Below, one piece after another: positions 1 to 63,590 of a DNA stretch of 63,590 nucleotides. The notes beneath the pieces were generated by a model. It was given only the letters and a program-made list of their open reading frames with translations. It had not been told where the DNA came from and did not search any database. Every line of letters starts with the position of its first letter. Position 1 is the first letter of the stretch. The translations under genes were made by a program, and so were the position numbers. Source of the DNA: Octopus bimaculoides. Lineage: Eukaryota. The DNA lies in NCBI RefSeq assembly GCF_001194135.2, contig NC_068986.1:5801018-5864607 (forward strand). Direction: 5' to 3'.

Positions 1-14
1 ATATATATAAAATA

Positions 15-175
15 GGCGTAAGAGTGTCTGTGTGGTAAGAAGCTTGCTTCCCAACCACATGGTTCTGGATTCAGTCCCACCACATGGCACCTTGGGCAAG
101 TGTCTTCTACTATAGCTTCGGGCCGACTGAAGCCTTGTGAGTGGATCCGGTAGATGGAAACTGAAAGAAGCCTGT

Positions 176-248
<73 letters not shown>

Positions 249-456
249 TTGTGTATCTGTGTTTGTCCTTCCACCATCGCTTGACAACCGATGTTGGTGT
301 GTTTATGTTCCCATAACTTAGCAGTTCAGCAATAGGGGATGACAGAATAAGAACAAAACTTACACAGACTAAGTCTCGGGGCTGATTTGTTTGACTAAAG
401 GCAGTGCTCCAGCATGGCCATAGTCAAATGACTGAAGCAAGTAAAAGAATAAAAGA

Positions 457-458
<2 letters not shown>
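15..458 (+). mobile_element. tRNA-derived SINE family A (representative copy)
   Basis: A-box-like tgtgtggt and B-box-like ggattcagtccc, internal (GT)/(AT) microsatellite, tail ...gactgaagcaagtaaaaga. Other copies near 3727, 11381-11850, 38368, 53100 (-), 54290 (-), 55600 (-) and 63161-63590 (-). Confidence 0.8.
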
Positions 459-503
<45 letters not shown>

Positions 504-974
504 AAGGCACATGGCTTAGTGGTTAAGCCATTCTTGAGCAAAACACTTAATTTCATGTTGCTCTGTGATTATTTCGTCATCTGACATATGGTACATCATA
601 CACCTGTACAGATAATGTCGATTTGAAGGAGGGAATGAACTTATGTGAATACAAACGTTTGATCATTATAAACAAATTGGCTGTGTCATTGTTCAGCAAG
701 AAATTGCAGAACCCTCATATGTTGTCTAACAACGGGACAGTCCATGATGTATACACACACACACCTACAATATATATATATTTATTTCTTTATTAACCAC
801 AAGGGGCTAAACATAGAGGGGTCAAACAAAGACAGACAAAAGGATTAAGTCAATTACATCGACCCCAGTGTGTAACTGGTACTTATTTAATCGACCCTAA
901 AAGGATGTAAAGCAAAGTCGACCTTAGCGGAATTTGAACTCAGAATATAGTGGCAGATGATTCTGCCAGCTCGC

Positions 975-1016
<42 letters not shown>

Positions 1017-1175
1017 NNNNNNNNNNNNNNNNNNNNNNNNNNNNNNNNNNNNNNNNNNNNNNNNNNNNNNNNNNNNNNNNNNNNNNNNNNNNNNNNNNNN
1101 NNNNNNNNNNNNNNNNNNNNNNNNNNNNATGTAAACAAACATAAATTTGTTTTTAAGCATTGAAATATATTGCAG

Positions 1176-1365
1176 AACAAGTAGAGAGATATATTTTTTT
1201 CAACATATAAATACTGAACAGTATATGTATAAAGGATAAAATCCTTTTTTAAGAGCAGAAAAATTTGATGGCATATTTTTCTGCTCTTAAAAAGGATTTT
1301 ATCCTTTATACATATACTGTTCAGTATTTACATGCTGAAAAAGAAATATCTTTCTACTACTTGTT
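1176..1365. repeat. Inverted repeat / hairpin: near-perfect 57-bp core with a 10-nt loop
   Basis: 1208-1264 vs 1275-1330 differ by one base in a T-run; imperfect pairing extends to 1176/1365. Confidence 0.85.
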
Positions 1366-1375
1366 ATATATCATC

Positions 1376-1530
1376 ATCATCATCATCATCGTTTAATGTC
1401 CGCTTTCCATGCTAGCATGGGTTGGACGATTTGACTGAGGACTGGTGAAACCGGATGGCAACACCAGGTTCCAGTCTGATTTGGCAGAGTTTCTACAGCT
1501 GGATGCCCTTCCTAACGCCAAGGATGCCCT
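1376..1530 (-). mobile_element. RTE 3'-UTR-type short repeat (representative copy)
   Basis: catcatcatc gtttaatgtccgctttccatgctagcatgggttggacg...ctggatgcccttcctaa is the same sequence as the 3' UTR of the RTE at 20364. Other copies near 17170, 23115, 25810, 30490, 37260-37750, 38560, 45460, 45975 and 51960. Confidence 0.8.
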
Positions 1531-4500
1531 TCATATATATATATATATATTGTAATTATTACCTCTGAGGTTCTGATTGCTATGAAACATATGTAGCCTG
1601 GATTCTATCTACTCCATTCCCTAATTTTGGATATGTATATATAAGCAAATTGTCTGTATCATTGTTCAGCAAGAAATTGCAGCAACCCTCATACGTTGTC
1701 TAACAATGGGAGAGTCCATGATGTATATATACATACAGACACACACACACACATATATATACACTCCACACACATAGACTATTTTTAGAAACTGATGAGG
1801 GAACCACTACATAGCTGATCAATATTTTTCATTGCTTAGACAGGAGGGAAGACAGTGCCCTTACCCTAACCCTTCCAGGGTTTCTGAGACTGGTGGGAGG
1901 GGACAAACTATTATCAAATTGATCACCGGACCTAAATGCTAAAGTCACACAGAGACCTGGTAGTGGTGTTAAACCAGACAACAATTTAAGTTTGTATACA
2001 AGTAGGCCGGTTAGAACAAATAGCAAACTACCACTTGGATGATTTCTATCCAATTTTTCTGATTTAACCAGTCCATCATCCTAGCTTAGTGCATTATCAA
2101 ATGTGAAAGGGATGAAAAAGCAAAGCTAACCTGGTAGGATTTACCGGCCAGAAATACCAGGTAATTTACCTCCTAGAAATACCAGATAAATCTACTTCAA
2201 ATCATAATCTATCACTTTGGGGAATGTATTCTAGATATAAAAAACAAAAGAGGGTGGTCACTACTGGAATAGCTTTGATCAAGTTTTGACTGATTAAGAT
2301 TGGCCTGGGTTTAAACAACAATAACAGCTACCACTATTTCTAATGGTTGAGAAATTTCAGATGTAAGAACTTGGACAAAAGGTATAGCTACCAAAGAAAA
2401 TAGTTGTGTAAATAAAATGAAACAAAATAGAAATAAAATATTGCTAAAATCATCAATTTTAATGGAAAATATATTATCAAATGAAAACAAACTCAGAGAA
2501 ATATCAGTATAACTCAAGGAATATTATGAGAAGACAAATATGTAAATCATAAAGACAATGATATTCAAGAAAAAGTCAAGTTGAGCTAATCAGATAGAAA
2601 ATATAACTAGACCATCATATTTAATACAAAAAAAAGTGTTGTTTTGAAGTCAGTCAAAATGTGGTAGAGTATAGCTAGATATTTGTTAGCTTTACACGTT
2701 TGTAATTTATTATAAAATTCAATTGGACTGGGACTTTCAGTTTCACCAGATGGCTTATTCACCAAGTCAACTGCCTACCTGAATTAACTATCAGGGGAAA
2801 TTTAAAGCTCTTTAAAACTAAAGTTATAAATTTGACTCTACTTTCAATACCGAGTCTCCCCATTAGCAAATGTTCTGTTGCTATAAAACTTGCTATAAAA
2901 TAATGTCCATAACCCTTTAGGATTCAGGTTACTTTGTCTAATGTATGCTTATTTATTCACATTGTTTTGAATTAATCATAAATAATTTTGTAGCTTCAAG
3001 ATTTTGATGATGAGATTGGTTATTTTTTAGATTGACATTGTAATTTAGGTGTAAGAGATCTTGCCAGTTTGAACATAAAGCAGGTAGAACATTTTGGCGG
3101 GATATGACTGGGTTAAATGCTAAAAGGTTAAATGAACACTTTAATATTTTGTTTTAAAATATATAAATATGATATGGAAAATATTGAGTCATCGAAAGAA
3201 CTTTGACAGACAAGAACAAAGCAAATTAAACAATCGATTAGTTAGTTGGATATTTAACCAACTGACAAATAATAAAGGAGTGAAATTAAACCAATGCGTG
3301 TGCTAATTATATTGGCTCTCCCTAGACCCAACAAAATCTTGATACAAATAACAGAAAAACAGTTTTACAAACAATATTTTCCCATGAAAATTCTGAATGC
3401 TTGAAAACAAATAAGAACAGATGGGAGATTCAGCTAATTTCAAACAAAACAATTTTCTAAAATGTCTTTTAATCACGTCATTAATATAAATTACATCTAT
3501 CAGCTTAATAGTTACTTTTCCAGATAAATAACTATTCATCTCTGGTTATCTATGCTTGAAATTACAAGTAAGTAATATTGCAGAAGCCATATACTAATGT
3601 AGTGAGATATAGACAAGACATGAAATAGATACAAAAACTGTTTCTAATTTCTAACAATTGAGCAAAAAATCTACTTTGCATCCTTTTTTATAGATGATAT
3701 TTAAATTATTTTACATAATAGAGATGCAGACGTGGCTGTGTGGATACACAGTTTGCTTCTTGACCATATGGTTTTAAGTTCTATTCAACTGCATGAAACC
3801 TCAGGCAATTGTCTTCTACTATAAACCCCAAAGTGACCAATACCTTGAACTGCAAGGAAGCCTGTTGTGTGTGTGTGAGTGTGTACATGTATGTTTGTAC
3901 GTGTTGTGTGCATAAGTATTTATATTTCACAGCTTTTCTTGTCACTGCTTGAGTGAAACTGATGTAATTCTTACATTTTCCATTGACAATACTTCCCACT
4001 GCTCTGCACTTTGCAAGATTAGTGGAATGAAAAAAATCAGGTAAAGGTTAGTGACAGAAAGGGCATCTGGCTGTAAAATGCTGCTTCATTTAAGCCATCC
4101 ATACTGACATGGAAAAGTGGACATAAAACAGAGAAACAATACAGCATAGTTTAGTATAAATTATCTCAATATTATTGAAAATATATGTGATCAGAGAATT
4201 TTTAAAATTGCAATCTTTAATATTCACTACAGTGTCACCATGCAATTTTTCTTGTTAATTTAATATCTAGAATATGCAAATTTTCATACCTACACACAAA
4301 CAATATTGTATGTGTATCTAGTGGGTGTACCACTTCAGTATATAAGGTGAAGTCTATGTTTCACTGATGAGGTTTGATAAAACCAAAACATATCCAGAGC
4401 TCTCTTCTGTGTTTGTTGGAATGATCAAAATAATATTAGCCATAGACTAACATTATCTTACCTTCATCACATAATTATTTCTGATTAGAATTTAGATGCT

Positions 4501-5158
4501 TACTACATTATATATGTTAATACTACTTTGATTATTGTTTTTCGTGCAGATGGCCTCTCTGAGTATTTTCATTCAGTAATATGTTCTCTAAAATATTCTT
4601 CAGAGTTAAGTGACCATTTATATAATTTATGCAGGAACTTTTGAAAGGCTATTTCAAAATATCATCCGGCATACTAAAAGTTCTGCCAGAATTTTTAGCA
4701 TGCTGGATGAAATGTTTAGCAGTATTTCATCTGTCTTCATACTCTGAATTCAAATTCTATTGAAGTCAACTTTGCCACTCATTCTTTTGGGGTCAATGAA
4801 GTAAGTACCAGTTTAGCACTGAGGTCAATGTAACCAACTAGTCCCCTCCCCAAAATTTCATGCTTTATGCCTATAGTGGAAAGGATTATTATTTGCGAAT
4901 GGCCCAAGTGAATGGGCCTACTCCAAGCACGCGGCTCTAGATCAATGTCAGATTAAGAAGTGAGGGCACTTGCCCTAGAGGTTAGGGTGATTGCAGTTTT
5001 TGTGGGGTTTCCACAAGCAGCCCTTGGAAGACTCCCTCTTCTGGAGATTTTAATGGTTATGACTTTTATTGTTCTTTATTTACACATTCCAATTCCACTT
5101 GTTTTGTAGTCCTGTACTGTCCCCAATCTTCTATATGAACCCTCAGTGGTTAATAAGG

Positions 5159-5191
<33 letters not shown>

Positions 5192-6334
5192 GCTATTATT
5201 ATCATTATTAAAGCAATGAGTTGGCAGAATTGTTAGCACATCACAAAAACTGTATTTCTTCTGGTTCTTTACCTTCTAAGTTCAAATCCCATGAAAGTCA
5301 ACTTTTGGATTTCATCCCTTTGGGGTTTGGAGTTCATAAAATAAAGTACCCACCAAGTATTGGGTCAATGTAACTGACTAGCCCCCTACTCCCAAAATTG
5401 CAGCCTTGTGCCAAAATTAGAAAGAATTCTTCTTCTTCTTATTATTATTTTAGCTTTTTGTTAATTTTTATTAAAGAAAAAAAAATTGATGTAAGCTGAA
5501 TTTTAAGACAAGTACGCTGTTTCAATAGGTAAAAAAAATACTTGCTAACAGAAGAACGTTGGCTACAAGAAGATTTTTAAGATTAAAAAATAATATTGAA
5601 AACAAAAACGAGCAAGGTTTGGTATAAATAATAGATAACAACACTGATGAAACAGAAGCTAGGGTAGACACAAACCTGGAAACAAAACAAAATGTAGAAT
5701 TGCTAATATTGGACTACCATTGGAATTCCTTCAGTTTTTCTTTCAACAAAAGGTTTTTACAAAATATAGTAAAATAAACATGCAACAAAAAAAAAAAAAG
5801 GGATGACAGGCTACACGTGCATGTGTGTGCAAATATATGTATACATATACACACACATACATGTATATACATACATTTATATATTTATATATACATAGAT
5901 GCACATATACACACGTATATACATACATATATATATATATATATATACGTATACACACACACACATATATACACATACAACACACACACATGTGTGCATG
6001 TGTGTGAATGTAAGGAAGCAGCAGTGGAGTATAACAGAGGATCCTGTGCACATACATTATTATTAGGGGGGAAAGTGTTACAGTAAGTGTTCATACTTAG
6101 ACTGGCAGGTTTCCAGCAAGAAGACCGGTTGGAACATATAAAGGAGGTCAAGATGACCAAATGATTCATTCCAGATGGTCTGAGTGCAGTTCTTAGGATA
6201 AATGATTTAGTTATTTGGAAAACCACTATGACAGGTGCTTTATGGAAGTTAAATTGAATAATTAAAATTAACAAAAAATATGGCAAATTTTTTCGATTTG
6301 TTAGAAAAGAGAAATATCACTGTCCATGGGTTTT

Positions 6335-6373
<39 letters not shown>

Positions 6374-6857
6374 AGGAATAAAAAATATATACTTAATAAC
6401 AACCACTTCTATGGTAGAGAGTGGTCAGATAAAGTTTAAAAAGACACCGACATAAAAACAATAATAAAAAACAAAAAAATACAGTTAGAAAACAACTTTC
6501 TAGACTTTTCCCAATGTTACAAAGCAGAAAATCTTATCACAACAAAAATTAATGCTATAATTTAGAAGCAGGGTGAAAAAAAAATTATGAATCTAAAATA
6601 TGAAATAAGAGAAACAACAAAATGACCAAAACTTAAAGAAAATGGTTTAGAAAAGAATTTATAAGAGCAGACAATTAGACACTTGCATTTTTATTGAGGG
6701 CTCCCTCAAATGAGAAGAATAGGAGATCATCAATAATTTCTGATAACAATGCAGTATGTGCTTTCAATTATGTCCACTCCATGTCACTTTGGCATTTTCT
6801 GATATAACTTCAGACTGTCCAATGCCTTTAGAGTAGAATTACTAGATAAGAAGCCAG

Positions 6858-6930
<73 letters not shown>

Positions 6931-7400
6931 AGTGTAATTTACATGTGTTATCACTAATACCACCTGAGCAACAAAATAGTGTTTCCTTACACTTTTTAGT
7001 AATCAAAAGCCCCTTAGTTTAACATATGTGGACCAATGTAATGAAAATATCTTATACATAAGGGTTACCAACAGGAAAATCTACCTCAAAAAGTTTCATC
7101 TAACCCAGTTTGATTTATGATGTGTTGTGCATTACATATATAATATTAAAAATCCATTTCAGCTGAGTTTACCAATCAGTTTCACAATGGCTATTAGATA
7201 ACTGATACCAGATAACAGTGCAGTTAACTAACATTACATACTCTTCAGTGATGGATATTTATGAATTCTTAGAATATATTATATAAAGTACAACACAGCA
7301 TGAATAGAAGTACTGGAATAAATATTAGAAAGCTATTATTTGTAATAAAGAACTTTATAAGAGAGTAAATATGTTCCTTTCATGCTTTTGATATGTAGAA

Positions 7401-7904
7401 ACACATATGTATTAATTAATATTACAGGAAAGAGTATAAGATCAGTTCCTTACAGCCATTTCTGCCAAGAAGCAACGAAATCCTCCATGCTATCTCCATC
7501 TCTTCAGTGTTCTGTAGGGATGGGCAGATAAAGTTTGGATGATGAGTGTGCCTCTAGGTTTCTTCAGAGGGTCTAAATGGTTATGAGGGCTAATACATAT
7601 AATAAACAATTAACAATAGGTATAATGTATTTGTCATTTGCTCCTATTCTTTCTGCCCTTTTTAATAATGACAAATGCATTGTACCTATTGTTAATTGTT
7701 TATTATATGTATTAGCCCTCATAACCATTTAGACCCTCTGAAGAAACCTAGAGGCACACTCATCATCCAAACTTTATCTGCCCATCCCTACAGAACACTG
7801 AAGAGATGAAGATAACATGGAGGATTTTGTTACCTCTTGGCAGAAATGGCCATAAGGAACTGATCTTATACTCTTTCCTGTAATATTAATTAATACATGT
7901 GTGT
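7401..7904. repeat. Long inverted repeat: 238-bp arms with a 28-nt loop
   Basis: 7401-7638 vs reverse complement of 7667-7904: 10 mismatches, no indels (manual alignment). Confidence 0.95.
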
Positions 7905-8182
7905 GTAACACATAGTTACTACATGTGTATGTGCTCTTCTAATACTTTCTAATACTTTTGAATAAATAGACACACTGGAATGTCTACCAGCTGATGTATT
8001 TTTTCTTATTTGCCATATAAATTAAGGGTAAACCACTTTTTACCCCTGCCAATATACGACTCTCAATTGCAAGATTGCCATGCAATAACCAGCATTTGAG
8101 TATGAATAATTGGGTACACTACCAGCAGCATATTGGATAGGTACTATCCCTTGGTTGGCTTCCCAAACTCTAACTCTCACAG

Positions 8183-8224
<42 letters not shown>

Positions 8225-9193
8225 AATATATCTTTCCAATGCAGACCAACACCAACCTCTTTAGAGTCTGTTTGATCACACATATTGATTAATTCTTTCT
8301 CAATAATACTAACTGTACTGTTTTTTGCCATAAACTTCTATTCATATGTTATAAAATTTTCAAAAATACACCAACTCAGCAAAAAAGAAAAATACAGTAT
8401 AAACAAGTAATTTATAGTTTCTGATATTTAGGAATTCTGAGATAATGAATATTTTTAACCATTTTGTATACTATGAGAATATTACAGGCCTTTTTAATTA
8501 TGATTAACTATTGAAATTCCCAGACAATAATTAAGATACAAGTTTAAAAACCAAATAAATATTTGACCAAATATGTAAAAAAACAATGCCATGTAAATAG
8601 GCTAATCTGATGCTGGTAAACTATTTTAAAAAGAACTTATAATTTTCCTAGTGGGCCAACAATACCAAACACTATTTCAATATCATTATTATAAAATTAA
8701 TAATTATCACAAAAAAGGTTTAAGTTCATAACCTTTTTTAATAAATACCCATGAGGAAAACACATGGAAACAGAATAGAATGTATTGAAAGTTTCAAATC
8801 TAAATTGGTAACATGATTAATTTGATTTGTAATATCAGCATAAGACTACTAATTTAGAAGATTAAATTAAATTGATCTCAGTGTTTTATTGATGCTTGAT
8901 ACTTTATTTTATTGAACTTGGAAGGATGAAAGTTGACCTCAGTGGGATTTGAAATCAGAATGCAAAGAACTACAAGTAAATACTGAAAAACACTAGCAGC
9001 CTGGTAACCAAACTACTTTGCATGTTAACTAATTTATGTTAACTTTTGTTATTCAAATTAGTTTTGTTTCTAGTTTTACTTTCCAAGGCAATTGAAGAAG
9101 AAAACATAACTCAATGATAAATATAGATCTTTGGAAATTTCATGCAAAAGTCACTCTATAAAAGAGGTGGTGTTTATTATAAGGTGCATTTAA

Positions 9194-9301
9194 CCTTTAG
9201 CACATTGTAGGTGCATCATGTTATCATATGAGTTTTCTCCCCTGCAGTAACAGGGCAGTGGTAGGGGAAACAATTCTAGAGAAAATGCAGTGTGCTAAGG
9301 G
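9194..9301. mobile_element. 108-bp TTAA-flanked mini-MITE
   Basis: TTAA|CCTTTAGCACATTG ... CAGTGTGCTAAGGG|TTAA: 14-bp imperfect TIRs with an intact TTAA duplication. Confidence 0.65.
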
Positions 9302-11564
9302 TTAATAGTGAAATTGCTCAAAATTAAGCTCATAGCAACAGCAAACTAGCTAAAACTATCCACAGAGAAACAAACAAAACATAGACACCAAATGTTAGAC
9401 GCACATACATATATAATATGAGAGTTTGAGTTATTTTAATTGGGAAATGAAACTTGCTACCAAATTCCTTTTACTGAGAATTTACCTCTTTACTTGTACC
9501 CATTTTAAATTTGATATGATCATAGTTCAATAAAACTAAATTGAAATATTTTGTGAGTAATGAATAAGAGACATTTTTGTTTTTTATTATTAGTTAACCC
9601 TCCAAAACTGTCCTTATCCACTTACTCAGTCTTGCTGCTACATACATACCAATGTAAAAACATCTCCAGTCATTTCAAACCAACAAGGTCACCAGCCCTT
9701 CCATAGCCCTTGAAATTGGTGGAACTCTGACCACTTAGCTGATTTAAAGTATCATAGGATTTATGGTGGTGGGTAGGTGTGATTAGGTAATGGTAAGTTG
9801 GTTTAGTATGTACAGAAATGGTAACAGAGTGAAAAATAAAAAGATACAATGGGTTAAAAATAATAAGCTATTGTCTATCAAAAAATAGTTATTTAATCTC
9901 ATAATTAAAATAGAGTCCATGTTCCATGCTGGCATGGATTCAACCCACACCAGCACAGAACATAGAAATTAAATGATGGTGATGATAATGATGATTCTTA
10001 TAATATTCAATATGAAAAGAAAACAAATCCTATGCTAATATCTTCATGTCTAAACTTTAGTTACTTGTGGCAAATTACATTTATTTGCATTACATTTTCT
10101 TTTAAAACATTCTTACCAAACTGGTTCAATAGTTGTACTGTATCCTGAATTAAGATATTTTACTTTTAAATTTCATTAAAAATGAAGATGCTTTATTTTG
10201 ATATGTATCAATTTGTTTCTATGTATGTCTTTTCTTATCCAGCAAAGCTATTTGTAAATATGTATCTAAAATTTCAACAAAAATAACTAAATTAGAATTA
10301 GCCAGGTTTCAAATGCCGAAGAATATTCTGATGTAAAGATGTTTTAGGGCAAACAGGATTGCTGGTAAATAAAATAAGAGGAAAACTAAAATAAACCAAC
10401 TAAAATAAGAGTTGTAGCACACTGGTAATTAACATGCACAGTTACTGGCAATGCAAAATTAATTATCAACAAAATGTTGAATGTATTTCATCAGGTACAA
10501 GAAAAACAAAACTGACTTCTGAATTATTCTAAGTTTCACAAAAGCTATTAATTTTAAACAAACACAAATGGATATAGTAAATAAAAACAAAATACAGAAA
10601 CATGCAATGACATATCATTGTATTTCAGTGGTTAATGAAGCTGAAGAAAACATTTACTAAATAGAAATAGTTCATAATGAAAGTAAGTGTATTGCAGAAT
10701 TAAAGGTTTTAGCAGAAAAATGTTTAGTGATAGAAGAGAGAAAAATGTAATTTTTCAAGTTTGCTCCTCTTGAAACTCAAAAACCAAAAATTCAACAGTA
10801 GATAGTACGAAAGAAGTACATAAAATTTATTAATATTTCATAATTATAATATAATTCAGCAGTTAAAATATAGAATTTATAGATATCTTCCCATCACAAG
10901 ATAATCAATAACTTATATGATCAGATTAATTTAATTATCCTATGTTATTTATAAAATAAGACGACGACCTAATAAAATTAAAGACAAGAAATTTCATGAA
11001 AAACTGTTACTAAATTGAGAAATATTTTCCTCTTTTGATTATTCAAAATTCTAGTCAATACTCAGAAGCCAAGAAAAATGGTGTCATTAAAAGTGTCAAT
11101 TATGCAAAACCCTAAATAACCATTAGGTTAGATTAAAAAACAAACAAACAAACAAAACAAGTAATATGTAAACAAATGAAGTAACCAAAACTTAAAGAGA
11201 AAGCATTGATATTTTATCAGTGGAAAGTGAGAAAATAAGACACTGATTTGTGAAGTCCTAATTTTGAAAAGGGAAATCTCAAAAATATTTGGCAGTATTT
11301 CAAGACTGTAAGGGAATTATATGTTCTACAACTGTTATTTAATATTTTATAATAACTATACAACAAATGCTATAATAAGACATGGCAGTGTAATAAGTTT
11401 GCTTCCCAGCCACTTGGCTTTGGGTTCAGTCCTACCATATGGCACCTTCATAATGTGTCAGTATCTTCTATTATAGTCCCAGGCTGACCAAAGCCTTGTG
11501 AGCAGATCTGGTAGACAAACTGAAAGAAACCTGTCATACGTGTGTATGTGTGTGCGCGCGTGCA

Positions 11565-11616
<52 letters not shown>

Positions 11617-13444
11617 TATGTATGTGTTACGATCTCCTTGCCATGACTTAATGCGTTAGTTGTAAACAAAGGTCACTGTCATGCAAGCAGTGTCCTACAT
11701 TTCCAATCTTCCATGAAAACATGTCTGGTTACGGGAAATATTACCTTGCCTGGAAATAGGTAAGGATTGGCAACAGAAAAGGCAACTGGCTATAGAAAAT
11801 TTGCTTCAACACATTCCATCTGACCCATGTGAGTACGGAAAAGTAGACATTATGATGATGATGATGAAGATGATGTGTAAATAGTAGATGTGTAAATTAT
11901 TCGATGTTCCTTTTAACTACTGGCTTAATTGATAGGACCTCATTAACTATTGCATCACTAATGCTACATTGTGTCTATGGTCAACACAACTCACACAGGT
12001 CAGCTTATTTAATTATAAAAAGGTACATGGTGGACATAGTTAATCTTACATAGGCATCAGGGACACAGACAGTAACCCTTAAGTGCAGTGCACAAATTCT
12101 TCAATGAGCCTGGAATAGGAAATGAGAAAATGTATCCTCCTTTGAATGACTACATGGAGATGAGGTCTCTAGTGAGGTTCCATTGAACAGCCCCTGGGAC
12201 AAGGATAAAGTATTCTTCTATTTCAGTGATATATTATCTATTTATTTTTTTGGAGGGGGGGGGGGCATGCTCGACAATAATCTTAAATCATCCATGGCCC
12301 ACCCAATGTAAACTAAATAAAGCCAAAAACCAATAATGAAATATGAATTTAATTCAAATTAAAAAAAAATTCCCACCTTTATCCATAAACGATGAATACA
12401 AATATCAAATTAAGTAAAATTAAGTAACACAATGATGATCAAACTCTTGATTCAATATTTTTCTAACAAATTAAAGCGCATGATTACAAAAAACTCATGT
12501 TACAATGTTGTGCTAAATATGCAAATGTCACTGTGACCCACTAAGAATTTTGTGTGGATCACATCTGGTTTATAGCTCATCTAGTACATCACTGTTTTAA
12601 TGCAACTTTGGAAGGCTATCAGAAGGATTGTTCCTGCTCATGGGTCATAGAATTAATCTATCAGCTGGCTTCCCCCACCACCACCACCACCCGACCTTGG
12701 GTGTCTTTAGTGGAGTCCATTCTGATGTAAACATTTGGGCCAGGTCTCCAGTCTGAAGAAGACTTCTTCCTTTCAATCTTGGAAGCCCTGAACAAAGTCA
12801 TGAGTACTGTCCCTCCCACACTGACTAAATCCTTAACTTAATGAGAAAAAGAAAAAAATGTTATAGTAAGGGATTGATTACAGATTATTAGAATAATATA
12901 TTTTTAAGGATGAACTAAATAATAAATATTTTTCATGCCAGAATAATTTTTCAAATATTAGAGACATAAGACAGTAAAATTTTCTTAATAATTCATATCA
13001 TATAAATCCATTCTTGAAAGAGCCTATAATGTAACCAAAAAAAAAAGAAAAAAAAAAGAGTGAAATTTAGGAAATGATTATGAAGAACATATCACAAAAG
13101 AGCCAAACAACAATAAAAGTTCCTTTTAGCAGCTAAGATTTACGGTAAGACAAACTTTGTAAAAATTCTTCAAACATATTTTATAAAGGAAATCAAAATA
13201 AAACATGGAGTACATTGAAAATTAATCTAAAACACCCAGTTTAATGGAAGACAGTGACAATCCTCTTTTCCAGCATTGTTTGGTACTATTCAAAATAAAA
13301 GGAATCAAATATAATGTATACACAAAAAAAAAAAATTAATAGGAATCAATTAAATATATGTAAATGTTCTTTCTGCCAATCTAAGTATGATGTTTTTGAA
13401 GTAAAGAAGAAGAAAGAGAAGAAAGAGGTTAGAGCAGTTAGTAC

Positions 13445-14527
13445 CTGGTGCATACTGATAACCTTGAGCTGTGTTGGCAGCCAAATTACTGTAGTCTGAA
13501 TTTTGGTCTGTGTACATGTAATCATTGGGGTAGTCACCCCAATTGTAAGCCTGTGCTGTATTCTGGACATAGTTGACACCATCTTGGTTAATACCAGAAT
13601 TTTGAGGTTGAAGAACAGGATAACCATTATTATAAGTAGCAGCTACCTTTTGTTGGTAAGCATAGTTATTTCCCGAATAACCATACAAGTTCTGTTTCTG
13701 AGGAAACTGACTATTGTCTGAAATATACTGACTGTCCATATAATTCTGGTTAGCAGTTTGATAGCGCTGTCTTGATCTTTGTGGTAACTGAACTTGATTA
13801 TTAGCTCCAGAAAGCAACTCCTCTTGAGAATCACCATTGAGTCTATTGTAAGACTTTGGTTGGTTTATAGCAAACTTTTGATTTTCTTCAGCAATCAGAC
13901 CAGATGGTTTATGTCCTGATCCTACAAAACCTTGATTATCAACTTGGTTTATGCCTAACTGCTGGTGTTGGCTTGGGTAATTTGATATGAAATTTCTATT
14001 GCCAACATACTGAGGGTTCACATCAGGATGTTTTTGATATTGTGATAGCTGATTTTGATTCCATATTCTATTTGAAGAAGCTGAATTTGCTCTGTGTCTG
14101 TCAGTCTCTCGTGATGAAGGCTGAATTATATCTTCACTGAGAGAGAGTTTCTTTGAATTTCCATCATTTTCTTGAAGTAAATCCTTAGAGCCATCACTTT
14201 TAACCCAACCTTGATTCATGTTGGTGTTATGATTAGAAAATTGTTGTCCTTTACCTCTCTGAGCAACAGGTGGATTTGAAGTTGCAAATTCTTTTGGATT
14301 GAGTAATGCTTCTTTTGGTTTGTCCTTTTTTATCATAGTTTCAGTATTATACTTAGCTATTGGTAACTGACCTTTCTGTTTTAATAGTTTATTACTGCTT
14401 TCATCATGCTGAGATACACTAGGACCGACTGGTTTCAATTTTATTTTTCTGAACTTAGCAGTAGGCATTTTCTTGGGATTAGCATCCACTTGGTAAAGAA
14501 TTTCATTTTGACTTCCATCTTTGAATG
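13445..14527 (-). CDS. LRP11: LRP11-like exon 5 (long Q/N/S/Y-rich low-complexity region)
   Basis: Lies inside the 396-aa ORF 13350-14540. Acceptor tttgttcag|CA and donor CCAG|GTACTA give 1083 nt, phase 1-1, in frame with exon 4. Exons 1-5 total 2062 nt. Confidence 0.8.
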
Positions 14528-16747
14528 CTGAACAAATCATCGAAAAATTTCATGTTAATGCCAAGATAAATAAACAAGACATTTGTTAAACTATAAGTAC
14601 CGCCTTTGCTTCAAAGCAGCAAAACAATTTCAAATAACACTGAATAACTCTTCGCAATTGACAAAACTGTATGCTTTTATTTTAATATAAGTACAAAGAA
14701 AAAAATATTACCACAAAATGAACATTCAGAAATATAATTTAGAAATTAATATTGATAAAACTCAAAATAATTTAGTATATCACAGAGGATGATTCATAAA
14801 CAATTTTGAAATAAATCATTTTAAAGTGATATGAACCATTTTATGGTATTAGCTTTCTTTTTATTTTCATTTCATTTTCTAATCTTAAGAGACAAAACAT
14901 ATCTAACATCTACTATGAATTCAATCTCTAAAACAACCTTCAAAGTTTTATAAAAAGTGCTTTAAAAACATAGGGTTGTTTTAAATACAAATTATGAAAT
15001 TTGTAACTTTTTAATGATCAAAGAATTCAGTTTAATAGTTGGGGTGTAGAGGAAATTTTTAAAAATTTTAGCTATAAGTTTAAAGCTGAAAGGAACATAC
15101 CATATGCAAGAAAATAGTCTATAATCCAACTAATTTGATTACTTCTTAAAGCTTAAGGTCTTTTTAGAGTTAATTTTCTCAACAGTAGTACAGTGCATGA
15201 ACATATTTTAACAGAGTCAAAGCAAAATTGATTCTGGCATGAGGCACTGATATTTAAAAAAATATTATATAGCTCTTTACTATCAGTGTCAACTCCACTA
15301 CTAGGCGTAAGTAATGTAAGCAAATAGATAACTATAAATGAAATATATATGGCATATGTCATGTGAGTTACAGCTTGGTCCTGTAAATATAACATGAGCT
15401 ATTATTTGTAAATATCAAAAATGATATGTTATGAGGATAATTTAAATTTTATTACTAGTTAGGATTTGCAAAGAAATATATCTACTTATTTGATATAATT
15501 TAAGAGCTTCATTACAGAAAATTGTACCTCGTTTGTTATATTGAATTTTATTGCATTAAAATGTAGTAATTTATTTTGCATCTCAAACATATCATTAAAC
15601 TTACTTAATGTAATTATTTTATTGCAGTAGTTGAAAAATAGAATATTATAATAATTGTGCTTTTTACATAAAAGTGAAGCCTGAGAATTTTAGATGAGAT
15701 GAAATTTGGAGTTGTAACATTCACATCATTGTTAAAAGCATAAGCAATATAATCAGAAGGAAACAGTTTCATCTGGAAATTAAAACTAGATGACAGACTT
15801 TAAAAAGAAAGGGATGAGGATTAAAGCAATTCAAGGTGGTTATTTTTTTTTTTTTGTATGAATAATAATTTATCAAGGATACAAATAACAGAAGGAATTT
15901 ATTAAAAATAAATTAAAATAAAGATAAAAACAATATTTGAAGAAATAAATATATAAGGAAAAATGAGATAAATGGTATCTAAAATTGAAATATTACAGTC
16001 TTCAATTTGGATCATGATATCACTTATGTTATTGATTATAACATATGATCTTGGAGCAGGACATGAGAGGAAGTGATGAAAGTTAGATCTATTGATGAGC
16101 CTTACACAGAAGATGAAACTAAACTGAGAAAAGTAGTGATATGTTGTACTACAGACTTATGTAGTTCATGAGAAAAAAACAAACTGATGTTTAAAATACG
16201 ATCATGATGATGATAGTAATGATGCTGACAAGATGGATTTGTAAACTACATAAAGAAGTAGGAATTGTAGAAATTAAGATATATTTGAAACTAAATTTAC
16301 AAAAATATACATTTGGTTGTAAATTTAAAAAAAAAAATTAATCATAATTTCTGAAGGGAGGGATGAAGAAGAAAAATAAAATTTTTCAAAATAATTATAA
16401 TAATGATTCCTTTACTTGCCACAAGGGCACAAAATAATAATAATAACATTTAAATACAAATACTGAAAGAGGAAATGGAAGATAGTTATAACCAGTGGTT
16501 CTGTTACATTCTCAGAATGCATCAGCATGCAACATTCCATTTTAAGTTCAAATTAAAGTTAAAAAAATAAGAAAACAAACAAAATATTTACAATATATAA
16601 CAATAAAAAACAAACAGTTTTAGAGAATGATAAAAGGAAAAAATGAATAAATAAAAAAAGTAACATGATACGAGAAAGCACTTTGACATTAGTTTAGCTA
16701 AACTAAGGCAAAAATGAAGAGGCAAAAATAAGAAAGAAAATATTTAC

Positions 16748-16891
16748 CATTAGAAGAACATCCAAACTCATCTGAACCATCACCACATTGAGGTATTCCA
16801 TCACAAACATTTGCCAGTTCAATGCATTCTACACCAATACTCTTAGAACCTCTTTCCTCACACTCAAAATGATGTTTGTCACATTGTCTTC
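16748..16891 (-). CDS. LRP11: LRP11-like exon 4 (LDL-receptor class A domain)
   Basis: Acceptor tatttttag|GA; RQCDKHHFECEERGSKSIGVECIELANVCDGIPQCGDGSDEFGC contains the LDLa C..CDG..QC.DGSDE..C signature. 144 nt, phase 1-1; donor AATG|GTAAAT. Confidence 0.92.
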
Positions 16892-19690
16892 CTAAAAATA
16901 TAAGCAATAATAATATAACTTTTCATCATTAGCAAAAATATTCTCCTGTAAAATGTAACTGGTTAAAATGTATTTTGCTCAACCAAATATAAATCTATTT
17001 TCAATTTTAAGTTTATTTCACCCATTAAGTCAATTAACAAAGAATTTCTACCAGAGGAAAAAAAAATGTCTATTTCAGTGTTTCTCACAGAGAAGGGGCC
17101 AGCCCCTATCTGTGAGTGAATGTTGGGGTTCAAGAAGATAGAGAAAGAAGCTGATTAATTGCCATTATTATCATTTTTAATATCCATTTTCTATATTAGC
17201 ATGGGCTGGATGATTTGACAGGAACCAACATGCCAGTTGACTGCACCAAGCTCCAATATTTGCTTTAGCAGGGTTTATATGGCTGGATGCCCTTCCTAAT
17301 GTCAACTGCTTCACAGAGTGTAGTGAGTGCCTTTTGCATGGCACCAACACAAGTGAAGTCCACAAGTAATTTTCAAGACAAGACCCCTCAACTGGGGGAA
17401 GGGGTATTAATGAAGGTAGTTTTATGCCAGGTAATGAGAAGTTAAAAAAAAATTATAGAGGGACAGAAACAAGTGCAGTAGAGGAGATAGTTTTAAACTT
17501 TTAAAACTTGTCCAGCCTCACAGTGAAGGAAGACCAATAATATGAATGTAGAACTGGCAAAGTCATTAGAGCTGCAGAGTATTTGCTCCAACTTTCTGAG
17601 TTTAAATAGAACCAAGGTCAACCTTGCTTTGCTTTTTTTCCAGAGTCAATGGAAAAGTACCAGTCTAGAACTGTTAAGGTGTTGGGTGAGAAACCTTATG
17701 GTATTTCTTCCAGTCTTTTGCATTCTGAATTCAAATCCTGACACAGCCTACATGAAAACTAGACTTAATTCATTACCTGCTCTAACACCCCCAACCTGGC
17801 CCCTTGGGTGCCTTTAGTGGAGTCCACTCTATTGCAAGCATTTAGGCCAGGTGCCCACTTTGAAGATACCTTCCTCCCTCCTTCCCACTAGTCTTGAAGA
17901 GCCCTGTAAAGTATCATGGATACTACCTTCCTAATTAAAAGACTAAAACAAACAAAAAAAAACTTTGTTGTGTCTAGGGAAGGTCATTATGCCAATATTA
18001 ATAACACACACTGGTTCAATTCCACTCCTTCATTATCAGTCAATTGGTTAAATATCCAATTAACTAATCGATTGTCTGATTTTTTTTTTTTTTTTGTCCA
18101 AATCTCTTTCGTTGCTATTTCCAACCTTTTCAATGACATTTCTCTTAGTTAATGAACTCTATTTTGTCTTCTCATCATAAAAAGAGGAGTGGGCAAAAAA
18201 TTTCATTAACATCTTGGTAGGTGGCTAGGGTTGGTATTTGACAGTTTGAGAACCATTAATCTACTACATGCTGTGATAGGTGCATGATTAAAAAATAACA
18301 CACACATTCACTTTTCAATGTGAGCAGTGATATGTATTTTGTAACAGCCACATAACAATCTAACTATTATTTAACTGTAGAAGAGTAACAGTGAATATTT
18401 TTCAGCCAAATAGGCACAATATAATGAGTCATAAGTTCAACCATACTTGTTTAACTAATCACAATGGTGTCTTCAAAGTGACCTAGATAAAAACAAGTTT
18501 ATTCAAACTAGCAGCAGAAAATTAAGATATTTTGGAAAGATTGGACTGTAACTTAAGATAGCCAAGATAAATATGAATTTATGATGTTAGACAGAAAATA
18601 ATATAGGATCTGAGAGAACTGTGATTAATAAGGAACCAATTCAGAGCAGATATTGTTTCCGATATTAAAAACAGAAATGTATTTGCAGTTAAGTTCAGTC
18701 ATTTCTAGAATCTTTATAGTTTAATTTGTTTTTATTGAAGTTCTTTTCTACAATCGCAGAGAGATAAGGATGTAACATCGTTACAGATATTCTTGTTGCC
18801 AGTAATGAAAAAATCTAATCATACAGTGGTATACAAACTATAATGAACTTCAGAAGACAATAAGACATTACAAGCCAGCTAAAAAGTATCTTCTCCATAC
18901 TTAAATCTCTAACTATCTGCTGGTAGGCCTTTATTGGTACCTTAAGGAAAACAGTGAAGATTCTAGAAAAACCAAAATCAAGGAAATTAAAAAGAATATT
19001 CCAAGATTTGAGGAACTCTAAATAATAATGTTGTGTCAACTGCAGATAAACATGAAAGCTAATTAACAATCTTACAAATGTTACAGAATATTTTGCCCTT
19101 ATAGACCAAGAAAATACCTGTAAGACCACTAACCACACCAAAAGAGTTTCATAAGTCCACATATTACATCAGGAGGGTTTCATAAGAACACTAACCAAGC
19201 CAGGAAAGTCCTACAATGCTGCTAATCAAACCAGGAAAGTCCTATAAAACTACTAATTAGATCAGGAAAATCCCATAAAACTGCTAATCAGCCATTCTGT
19301 CTAAGAATAAAGATATTTATTGAACCAATGTGAGTATCACTACATAGCCATTCGATCTGTTAGAAATAGCAGCACATGTCCCTCTTTATCCCCTACCGTC
19401 TTGAAAAGAAAGAGATACACTGAAAAATGTAGTCTTTGATCTGCAATGCCTGAGAGAAGACTAGGATGGTCATGAATGGAAGCAACTGTTTATCATAAGT
19501 CTGCTCAGTCAGAAATGACCAGGGGCTAAATAACAAAAAACAGTGATAACTACAATAAAAATAAAAAAGACCGATATTTAAAAAGCAAACAAATTATGGT
19601 AATTTTTCTTTCGTTCCAAGAAATTATTCCCTATAAATATTTCAAGTCATGAATCTTGATAGCAAAATTGAATTGAAAAGAGATACTCAC

Positions 19691-19804
19691 TGCAAATTCC
19701 ATATTTGATGATATAGCCCTCCTGACACCTACATTTCCCTTGGATACATTCTGCATGTCTGTCTTCACATTTATCTGCTGGTGTACACACATCATCAAGA
19801 GACA
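19691..19804 (-). CDS. LRP11: LRP11-like exon 3 (6-Cys EB/EGF-like module)
   Basis: Acceptor ctattttag|TG; VSLDDVCTPADKCEDRHAECIQGKCRCQEGYIIKYGIC. 114 nt, phase 1-1; donor GCA|GTGAGT. Confidence 0.85.
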
Positions 19805-20363
19805 CTAAAATAGAAATATTGCACAAATCCATTTTAATTAAAAATGTAAAAATGGCAGTGTGGTGTATAAAACACTAAATGGGGATATCAATAAATATGG
19901 TGTATAAAAAATATTTATATCAAATTAAACATACATTAAATAGTGACATGAATAAATATAGTGTATAAAAAAACACCATGTCCACCAAACTGAACATAAG
20001 CAAAACAGGAAAAACAAAACATAACAAGAAAAGAACAATATAAATGCTTGTTTTTCTTGTAATATAAATAATTTAGGATGGAAGAAAGAGAGGCCATAGC
20101 CTTTTTCAAGTTTTCTTACTGTGAGGAAGTTGACAGCCTTTATACATCCTGATGTGAGGTGATTGAAGTAACTGTGTATGGTAGAACAAGAGATAACTTC
20201 TGCATAATGTGGTTTTATTTGCAATTAAATGAGGTTTTGAGGGAGCCTCTCTGTGGACAGTCAATCTGTTAGAGATCACAACCAAATCTCCCTTAAAGCA
20301 TATGCTATTATTTTAAGAGAGGATACACGAGATCAGACAGGGTAGCTTTTTCAAGAAATAAGC

Positions 20364-22560
20364 TCATCATCTGTTGTCCATGCTGCCATGGGTTGGACGG
20401 TTTGACTGGGCTCGCATGCTAGAAGGTTGTACCAGTCTGATTTGGCATGGTTTTCTACGGCTGGACGCCCTTCCTAATGCCAACCACTCTGAGAGTGTAA
20501 TGGGTGCTTTCACGTGCCATTTGCAAGACACAAGGGTGTGTTTACGTGCCAATTTGTGTGACACTGGTATCTGCCATGACTGCGATTTTGCTTGGCTTGA
20601 TGGGTCTTCCCAAGCACAACATAATGCCAAAGGTCTTTGTCATTGCCTTCGTGAAACCCAACACTCAAAGGGAACTCAGCCAACTTGCCTCTGGGAAGCC
20701 GAACACTCAAAAGGAACTCAGCCACTTTGCTTCCATCAGGCCCAACACTTGAAAGGAACTCAGCCACTTTGCGTCCGTGAAGCCCAAAGTTCAAAAGATG
20801 ATCTTCACATGCCACTAGCACGGGTGCATTTGGCTTGACAAGTCCTCTCAAGCACAGCATATCACTAAGGCCTCAGTCATCAGTCACTGCCTCTGTGAAG
20901 CTTAAAGTTCGAAGGTCATGCTTCACCACCTCGTCTTCCTGGGTCTACGTCTACCACAGGTTCACCCCACAGTTAGAGACTGACACTTATTTACACAGCT
21001 GTCCTCATCCATATACATCACATAACCATACCAGCACAGTCGTTTCTCTTGTACACCACATCTGGTTCTTCTTATGCCTAACTTTTCTCTCATGATACTT
21101 ACACTCTGTTGAACATGCACACTGACATTGCACATCAAGTGAAGCTGAGTGGCTTCATTTCTTTCAAGCCTACACATGTCCTCGGCTGTCATGGCCCATA
21201 TTTCACTGCCATCCAGCATAGCTGTTCGCACACAGGCATCAAACAATCTCCTTTCACTTTGAGAGAGAGGCCCTTTGTTGCTAGCAGAGGTAGGAGCTAT
21301 CTGAACTTTGCCCAGCCTAATCTTATTCTCACAGCTACGCTCTTGGACCATCCACCTCCACTACTAACTTGGTCACCTAGATAATGGAAGCGATCTACTA
21401 CCTCTAGCTTGCCCCACTGGTAGTTGATGGAATCTATTTTCAGCGCATTTTCAGCATTTATTGTACCTGTGCACCGTCCACATACAAAATTTAGTTTCCC
21501 TGTTAACCTTCTTCTGATGTTGCTGCACCTTTTATGTGTCCAAAGCTTACACCAAGTGCATCTGATGAAGTTTCTACCTACACCTTTTCTACAGATTAAG
21601 CAGGGCCATCTACCAGAAGGGATTTGCGATTTGTCTACCTTCCTACTTACTATGACTTTGGTTTTTGCTAGGTTAACTCTAAGGCCCTTTGATTCTAGAC
21701 CCTGCTTCCATATCTGGAACTTCTCTAGTTCAGGTAGTGATTCAGCTATAAGACCAAGGTCGTCAGCATAGAGGAGCTCCCAAGGGCAGCCTGTCTTGAA
21801 TTCCTGTTATTGCTTGAAGGACTATGGTGAACCCCTACTTGTATCCTGAATTCTTTGCTGTACTTGTTGCCCACCCTCACCTTACTGATAGTATCCCTGT
21901 ACAAGGCAGGTATTTCTCCTGAAGTTGCCTTACCAGAAATCTAGCATCATTGGTGCTTCTATCTGATGCAAAACCAAACTGCATCTCATCTAGACTAATT
22001 CTCTACCTAATTAGCTATGACTCTCTCTGCAATTTTGATAACCTGATCCAACAATTTGATACCTCTGTAATTATTTCTATCTAAGGTATTACCTTTACCT
22101 TTTCAGCAGTTGACTATGGTGCTGCTACACCAGTCATTGGGTATGACTCCTTCATGAGCCATCTGATTTACAATATGGGTGACTAGACCATAACCCACAC
22201 CACCAGATATTTTAAGCATCTCAGTAGTGATTCCTGATGGGCTAGGGGTTTTCCCTGTCTTGATATCCTTAATTGCTTTTTCTACCAGGGTACTGTTGAT
22301 TAGGGTAGCTGGTTCCTCAATTGGCAAACTCTCCTCTTCCCATTAATTCTCTATGTTCAGCAGTCTTTCATAATGGTATCTCCAAGCCTCTTTCTTTGCA
22401 GACTCATTAAAAGCAAGTGCACCATCATCCATGCAGACACATTTCTCTCCTATGACATCACAATTTTCTCTCACACACTGTCTTGCAATCCAAAATACTT
22501 CAGTTCTTTGGTCCTCACGATGCTGAACATAGGCAAAACTTCTTTTCTGATGCATTTTAT
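20364..22560 (-). mobile_element. 5'-truncated RTE-clade LINE with continuous RT, PHD insertion, 3' UTR and (GAT)n tail
   Basis: KAIKDIKTGKTPSPSGITTEMLK; ELLYADDL (21759-21770); GLRVNLAKTK; RLCWYGYV; 3' UTR running to a catcat tail at 20364. Internal deletions and stops. Confidence 0.9.
20651..20797. repeat. 42-bp minisatellite (3.5 copies) in the RTE 3' UTR
   Basis: ggaactcagcc recurs at 20671, 20713 and 20755. Confidence 0.9.
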
Positions 22561-23274
22561 CAAACAGGGGAGCAGATGAAAGGTACAGTTAAGTAGGTGT
22601 ACACAAGGAAACTAATGTGAGACTAGATACTGCAAAGTATTTTCAGTCAGCATACTTTTTTATTCCCATTGGCGATACACACACACATACTCATATATAT
22701 ATGTATGCTGCAGTTTGGAGCAAAATTCTAGCACAAAGGTTCTTAACTAAAATCATGACAGAAATTTTATATTTAAATATGAACACTTTAAAACAGACAG
22801 TTTTGTATCATGGAATCTATCAGATGTAGATAGGTATCAAAAGGGTTAAGAGAGGGCCTTGACAATTCCTTGAGAATGTTGTATAAATGCAAAAAAAAAA
22901 AAAAAAAACAGTAGCAGAATTGTTAGCACACCAGGCAAAATACTTAGCAGCATTTTATCTGTCTTTATGCTGAGTTCAAGTTCTGCCATGGTTAACTTCA
23001 CCTTTCATCCTTTCAGAGTCAATAAAATAAGTACCAGTTGAGCACTGGGGTCAATATAATTGACTTACCTCCTCCCCCAAATTTGCTGGACTCGTGCCAA
23101 AATTTGAAACCAATCATCATCATCATCATTTAACATGTGTTGTCCATGCTGGCATGGGTTGGATGGTGTGACCAGAGCTAGCAAGCCAGGGGGCTGCACC
23201 AGATTCCAGTCTGATTGGACCTGGTTTCTATGGCTGGATGCCTTTCCTAATGCCAACCACTTTGCAAAGTGTGC

Positions 23275-23470
23275 TGGATGCTTTTATGTGGCACTACACA
23301 GGCACTTTTATGTGACACTGCACAGGTGCTTTTACATAGCACCACATGAGCACTTTATGTGGCACCACATGGGCACTTTTACATGGCACTGCATGGGTAC
23401 TGCACAAACACTTTTACGTGGCTCCGCACAAGCGCTTTTATGTGCCACTGCATGGGTGCTTTTACGTAGC
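23275..23470. repeat. About 21-bp degenerate minisatellite (about 9 copies) in an RTE 3'-UTR copy
   Basis: Recurrent (g/c)(c/a)ttttatgtggcactacacag-like units. Confidence 0.75.
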
Positions 23471-23531
23471 ATGCAAAAGTACATAGAATAAAGAAAGAAA
23501 ACTATAGCAAAATATATAAACATTTGGTTAC

Positions 23532-23808
23532 CTATTTTTGTTCTTTTTTTCAAAGTAGTAGGCTGGAATGTAGTAGGGGTTGTTGTTGTTGTTGTTGTAG
23601 TTGTGGTACTTTGTACTATAGAGTCCTTTGAAGAGCCTTGGTTATCGAGGCCTGCCAGCTCACTTTCATGTTTGATTGCAAGGTGTGCGTGAGATGTCTC
23701 CACTTTATCTTTCATTTGCTGGAAATTCATGGAGATGTAACTGTTGTGTGGGGCAAAAACACAAACACTTGGATTTCCGCAGTCAAAAAGGTAACAGCTG
23801 TAATCCTT
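23532..23808 (-). CDS. LRP11: LRP11-like exon 2 (end of MANEC domain, Thr-rich stalk)
   Basis: Acceptor ttttgcag|AAG; KDYSCYLFDCGNPSVCVFAPHNSY completes the MANEC CYLFxC motif; poly-Thr stalk. 277 nt; phase-1 donor ATAG|GTAACC. Confidence 0.88.
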
Positions 23809-25152
23809 CTGCAAAATTATAGTATGAAAAAAAATTAAATAAAGCAATTTTCATGAAGAACAATTTAATCTCAGAAGAATAAAGGAAATGTATTTTGTTT
23901 TAAGGTGGTTTTTAATAAAATCTACCATATCATATCAGCAGTAATAGTGAAACTGTTGCTACCACCACCACCACCACTACCATAGCCAGTAACAACAATA
24001 GTGAATCTATCACATCACAATCATCATCAGTAGCAACAATAAAAGTTTTCCTTTTTTATCATCATTAATAAAGTATTTCTCTTTATTTCTCTCAGTCTTC
24101 CTTTATTGTCTATTTACTTGATGTTTTTTTTTTTTACTTTACTCCAGTTTACAACATACGACCAGTTAATTCTTTCTTATGAAATAATAACACAACTCTT
24201 TTCCATATTAATTAAGCTGGCATTAATGAAGAATTAGTTTTCTCATAAAATATAGATACTTTAAATCATGAAACAAGAGGGTTGTTATCAAAAGGGTTAA
24301 TCCTTATCGTTCATTTTTCCCAATTTCATCTCTATAGCTTACTTGTCAAAAACAATTAGCAAATGACTTGTCAATGGATCCAAACTCTATTCCACTTGAA
24401 ATGTGTTCGCATGCCTGTGCATAAAAACCCTCCTTCACATTTTCTTTTTATTGTAATTGGAAAAAAAAAACCTCTCAATGTTCATTTTCTTAATTTCCTA
24501 TTTTTTTAACACAGCAATAAACTATCACAAGTATGTCATTCAACAGGTCTCAATAACTAACAATAAAGACTTGTAATAAAAACCATAGAATATGTAATTA
24601 CAAAAGGTGAATGGAATTGGGTAGGATCCAATAATATTAAGACAAGTTGAACTTTTTTTCTGTGCTTAAAAATAATAACAATACAAGCAATGAATTAGAA
24701 TGATGTAAAATGACAGTAAATGCATAAACTAATCACAATTCAGACATTGTGAGTTATATTGTCAATTCAAAGACATTTGTTTCATGATCAGTCCCAGAGA
24801 TGAAAGGAATGACAATGAAATATAAGGAAAGCAAAGGTATCAACCTCTATTTACTTGTGAAACCATTGAAAAATCTAACATATAACCTGAGCACATAACT
24901 AATAAATATAAGAACTTAAAAGAATATACTCCAGAAACCTTCTGTTATTATAAAAAGTAGACATGAAATATTTTGTGATCAGATTTATTTTGAATCTCAG
25001 AATCTGTTGTTTTTTATGACCACTCAATTATTAAGCCACAAATCTTTACAAAACTTGAATAATCAATTGGAGAGATACTTAATAAACCATGTAGCTGGTT
25101 AACACAACAGTCAAATATATCTTTATTGTCTTATCAATATATAGTATTTCAT

Positions 25153-25366
25153 AAGGCGGTGAGCTTGCAGAAATGTTAGCCTGCCAGCGAAATGCTTCGC
25201 GGTATTGCATCTGTCTTTACATTCTGAGTTCAAATTCCGCTGAAGTCGACTTTGTCTGTCATTCTTTCAGGGTTGATAAATTAAGTACCAGTTGCATACT
25301 GGGGTTGATCTAATCGACTGGCCCCTCCCCCAAAATTTCTGGCATTGTGCCTAGAGTAGAAAAGAA
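25153..25366 (+). mobile_element. tRNA-derived SINE family B (representative, relatively young copy)
   Basis: aaggcggtgagcttgcagaaatgttagc...gagttcaaattcc...gtcgactttg...taagtaccag...aaaattt...gtgcctagagtagaaaag. Other copies near 780-970 (-), 4680, 5215, 22910, 36620 and 40380. Confidence 0.75.
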
Positions 25367-26392
25367 TATATGGTATTTCATGATTTTGGCACTGTTCCAC
25401 AGGCTGGATGTTCTTTCTGTAACCAACCACTTTTCGCAAAAGATGACAAAGGAACACAAGAAATAGTGAGATGTGTTGGAGAAGACCTGCCCAACACCTG
25501 TAAGCATGGTAAGGAATATGTAAAATTGATGAAGATGATGATGCCCGTCTTATATCATGGAATCACATGTCACTATTTCTTTCTTAACTAGCATGAAAAA
25601 TACAGATAGAATGGTTATTGAAAAAAAAAATGTGTTTTTAACTGAATTTAAATAACTTAATTTTAAGTGGGAGTATGGTCTATTAATTAAATTCTATCAC
25701 TGATGAAATAACTAAAATGTATTTAGTAGATTATAAAGTCTGATATTGAACTTTCCTATAGCTGATTTATATTTGAGGGATTTAACATAATGAAACATGT
25801 AGCCAATCATTATCATCATCATCCTTTAATGTTTGTTTTCTATGCTGGGGCATGCATTGGGTGTTTTGACCAGAGCAGGTAATCCAGGGAACTGTACCAG
25901 GTTCCAGTCTGATTTGGCTTGGTTTCTATGGCTGGAGTGGCACCAGCACAAGCACTTGTAACTGGCACTGACACGAGTGCTTTTTATTTGGCACTGACAC
26001 AGAACTCTTGCAGGCCAATCCCCTTTATCAGGAGGAGCAGCATTAACACTTCTGCTGTGGAGGATGGGTCTTCTTGAGTACAAGGCAAGTCATTAATGAG
26101 CCAGTAGTTTATTACCCATGTGATATAGGTGTACTTAATTAGAACTAATCAAAGCCTCTACAGAATAAAACTTCTATTAGTATACAACCAAGTTCTATGA
26201 CATAGCTATTACTTTCTCACAATGGATCAATTACAACTTCTGTCATAAAATATATTATTTTGCCATTTTTGCTTTCACTAACAAGACAATAGACAATATT
26301 GTGAGCGATAGTAGAAAGTCTTGACCTGTTACAATTAGTAGTTATCAAATCTTACCCTATCATCTTAAAAAGAGACACATTTAATAATGTAG

Positions 26393-26427
<35 letters not shown>

Positions 26428-29400
26428 ATTTAAAAAATGGGGTGGTCAGGACTGGAAGGCCAGTGACTACAGGTCTGCTTAATCAGGACTGACACAGAGC
26501 TAAACAATAACGTAATATTGTTGGGATATGACAAACAGCGTATAATTTTATTCTCCAAAATTATCTTCAATTATGATAATTTAACCTTTTTATTATAAAA
26601 TTTAATTCTAATTTTTCTTACAATTCATAANNNNNNNNNNNNNNNNNNNNNNNNNNNNNNNNNNNNNNNNNNNNNNNNNNNNNNNNNNNNNNNNNNNNNN
26701 NNNNNNNNNNNNNNNNNNNNNNNNNNNNNNNNNNNNNNNNNNNNNNNNNNNNNNNNNNNNNNNNNNNNNNNNNNNNNATATATATATAAATGTAAGATCC
26801 AGGGATCAAGGTGTAGGAAGAAAGTTAGCTTCAAGCAACCCGCAGTGAATATAAAAAAAGCAACTTTCAAGAACAATAGTGGTTTATTGAAATGGAAGGT
26901 TGCGGATTTTTTTTCTATATCAAAGAACGATGAGCTGAGAAAAAGTTCTTTTTATATTCCACGGTAGGCAAGTATGCAAAAAAGAATACAAGAGATATGG
27001 AATGGAGTATGGAAAATCCAGGATACTTATGTTTCATAGCAAGTGGAACCTCAGAAGTGGTAGAATCCAAGTGAGGTGTATATACAGGTAAGAACACTGC
27101 CTTGGTAATAAGCTCTGAAGTTCACGCCTTGAGTGACAGCACTTACTAAAGCAGCCACACTTTGTTGCCAGAACCACAGTTACAATCTGTCAGATGATAA
27201 GTAGGGAGGGACAGATGGTGCATTTTGGGCCATTCCTAAGAAAATGATGACTGTGTAGTTCCCACCCTCACCCACAGCAATAATGTATATACACTGGTCA
27301 ACTACCCTAGTAACAATGTGAACATATGTTTATACGATGTACAACATAGTAAAGAATAAATCTGGGGAAGTTTACATTGGTAGCCCCATTCACAAATTGC
27401 ATTTTATGTGTTAAAGAACACATTCATGTAAATGCTCCCTATGTTAAAAAACATTTGGAGAAATATTATAAATAGGATATAGTGGTGATCATCAAAACCC
27501 CAGAATGGAATACTGGAAATCTGAGGAAAAAAGAAGCTATTCTTATTAATAAAATAAATGTCACCATCAACAACAGGCAAGAGATGTGTGACACTAATTG
27601 GATAACACTAAAAAGCTGCACATACTGCACCCTTCATCCCTACATAATTATGTAGATTAGTACTGAACTCCCAATTTTCTTTTGATAGATATTTTTTGAA
27701 GTCAAAATACTGGAAAACAAGAGGAAAATGTCAAGTTTAGTTTTTTTTTTGTTTTGTTTGTTTACATTCCTTTATTTCCAATTTGCATTGTAATGACTTT
27801 CTAAAACACAACATAAAGGTTATATTTTATTAATTAGATAATTTTACTGAATTAGTTACTGCTAAAATATGAAAAAGGTTAGGAAAAGGTTAGACAAAGA
27901 TTGTTTATTAGCATATTTGGAAAACTAGGAATTTCATTTCAACTATATTAAGCTATTTGAATTTGTTCTTATTTACAGAAAGCATGAACTAAAATCATTT
28001 ATTTATATAGTAAAAGAAAAAGAAAAAAAAAACTTTATATGAAAATTAATTCTTTTATTTTTAAAAATATCTACAGTAAAATAAACTGGTTTAATTAATA
28101 ACTGATCATTGCAACAATAATTGGACTTTTCTAATTGTTTGCTTCAAGAGAAAAAAAAATATCCATATGATGAACTTTGATGGTACAGGAATACATTGAC
28201 TTAATAATTCAATTGGTTCTAAATGTCTACTCATTATGTGAAAGATCATTAAGTCAAAGGCAAATTTCATATAGAAACAATATTATATGGAAGGTGAGTA
28301 CATTCTTGCTGATGAGACTGGATGCAAGAAGTTTTTAAAACTGTTAAATAAGGTGCAATAAAATAATAATTTAAGCATAACCAATGGTTGGATTAACTAA
28401 ATACTTCATAAATAATAAACAATCAAATATTTCCAGTTATTTTTTTATTCATTACTGAATATTTCTTTGCATCTCATTTTGGGTTCCACCACTAGATTTA
28501 TAATTATCTGATAGGTGACTGTTCTTGTTAGCCTTATTATGCTAAAACACAATAGCTTTAGCTAGAAATCAGCTACCATGATTTGGAAAGTTGGATGAAT
28601 TAAAAAGTTTTAAGATGAAAGAGTAGTAGAGAGAATATGAATATACTATGTTCATGTGGTAATTAAACTTTGAAAGCAATCATTATAAATGTTTATCATT
28701 TATTTGCACAGTTAACTGAGTTTTTATTTTATGTTGTTTTCTTTTTTTCTTTAAAAAAAAAAAGAAAATCATTAAACTGGGGAATTATTAAATGTATGGT
28801 TGTGAAGTGAGGTATTGCTGTATGAAACTTGCCAAGATTTCTGTTGATAAACACTACTCAAATAAAACAGTTTAATAATGCTTGAACACAATACAGCTTA
28901 CGCTGCAGGACATTAAAGATTAGTTATAAGCTTAGAAATTTCAATAAGTTGATGAACCAGGTTGTTAATTGTGATTGGATTTTGTATTGTGGTAGGTTAT
29001 AAGTAAACTATCTCTTATTACATATCCTTTAATGACAATTTGATTACTTTGTTCTTAATATAATGTTTTATGAATAATGGTACAAAGCAACAATGGGTTT
29101 CCATCTATTAGTAAAATGCAATAGATGTTATTGCCAGATAATTATATTAGGTGATGGTCAGACTAGGAAAACCAATAAAAAACGTCAATGAGGTCTCTAA
29201 GTCTGTTAGATGGTAGGGAGTGATGCAAGGGAATCATCCCTTACAGTCTTAAAAAAAGAAAAGCACATTGTGGTTAATAAGTTCACTTTGCAACTAACAT
29301 GATTTTATGTTCAACCCAGCACTGTGCTTACTTTAGACCAGTGTCTTCTACCATAATGTTTAACTGACCAAAGACTGAGTAGAATCAATGTGGAAGCCTG

Positions 29401-31077
29401 CTGGAGTGGCCATTCCGATTCTTGGGTGGGAGAATTTGATCTTTGCTAGGTTGAAAACCACTACCAGGTTCTTAGGTGCCTTTAACACAGCACACATGTG
29501 CTGCAAGTATTTGGGTGAGGTCTCCTGCTTGAGGATCACTTTCTGCCACCAATCTTGAATGCTCAAGAAAGTGTCATGAGTACTAACTATTCTAAGTGGT
29601 TTAATAACCCTATATGATAAAATATTTTTAGTAGAACAAGAATCATGCCAAGGTTCCTTTATTGGTCCAGATGGGAGGGAATTAGACTAAGGGTTGATAT
29701 GTGTGTGTGTGCATGTGTGTGAGTGTGAGGCCTGTTATGATGCAGAGAATTAAGACGGCTTCTTGTATTGTGAGAGAAAAGTTGAAAGTTAAACTAAGAC
29801 TGGCATAATTGAGCAAGAAAACACAACTTCATAGATCCTTAATCTAAAATGGAATAACCCAAATCTCCTTCAAACATTCAATAATCTTTAACAATGGGTG
29901 ACATGCTTAAGTTTTAAATCTAAGGACAAGAGGGATTTAAATAAAAGACAATAAAGACAAAATGGCCATAGCTAAAATGCCAACTGGATGAAGTGTCAAC
30001 CTAGATGAACAGGATAGAAATTTTATTGTGTGAGAGAAAAGGATACTCATAATAAACACGTAAGGTTTGAAAATAAAGGGATACAAGGTGAAATCAGAAT
30101 TACTGTAGCTTTAATTGATTCAGATTTTAAAATCTATAGAACATCAATTTAGGAGACGGTGTAATCTACATGTAACAATAGGCTGGAAAAGGATGATGAT
30201 GAGTTTAAGCTTTTAGAGACATCAAAAGTCTGTGAATCACTATATTTTTTTAAAGGATATTTCCAGGGTAATCTTCCAAACAATTGAAAGAATTCATTCA
30301 TGAGTACTCTTACTGCATATCTGCTAAATATGAATACTGTTGTCATCTTTTGTGCACTCATACTTTACACTGGGTACATTATATGTAATTCCTACCAACT
30401 CCTTTTCTGCAAGTTGAGCATGGCCATTTTCCAGATGTTAGTAAAATTCTGTTTTCTCTCCTGAAGGCCTCTTGATTGTAGGTTTTCCTTCATCATCATC
30501 ATCATTTAACGTCCATCTTCCATGCATGCAGAAGCAGGACAGTTGACAAGAGCTGGCCAGGTAAAAAAAACTACCCTAGGCTATTGTGTTTGTTTTGGCA
30601 GGGATTTTACGGCTGGATGCTCTTCCTAACACCAACCACTCTGCAGATTGGACTCAGTGCTTTTTACGTGGCACTAGCATAAGCAAGGTTAATTTTAGCA
30701 TGATTTTTATAGCTGGATGCCCTTCCAAATGCCAACCACATTACAATGTGGACTGGATGCTTTTAACGTGACATCAACACTGGCAGGGTGACCAGGTAAC
30801 TCGCAAGACAAGGAATTATGAGAGGGGCAGAGCATTTGAGGAGGGGAACTTGTGTCAGAGGATGATAGGTTAGAGTGTAACAGAGAAATAGTGAGGCAAA
30901 AATAGGTGTCTTGCTACAGAGGAGGTAAATGGTTACCCAGTGAGAGAGAAAGAGAAAAGAGATAGAGAGTGAGAGAGAAGTACAAGAAAAAGGCCAGAAA
31001 CAAGTGTGCTGATGTGAAGGAGATACTTGGTTACCTAGTCAGAAGAAAAACAAGAGGAGGAGAGAGAGAGTGAGCAA

Positions 31078-31149
<72 letters not shown>

Positions 31150-31399
31150 GCAGCAGCAAAAGTGTAAGAGAGAGCAGAAGAGAGATGGTGTAGTGCTAGG
31201 GTATACTCACAAGTAACAAGGATCTGAACATAGAACCTGGATAGAAAAATAGGGTGGGTGTTGGGGGAGGGGGCAGTGATGCAGTGAGGGCAAGAAAGGA
31301 GATTGGAAAACAATCATAGTTTATGAAGAGGAAATGTGAAGAAGATAAAGATGCAGCTAGGAGTTGTTTGGTTTTTTGGGGCAGAGTGGGTGAAAAGTG

Positions 31400-32340
31400 T
31401 GCTGTTACATGTGGGTGGGACACAAATCTTCTACCATTCAGTTTCATGGACAGGAAGAGCCTCATATCACCAAACATCTTGGTCCATTGTCATTTCCTCC
31501 ATGAGCCCCAAGATCAGTCCTTACCACTTCATCACATATCTTCGTGGACCTCCCTCTTCCACAGATACCATCCACTTTCAGTGACAAGCACTTCTGTATA
31601 CAGTTGTCTTCACTCCTACGCATCACATCCAAACCAATGCATTCTCCTCTCCTGCATTACCACATTTAATCCCTCTTATGCCTAACTTTTCTCTCAACAG
31701 TTGTGCTTTGTCAGTCATGCACACTGATGTTGCAAATCTAACGGAGCCTACTACCTTCATTCCTCTCCAGTTTATGTACGTCCTCTGCAGTCAGAGCCCA
31801 TGTCTCACTACCATGTAACATAGCCATTCTCACACAAGCATACAATCTAGCTTTTGCCCTGAGAGAGAGTTCTTTTGCTGCCAACAGAGGTAATAGTTCT
31901 CTGAACTTCTTCTATCTTATTCTTATTCCAGAGAATAATAAACAGGAGGGGTCTAAGAACCAAACCATGACAATGAATTACCTGCATGTTAAATTCTCAG
32001 CTGAACTTGATTCTAGCTCTCACCTTTCTGACAGCATTTTTGTATATGGCTTGTATATGGCTCTCACAAACAGTTCAATTACATCTAGTGCTCTTATACC
32101 ATACACCATCAAACTTCAGGACATGGTGTCCTATCATGAGCCTTCTTCAGGTTAAAAAAATGCAAGGTACAATAGCTTGCTCTTGGTTGAGAACTTCTTT
32201 AGTTATCTCATTAGGAAGAGAGCATCAATAGCACTCTGTCGTGGCACAAGCACAAACTACATCTCACTTAAAGCTGATTCTTTTCTTGATACAAAAATCA
32301 ATATTTCATTCAACAGTTTCAAGGTAAAAACAATATTCCA
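31400..32340 (-). mobile_element. Fragmented RTE LINE remnant
   Basis: Minus-strand remnants RQSAIDALFLMR*LKKFSTKSKLLYLAF (RT domain 3 region, about 32000-32260) and 3' RT region homologous to 21000-21300. Confidence 0.7.
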
Positions 32341-34291
32341 AGGGAGTCAACAGTTGCTCATGGCTGACAATGTAATTTTGACATTTATAAATTGAAATTT
32401 CCAGAAAATAAATTGTACAGGAGATAGTGATGTGATGTGCATTTGGCATTTCTTGAAATGTTTGAACGTCTAGTGTTGCTAATCAAATTTTTAGATTCTA
32501 ATTAGTCTCAAGTCAGCCCAAATCTACATTATCCAATGCTAATTTTTTTTAAGATGGCAAAATTTGATTTGAGAGTGATTTCGCTGCTATTGCTATTTGG
32601 TTGTGTGAATACATAGATACACTTATAATATTGCACATAGAAAATTCAAGTCAAATGCTTTGGAATGAGAATGGTAGATGACATTGCTTGTTTAAGAATA
32701 TATGAAGTTAGTGACAATTGTGACCATATAGTATTTAGTACTTTGTTACATATGGTAAACCCTAAGAAGAGATAAGGGAATTCAGGTAAGCTTTTACATC
32801 AATTAAACATATATTTGGAGTAATATCCTGATGACACAAACGTCAAGTCAGAGACTTAAAGCCAAGACAACAACAAAAAAGTGAAAAAGGTTGTTAGTTT
32901 ATTGAGCACAGGTCAGCAACGGCCAAGCTGACTATGATGAAAGATGTTCCAACTATGACCATGCTATTTTTTACTCAAACACTGTATCTAAGACTATATT
33001 ACCTAATAGTTCCCTGGATGATAACATTTCAACTTTTGTTATTTTGGTCAACTCAGATTCGTCACCATAATGTAAATGCAAAAACACTTAAGTGTCAGAC
33101 ACACCAGAGATACAAAATGAAGTTAGATATGTACTAACTGTACAACTTAGAGGCATATGGATGTTCATGAAAAAGCCCCAAAATATGTTAGGATGTAATA
33201 CATGGTCAAAACCTGCTTTCAACCAGCAGCATCTGTTATGTAATATTCAAACCTTTTTAAGAAAACGTAGATACACTAATACAATGCAGGAATGTTACCA
33301 CAACACTTTCCGCCATCTGATCTGGACAAATGCAAAACACCAAAATAGCTAAAAATAGTATAAAATGAAATAAGATAATTTCCTCAATTGGGCCTACTCG
33401 CAGCTTGGTTGCAAGCACCTATGATTTTCTTCCATATGTAACATCTGACTATCATTTGCAAAAAGAAATCGAGTAGTAACGCCATTTGACAATGCCTTGT
33501 AACTTGGATTGAATGAGTCAACAAAAGAGCCTCAGAATGGTCGCTGCTAAAATAGCAATAAAATCTCTCCAAAATCACGCCACACTGCCTTAAAATAAAG
33601 GATACAAATCGATAATATAGTTCAGAGTATACCAAAGCTTGAAAAAAAAATTTGAAGAAATGGTCATGGTTAGATTGCCTTTGATTTATAGGTCAACTTG
33701 ATCAGGACTGACCAAGGGGCTAAGCAACAACTGGAATGGAAATCTAATTAGACCACAAACCAGATGGGTTCGTCCATACAAAAAAAGCATCAGGTAGTTT
33801 ACTGTAAAACGAGCTTGCAACTGAGGGATGGACGAGATCTACGAACAATAGTTGAACACACATGACTGCAGTATGTGGTTCTGGCAATGTTTGTTAATAA
33901 TAGAAATTAATATGGAAAATTGCACATCTGATCATTAAAGATTTATGCAACAACGCCACTCACAAAGCTCCGTATGTTTTCTCTCTCTCTCTTTCTCCCT
34001 CACACACACACAAGCTCTCTCACTCTGAATATGAAGTGGCGGTAGTGGTGGTGGTTAGTGATGTTTAACTGGATCCATATAATTTCTCCTTTCCTTGTTA
34101 CAGTTAGTGAAAATGAAAGAGAGAATCTCTGGGACAAGTGCATATCTAGCAGTAGCAGAAAAATGGGAGCGATGTAATAAGACACATAAACACATATGTG
34201 ATCGATTACAAAAGATGCGAAATATTAACTGACAGGTTCTTATGACATAAATGTGTATATGCATATATGAAAGAGAAAGACAGTGGGATAT

Positions 34292-34336
<45 letters not shown>

Positions 34337-34402
34337 NNNNNNNNNNNNNNNNNNNNNNNNNNNNNNNNNNNNNNNNNNNNNNNNNNNNNNNNNNNNNNNN
34401 NN

Positions 34403-34468
<66 letters not shown>

Positions 34469-35028
34469 TTCGAATTTATGTATCATAGAAACAAGAATGT
34501 ACTTATACGAAAAAAAATGAAGTGTATAATTTATAATGTGTAGCCAATATCAGCTTCGACTGAAAAGATCAATGATTAAGGGTGTTCTAACCCTGAACAT
34601 ACTCGGTTATTTTTCTTTCGTTTTCGAGCAGTATATTTTGGATTACTTAATAATGCAGCCTTGCTTGTTTAAGACAGTAAAGGCGTGGTTTAAAGGAGAT
34701 TCTTCTGTTATTTCCAGCATGTCGACCAACTACGTAGAGGCCTTAATTCATTGGTTTGAGTAGTGATCGTGATAATACTTTATAATATTCTTGTACAGCT
34801 TTCAATAATCTAAATTTTGTCCCTGAATGGGGCAAAATATGTATTCAAGTACATTCGTTAGAAAAGAAAGAGAGAGAATGTGTATATGTATAAGATCGCC
34901 ATATCACTGAATGAAACGACTTAAAAAAAAAGCTGTTGGACCTATTCAACAAACAGAACAGTTGTTTTAGTGACCTCACCTATTCTTTCTTATGATTAAT
35001 TACATCGAGCATAGGCAAACTGCTCCTA

Positions 35029-35060
<32 letters not shown>

Positions 35061-35288
35061 AGTAATTAACCCATCTTTCTATACCTTATTTATTAGTGTA
35101 TTTTACTTATTTAAGACGCAATGGAAAAGTGTGCTTTGAGTGAGATTTGGCAGTTATGCATGACAAGTCGCACGATTAAGAAGTGGCTCTCCCATTGACT
35201 CGATTATAAAGAGGTGTGAGATGTCGTGCTGGGATATCCTCAATATAAAAAAATAACAAATATATATATATACATAATGCACATTTAC

Positions 35289-35732
35289 CTTATTCTCGAA
35301 TATAGCTTCATTACATCCTTTTGTGTCACAACATTTCTTGGCACAATCCGCACTATTGTCAGCCTGAGCATATTTCATGAATTTTGCTCCCGCTGTCAGA
35401 GAGCTGTTTGTTTTGATGATGACGCTTGTATTCCTGCTATAGTGGCAGACGCCATGCTCAGCCTGTGATCCAGAAACAGATAACGTACCCGAATTATCCT
35501 GATCGGGTGTTTTTATATTTCCTCGCAGATTATCTGCCTGTTTCGTAGGTATTTGTGTTTCACTCTGGGCATCACTGTTTTGCAACAAATCCTGTTGGCC
35601 CCGCTTCGATCGTTCCAGTCTCTTACTCAACCTAATAGCTATAGAAGGTCCTTGTTCAAAGTCCTCAGCAATAAATTCTGAAGCTAAACAGTATAAAAAT
35701 ATACACGGAAAGATAAAAAGAGGTTTCATCAT
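35289..35732 (-). CDS. LRP11: LRP11-like MANEC/LDLa protein, coding exon 1 (signal peptide, RSKR furin site, N-terminal part of MANEC domain)
   Basis: ORF MMKPLFIFPCIFLYCLASE (hydrophobic signal peptide), LERSKR, then IIKTNSSLTAGAKFMKYAQADNSADCAKKCCDTKGCNEAIFENK with MANEC-type Cys spacing. 148 codons; phase-0 donor AAG|GTAAAT at 35288. The symbol is a family-level assignment. Confidence 0.85.
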
Positions 35733-35809
35733 TGTTTTAAATTAAAAAAAAGGACAAATTATAGGTAACTCATAAGCAATAACTAGACAAGCATTACACA
35801 AGACGGTCA

Positions 35810-35880
35810 ACGAACGGAACCATTTTTGGAGACGCGAGCATGCGTTAGCGGAAGTTATTGGAAATGACATTTCGGAATGA
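35810..35880 (-). promoter_or_regulatory. Candidate TATA-less promoter of the LRP11-like gene
   Basis: CpG-rich patch about 100 nt upstream of the ATG with ETS-type GCGGAAGT (35848-35855), NRF1-like GAGCATGCGT (35836-35845) and a YY1-like CCATTTT. Motif matches only. Confidence 0.4.
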
Positions 35881-37084
35881 AAATAACTTCGAAGAAAATC
35901 TCAAACATACGTCACAAAAGAAAACAGATTAATTTCTTTGCTGTTTATTTATTTTACACATATATAAAGTCAAAAAAAGAAAACAAGAAAAAAAAACAGG
36001 GTTCCGTTCAAATATGAAAAAAAAAAAAAAGAATTCTAATTGATCTTTTTCACATATAATAAAACAATTGTGTTTCGTTTAATTTTGCGATTCCATAAAT
36101 CAAATTTTATTTAACAAAATTTTAATTTTTAACGGTCGAGAGAAAAGAAGAGGAAAATTGCATATATAATCATAAATATATTTTTTGATATTTTGATATT
36201 TTTGTCATTCATTTCTTAACAGCACTGTGGAAATGGTAATGGCTTTAAATAGATTGTGATGCAATGTTTACAGATGTCTTAGTATATCTATAAACATTGT
36301 ATTCAAATTCATTTGTTATTTCTTCTTTTGCGATTATACACTTGTATGCCTTGAACACAAATAGAGTTATTTGAATAAAATACACAGGAAAATAAAAATA
36401 AATATATTCTTTCACATATGTGTTTAGCAAAACAGCCCACGCATACTAAAGAAGGAAGATAACTCTTGAAGAATCTAAACTAAACTGTTTTAGATATATC
36501 AAGCAGATGGGAGAGCATACATGCAATAACAGTCTTCTTGATTATAGAAAGTGAATTACTTTTGGTGTGATGTTTGGTGTTTGTAATCAAATTGATATCA
36601 GAGCAAGTTACTTAATATTGATTTCATATTTTGGTACAAGGCCAGTAATTTTGGGGAAGGGGATAAGTCAATTACATTGACACCAGTGCTCAACTGGTAC
36701 TTATTTTATTAACCCCAAAAGGACGAGATGCAAAGTCAGTCTTGGTGGAACTTAAACTCAGAACGTAAAATCAGTAAAAATAATGCTAAGCATTTGGCCC
36801 AGCACAAGAACAATTCTGTTAGGGCACTGCTTTGGAGTTGTGTAAAATTTAAAACTAAAAGTTGTAAAGGATTACATTTACAGTAGACACATGAGCCGAG
36901 GGTGCTGCTGTACTCCATCTCTGATTGCAGGAGCTGATGTCTCATCAGGCAGTGAAACAGCTCTGTTGGTGTTTCAGCCTCTTCCACCATGATGCCAGAG
37001 CTGCCCGGGGCCACTGATCAATGTAGGCAACAAAATTGTCACACAACACAAAGTTTGTTGAGTTAGATGTTGCACCTCTGGGCC

Positions 37085-37260
37085 AGATGTTTCTACCACC
37101 CTCACTGCTCATTTTTGCTATATCACTCATCCTCTCTCATGAGCCAGATGTAATGATTGGCTTTCTCAGTGGCTCTGACAATTTTCTGCCAACATTTTTT
37201 TTGTCTCATTTGCAGTCAGTCCAAAACTCTTGAGCACTGAGTTAACTTTTGTTCCAACAA
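37085..37260 (-). mobile_element. Short 3' fragment of a second REL-type LINE
   Basis: Frameshifted VLKSFGLT..KKNVGRKLS / ATEKANHYIWLMRED matches the C-terminal AEKASHWIWLKR-type motif of this clade. Confidence 0.5.
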
Positions 37261-37749
37261 ATCCTAGTTCTTGAGAGGATCCAGATGTTGTAAAGAAGCT
37301 AGCGTGATCATTGCCTGAGTAGCTGTTTCCGCGCTAGTGGCATGTAAATAGCACCATTTGAGCATGATCGTTACCAGCGCTGCCTTACTGACACTTGAAA
37401 AAACATTCGAGCATGTGAAAAAATACTGGCACGTGAAAAGCCATTCGAGCAAGGCCGTTGCCAGTGCCGCTGGACTGGCTCCTGTGCAGGTGGCACATAA
37501 AAAACACCATTTTGAGCGTGGCCGTTGCCAGTACCGCCTGACTGGCCCTTGTGCCAGCAGCACGTAAAAGCACCCACTATACTCTCGGAGTGGTTGGTGT
37601 TAGGAAGGGCATCCAGCTGTAGAAACTCAGCCAGATCAGATTGGAGCCTGGTGCAGCCTTCTGGTTTGCCAGTCCTCAGTCAAATCATCCAACCCATGCT
37701 AGCATGGGAGGCGGATGTTAAACGATGATGATGATGATGATGATGATGA

Positions 37750-37797
<48 letters not shown>

Positions 37798-39185
37798 TAG
37801 GTCTTACGATCAGAAATGATATGGTAATGTGATAGCTTTAAATAAATACTATTTACAAATACTAGAAATGCTTGCATTGATAGGTGAAGTCCTGAATATG
37901 TGTATAAGTGGCAAATCAGTTGTCATTACAGTATAGGAGAAAATGCTTTACAGTGTTTATTCCTACTCTCTGTGCTTAGCATTCAAATCCTACTATAGTT
38001 AACTTAGCATTTCCTCCTTCCATGGTTGGTAAAATGAAGTACTAGATCAGGTTGGTGGTTTAGCAGAATTGACAGAGCATTAAAGTGGATGCCTTGTGGT
38101 ATTTGTTCCAGTTCTTTATGTCCTGACTTCTTAAGCAGTAGACTTAATTTGTTACCTTGTTCAATGCTATTACCTGCTCATGGTTTGTTTAACCTTTATC
38201 ATTTAAGCTGGTTATATTCGGCTCAAATATGCTACATGCTTTATGTTCAAATCTGCCAGATCTGGTCTCTTACACCTACCCTACAATGTCATTCTAAAAA
38301 TAAACTATCTCATCAAAATCTCAAAGTGACGTGATAATGCATGATTAATTCAAAGCAATGTGAATGTGGTAAATAGCTTGCTTACCAGCCACATGGTTCT
38401 GGGTTCATTCCCACTGCATGGCACTTTGGGCAAGTGTCTTTCACTATAGCCTCAGGCCGACCAAAGCCTTATGAGTGGATTTGGTAGATGAAAAATGAAA
38501 GAAGCCCATCATATATATTATATATTATATTATATTATATATNNNNNNNNNNNNNNNNNAATCATCATCATCATTTAATGTCCATTTTCCATGCTGGTAT
38601 GGATTGGACGGTTTGACTGGGGACCGGCAAGCCAGGAGGCCTCACCAGGCTCCAAAGTGATCTGGCAATGTTTCTACAGCTGAATGCACTTCCTTACACC
38701 AATCACTCTGAGAGTGGGGTGAGCTGGCATCTACCACGTTCGGATGGTGCTTTTTACGTGTCACTGGCACGGGGAGCTGGTCAGGCGGTACTGGCAACAA
38801 CCCATGCATGAACAGTGCTTATTGCATGCCACCAGCGCAAGAGCCAGTTAGGCGGCACTGGTATTGGCCACAGATATCATTTCCATTTGATTGTGATTTG
38901 ATTTTTGATTTTACTTGATTCAATAGGTCTCCTCAAGCACGGCATGTCATCCAACGATTCAATGGTACTTTTTAAATGCGCTGGTTATGCGACACTAGTA
39001 TAGGCTATGGCTGTGATCTCACTTTACTTGCTAGGTCTTTAGTAGCTTTCTGAACTTTGCCCAAGCTATTCTTATTCTAGTGGCAATGCTCTCAGAGCAT
39101 CCCCCTCCCCCCCATTACAAACTTGGTTGCCTAAGTAGCGGAAGCTATCAACTACTTCTTGTTTCTTCCCCTGGCATGTGATGGA

Positions 39186-39452
39186 ATCCATTTTCTGAGC
39201 ATCTGCGGTGTTTATTATCCCTGTGCATCTGCCACACACAAAAGCTATCATCCCGGTTAAACTTCCTTTGATGTTGTTGCATCTCTTATGCCTCCATAGC
39301 TCACACTGGGTACATCCTATGGAGTTTCTACCTACACCTTGTCAATAGATTGAGCATAACCATCTACCTGAAGGGGTTTGTGATGTGTTTACCTTCCTAC
39401 TTACTAGGACTTTGGGTTTTGCAGCATTGACTCTAAGGCCCTTTTGATTCTA
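39186..39452 (-). mobile_element. RTE LINE fragment (PHD region) abutting the PLE
   Basis: Homologous to 21430-21700: GLRVNAAKPK...GRNSIGCTQCELWRHKRC...FVCGRC. Confidence 0.8.
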
Positions 39453-39962
39453 AACCTTTTCAGAGAGGAAAGGCCTCTCTGAAAAGATACAAAAGATATG
39501 CAGCCCATATGACATCAAGACAGTATTCAAGAGTAATACAACACTTCGTAAATATCTCCTTCGAGTAAAACCTCCAAAAGAAGAGAATATGACCAAAAAC
39601 TGCATGTACTCCATCTCATGCAGCTGTGGTAGGTTATACAAAGGCGAAACATGGCACCCCCTCAAAATAAGGGTAGACGAACATCGCGAAGCTGTGACAC
39701 GAGGAGATATTGATAAATCAGATATAGATGATCATGTATGGAAAAATGGAGACCACTTCTTCCTGTGGGATGAAGTTAAAATAATAGACAGAGAACACCA
39801 CTGGAAAATACGAAAACTAAAAGAAACAGCACATATGCTAGGACACAACAACCTCTTAAGCAGACCGAGTGCAGATATGAATAGAATATGGGAACCGGTA
39901 TCAAGGAAGGACAGGAAAATATTAGATTTATAAGCCCTAAAATTCACTCCATAATTGCCCAT

Positions 39963-40035
39963 GGGCATATGGCATAGTGGTTAAGAGCGCAGCCTACTAA
40001 CCCCAAGATTCTGAATTCAATTCCAGGCAGTGACC
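39963..40035 (+). other. tRNA-derived (Ser-like) Pol III-type head within the PLE 3' region
   Basis: A box TGGCATAGTGG (39970-39980), anticodon-like loop CTACTAA (39994-40000), degenerate B box GAATTCAATTCC (40013-40024). The acceptor stem does not pair, so it is not a functional tRNA. Confidence 0.65.
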
Positions 40036-40104
40036 TGAATAACAACAATAATAACATCGAAAAATACCTTAGAAATGAGAACCTAGGTTAGAAATTTCCC
40101 CCAA

Positions 40105-40150
40105 GACACCTGATGAAGGCTGGAGGGTATATCAGCCGAAACAATGTGTT
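40105..40150 (+). ncRNA. Minimal type I hammerhead ribozyme motif (degenerate stem III)
   Basis: GACAC-CTGATGA-A-GGCTG(GAGGGTATAT)CAGCC-GAA-ACAA-T-GTGTT. Catalytic boxes present; stem I (GACAC/GTGTT) and stem II pair; stem III reads ACAA rather than a palindromic ACGT. Confidence 0.7.
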
Positions 40151-40910
40151 AACAACAAACAAGATGAGGACAAATATCCATCAAATGTANNNNNNNNNNT
40201 ATCAGCCGAAACAATGTGTTAACAACAAACAAGATGAGGACAAATATCCATCAAATGTAAATAAAGTACATAATTCCTCATCTCTTAAATATAGAACTGT
40301 ATTATGTATGTGTTAGTCAATATACATGCACATACTGTGATTTATATATACTAGATAAGATATAATATTGGCTTCAAATTTTTGGCACAAGGCCAGCAAT
40401 TTCGGGGGAAGGATTAAGTCAGATTGATACCAGTGCTCAACTGGTACTTATTTTATTGACCCCAAAATGATGAAAGGCTAAGTTGACCTTGGCAGGAGTA
40501 AATGTAAAGATGGATGAAATGCTGCTTAACATTTTACCTGGCATTCTAACAGTTCTGCCAGCTTGTCACCATTGGAAAAAGATTCAATATCATTAGAAGA
40601 CAATTATAGAAGATGAGAAACTCTTATTTAGCATAACACTTTAGTTATGTAAATTAATGTCTAAGTATGTCATCTTGGTTGCAAAATTTGTGAAAATCAA
40701 TAATATTTTAAAGCTGAATTTTTATTTCTTTAAAATTATATGATGATCAGAATTGCTTATTGATGTCTTTTATCTCTCAGCATACCTTCAGCAAATCATT
40801 TGTTGATGATTCCCACATTGAAAGTGTTAAGAAATTCAAATTCAGACTTCTAATCCCATCAAACAGTATGAAGAGATGGTTATCTTTTTTGTATTAACTG
40901 TCCTCTAGGG

Positions 40911-41120
40911 CAGGGATCTCTAACCACTGGACTGTAGACCAACACTGGGCCATAAATCATTTGGTACTGGGATGCACAGAAACAATAAATTAAAAAATTT
41001 TATTTCTATTTTATTGGCCATCGCAGTCTCCAGTGTGCTTTTAGCATTTTATATGCATTATATATGTAATAATCAAATTATGGAAAAATTGTCTTCTATG
41101 AAACTGGTTTGTGGGAACAT
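40911..41120. mobile_element. Decayed hAT/Charlie-like (MER1-type) non-autonomous element
   Basis: Left end cagggatctctaaccactggactgtagacc; subterminal ggaaaaattgtcttctatgaaactgg motif typical of MER1-like Charlie elements. Confidence 0.5.
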
Positions 41121-41211
41121 CATGCATTTTTATGTGAAATTCTAAAATATACTATATATTAAAAATGACATACTTTTGACTCACTTCGGGTGAGTAGTGG
41201 GGGGTGACCTT

Positions 41212-41815
41212 TAATATAGGCTGATATTTCTTGGTATTGATAGACAGACACTTTCCAGTTAACCATAATTATAGAAAGATCTTCAACAGACATAACTTAA
41301 AAATCAGTTTCAGCTCAACTGCTAATTTTAAGAACATAATCACACACAACACACAAAAGCCGCAATATGAAGCCAGCTGTTCAGGCAGAGATAAAAACTT
41401 GTGCCCGCTAAATGGAGCTTGCATGTTCAAAACCATCATTTATGAGGCCACCATAGATTCTGTATCCACTAAGGACGTAGTTTCCACGAAGAAATACGTG
41501 GGCCTCACGGAGGGTAATTTCAAGGCCAGATTCAATAATCACACTTTGAGTTTCAGGCACTGGGACAAAAGAAAAATGACAAAATTATCCAGTCATATAT
41601 GGTCTTTAAAAGTTAAAGGTGTCAGTTACAACATCCATTGGAAGATCCTAGCCAAGTGTAAACCTTACACCAGCAGCAGCGGAAGGTGCAGTCTATGTGA
41701 TATGGAAAGATGGCTCATCTGGAAAGGCAGCTTAGACCCCACCACATGTCTAAATTCAAAGACTGAACTTTTCAGATCATGTCCACATGTGACCAACTAT
41801 TTGCTACGTTTTTAG
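41212..41815 (+). mobile_element. Second Penelope-like element fragment (Cys/His-rich GIY-YIG subtype)
   Basis: NIG*YFLVLIDRHFP...CPLNGAC..IIYEATI...KYVGLTEGNFKARFNNH...LSSHIW...WKIL...CSLCDME...LNSKTEL...CPH. Typical PLE C-terminus. Confidence 0.85.
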
Positions 41816-42229
41816 TCCCCCTGAGTTTACTGATAGGACTTGCTTTATATTTTTGTGTCTATAAGCTTTTTATCTCTCTATAATTATTACTTACATTTCT
41901 TATATATTTTTTAATATGTTTTAATATTTTTACTAATAGGACCTGCTGATGGGACTGTACTGATAGGTTTCTATATTGTGTCTTTTTTACTTGGATTTTA
42001 TATTTTTATATTTTTTAATATTTTAAATTATTTTAATGTTTTTTTTACATAATTATAAGGTTAATGTTTTTGTATTTTTCCACATATATTTTTCTGTTTT
42101 CTCCCCTCCACCCCTTTTTTTCCTGTACACCTATAGGCATGTACAAGGAACTTTATATATGCGTACTTGTGAGTGTGCGCGTGGATGTTGCATATGTAGA
42201 TATATGCGTGCGTATATAGAGATATGGGT

Positions 42230-43790
42230 GGGGTAGCAAATAAATCAGCTTTCACCTACAGAAGGGTTCCATCTCTGGTTTCTTGTCAACCACACTCACC
42301 TTCAGTTGATCTCCGCTGCCACAGATATATTCCACATGATTTTCTTCAGTTGCTTGGGTTCCAAGCTAATCTTCTACAAGAAATAGTGCAATGATCTTGC
42401 TGGGAAGCTGCTACAAGCAACTTCAGTGGATAATGAGGCTGTGTGCCTTGAGCCTCATCGACTAGGTACTGGTATTTTTGGTGAGAAATGTTAATCCTCC
42501 AATGACATTGTGAATTCAACTGTGGTGATCGGTTTTGCACTCCTGGATAGAATAACCATGAATGATCTGAGAGATGTCACAGTTACCTCTTCTGGAAAGA
42601 TGAGCTTGCCTTTCAAATTCCCTTGCATTTATCAGTTAGATGCTTGATGTATAATAGAAGACAAGTTTCCCACAGCTATTTTTGTCTTAGGAGTCTCATC
42701 ACATTCTTTAAAGAGTTTGATACCTTTGAGTGGTGACGTCTGTTGTTTGTCAGCCTTAACTCTCTGCAGGTCCACTCATGTGACGATTTCTTTAAGAGCC
42801 TCTAGAGTTTTCTAGTGCTCTATGGCATCTGGTCAAAAATGTGGTTCAGAATGTGAAGAGTTGCTTCACACAGCTTGCAGGATAGGTTTTGTTCTTTGCC
42901 CAGATTTTAAGGTTGTTTGTGGTTAGAAAGGGGTCAGTGACAGTACATAGAAGGAAGGACAACTTTTCCTAGTCAGTACTCCAGAATTTTCTCCAGAACA
43001 GTGGTCACTTGAGTGCCTGGTCCCATTGCATACACTATCATTGTCAGGCAAGCACTACTGTTTTTGTATTGTCTTCTTTTACCTTTCAGATGCTCTGCAC
43101 TATGAGCCCTTTCTTGCCTTTGGTATTGAACACTGTTCCACCTCTTATTGTTTTAGTTACTAAGTTCTGTCTATCTTTCACAGACTACTCCAACAATCTC
43201 TTTGCACCCTCAGTACATTTTATCTTCTTTCACAGCTTTCATTCCACACTACCATTTACAGCTTTGTTGACATGTCTGATACACTCATCCTCAGACAGTA
43301 GCAATGTACTTGACTGGTTTCACCTTAGTGGCTTTGAATTCCTTCAGCCCCGATGGTAGGTGGAGTTTGAAGGTCCTTCTGTACAGGTTGACTGAGCTGA
43401 AATTTGAGGGAGTAGCCACCCAACTTCCAATTTACTGCAAATCTCCCCATCACCTCTACCTGAATCATGGGGAAGTCATAAAGAAGGAATGGCCATTGCA
43501 ATTTGAATATTTGCTGTTCTGGAAGAAATTCATCTTAAACATCCCAAGTAGTTGGTTATTGTCAAATGTTTTGAGCTAGCTGTTTTGATGAGTCATAGTA
43601 TGTTTGGCATTACTGTTGTACTACAGGATGTTGTCAGAATTCTTCTGAAGGCATTGTATTGCTTTTTCCTTTCTGGATTCAGGATACTCAGATCACAAGA
43701 TTTCTCTGGGTTGGATTTTGTAAGTGACCATGCAAGTATCTTCTCCAGCAAGCTCAAGGTTAGCCTTATTCCTTGGACTGATGGTGTTAT
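42230..43790 (-). mobile_element. Decayed REL-endonuclease non-LTR retrotransposon (HERO/NeSL-like), 3' portion
   Basis: Minus-strand remnants of the zinc knuckle (CKLCEATLHIL near 42860), SLRSFMVILSRSAKPITTVEFT (PDMV-like), KYQYLVDEAQG, EVACSSFPARSL and WLTRNQRW. Many stops. Confidence 0.7.
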
Positions 43791-43811
43791 ATATACATAT
43801 ATATCAGAGAA

Positions 43812-45022
43812 ATTGCACTATCTCATAAATAATGTAGTTTTTTACACTTATTTTTCAAAATTAAAATAAACAAAGTTTTTTTCTTATCTAAAATATACTC
43901 TTCTTCATTTCCTACAATGCTCTTCCATCTATCTGGTAGATTTGCAAGAGCCCTCTTCCAAAATTCACTTGTCCGTGATGAAAAATACTCCTCTGGTACC
44001 GTTCTGACTTTGTCTACAGAATTCATATTTTTTCCATTCAAATGATTTTGAAGACTGCAGAATAAATGATAATCTGATGTGGCAATGTCCAGCAAATATG
44101 GTGGGTGGGGCATCATTTCCCATTCAAAATGCTCCAGCCTTTGGAATGTCTTTCTTGCTGCATGTGGCCGAGCATTATCCTGATGGAAGAACACCTTTCG
44201 TCTTGAAACCGAAGATTGTTGTCTTTCTTCTGGCACTGACTGAAGCCACTCAAGCTGCTCGCAGTAGATCTCCTTTGTTATTGTTTGGTTTGGATTTAAA
44301 AGCTCTAAGTGGACTAAACCTTTCATATCCCACCAAACAGATAACAACACTCACTCTCTTCAACACTTGACATTTTTATAGAGAACCTATTTCTCATCAC
44401 CAGTCACTATTCAGTCCAAAAGAGTTTAATTCGTGAGACATGACAGCAAAGAATCCCTTCACGCGATTAGATTAAGAAAGTTTGGAGGAACCCATTGACC
44501 CAATTTGCTGACTTTTCCGATGGCAAACAGGTGTCAATGAATGGTTGAATGATCAAATCCAAGCATCTCTGCTAGTTCCTCAACAGTTACAATGGGATTT
44601 TGTACCAACAGAGTTTGCAGGAAGTCCTTGTCAATCTCTACAGATCTTCCAGGACGAGACTTGTCATCTAGGCTGTAGTTTCCGGCTTGGAATTTCTGGA
44701 ACCACCGTTGACACTGGCTTGTGCTAATTGTCTGACCCCCATATACTACATTAACATTCTTCGCACTTTCCATTGTGTTGCTACCTTTATTGAACTCATA
44801 ATGCAAAATATGCTGAATATGCTCCTTTACAACTTACATTATAGCTTTTTAAAAAATAACTATTAAAATCGAACTGCACTCTTCAAAACTTGCACTAAGA
44901 ATAAATACAAGGTAAAATTACTACCTGCTATTCTAGCAAGTTGATGCAGTTAGTTTATCCCGTCATCCGCTGACTTTTAGTTCATACAATTGAAAAATAA
45001 GTATTATTTATTGGATGACTCA

Positions 45023-45024
<2 letters not shown>
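43812..45024 (-). mobile_element. Decayed mariner (DD34D) DNA transposon, about 1.2 kb
   Basis: N-terminal HTH ORF 44534-44806 (QRWFQKFQAGNYSLDDKSRPGRS); IVTGDEK near 44400; ORF 43823-44350 with WWDMKG, HQDNARPH and D-x34-D (SDYHLF). Degenerate TIRs ATTG..ATC..ATAAATAAT at both ends; stops and frameshifts. Confidence 0.9.
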
Positions 45025-45064
<40 letters not shown>

Positions 45065-45083
45065 NNNNNNNNNNNNNNNNNNN

Positions 45084-45143
<60 letters not shown>

Positions 45144-46569
45144 ACATACATACAAACATAGATACATGTGAGGACTTAAAGAGAGTAAAAGGAAGAAAAT
45201 AAAAAAATAAAAAAAGATGCATCTATTTGCGATAGATATATGAACGTAATTTCTATCCAAGTATGGATTTTGCTATGGATTTTGCCATGGGGTTGCAATG
45301 GGAGTATTGATAACTTTGATTTCGCCAAGGATTGGGCAAGTGTTTCTGTTGATTACGGATATAGTTCTATTGTTCTTTTTCTTCACCTCAAATAAGAATT
45401 GAACTGCTCCACCGCTAGGTGTTTTAGTTACTAAAAAACTTTCAAAAACTTTCGGCGACACCAGGCTGCCAAATCAGATTGGAGCCTGGTGTCGCCTCCT
45501 GGTCCACCAGTCCTCAGTCAAATCGTTCAACCCATGCTAGCATGGAAAGCGGACATTAAACGACGACGATCCTGTTACTGTAATCATATAACAGCAGAAT
45601 CTACACACTTCTTCCTCTTTGTGCTACTTGTTGCCTCTGCCACTCCTTGGAACCACTTCCTTCAACATCCTCCCTTATTTTCGATATCATCCCTTCTCTG
45701 TTTTCCACTGATTACCCCTCTCTTTACTTCCAGATATATTTCCCTCTCCTCTAAGTTACCTTTTGGGTACTGCTATACCTCATTTTTAACACCCTCTCAT
45801 ATCTGCTATCTTTCTCAACATTTTCTCATATCTACCATTGATATTCCCCTTCACTTTTGCCCTCCCCCCACAAACTAACTATACTGAACCTAACTATGTG
45901 TACCTTTGACCACCATCTCTCTCTCTCTCTCTCCACCTTCCAACACTGCACATCATCTCCCTATTTCCTTGTCTCTGCCAGTACCGCCTGACTGGCCTTC
46001 GTGCAGGCAACACGTAAAAGCACCCACTACACTCTCGGAGTGGTTGGCATTAGGAAGGGCATCCAGCTGTAGAAACTCTGCCAAATCAGATTGGAGCCTG
46101 GTGTTGCCATCTGGTTTCACCAGTTCTCAGTCAAATCGTCCAACCCATGCTAGCATGGAAGGCAGACGTTAAACGATGATGATGATGATGATGATATATA
46201 TATATACTCACACACACACTCATAATGTGTGTGTGTGTCTAGAAATGACTAAATTAGTTTCTTAATTTTTTGCGCATATCTTTATGGTTTGAAATTATTG
46301 CACAATAGGAAAAAGATCAGTATTATTAACATTTTATTTCACATGAAAATAACATTTTAATTCAATTTCTGATTTAAGTAAAAGCATCTTCCAAGGGAGG
46401 TAACTTTAAATGACTAAAGTAAAGTGACGTGTATGTTAAGAGTATGTGTGTGTGTGTATGTGTGTTAGAGAAAGCAGAAAAGGGATAAAGCGAGTAAGAG
46501 GGGGGGGGGTGTCTATATGCAAGGTCAGGCAACAGAAGCAGCAGCAGCAGCGATCGTTTTTGTGCTTTG

Positions 46570-46621
46570 TATAAAAGCAAACATTATCTCGTCCAGCAGT
46601 TTGCTAGCTGGAAGCGTAAGT
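46570..46621 (+). promoter_or_regulatory. Candidate TATA + Inr core promoter of PPP1R14, followed by a splice donor
   Basis: TATAAAAG at 46570-46577; Inr-like GCAGTTT with A at 46598 (28 nt from the TATA start); GTAAGT at 46616-46621; CpG-retaining flanks. Confidence 0.5.
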
Positions 46622-46944
46622 AACAACACATTCTGTCTATTTTCGTCGCGTGTTAGATTTTTCACTCACTCACGGCATTTCGACTGATCTTAGTGAACTC
46701 TTCTATGAACTCTCTCGTGGACTAATTGTTGCCGACGCCGTAGACCAGCACCACTTTCTTGAGATTGATGATTTTACCTTAAGTTATATTAGCAAGCAAG
46801 CACTCAAATCTGTGATACTACTTTAATATACGCGTAGTCGAAACTGGCTCTCGCAGATTGTTGATTGTAGGTATCGTTACTAATGATCAAAGTATCAATT
46901 TGTATATAGTATCTTTTAATTCTGTTATAATTATTTGCTATAAC

Positions 46945-46980
<36 letters not shown>

Positions 46981-47414
46981 TATGTATACTTTAAAAAAAC
47001 AAATATCAGTTATTGTTTGACGAACATCAAGTAATTCAAGCAGAGAATATATAACTACAAACTGACAAAATGTGCTTGGTATAACAATCTTGTTTTGGAT
47101 TATTAATTAATTTACAGAGAGTTACATGGACACGTGTCCAAATTTACTGCCTCAACTGGAAGTTGAATTCGTTTTTTATTTCAAAGTTAGTTTAACAGAT
47201 AAAGTTAACTTTTTGCTTCATCTCCCAGGGCGGCATAGGTAGACAACGTAACGCCGGAGAGAGAAAGAAGAGAAATAAAATTAGTTCATAGCTACCAACA
47301 TTTTTCCACGAGAACTCAAGATTCTATTTATTATTTAAAATAATTCATAACAAATTGAAAATCTAAAGTTTGCAGTGTCGACTGGTTCCTTGTGTTGGGA
47401 CCTTCTCTCCAAGA

Positions 47415-47693
47415 ATGGCGACCACAACATACTCTTTGGACAAAGTAGCCACTGGTAGTAGCAATTCTAGTAGTTCCCAGCATCGTTCCCCTGCTGCTCG
47501 TTCAGCCACATCCCCTTCATCATCAGCTCATAACCGATCGGTAAATTTCAACACACAGCGAGAGGCGATTAAAGAACAAAAAAAGAAATACTTGACCGCC
47601 AAGTATGGTCAGCATCAAATGTCTTTGATTAGGAAACGTTTAAAAGTTGAAGATTGGCTTGACGAAAGATTACGGTTCTTGTACGGTTGTAAG
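47415..47693 (+). CDS. PPP1R14: Protein phosphatase 1 regulatory subunit 14 family (CPI-17/PHI-1/KEPI), first coding exon
   Basis: MATTTYSLDK...RSVNF (RVxF-like motif, 47535-47549)...KKKYLTAKYGQHQMSLIRKRLKVEDWLDERLRFLYGCK. Matches the family T-x-KY...RKRLxxEEW...L..LY.C motif, with the inhibitory phospho-Thr at codon 47595-47597. 93 codons; phase-0 donor AAG|GTAAGA. Confidence 0.9.
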
Positions 47694-50600
47694 GTAAGAA
47701 CCTTTGTTTTCATCATATTTTACCTCAATTCACGCATATATATTTTATTAATTTTTTTCCTCTATTCAAATTATAATTTTGTTTTGAACAAGAAATTATC
47801 GATTATACAGTTCTCCGTATTTTCCCATTCATCTAAAAATATTTCGATAACACTTTTCCGAATTAAAATCTCGCCAGATGACTTCATTCTTCATCTTCCT
47901 AGAGGTCGATAAAATACATTGTACCAGTAATATACTGTGATTTATTCTACAGAACCTTGGTTTTGTACTTTATGGGAAAAATAAAAAAGAATCAATATAA
48001 TTTTTTCATTCTATCGAATATGAAATGTTTTTCTTCATTAAGGCCGGCTTATATGAAATGGGACAGACGTACGCTACAATATTCAAACGAGCACCATATC
48101 GATAACACGTTTGTGTATCTTTTCAAACTAGCATGTGTTAATGTATGCATTGATTGTTAGAATTCGCTTGAAATCTAAACCACATGTAATGCAAATCAGT
48201 GTTTCTCTAAGTATTTGTAAATCTAGATAAAATCTCTCTTAATCTTTCCATTCATTTCACTATATTTCTGTCTTTCCTGTGATTATTTACCACGATTTTT
48301 AAATAGGCGCCGAAACTAAGCATTTTATGGAAGAAAGATTAGAATTGAGACCTTCATACCTTATCATAATTCCAATAGCTCTAATAGAATTAAATTTTTT
48401 AAATGGGGAAACGATATCAGGTTGTATATTTGTTGGGAGATCTACTTGGATTATATTATGGGGCCAGGGCGCCATGTGGAAAATAACCATAGGTGAGATA
48501 CTTTTGCACTTAAATTCTCCCTCGGCGTTATCGCTTTACCGTTTGCAAAATTTTTTTTAAATAAATGAATTTCTGATGTTTTCAGTAAATTTCACTTACC
48601 ACGACTTCCTAAATTCACACCCAATCATCTTAGTAATAATAACAAAAGAAAACATTGGAGAACATAGTCTCTTATGTCTTTGTATGTATGTGTGTGTGTG
48701 TGTGTGTATATATATACATATAAATATAAAAGGATGGTCGAAGTAGGGACACCTTTGATCATTGATCTGCCTGATGAGGGGGAACCAGGGGTTAAACTGC
48801 AATAATGGTATTACACATATTCTAATTTGCGATGCAGCATTCTTTTAAATAATAAACAGGATTCCACGTAATTCTTGTTTTTGACATAGCACACGCACAC
48901 CTACATATGAAGTTGATTTAGTGGCACTGTGACCCGACACCAATTCCTGCAACTACCAGTGTGAGAACTTTTTTTTTCTTTTGAGACATCATGCAGTTTA
49001 CGTAGATAAAATGGCTGCATTAAGTGCCGGTTTAAGGTTCTTTTTATCTATTAATTTCTTTTGGGCCTTTAATTTCCTCTCCCAAAACGTGTGCAGTAAC
49101 AATAATTCATTTCACCTTTGGTACTACCTTTATGGTACTAAAGTTTATTCTAGATTCATGTCCGTCAATTGACGATACCATCAACATCAAAGGAAATAAT
49201 TTCCTGCAAATAGATAGTGAATTCGATATTGCATTCATAATATTGATGGTTGTTTTACATACACAAGAATACTTTATAGTAAAGAAAAATATATAAAAAG
49301 AATAAAATGTGTGTCCGCATGCTAGAGTGTTGACGCGATCTGAATTTACAATTTGTGCCAGCAAGTTTTGCAGAGAAAATTTAAAAGAACAACATCCTAC
49401 TATAAATATATAATTCAGTTTGCAGTATAGTATATTCCATTGATCTATTGAAACGTGTTTCAATCTCTTAACGCTTTGATTTCGTATAGTTTTTGAACGT
49501 GAGTTTAAACCTGAAAAGCCTTGTCATGGAAATAACGAAACTAGTCCCTATACCAACAATAATGCGCGCGCGAGCGTACTTTTTAAAAATTAAGATTTTA
49601 AGGAAAAAAGAAAATAAGATTGCTATTAGATATGAAATACAATTTTCTGTGTGATGTGTGCGGAAGAAATCGTTGCTATCTTAATATATTCTTTCCTTAT
49701 CTCTCATTTTCGCTCTTTCGGTATGTTTTCTTTCTTTCTATTTCATTCCTTCCACTTTTTTCTACATCTTTCGCTTTATCTGTTTGTTTTTAATCTAGTG
49801 TTTCCTGTTTAGGCGGCGGCTCATGGTACTGTAATGTCACTTATTCGTTACCGACCACTAAGATCTGCTCTTGAGATAGAAGCTTGTTTCACACACGCAC
49901 GTTTCTGATTTCGCGTGCGGAAGCGCGTGCGTGTGTGGAGGATGTGTTGGTCCTCTCGAGCCCCCACCCCCATTGACACTAGATGTTTGAAAATGGTACC
50001 TGTCATCTGACACTTGATTGCAATACTTTTAGGAGTCTGTTGAATTTTTAGGAATCTTGGTCGTAACTCAATACAACATGTATACTACAAGACAATAAAC
50101 TCACATAGATTATATTGCTGCATTTAAGTTGCTGTTTTACCCAATGAAAGCCCTGATCGAGTAGACCTGTTGTCAAAAAAAGTTCCAGCCATGAGCAGTT
50201 TATTCATAGACACATTATCTCTTGCATCATTTTCCAAGACGATATGAGTCTGATTTTAAGGAATTTTGATTGATATTTCTAGCATATCCAATGATTGCCT
50301 AGAACAAAGAGGCCTTTGATTCCAATTTTACTCTGCTGGACTCTAATAAATATTCGATGTTTAAAAAAGTTCCATTATATTTCTATAATTAAGTATTATT
50401 AGGAATTGTATTAAAAATTTTGCCAAAATATTTTGTGTATTGTAGAAGTAAAACCAATTTATTGTACATAAGTTTTAACAAAATCTTGCGTGGACCCCGG
50501 TTGAGAATCTCTGATTTAGAGGGTCTATCGTTGGCTCGTGTGTGAGTAATATGTATATATGCACAAACAATTCCAGCGAGTGTGTGTAAATCTCTCTCCA

Positions 50601-53600
50601 AACATATGTGACTACGCAAGTAAACAAAGATTTACGCGCGCGTACCCACACTGACACATACGTGTGTTTGTAAACGTTTATTTGAACAAGTGATTGAAAA
50701 ATGGTGACCAATTTAATGTTCAGCTGTTAGCATACTTCAAAGTGGTTGAAAGAATTTTTAAAAGACTTGCATTCCGTAACAGCTGCTGTCTAGATTAGTA
50801 GTTCTTTCATTATTTTATGAATAGAAGAGGCGGAAGCAGCTGAATTTTGAGTCTGTCTTGGATTCTGTATGATGATAGTAAGAAGAGGTATGGCAAGAAT
50901 AGAATAGTTTAGCCTGCCTTCTCGACGTATATGTGAAGGGACACAGAATTTCTTCTGGCCTATTCTGTATGTTATTTAAGATGGGGATAGACACAAAAGT
51001 GTCTTTGTTTCCTCCTCCAAGGGAATCCTTGTCATGTGCTTGTGCTTAATATATCTCTGGATTATAACTAATGTGTTAAATTTTTTAAATGATTTGATAC
51101 CTGTTGCACATAGGTAACCCAGCTATTGTATAATGGCAATAAAAAATTTAATGGTCCACCCACTTAAGTCATCTTACCTGTATGTGACTGTTGATTAAAA
51201 CTTCTACTATCGAAAGCCAACAAGGGATCCTCTCTGTAGCTGTTTGACTTGCTTAGAAATAGCCAAATCTTCCTTTAAATCACATCTTACCATTCTAAAA
51301 CAAAGGATGGTTTTGAATGTCTTCTGTTATAGCCCCAGGCCAATAAAGCCTTGTGACTGGACTTGATAGAGGGAAACTGAAAGAAGCACATCATATATGG
51401 CCAGCAAGAAAGAGACAGAATAAAGCGGGAAAGCTTGGATGTTGAATTCCACACATGCATGAGACTACGCATGCGCACGGCGTTTCTACAAGTGCGTGCA
51501 TGTGTGCACATATGCATGGGTGTGTGCACATATGCATGGGTGTGTGTTACTCTTTCCTTGCCTTTGACATCATGTGATAGTTGTAAACAAGTATCACCAT
51601 CATTCAAGCAGTGTCTTTTGATTCTAGTCTTCTGTGAAAACATATCTGGTCGTGGGGAAATATTACCTGATTTGGAAACAGGTTAGAGTTGCAAAGCGGA
51701 AGGGCATCTAGCTGTAAGAAATCTGCCTCAACAAATCCCATGTGAGCATGGGAAAGTGGGCATTAAAATGATGATAATGATGCTACAGGATAGTGCTACA
51801 ACAACAGGATAGTGAACATGGGGTTAAGCAACATGTAGTGGAAATGAACCCTAAACTACATGGCTCCAAAGCAGACTTCTTGACACAGAACCACATGTGA
51901 TATAGACAATCATCACTAGTTTCCTCAGATCTTAGTTTTGGCTAAAAATGGTATTATGTTTATAAATAGTGCCACATGAGAAGCATTGGTGTGGGTGCTG
52001 GTGTCACATAAAAAGCACCCAGTACACTTTGTGGAGTGGTTGGCATTTGGAAAGGCATCTAGTTGTAGAAACCGAGCCAAAACAGACAATGGAACCTGGT
52101 GCAGCCCCTGGCCTTGTCAGTTCCTGTCAAGCTGTCCAACCCAGGCCAGCATGGAAGTTGGGCACTAAATATTAATGATGCTGATGATGATAAAGCTGGG
52201 GCAAATTAGTGTCCATGGAATAGCTGAAAATTTTAATATTTAAAACAGAACATGATGTTGGAAATATTTTCTCATGTTATCTATTTGGTATCATCAGAAA
52301 ATTTCACCATTTGATGAAATGTTTCTGCATGAAATATCACACGTTTCCCCTTCCTCGGGAAAAAAACAACTTACTCCACTTTTGACCTGTTTCATCATCA
52401 TCATGACGTCAAGTTTTTGCTGCTTGCATAGTTCAAACAAAACTTTAGGCAAACTTTCTCTGGCCATATGTCCTTGATGCTACCAACCCTCACTTGTTTC
52501 CAAGCAAGGCAATATTTCCTGTAGTCCTTCAGATATCTAACAGCTCAACGGCTGGACACATTTTCACTGCAGATTGTAGTGGAATCAACATGCAATCATC
52601 AATACCAGACGGAGGCATACAGACATTTTGGATTTCTTACAGTTTCAGTCTACCAATTCCAATCACAAGGCCATAATAGAAGATATCTGCCCACCATACC
52701 ATGCAGTGGCAATTAACTCTGGACCACACAATTCTGAAGTCAACTCCTACCATTGGGTAAAGAGTAAAGACCCCCATGAATGACCATGAGATTACACCTA
52801 GAAAGTTACCCCCCAAAGCACAAATCTGGGCAAGGTTGTTTATGGAAGACCAACAGTCACCCATGTGTACCAACCTCCCCTCTCCATGCCACCGATCTTA
52901 TTGAAGGAAAAAGGAAAGACCAATACAGCTTGGCACCAATGACATCACAAACTCATTTCTGCAGCTGAATGAACTGGAGCAGTGTGAAATAAAGTGTCTT
53001 GCTCAAGAACACAACAAACAGCCCAGTCCAGGAATCAAACTCACTACCTCATGGTTGTGAGCCTGACACTCTAACCATGGAGCCATGCACCTTTACACAT
53101 CAATGCTAGTTAGTTTCCGTCTACCAAATCCACTCACAAGACTTTGGTTGGCCTGAGACTATAGTAGATGACATTTACCCAAGGTGCCATGCAGTGGGAC
53201 TGAATCTGGAACCATGTGATTGAAAAGTAAACTTCTTTACCATGTAGCCATACCTGCACNNNNNNNNNNNNNNNNNNNNNNNNNNNNNNNNNNNNNNNNN
53301 NNNNNNNNNNNNNNNNNNNNNNNNNNNNNNNNNNNNNNNNNNNNNNNNNNNNNNNNNNNNNNNNNNNNNNNNNNNNNNNNNNNNNNNNNNNNNNNNNNNN
53401 NNNNNNNNNNNNNNATATATATATATATATAAGAATCTGATAGTTTCTCAACATTTACAATTACCAAATAAACTAAACCACAAACAGCCTACTCTCACTA
53501 GAACTGTACATTATATCCATTCATATAATTCTCTTTCATTTTTTAGAAGGTAAACAACAACTGAATATGACGTTTATATTATAAGTCATTTCTATTGACA

Positions 53601-53749
53601 CACCAGTCAGCTAGCCTGGGAAGGACTCTGAATAGGCATTGTTGCTTGTCATATGATCAAAATATACAAAAAGTGTATATTTGTATTTTGCATTATACGA
53701 GATGCATTTTTTAATACAGATAGACATAATGAGACTGCAAATTTCTGAA

Positions 53750-53894
53750 ACTGTCTGTCTATCTGTTTGTCCACCCATCTACCTACCTACCTACCTACCT
53801 ACCTGCCTGCCTGTCTGTCTGTCTGTCTGCCTGTCTACCTATCTATCTGTCTACCTACCTACCTATCTATCTATCTACCTATCTATCTATCTAC

Positions 53895-53933
<39 letters not shown>

Positions 53934-54050
53934 CCTACCTATCTATCTATCTATCTATCTGTCTAACTACCTATCTATCTAACTACCTACCTACCTACCC
54001 ACCTACCCACCCATCTGATCATCCACCATTCATCCATCTATCTTTCTATA
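53750..54050. repeat. Compound tetranucleotide microsatellite (CTGT/CTAC/CTAT)n
   Basis: Direct inspection. Many (TA)n, (CA)n, (GA)n (e.g. 31083-31146), (ATT)n and (GAT)n tracts occur throughout the window. Confidence 0.95.
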
Positions 54051-56329
54051 TAAAAATGTGTGTGTGACTGTGTATGTTTGTATGGTGCTCCAGCATGGCT
54101 GCAGTCAAATGACTGAAACGAGTAAAAGAATAAAAGAATAAGAATATTTCAATGTGTATTTATCTTAGTATCAAAAAGTGAATGTATGCTGGAAGTTGTT
54201 GATTAAAGTTTCCCCCTCTCACTCTCTGGGAGAGAGGCACAAGCACATACACAGACGTATACACACACGGCAGTAACTTCTACCTACCAAATTCAATCAC
54301 AAGGCTTCGGTCAGCCCGGGGTTATAGCAGAAGACACTTGCCCAAGGTGCCACGCAGTGGGACTGAACCTGAAACCATGCAGCTGGGAAGCAAGCTTCCT
54401 AACCACACAGCCATGCTCGTGCCTACTTCGTACATGCATAACCGGTTTTGCATAGATGCACATCTTTTGAAGGGATAAGTCAAGCTATTTAAAGTTTTCT
54501 AAAATTTTTCTGAAAATTCCCCCAAGAATATTGTATTTCTTGTTTGTAAGTAATATAGTTGACCTTGGAAAATGTATAGATTAGAAAAATAATGAAATTT
54601 AGAATGATTATGTAAATTAGTACAAAAGAGTAAAAAAAAAAACAACAAAAAAACTGCATGTTTTCTGAGAAAATAAAAGTTGTGAGAACAAAAGAAGTTT
54701 ATTTTTAGGTCTCTATTTATTTGCACATTTTTATGGAACTCCAGTTGAACTTTCTTCTGACTGGCTGAGATGCAACAAGTGTAAGTGAACCAGTAGTTTC
54801 AGACCAAGAGTGTCCGCTTTCTTTTAACTCAGATTATTCTGTTTAATATATTGCTTATTTATTCACATTTTGTAAAATTAATCGTGTATTATTTTGCATC
54901 TTCCATATTTTGAAAATGTGATTGCTTAGTTTTTAGAATGACCTTTGAAGGGTAGGTGTGAGAGGCAGGATCTAGCTATTTTCAGCATAAAACAGGTAGA
55001 ACATTTTGGCCAGATGTGGATGATTTAACTCTTTAATATTTAATCTCACTGTATCTGGCTCAAATATTCTACCTAATTTATGTAAAAACAGACCAAATCT
55101 AACCCTGCAAAGTCATTCTAAAAATATACAAACACAGCATTGAAATCTTGAAGCTGCAAGATAATGCATGATTAATTCAAAACAATGTGAATAAATAAGC
55201 AGATTAATCTGAATGCTAAAGGGTTAAAGCAATTTATCCAAAATATAATTCATGTATTCATTTCAGATATGAAACTTTGGATGAGACTGTGTATCACTGT
55301 TATTTACAAAATAAGTCATTTGGTTTGTAACAAAGTAAACTGCTCTCTTTTTGCCTTTTCCTCTTGTCTTGTTCTTTTATCTTTCACTTGTTTCAATCAT
55401 TAGACTGTACCACCTTGAAGAATGAATCAATCCCAATACTTAATTTTTAAAGCCTGGTACTTATTCTATTGGTTTCTTTGCTGAACTGCTAACTTACATG
55501 GACTTCATCACATCAAAACTGGTTGTCAAGCAGTGGTGGGGAATACACACACACACACACACGCATGTACACACGCGTGCAACAAACTTCTGTCAATTTC
55601 TGCTAACCAAATCCACTCAAGGCTTTGGTTGGCCTAAGGTTATAATAGTAAAACACACTTGCCCAAGATGCCATACAGTGGGACTGAACCCAGAACCATG
55701 TGGTTTGGAATCAAACTTTTTATCACATAGCCATGCCTGTTATTGATTTTTTTTTTCAAAAACTTTGTAGTATGAAGCATGTATGGTAGAAGACTCCTGG
55801 GACTTCTTTCATCCTCATTTTATGGTTTTCAAGTTGATTTTAATCTACTTTCACCTTCTTCTCATTAGAGCATTGTACTATAATTGTGTACAAAATTTTG
55901 TTTCCATTGTTAATCCTGTTTCAATGGCCTAATTTAGCTTTTTGAACTCTTTCTGTTGCAGGAAAACAGAAGTTTTATTTATAGAACTTGCATGGTTGCA
56001 TGCTATTATTGATATACTTTTATTTTCAAATGGCAATATTTAACCCTCAGAAAACTGGGTATAAAAGGCATCAGATGTAGTGTGCAAGAGAGAAGACTGT
56101 GATGTATTTGGTCATATGATGTGTATGTATGTATGTATGTATACATATATATANNNNNNNNNNNNNNNNNNNNNNNNNNNNNNNNNNNNNNNNNNNNNNN
56201 NNNNNNNNNNNNNNNNNNNNNNNNNNNNNNNNNNNNNNNNNNNNNNNNNNNNNCTGGCTTATCGACACACGACTGTGTCCTGTTTGCCAAGGGAGTTATC
56301 CAGTCAAGTACTGTACTGGGAGGTCAATG

Positions 56330-57618
56330 TAAATGACTTGCTGTCTCCTCTGAAAATTGCTGACCTTGTACCAAAATTTGAAAGAATTATTATTCTTTTC
56401 TACTTTGCCTTTCATCCTTTCGGTGTTGATGAAATAAGTAAGATTTAAATACTGGGAATTGGTGTAATTGATCAGCCTCCTCTCTTCCAAATTTCAGGCA
56501 TAATTATTATTTTCATGTTCTGAGTTTAAATTCTGCTAGAGTTGACTTTGCCTTTCATCCTTTTGAGGTCGATAAGTACCAGTTGCATACTGGGGTCAAT
56601 CTAATCGACTTGCCCCCTACCCCCAAAATTTTGGGCTTTGTGCCTATAGTAGAAATGATTATTATTATTCTTCTCAAGGCTATGAACTGGCAGAATTGTT
56701 AGCATACTGGATGAAATGTTTAACATCATTTCATCGGAATTTACATTGAGTTCAAATTCTACTATGGTTGACTTTGCCTTTAATCCTTTCAGGGTTGGTA
56801 AAATAAGTACCAGTCGAACTCTAGGGTTAATGTAATTGACTGGCCCTTCCCCAAATTTCAGGCCTAATCCCTATAGTAGAAAGAATTATTATTATTAAGG
56901 TGATGAGCTGGCAGAATTGTCAGTTCTCTAGATAAAATTTTCATCCATCTTCATGTTCTGAGTTCAAATTCCACCAAGGTCAACTTCGCCTTTCATTCTT
57001 TTGGAGGTTGATAAAATTAAGTACCAGTGTTTGATGTGATTGACTTTACCTCCTCCCCCTACAATTTCAGGGTTTGTGCCTTTCATTGAAAGGATTATTA
57101 TTATTATTATTAAGTACTAGTGAAACACGTGTTGATGTAATTGACTAAGTACCCCCACCCCAAATTTCAGGCCTTGTGCCTAAAATAGAAAGCATTATTA
57201 TTAAGGTGGTGAGCTGGCAGAATCATTAGCATGCTGGGAAAAATGCTTAGTGGTATTTTGTCCATCTTTACATTCTGAGTTCAAATTCCACCTAGGTTGA
57301 CTTTGCCTTTTATCGTATCGGGGTCGTTAAATTAAGTACCAGTTGAGTACTGGTATTGATGTAATCAATTTGCCCCTTCCTCCAAAATTTCAGGCCTTGT
57401 GTCGATAGTAGAAAGGATTATTGTTAAGGTGGTGAATCATTAGCATGCTGGGAAAAATGCTTAGCATTATTTCATCTGTCTTTACGTTCTCAGTTCAAAT
57501 TCCACTGAGGTTGACGTCACCTGTCATCCTTTAGGGGTTGATAAATTAACCACTGGGGTTGATAAAACCAACTAGCCCCTCCCCCAAAATTTCAGGCCTT
57601 GTGCCTATAGTAGAAAGG

Positions 57619-57659
<41 letters not shown>

Positions 57660-57660
57660 C
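56330..57660 (+). repeat. Head-to-tail array of about 8 full or partial family B SINE copies separated by (ATT)n
   Basis: Recurrent ctttgcctttcatcctt / aagtaccag / aaatttcaggccttgtgcc / gaaaggattattatt units. Confidence 0.85.
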
Positions 57661-59517
57661 CAGTGCATATATAAAGTAGATAAGTTCACATTCATTTTTA
57701 CAGTCATATTACACTTATTAAAAGACAATTACTTTTCCGGGATTTTGCTAGAATATTTTGCATATTTGACTGCCCTCAAATATCATTTTCAGTTGTGTAT
57801 ACTCCCTAATTGCTGACACATACCTCCACTTGTTACCTCAGTTCTTACTGTCTACTTCATCTTAATGTTAATTTCATATTTCAAAGTATCTTATACACCA
57901 TTTCAAGACTGTTTCACTATAATTAAAATAAAATTAAAAATAAATTTGTGTAAATAAATACTTAGAAGTTGACTGACACTATGGACTTATCAAATATTTG
58001 CAGGATAATTTTAATTAATTTTTAGATTGATATATTTACTTACTTCCACAAATATATGTTTAGATGCTAATTTAAGATTTTAAGATATTGTGTATAAAAA
58101 AATGAAAAATGAATCATGGTAGCTACATACTGCTTTTGTTTTTTAATTAATTTAATTTGATCAATTTTGTTTTTATTGTTTTGTTCTATTAGTAAATATG
58201 GATTTGTTTTGAGCATTGAATCTAAAGCTGTGTTTCATAACCCGGTGGTAGCACCCCCTTGGGGGCATTGTAAACTCACAAGAGGCTGTTGTGGGGAAGT
58301 GGGGGCAGTAGAGGTTTAGAGGGATCATGATTTTTCTTAGAAATTAGATATTTAAACTAAGTGTAATACTTATATTTTAACCTTTTAGCATTTAATTTGG
58401 CCATATCTGGCCCAAATATTCTACTTGTTTTTATGTTAAAACTGGCCAGATCCAACCTCTCACACATACCTTACAATGCCACTCTAAAAATATACAAATA
58501 CACGATTGAAGTCGTTAAGCTACAAGGTAATGTGTGATCAGTTCAAATTAATGTGAATAAATAAGCAATTAATTTGACAAGGAAATCTGAATGTTAACAG
58601 GTTAAACATGTTTATAAAAAAATGAATTTGTTTTGAATTTAGAATATGTTTAAAATATGTTATGTGTGAGAAGAAGCATAATTGATGAGCCAAGATCCAG
58701 TAGAATTTTGTTATATAAGTTCTCACCTTTAATAATTTCCATAAAAATTTAACATGGGAGCACTAGTTCAAGCAAATATAAAGAAGCAGATCCTGGAAGG
58801 AGTAGTATAGGAACATATGGATAATAAACCATTTCACAAAATTGACTTCTACTTGATTAAAGTAGTTGGGTGTTTTAAAATGAAATTTAATAAAAGGAAC
58901 TGTTAAGCTACAAGAGTTTGTGATTGATTGCTCTGAAACAAGGTTTACTAAAGATAAACAATTAGTCAAAACCTGTTAGATTGATAAAGTTAGATGTTCA
59001 AAGTTCATTTTGAGTTTTAAAAACATTTTTCTTTTACTCAGCAACATTTTGTTTGTCAAAATATATGAAGTATGCGGATTGAAAAGTTACAGTAATGTCT
59101 CATTTAAAAATATGTTCTATTTTTTTTTTTTAACACGTACATTGTCACCATGCATAAACCACTCACTATCAGGGTCAATGGGAAGTCCTATATTTTCACT
59201 GCTTTCAGATTTAATGTTTCAGGAAATGCATTCCTTGATTTATATTTCACAGTATTTGTTGAAACTGCTGATATTTTTTTGTAAACCTCAGTAAATATTT
59301 TATGGTGGCAACAAGCCGTGTGCCTATAATCAAGAAGATTGTTGTTGTTGTTGTTGTTATCTGGTGCATATATAAAGTAGACAAATTCACATACATTTTT
59401 GCAGTCACATTACATTAATTAAAAGACTTTTGTTAAGGATTTAGCTAGAATATTTTGCGCATTTGGATGTCCTCAGATATCATTTACAATTGTGTTTACT
59501 CTCTAATTGCTGACACA
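57658..59517 (+). repeat. About 160-bp direct repeat pair (57658-57820 and 59358-59517)
   Basis: Both read atc..gtgcatatataaagtaga..aa.ttcacat.catttt..cagtca.attaca...gctagaatattttgc...ctaattgctgacaca; roughly 80% identical by eye. Confidence 0.8.
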
Positions 59518-59707
59518 GTTGGGGAGGCCTCTTCTCCATTTCATCATGAAAATTGGTTTAAATCATCGTTTATTTTCTGTTGTTAATGAATTCAAACTTA
59601 AGTCAACTACAAAACTAGTATCTTCAAATTAATTATTAATATTTTCAGAGTTGAAATAAATTTTTTCCAGTTTCTCTGCTTTGGTTTTAACTATTTTATT
59701 GTTTTAA

Positions 59708-59928
59708 CCCTTTAGCATTCAGATTACTTTGTCAAATGTAATGCTTATTAATTCAAATTGCTTTGAATTAATCCGGCTTATCTTGTAGCCTCAAGATTTC
59801 TTTGATGTAATTGTTTATTTTTTTGACTAACCTTGTAGGGTAGGAGTAAGAGGTATGATCTGGCCACTTTGATTATAAAACACAGTAGAATATTTGGGCC
59901 TGTTATGTCTGGTTTAAATGCTAAAGAG
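59708..59928. mobile_element. About 220-bp TTAA-flanked piggyBac-type MITE (representative copy)
   Basis: TTAA|CCCTTTAGCATT ... AATGCTAAAGAG|TTAA. Other copies at 2913-3127, 38193-38367, about 54825-55027, 55028-55223, 58381-58601 and 60449-60674. Confidence 0.75.
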
Positions 59929-62900
59929 TTAATGTGACTGAATGGTATTCGTGTTCTATGTTTTTTGTAGTTACCAAAATGTAAATGTTAGGTTAACAAT
60001 TTTGCAATAGCTCTTCTCAAGTTACATTACTGATAATTCTCAGATAATGTTTCACAATCTCTTGATGGTGACTTGGTTGTTTTCCCAGTTTTTGTTTTTT
60101 CACAACCCATTAAAAAGCAATATTATGTTTTATTAAAAATATAAAAAGCATATTGAAAGAAATTTTAAATATAATGAACCTTTACACCAAGTTGCATTTT
60201 AGCTAATATAAATCACCAACTTGAAATGATTCAGTTACATTTCTATCTTTGAAAGGAGTAATTATTAATATAAAAGAATTTGTACCATAATGGAAAAGTT
60301 CACTAAAATTTCCTGTGTTGCAAGAATGAAGTGTTTGCTGAATTCTTATTGGACTACGCTCAAGACTTGACGGTTGTAAAACTGGTTCAGACCTGGGTAG
60401 GAGCAGGAGACCTGTAAATATCAATGATTAAACAACACTTTGATTTAACCTTTTAGCATTAAGATTATTACTCTGTCAAATGTAAGGCTTATTTATTCAT
60501 ATTGTTTTGAATCAATCATGCATTATTTCATAGCTTCAATATTTTGATACTGTGATTGTTTATCTTCAGAATGATATTGTAGGATAGATCTGATGAGAGG
60601 CCAAGTCTGGCTCGTTTGAACATAAAACAGATTGAATATTTTGGCTGGATATGGCCTGTTTAAATGCTAAAGGGTCAAGGGCCAAAGCAGCTGATAAGAT
60701 TTGATACAGTTAAAATAGTTTATAGCAGTTCAGTTCCAAGTTGTTTTTGTTTGCTACCATAAAGTTTTTGAACTGATAAGTTAGTTTACTTTTTGCTGAT
60801 TCAACATTAAAGAGAAAGTAGAATGTTGGCAGTAGCTACTCTGTAAATAGATCTACCAAATGGTTATGGTTGGAATGGTTTTTATCATAGCCCCTGTTCA
60901 ATCAGGGAAAGCCTGGCTTTAAACAATGATGAATCAAAATATGGTAAAAGCAAAAGATCACATAAACAATCTGAGCAATGAAGTAAAGTTGTAGTTATGG
61001 TTACAGTTTCTCTCTCTCTTTCAACATGGAAAAGTGGACGTCCAATGAGGTTGCATGCACACATTTTTTTATGTCTAAGTTTCTTTCATGCTCTATCAGT
61101 TATCTCTATCCACCCCACACCCAATTCCTTTCATCTTTATTCATGAGTTAATAGATTGGCATGTTCAGAGGTTATTCCAAACTTATTTAATTAGTGGAAT
61201 TTCAGCAACGATCCTACTGGAACTTATTTCCTATCTCCATAGTTTGATCTATTGTAAATTAAACTATGTCACCATTTCAGTCATGTTCCACTCCCACCCT
61301 TATTTTACAAAGGAAAACAAAGTTTGTCATCACTTCATAATGTAATCATTTAAATATTTCATTTTATGAAAATAATCCTAACTGATTACATTTTTCATTC
61401 TCTCCCTACCCCTCTCTCTCATTATATTTCTCCCTCTATCAAAATATCATTCTCCCACAATTTTGCTTGTGTTTCCTTCTTTTCTCCTGTCTCTCTCTAT
61501 TTTCTTTATTTTCTTTGTTTAATTATTGTTTGAAATTTTTTGGAAAACAAGAGAAACCAATTAACCACTTTAATTATATTTGATTTTTTTCTAAAAAGTA
61601 ATTTCAGTGCATGAAATATTATGCAATCATGTTTCAAATAAACAAACAACTGAATTATATATATATATGTGTGTGTGTGTTCTTGTATTCTCTTGTTGTA
61701 TTCTGCAAATGTGAAATTATACAGTAGCAGTATTGATTCATTTGAAGGTAGTTTTTGTAAAATTTCAAAACTCATTTTAGAATTGATATTTACCTCTTTT
61801 TTCTTAAGTTATTTATATATACATCTGAATAGAATTTTATTTCTTGAACTAGTTTTATTACTCAATGTTTAATATTATTGTCCCTTGTCTTAATTGCTGT
61901 TATATGTTCTTATTTATTAAACTGACCATTGAGTGATGGTACTTTAAAAAATCATTTCCTTTCACAACTTTCTGTTCATTTTCCTCTGTATGTCTGTTCC
62001 AAATTAGTTTCCCCTTTGACATGTTTTTATGTTACCAACAAGGTGAAATATATATTGCAGTTGGATATCTCTGTAAACCTAGACACAGAAATATTGCAAT
62101 TATTAGAGTAAAACACAGATCTTGAATTCTTTCTTGGGTTTGCAGGCCCATGACAGAAATTTTGTTTAATGTTTTTGTTGCCGTAGCAAGGCTATGTGGT
62201 TAAGAAGTTCACTTCACAACATGTAGTTTCAGGTTTCATCCTCCATTCACTACTTTGAACAAACAAATAAAGGTTGACAACAAAATGAGTACCCAGCTAT
62301 GGAATGCTGCTTCAGTAAGCCTCATAGAACCCAGTATGGAAAAAGTGAACAAGAATGATGATAGTGGTGGTGATGATGATGATGATATTTCTCCAGAGTC
62401 AATTTGAAAGTGAACAATCCACTTTAACATTATCAATTCTGTTAAGTTTAGGTTTTGTGATTGGTTGTATTAAAATCCTTGGATTATGTCTGATTATTCC
62501 TTCCAGATCTTTCTTTAATTGCTGTTAGTCTCCAACACAGATGCAAACAATCTACTGTTAAGAGAACAGGGATAAGGTATTATAGATGATGTGTCAAATG
62601 TTGGTGAAAGTACATTTCACTGTCCTTGTAAAGAAGTTCAGTTTGTAAAATCAACCTTGACACATAAACTGCTGAATAGCTTACCAATTATTAAGTCTAG
62701 ATCAGTATTTTACAATTGTGCCACAGCCTTGCCTTTAAATTTAGCAATTTGTATCTGGAACTTGATTTTGATCAGAGACCATCTTTGTTGGACATACCCT
62801 TAAGATTATTACTTGAAAATCACTTAACATCTTTGAGAAATTTTGAGTTAAGGATTTAGCTGTTGTACATTCAAGGGTCTAGTTTGGTTTTGAAAAGTGA

Positions 62901-63088
62901 TGTAAGTACATGTAAGGTGATTAGTGGCATATTTTATAAATATCTACTTTAAATGATATTGTTGATAATTAGAATATAATAATAGACATGGTTGACCTTC
63001 AGGAACTGGATTTAAAGTTGAAATTACAAGAAATTATATCTATCTATCTCTCTCTCTCTCTCTCTCTATCTGTCTATCTGTCTGTCTA

Positions 63089-63159
<71 letters not shown>

Positions 63160-63590
63160 ACTCTTTTACTTGTTTCAGTCATCTGATTGCGGCCATGCTG
63201 GAGCACCGCCTTTATAGTTGAGGAAATCAACCCCAGAGCTTATTTTTGTAAGCCTAGTACTTATTCTATAGGTCTCTTTTGCTGAACCGCTAAGTTACAG
63301 GGACACAAACACACCAGCATCGGCTGTCAAGCGATGCTGGGGGTACAAACAGACACACAAACATATACACACACACATACATATACACACACATACATAC
63401 ATACATATACACACACACACACACACACACATATACGATGTGCTTCTTCCAGTTTCCGTCTACCAAATCCACTCACAAGGCTTTGGTCATCCTGAGGCTA
63501 TAGTAAAAGACACTTGCCCAAGGTGTCATGCAGTGGGACTGAACCCGGGACCATGTGGTTGGTAAGCAAGCTACTTACCACACAGCCACT

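What the first reader, a model, noticed from the sequence alone, without database searches (positions are those of the whole stretch)
13445..47693. Head-to-head MANEC/LDLa gene + PPP1R14 pair mirrors three vertebrate paralogous pairs: candidate bilaterian-ancient microsynteny
Seen: an LRP11-like gene (-) and a PPP1R14 gene (+) diverge across about 11 kb containing only TE debris. Established knowledge (recalled, not searched): in human, LRP11 and PPP1R14C lie divergently at 6q25.1 with the RAET1/ULBP cluster between them, SPINT1 (MANEC + LDLa + Kunitz) adjoins PPP1R14D at 15q15.1, and SPINT2 adjoins PPP1R14A at 19q13.2. Inference: the linkage predates the protostome-deuterostome split and survived the extensive genome rearrangement of coleoid cephalopods. 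That would point to a shared regulatory constraint, such as enhancers for one gene lying in the large introns of the other.
Basis: partly seen in the sequence, partly recalled or inferred. Interest (0 to 1): 0.8.

Follow-up and report, generated by a model that had tools for sequence, protein, structure and literature searches.

The report
Ancient LRP11-like / PPP1R14 divergent gene pair
An octopus LRP11-like membrane-protein gene and a PPP1R14 phosphatase-inhibitor gene sit head-to-head, and the same pairing occurs in snails, oysters, a beetle, a priapulid worm and three times in vertebrates, so it probably dates back to early bilaterian animals.

Summary
A minus-strand gene has five coding exons in the window, between 35732 and 13445. 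They encode a signal peptide, a MANEC domain, an EB/EGF-like module, one LDLa domain and a Q/N/Y-rich cassette. It diverges from PPP1R14 coding exon 1 (47415-47693, +) across 11,682 bp. The spacer holds a mariner relic, SINE-like repeats and no detectable gene. All five assembly gaps lie in intron 1 or in the spacer.

Both genes run off the window. The TM and '...EADYLINGMYL' tail exons of the LRP11-like gene are missing, as are PPP1R14 exons 2 onward.

The minus-strand gene belongs to the LRP11 family. It is collinear with frog LRP11, shares the C-terminal tail, and has an EB module where vertebrates have a PKD domain.

Surveying PPP1R14 neighbours showed the same divergent pair in Argonauta, Patella, two oysters, Priapulus and the beetle Phyllotreta. 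The mite Oppia keeps the genes 3.6 kb apart but rearranged. The pair was not found in Lingula, Tetranychus or Halotydeus.

Published gene orders confirm LRP11-[RAET1/ULBP]-PPP1R14C, SPINT1-PPP1R14D and PPP1R14A-SPINT2.

The constraint mechanism is untested. Two separate CpG-retaining 5' regions argue against a single core bidirectional promoter in octopus. This is a new, well-supported member of a known class.

The parts
35289..35732 (-). LRP11-like gene, coding exon 1: start codon, signal peptide, N-terminal 3/4 of the MANEC domain; ends ...FENK|GTAAAT
   Evidence: Pfam MANEC E=1.9e-11; sequence and donor; collinear with Argonauta P0148 and squid P0149; same intron position in oysters, Patella, Priapulus, beetle and mite
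23532..23808 (-). LRP11-like gene, exon 2: end of MANEC (KDYSCYLFDCGNPSVCVFAPH) plus Thr-rich linker; phase 0 in, phase 1 out
19691..19804 (-). LRP11-like gene, exon 3: EB/EGF-like Cys-rich module (phase 1-1)
   Evidence: Pfam EB E=1e-4, 22.8 bits, just under the cut-off; 25.8 bits in the Argonauta orthologue
16748..16891 (-). LRP11-like gene, exon 4: single LDL-receptor class A domain (phase 1-1)
   Evidence: motif scan; Pfam Ldl_recept_a 23.1 bits, 26.6 bits in the Argonauta orthologue
13445..14527 (-). LRP11-like gene, exon 5: 361-codon Q/N/Y-rich low-complexity exon. It is phase 1-1, so it can be skipped. It probably corresponds to the long isoforms seen in oysters and gastropods. The donor is CAG|GTACTA at 13445
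   Evidence: 396-aa ORF in a 35% GC genome; splice sites; short versus long isoforms in relatives
1..13444 (-). Intron downstream of exon 5. The TM and cytoplasmic-tail exons (...EADYLINGMYL) are not here, so the gene runs off the left end of the window
   Evidence: tblastn with the Argonauta C-terminal half found nothing; no credible TM exon
35733..47414 (.). Divergent intergenic spacer, 11,682 bp between start codons (three N gaps inside). It holds TE relics and is CpG-depleted in its middle
43823..44806 (-). mariner/Mos1-type transposase relic (two broken ORFs) inside the spacer
   Evidence: Pfam Transposase_1 4.4e-13 and HTH_48 2.5e-13
34000..36500 (.). CpG-retaining stretch (o/e 0.7-1.15 against 0.29 for the window) over the 5' end of the LRP11-like gene: putative unmethylated promoter
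46000..51000 (.). CpG-retaining stretch (o/e 0.7-1.25) over the PPP1R14 5' end and the first ~3.3 kb of its intron 1: putative unmethylated promoter or regulatory region
47415..47693 (+). PPP1R14 coding exon 1 (93 codons). It carries the conserved KKKYLTAKYGQHQMSLIRKRLKVEDW core, with the Thr that aligns to the inhibitory Thr38 of CPI-17. Donor is AAG|GTAAGA
47694..63590 (+). PPP1R14 intron 1 (partial). Exons 2 onward are not in the window
   Evidence: the Argonauta gene spans about 100 kb

Best explanation
The window holds the 5' halves of two unrelated genes arranged head-to-head. One is an LRP11-family type-I membrane protein (MANEC, EB, LDLa, stalk, TM, and a DYLINGMYL tail). The other is the single invertebrate PPP1R14 gene, a phosphorylation-dependent PP1 inhibitor of the CPI-17/PHI-1 family.

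The arrangement is inherited, not accidental. The divergent pair existed at least in the last common ancestor of protostomes. Because vertebrates carry three paralogous copies of it (LRP11-PPP1R14C, SPINT1-PPP1R14D, SPINT2-PPP1R14A), it most parsimoniously existed in the bilaterian (nephrozoan) ancestor and was multiplied by the vertebrate whole-genome duplications. That much is shown or directly inferred; I put it at about 0.9.

Why it persists is inference. I think the two genes depend on cis-regulatory DNA located around and between their 5' ends, including the first intron of PPP1R14. A breakpoint between them would then be selected against, while insertions are tolerated. In octopus each gene has its own CpG-retaining promoter region about 10 kb from the other. 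The shared element is therefore more likely a shared enhancer or chromatin domain than a single core bidirectional promoter. I put this mechanism at about 0.45.
For: Gene identities.

Divergent adjacency, seen from the PPP1R14 side:
- Argonauta, 7.5 kb
- Priapulus, 4.5 kb
- Patella, about 0.3 kb
- Crassostrea angulata and a second oyster assembly, about 4 kb. No Pfam hit was on record for the neighbour, but tblastn finds MANEC, EB and LDLa exons in the same order.
- Phyllotreta, about 1 kb

Other linkage: Oppia keeps the genes 3.6 kb apart on the same strand with two genes between them. Identical scaffold lengths place both genes on one scaffold in Penaeus japonicus (448,156 bp), Plakobranchus (2,248,540 bp) and Parasteatoda.

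An intron at the same position inside the MANEC domain occurs in all these taxa.

Vertebrate gene orders from published lists:
- goat: DLL4-VPS18-RHOV-SPINT1-PPP1R14D-ZFYVE19 (PMC10763158)
- sheep: DPF1-PPP1R14A-SPINT2-C19orf33 (PMC11591336)
- human: PCMT1-LRP11-RAET1E-ULBP2-ULBP1-ULBP3-PPP1R14C-IYD (PMC3548333)
- Xenopus, zebrafish and cavefish: ppp1r14a next to spint2 (PMC7460850)

LRP11 and HAI-1 share MANEC, PKD, LDLRA and TM (PMC12580866).

For co-regulation: SPINT1 (r=0.883) and PPP1R14D (r=0.896) both track the same epithelial signature in the NCI-60 panel (PMC4062414). In the window, the only two CpG-retaining regions are the two 5' ends.
Against: The pair was not found within 10 kb in Lingula or Tetranychus. 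In Halotydeus the genes are on different scaffolds. Limulus was uninformative. The constraint is therefore not absolute.

No invertebrate deuterostome, annelid or cnidarian could be examined.

The orientation of the vertebrate pairs rests on recall, not on text I read.

In octopus the spacer is 11.7 kb of CpG-depleted TE debris. In mammals a whole RAET1/ULBP gene cluster sits between LRP11 and PPP1R14C. A tight bidirectional promoter is therefore excluded there.

No expression, accessibility or contact data for any invertebrate were available, so the regulatory-constraint step is wholly inferred.
Confidence: 0.7

Rival explanations
1. Genomic-regulatory-block reading. One gene is a bystander whose large introns carry enhancers for the other, so linkage but not promoter sharing is what is conserved.
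For: PPP1R14 encodes only about 145 aa but spans about 100 kb in Argonauta, 65 kb in Limulus, 40 kb in Patella, 28 kb in Priapulus, and more than 16 kb of intron 1 here. The CpG-retaining region extends about 3.3 kb into its intron 1. Linkage survives insertions (the octopus TEs, the mammalian RAET1/ULBP cluster) and a local rearrangement in Oppia. That fits long-range regulation better than promoter sharing.
Against: Neither gene is a developmental transcription factor of the kind that typically anchors such blocks (Irimia et al. 2012, PMC3514665). The head-to-head orientation itself is conserved in 6 of the 7 linked invertebrate cases, which enhancer-in-intron models do not require. In mites and oysters the PPP1R14 gene is small (0.6-5.8 kb). 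No conserved non-coding elements could be tested.
Confidence: 0.25
2. Neutral persistence. An ancestral divergent pair with a short spacer offers a small target for breakpoints, and breaks there would damage two promoters. It simply decays slowly, with no shared regulation.
For: Spacers are short in most genomes: 0.3-4.5 kb in Patella, the beetle, oysters and Priapulus. The pair has been lost in several lineages (Lingula, Tetranychus, Halotydeus), as expected for decay.
Against: The pair is retained in at least five deeply separated lineages over more than 500 My. Three of the four vertebrate PPP1R14 paralogues keep such a neighbour; PPP1R14B's neighbours in gar are unrelated genes. The pair also persists where the spacer is large: 11.7 kb in octopus, and a whole gene cluster in mammals. 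It persists in coleoids, whose genomes are heavily rearranged (PMC9023564 abstract). The human SPINT1/PPP1R14D pair is co-expressed.
Confidence: 0.15
3. Chance re-association or assembly artefact. The two genes are neighbours in this scaffold by accident or by a mis-join across the N gaps.
For: Five N gaps lie within the span, and the sizes and joins of such gaps are not verified by the sequence itself.
Against: The same neighbour in the same orientation is seen in the chromosome-scale Argonauta assembly and in five other genomes from three phyla. For roughly 2x10^4 genes the chance of a given immediate neighbour is about 1e-4 per genome (my estimate). No gap interrupts an exon or the exon order.
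Confidence: 0.01

Closest known systems
Vertebrate neighbour pairs LRP11-PPP1R14C (human 6q25.1), SPINT1-PPP1R14D (15q15.1) and SPINT2-PPP1R14A (19q13.2)
   Same: A MANEC/LDLa-family (or derived Kunitz) type-I membrane protein gene lies next to a PPP1R14 gene. The adjacency is confirmed in published gene-order lists. LRP11 and SPINT1 share MANEC, PKD, LDLRA and TM. Delta-family genes lie nearby for two pairs: DLL4 near SPINT1, and the zebrafish delta genes dlb/dlc flanking the two ppp1r14a copies, which that paper attributes to the teleost duplication.
   Different: Vertebrates have three copies after genome duplication. Their proteins carry a PKD domain, and two Kunitz domains in SPINT1/2, where the octopus gene has an EB module. 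SPINT2 has lost MANEC and LDLa (established knowledge). In mammals the RAET1/ULBP cluster is inserted between LRP11 and PPP1R14C. Orientation was not verified here.
Conserved ancient microsyntenic pairs of unrelated genes (Irimia et al. 2012, Genome Res 22:2356; about 600 pairs, in co-regulated and GRB classes)
   Same: Two phylogenetically unrelated genes are kept adjacent across protostomes and deuterostomes. The head-to-head orientation and co-expression of one human copy match the 'co-regulation' class.
   Different: I could not check whether this pair is in their list, because the supplement is not held. The pair was not found in the held supplements of two later microsynteny papers. In octopus the spacer is far larger than a classical bidirectional promoter.
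[quoted passage not shown]
   Same: Signal peptide, MANEC, one LDLa and a low-complexity stalk. In the cephalopod orthologues there is also a TM segment and a cytoplasmic tail ending ...[DE]xDYLINGMYL, as in frog LRP11. NCBI already names the mayfly and Plakobranchus homologues LRP11.
   Different: There is no PKD domain. An EB/EGF-like module occupies that position in spiralians, and nothing does in arthropods. There is a large optional Q/N/Y-rich exon.
PPP1R14 / CPI-17-PHI-1 family of PP1 inhibitors
   Same: PHIN-domain core with a conserved Thr in K-Y-L-T-A-K-Y, aligned to V-T-V-K-Y of CPI-17/PHI-1. Pfam PF05361 is on the full-length orthologues.
   Different: It is single-copy in invertebrates. 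There is a 3-residue insertion (GQHQMSLI against DRKEL) and a distinctive, almost invariant protostome motif, ERKKKYLTAKYGQHQMSLI. A 2020 paper calls the family 'vertebrate specific', which these hits contradict.

Membership tests
LRP11 family | N-terminal signal peptide followed by a MANEC/MANSC domain | tested here: met
   Pfam MANEC E=1.9e-11 on exon 1 alone. The domain is completed by exon 2. The Argonauta orthologue scores 57.8 bits.
LRP11 family | PKD (K319L-like) domain between MANEC and LDLa, as in vertebrate LRP11 | tested here: not met
   No PKD hit in the six-frame Pfam scan of 12-36 kb, nor in the Argonauta, squid, oyster, nemertean, mayfly or mite orthologues. Frog LRP11 has it at E=4.9e-21. 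An EB module sits there in spiralians.
LRP11 family | A single LDL-receptor class A repeat | tested here: met
   Six-Cys plus DGSDE motif at 16748-16891. Pfam gives 23.1 bits (cut-off 24.1) in the concatenated scan and 26.6 bits in the 71%-identical Argonauta exon.
LRP11 family | Single TM helix and a short cytoplasmic tail ending ...DYLINGMYL | tested here: inconclusive
   Not present in the window, so the exons must lie beyond its left end. The feature is present in the Argonauta (P0148) and squid (P0149) orthologues, in 75 of the top 150 homologues, and in frog LRP11.
PPP1R14 (CPI-17/PHI-1) family | PHIN domain (Pfam PP1_inhibitor, PF05361) | tested here: met
   Exon 1 alone scores 19.5 bits, below the 22.4 cut-off, because only a third of the domain is in the window. 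The 96%-identical full-length transcript protein P0002 carries PF05361.
PPP1R14 (CPI-17/PHI-1) family | Inhibitory phospho-threonine in the x-T-x-K-Y motif (Thr38 of CPI-17) | tested here: met
   YLTAKY aligns with VTVKY of CPI-17/PHI-1. Phosphorylation itself is not testable here.
Conserved ancient microsyntenic pair (Irimia-type) | Adjacency of the two orthologous genes in several lineages on both sides of the protostome-deuterostome split | tested here: met
   Protostomes. Vertebrates: published gene orders. Invertebrate deuterostomes were not tested.
Conserved ancient microsyntenic pair (Irimia-type) | Co-expression or shared cis-regulation of the pair | not testable with these tools
   The only evidence is indirect and human: SPINT1 r=0.883 and PPP1R14D r=0.896 with one NCI-60 epithelial signature.
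Classical bidirectional-promoter gene pair | Divergent transcription start sites within about 1 kb, sharing one CpG-island promoter | tested here: not met
   The start codons are 11,682 bp apart. There are two separate CpG-retaining regions (34-36.5 kb and 46-51 kb) with a CpG-depleted, TE-filled spacer between them. Annotated gene ends are close in Patella (about 0.3 kb) and the beetle (about 1 kb).

The most novel reading that the evidence does not exclude
The LRP11-like and PPP1R14 genes form a functional unit that has been co-regulated since the bilaterian ancestor. Shared enhancers around the divergent 5' ends would drive both genes in the same cells. The membrane protein and the PP1 inhibitor may also act in one pathway, for example receptor-proximal control of myosin phosphatase or PP1 in epithelial or contractile cells. 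This would be a deeply conserved regulatory and functional coupling for two poorly understood gene families.
Probability: 0.25. Interest if true: 0.7.

Novelty: new member of a known kind. Interest (0 to 1): 0.55.

Why it matters
Hundreds of ancient microsyntenic pairs are known in bulk, but few are documented gene by gene. This one is unusually clean for four reasons.
- Both partners are single-copy in invertebrates.
- The orientation is conserved across molluscs, a priapulid and an insect.
- Three vertebrate copies survive.
- The pair persists in coleoid cephalopods, whose genomes are otherwise heavily reshuffled.

The pair also has practical uses.
- It is a compact, testable locus for asking what holds neighbouring genes together: promoter sharing, enhancer sharing or a shared domain.
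- It ties LRP11, SPINT1 and SPINT2 together as probable duplicates of one ancestral gene.
- It corrects the published statement that the PPP1R14 family is vertebrate-specific.
- It gives a hint (co-expression of SPINT1 and PPP1R14D in epithelial cells) about the unknown biology of LRP11 and invertebrate PPP1R14.

Tried and rejected
- Exon 1 of the MANEC gene alone, against the 5.8-billion-protein index: no hit. The exhaustive search was needed instead.
- Search for a TM exon between the LDLa exon and exon 5, and downstream of exon 5: no credible candidate.
- tblastn with the Argonauta C-terminal half: nothing. I conclude the 3' exons are off-window.
- PPP1R14 exons 2-4: not found in the window.
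- Context look-ups that returned 'not on record': Pycnogonum and two Penaeus isoforms.
- Limulus look-up: no annotated neighbour, and tblastn was negative within 10 kb. This is uninformative rather than negative.
- The profile search for PPP1R14 listed only protostomes among its best 120 of 2180 hits. No deuterostome or cnidarian locus could be opened.
- Literature: no paper pairs LRP11 with PPP1R14C in a synteny context. The Irimia 2012 supplement is not held. There were no occurrences in the held supplements of PMC8851819 or PMC9023564.
- Rfam and tRNA scans of the window: empty.
- Weak Pfam hits for spacer ORFs (GIY-YIG, E=0.036) are not significant.
- Rejected: that the gene is a SPINT-type inhibitor. 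There is no Kunitz motif in the window or in the top 150 homologues.
- Rejected: that 13445 marks the gene's end.
- Rejected: a single shared core promoter in octopus.

Full report
**1. What is in the window**

The window is 63,590 bp, 34.6% G+C, with eight N gaps.

On the minus strand there is a gene with five coding exons in the window:
- Exon 1, 35289-35732: ATG, signal peptide MMKPLFIFPCIFLYCLASE, and most of a MANEC domain (Pfam E=1.9e-11).
- Exon 2, 23532-23808: the last MANEC cysteines (KDYSCYLFDCGNPSVCVF) and a Thr-rich linker.
- Exon 3, 19691-19804: an EB/EGF-like module.
- Exon 4, 16748-16891: one LDLa repeat.
- Exon 5, 13445-14527: a 361-codon Q/N/Y-rich exon.

Exons 3 to 5 are all phase 1-1. 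The four domain exons match the Argonauta hians (P0148, 547 aa) and squid-type (P0149, 567 aa) proteins residue for residue across the splice junctions.

Those orthologues continue with a stalk, a TM helix and a tail ending ...RKGRALHSNEADYLINGMYL. None of that is in the window. No plausible TM exon could be found either. The gene therefore runs off the left end, and the finding's start coordinate (13445) is an internal splice donor.

Exon 5 is absent from the 547-aa Argonauta isoform. It resembles in composition the long isoforms of oysters (1029 aa against 506 aa) and of gastropods. I read it as an optional cassette exon.

On the plus strand, 47415-47693 encodes the first 93 residues of a PPP1R14 protein, ending GCK|GTAAGA. 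It is 96-97% identical to octopus transcript-derived proteins. It carries the family's core, with the Thr that aligns to the inhibitory Thr of CPI-17/PHI-1. Later exons are outside the window. The Argonauta gene spans about 100 kb.

**2. The gaps, tested first**

Two gaps (26631-26777 and 34337-34402) lie in intron 1 of the minus-strand gene. Three (38543-38559, 40190-40199 and 45065-45083) lie in the spacer. Most are flanked by simple repeats. None touches an exon.

The exon 1/exon 2 junction is contiguous in the orthologous proteins, so no coding exon is hidden in a gap. The same gene order and orientation in the chromosome-scale Argonauta assembly argues against a mis-join. Only the exact spacer length is uncertain.

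**3. The spacer**

The start codons are 11,682 bp apart. The spacer contains:
- a broken mariner/Mos1 transposase (43823-44806; Pfam E about 1e-13);
- several copies of SINE-like families that recur throughout the window, and a 418-bp piece of the retroelement found in intron 1.

There is no Pfam-detectable host gene and no Rfam family or tRNA. 'Only TE debris' is a fair description.

The window as a whole is strongly CpG-depleted (o/e 0.29). The only two stretches that retain CpG are about 34.0-36.5 kb and about 46-51 kb, which are the two 5' ends. The middle of the spacer is depleted. That independently marks both promoters. It also shows they are separate in octopus.

**4. Is the minus-strand gene LRP11-like?**

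An exhaustive HMMER search of 1.84 billion representatives with the MANEC region gave 251 hits. Of the top 150, 75 end in D[YF]L[IV]NGMY(L), and most of those have exactly one LDLa. None has a Kunitz motif.

Named members include frog LRP11 (P0264), and proteins that NCBI calls LRP11 in a mayfly and in Plakobranchus. Others come from oysters, gastropods, nemerteans, crustaceans, mites, a spider, flies and a centipede.

The Argonauta orthologue aligns with frog LRP11 in two collinear blocks. One covers MANEC to LDLa (E=4e-18). The other covers the juxtamembrane segment, TM and tail (E=6e-19).

The difference is the middle. Vertebrate LRP11 has a K319L-like PKD domain, spiralian members have an EB module, and arthropod members have neither.

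SPINT1/HAI-1 is the only solved relative of the MANEC region (E=1.2e-7). A 2025 paper reports that human LRP11 and HAI-1 match by BLAST (E=1e-24) and share MANEC, PKD, LDLRA and TM (PMC12580866).

So 'LRP11-like' is justified at family level. One defining vertebrate feature (PKD) is not met, and the tail could not be tested in the window itself.

**5. Is the linkage older than cephalopods?**

I looked up the genomic context of PPP1R14 orthologues. A minus-strand MANEC/LDLa gene lies immediately upstream, head-to-head, in:

| Species | Distance |
|---|---|
| Argonauta hians | 7.5 kb |
| Priapulus caudatus | 4.5 kb |
| Patella caerulea | about 0.3 kb between annotated genes |
| Crassostrea angulata and a second oyster assembly | about 4 kb |
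| Phyllotreta striolata (beetle) | about 1 kb |

For the oysters the neighbour had no Pfam record, but tblastn finds MANEC, EB and LDLa exons in order.

In the mite Oppia nitens the two genes are 3.6 kb apart on the same strand, with two small genes between them. Identical scaffold lengths place both genes on one scaffold in Penaeus japonicus (448 kb), Plakobranchus (2.2 Mb) and on one spider chromosome.

The pair was not found within 10 kb in Lingula or Tetranychus. The genes are on different scaffolds in Halotydeus. Limulus was uninformative.

An intron at the same point inside the MANEC domain (after ...E[NDEQ]K) occurs in octopus, oysters, Patella, Priapulus, the beetle and the mite. This supports orthology of the neighbours.

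With about 2x10^4 genes per genome, a specified immediate neighbour is expected by chance about once in 10^4 genomes (my estimate). Repeated chance association is not credible.

**6. The vertebrate side**

- human: PCMT1-LRP11-RAET1E-ULBP2-ULBP1-ULBP3-PPP1R14C-IYD (PMC3548333)
- goat: DLL4-VPS18-RHOV-SPINT1-PPP1R14D-ZFYVE19 (PMC10763158)
- sheep: DPF1-PPP1R14A-SPINT2-C19orf33-YIF1B (PMC11591336)
- Xenopus, zebrafish and cavefish: ppp1r14a next to spint2 (PMC7460850)

Orientation is not stated in those texts. The divergent orientation is recall. No amphioxus, echinoderm, hemichordate or cnidarian locus could be opened with the tools. The profile search listed only its best 120 hits, all protostome, and the context look-up accepts only listed proteins.

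**7. Explanation**

Shown: the pair is inherited across Mollusca, Priapulida and Arthropoda, and vertebrates have three copies.

Inferred: it was present in the bilaterian ancestor and multiplied by the vertebrate genome duplications. I put this at about 0.9.

Why it persists is not shown. My preferred reading (about 0.45) is shared cis-regulation around the divergent 5' ends. This is compatible with:
- the conserved head-to-head orientation;
- the short spacers in most genomes;
- the co-expression of human SPINT1 (r=0.883) and PPP1R14D (r=0.896) with one epithelial signature (PMC4062414).

In octopus the two CpG-retaining regions are 10 kb apart with TE debris between them. In mammals a gene cluster is inserted between LRP11 and PPP1R14C. 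The shared element cannot therefore be a single core promoter.

Neutral slow decay (about 0.15) cannot be excluded without a genome-wide null model. Chance or artefact is at or below 0.01.

**8. Novelty**

I found no paper that describes this pair beyond the spint2-ppp1r14a adjacency within vertebrates. It is absent from the held supplements of two microsynteny studies. The Irimia 2012 list could not be read, so the pair may be among its roughly 600 pairs.

It is a new, well-documented member of a known class. It also contradicts the statement that the ppp1r14 family is vertebrate-specific.

Noticed in passing
window 34000-36500 and 46000-51000: These are the only two CpG-retaining stretches in the window (o/e 0.7-1.25 against 0.29 overall), and they coincide with the two gene 5' ends. 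The second runs about 3.3 kb into PPP1R14 intron 1. Both gene bodies and the spacer are strongly CpG-depleted, as expected for germline-methylated DNA.
   Followed up: partly
window 13445-14527 (-): The Q/N/Y-rich 361-codon exon is phase 1-1 and is missing from the 547-aa Argonauta protein. Oysters, Littorina and Haliotis have short and long isoforms that differ by a similar low-complexity block. This looks like a conserved optional stalk exon. Its low-complexity content leads NCBI to misname some homologues (for example 'ARID1A-like', 'trithorax osa-like', 'unc-10-like').
   Followed up: partly
window 20965-22342 (-) and 31465-31911 (-): Two relics of one non-LTR retrotransposon lie inside intron 1 of the LRP11-like gene, both in the gene's orientation. 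They have a reverse-transcriptase YADD motif and related C-terminal ORFs. A 418-bp piece of the same element is in the spacer at 39040-39456.
   Followed up: partly
window 36613-36804, 37526-37758, 38188-38716, 40363-40563, 45466-45570, 45976-46206 and at least 10 other sites: Two or three SINE-like repeat families (about 100-230 bp, 75-95% identical) are scattered through introns and the spacer. About 19% of the window matches another part of the window.
   Followed up: partly
window 39589-39933 (+) and 41231-41815 (+): Two spacer ORFs have motifs reminiscent of GIY-YIG endonucleases of Penelope-like elements. The only Pfam support is GIY-YIG at E=0.036 for the second, which is not significant.
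   Followed up: partly
window 40150-40240: The 10-N gap at 40190-40199 is flanked by a direct duplication (AACAACAAACAAGATGAGG on both sides). This suggests an unresolved overlap or tandem duplicate at a scaffold join, not missing sequence.
   Followed up: no
PPP1R14 orthologues (alignment A1; window 47415-47693): Protostome PPP1R14 proteins share an almost invariant block, ERKKKYLTAKYGQHQMSLI[RK]KRL.VE.W, from cephalopods to chelicerates and Priapulus. A 2020 paper (PMC7460850) calls the family vertebrate-specific.
   Followed up: partly
L009 (Oppia nitens) 10001-16350: In this mite the pair is still within 4 kb, but the LRP11-like gene is now downstream on the same strand. A mitoribosomal S18 gene and a clathrin-adaptor sigma gene lie between them. 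Linkage has outlasted orientation.
   Followed up: no
L003, L005-L007, L009, L010 and window 35289: An intron splits the MANEC domain at the same position (after ...E[NDEQ]K) in octopus, oysters, Patella, Priapulus, a beetle and a mite. Whether vertebrate LRP11 and SPINT1 share it was not checked.
   Followed up: partly
L010 (Phyllotreta striolata) 3469-5912 (+): A 374-aa fn3-domain gene is annotated on the opposite strand inside an intron of the beetle LRP11-like gene (a nested gene).
   Followed up: no
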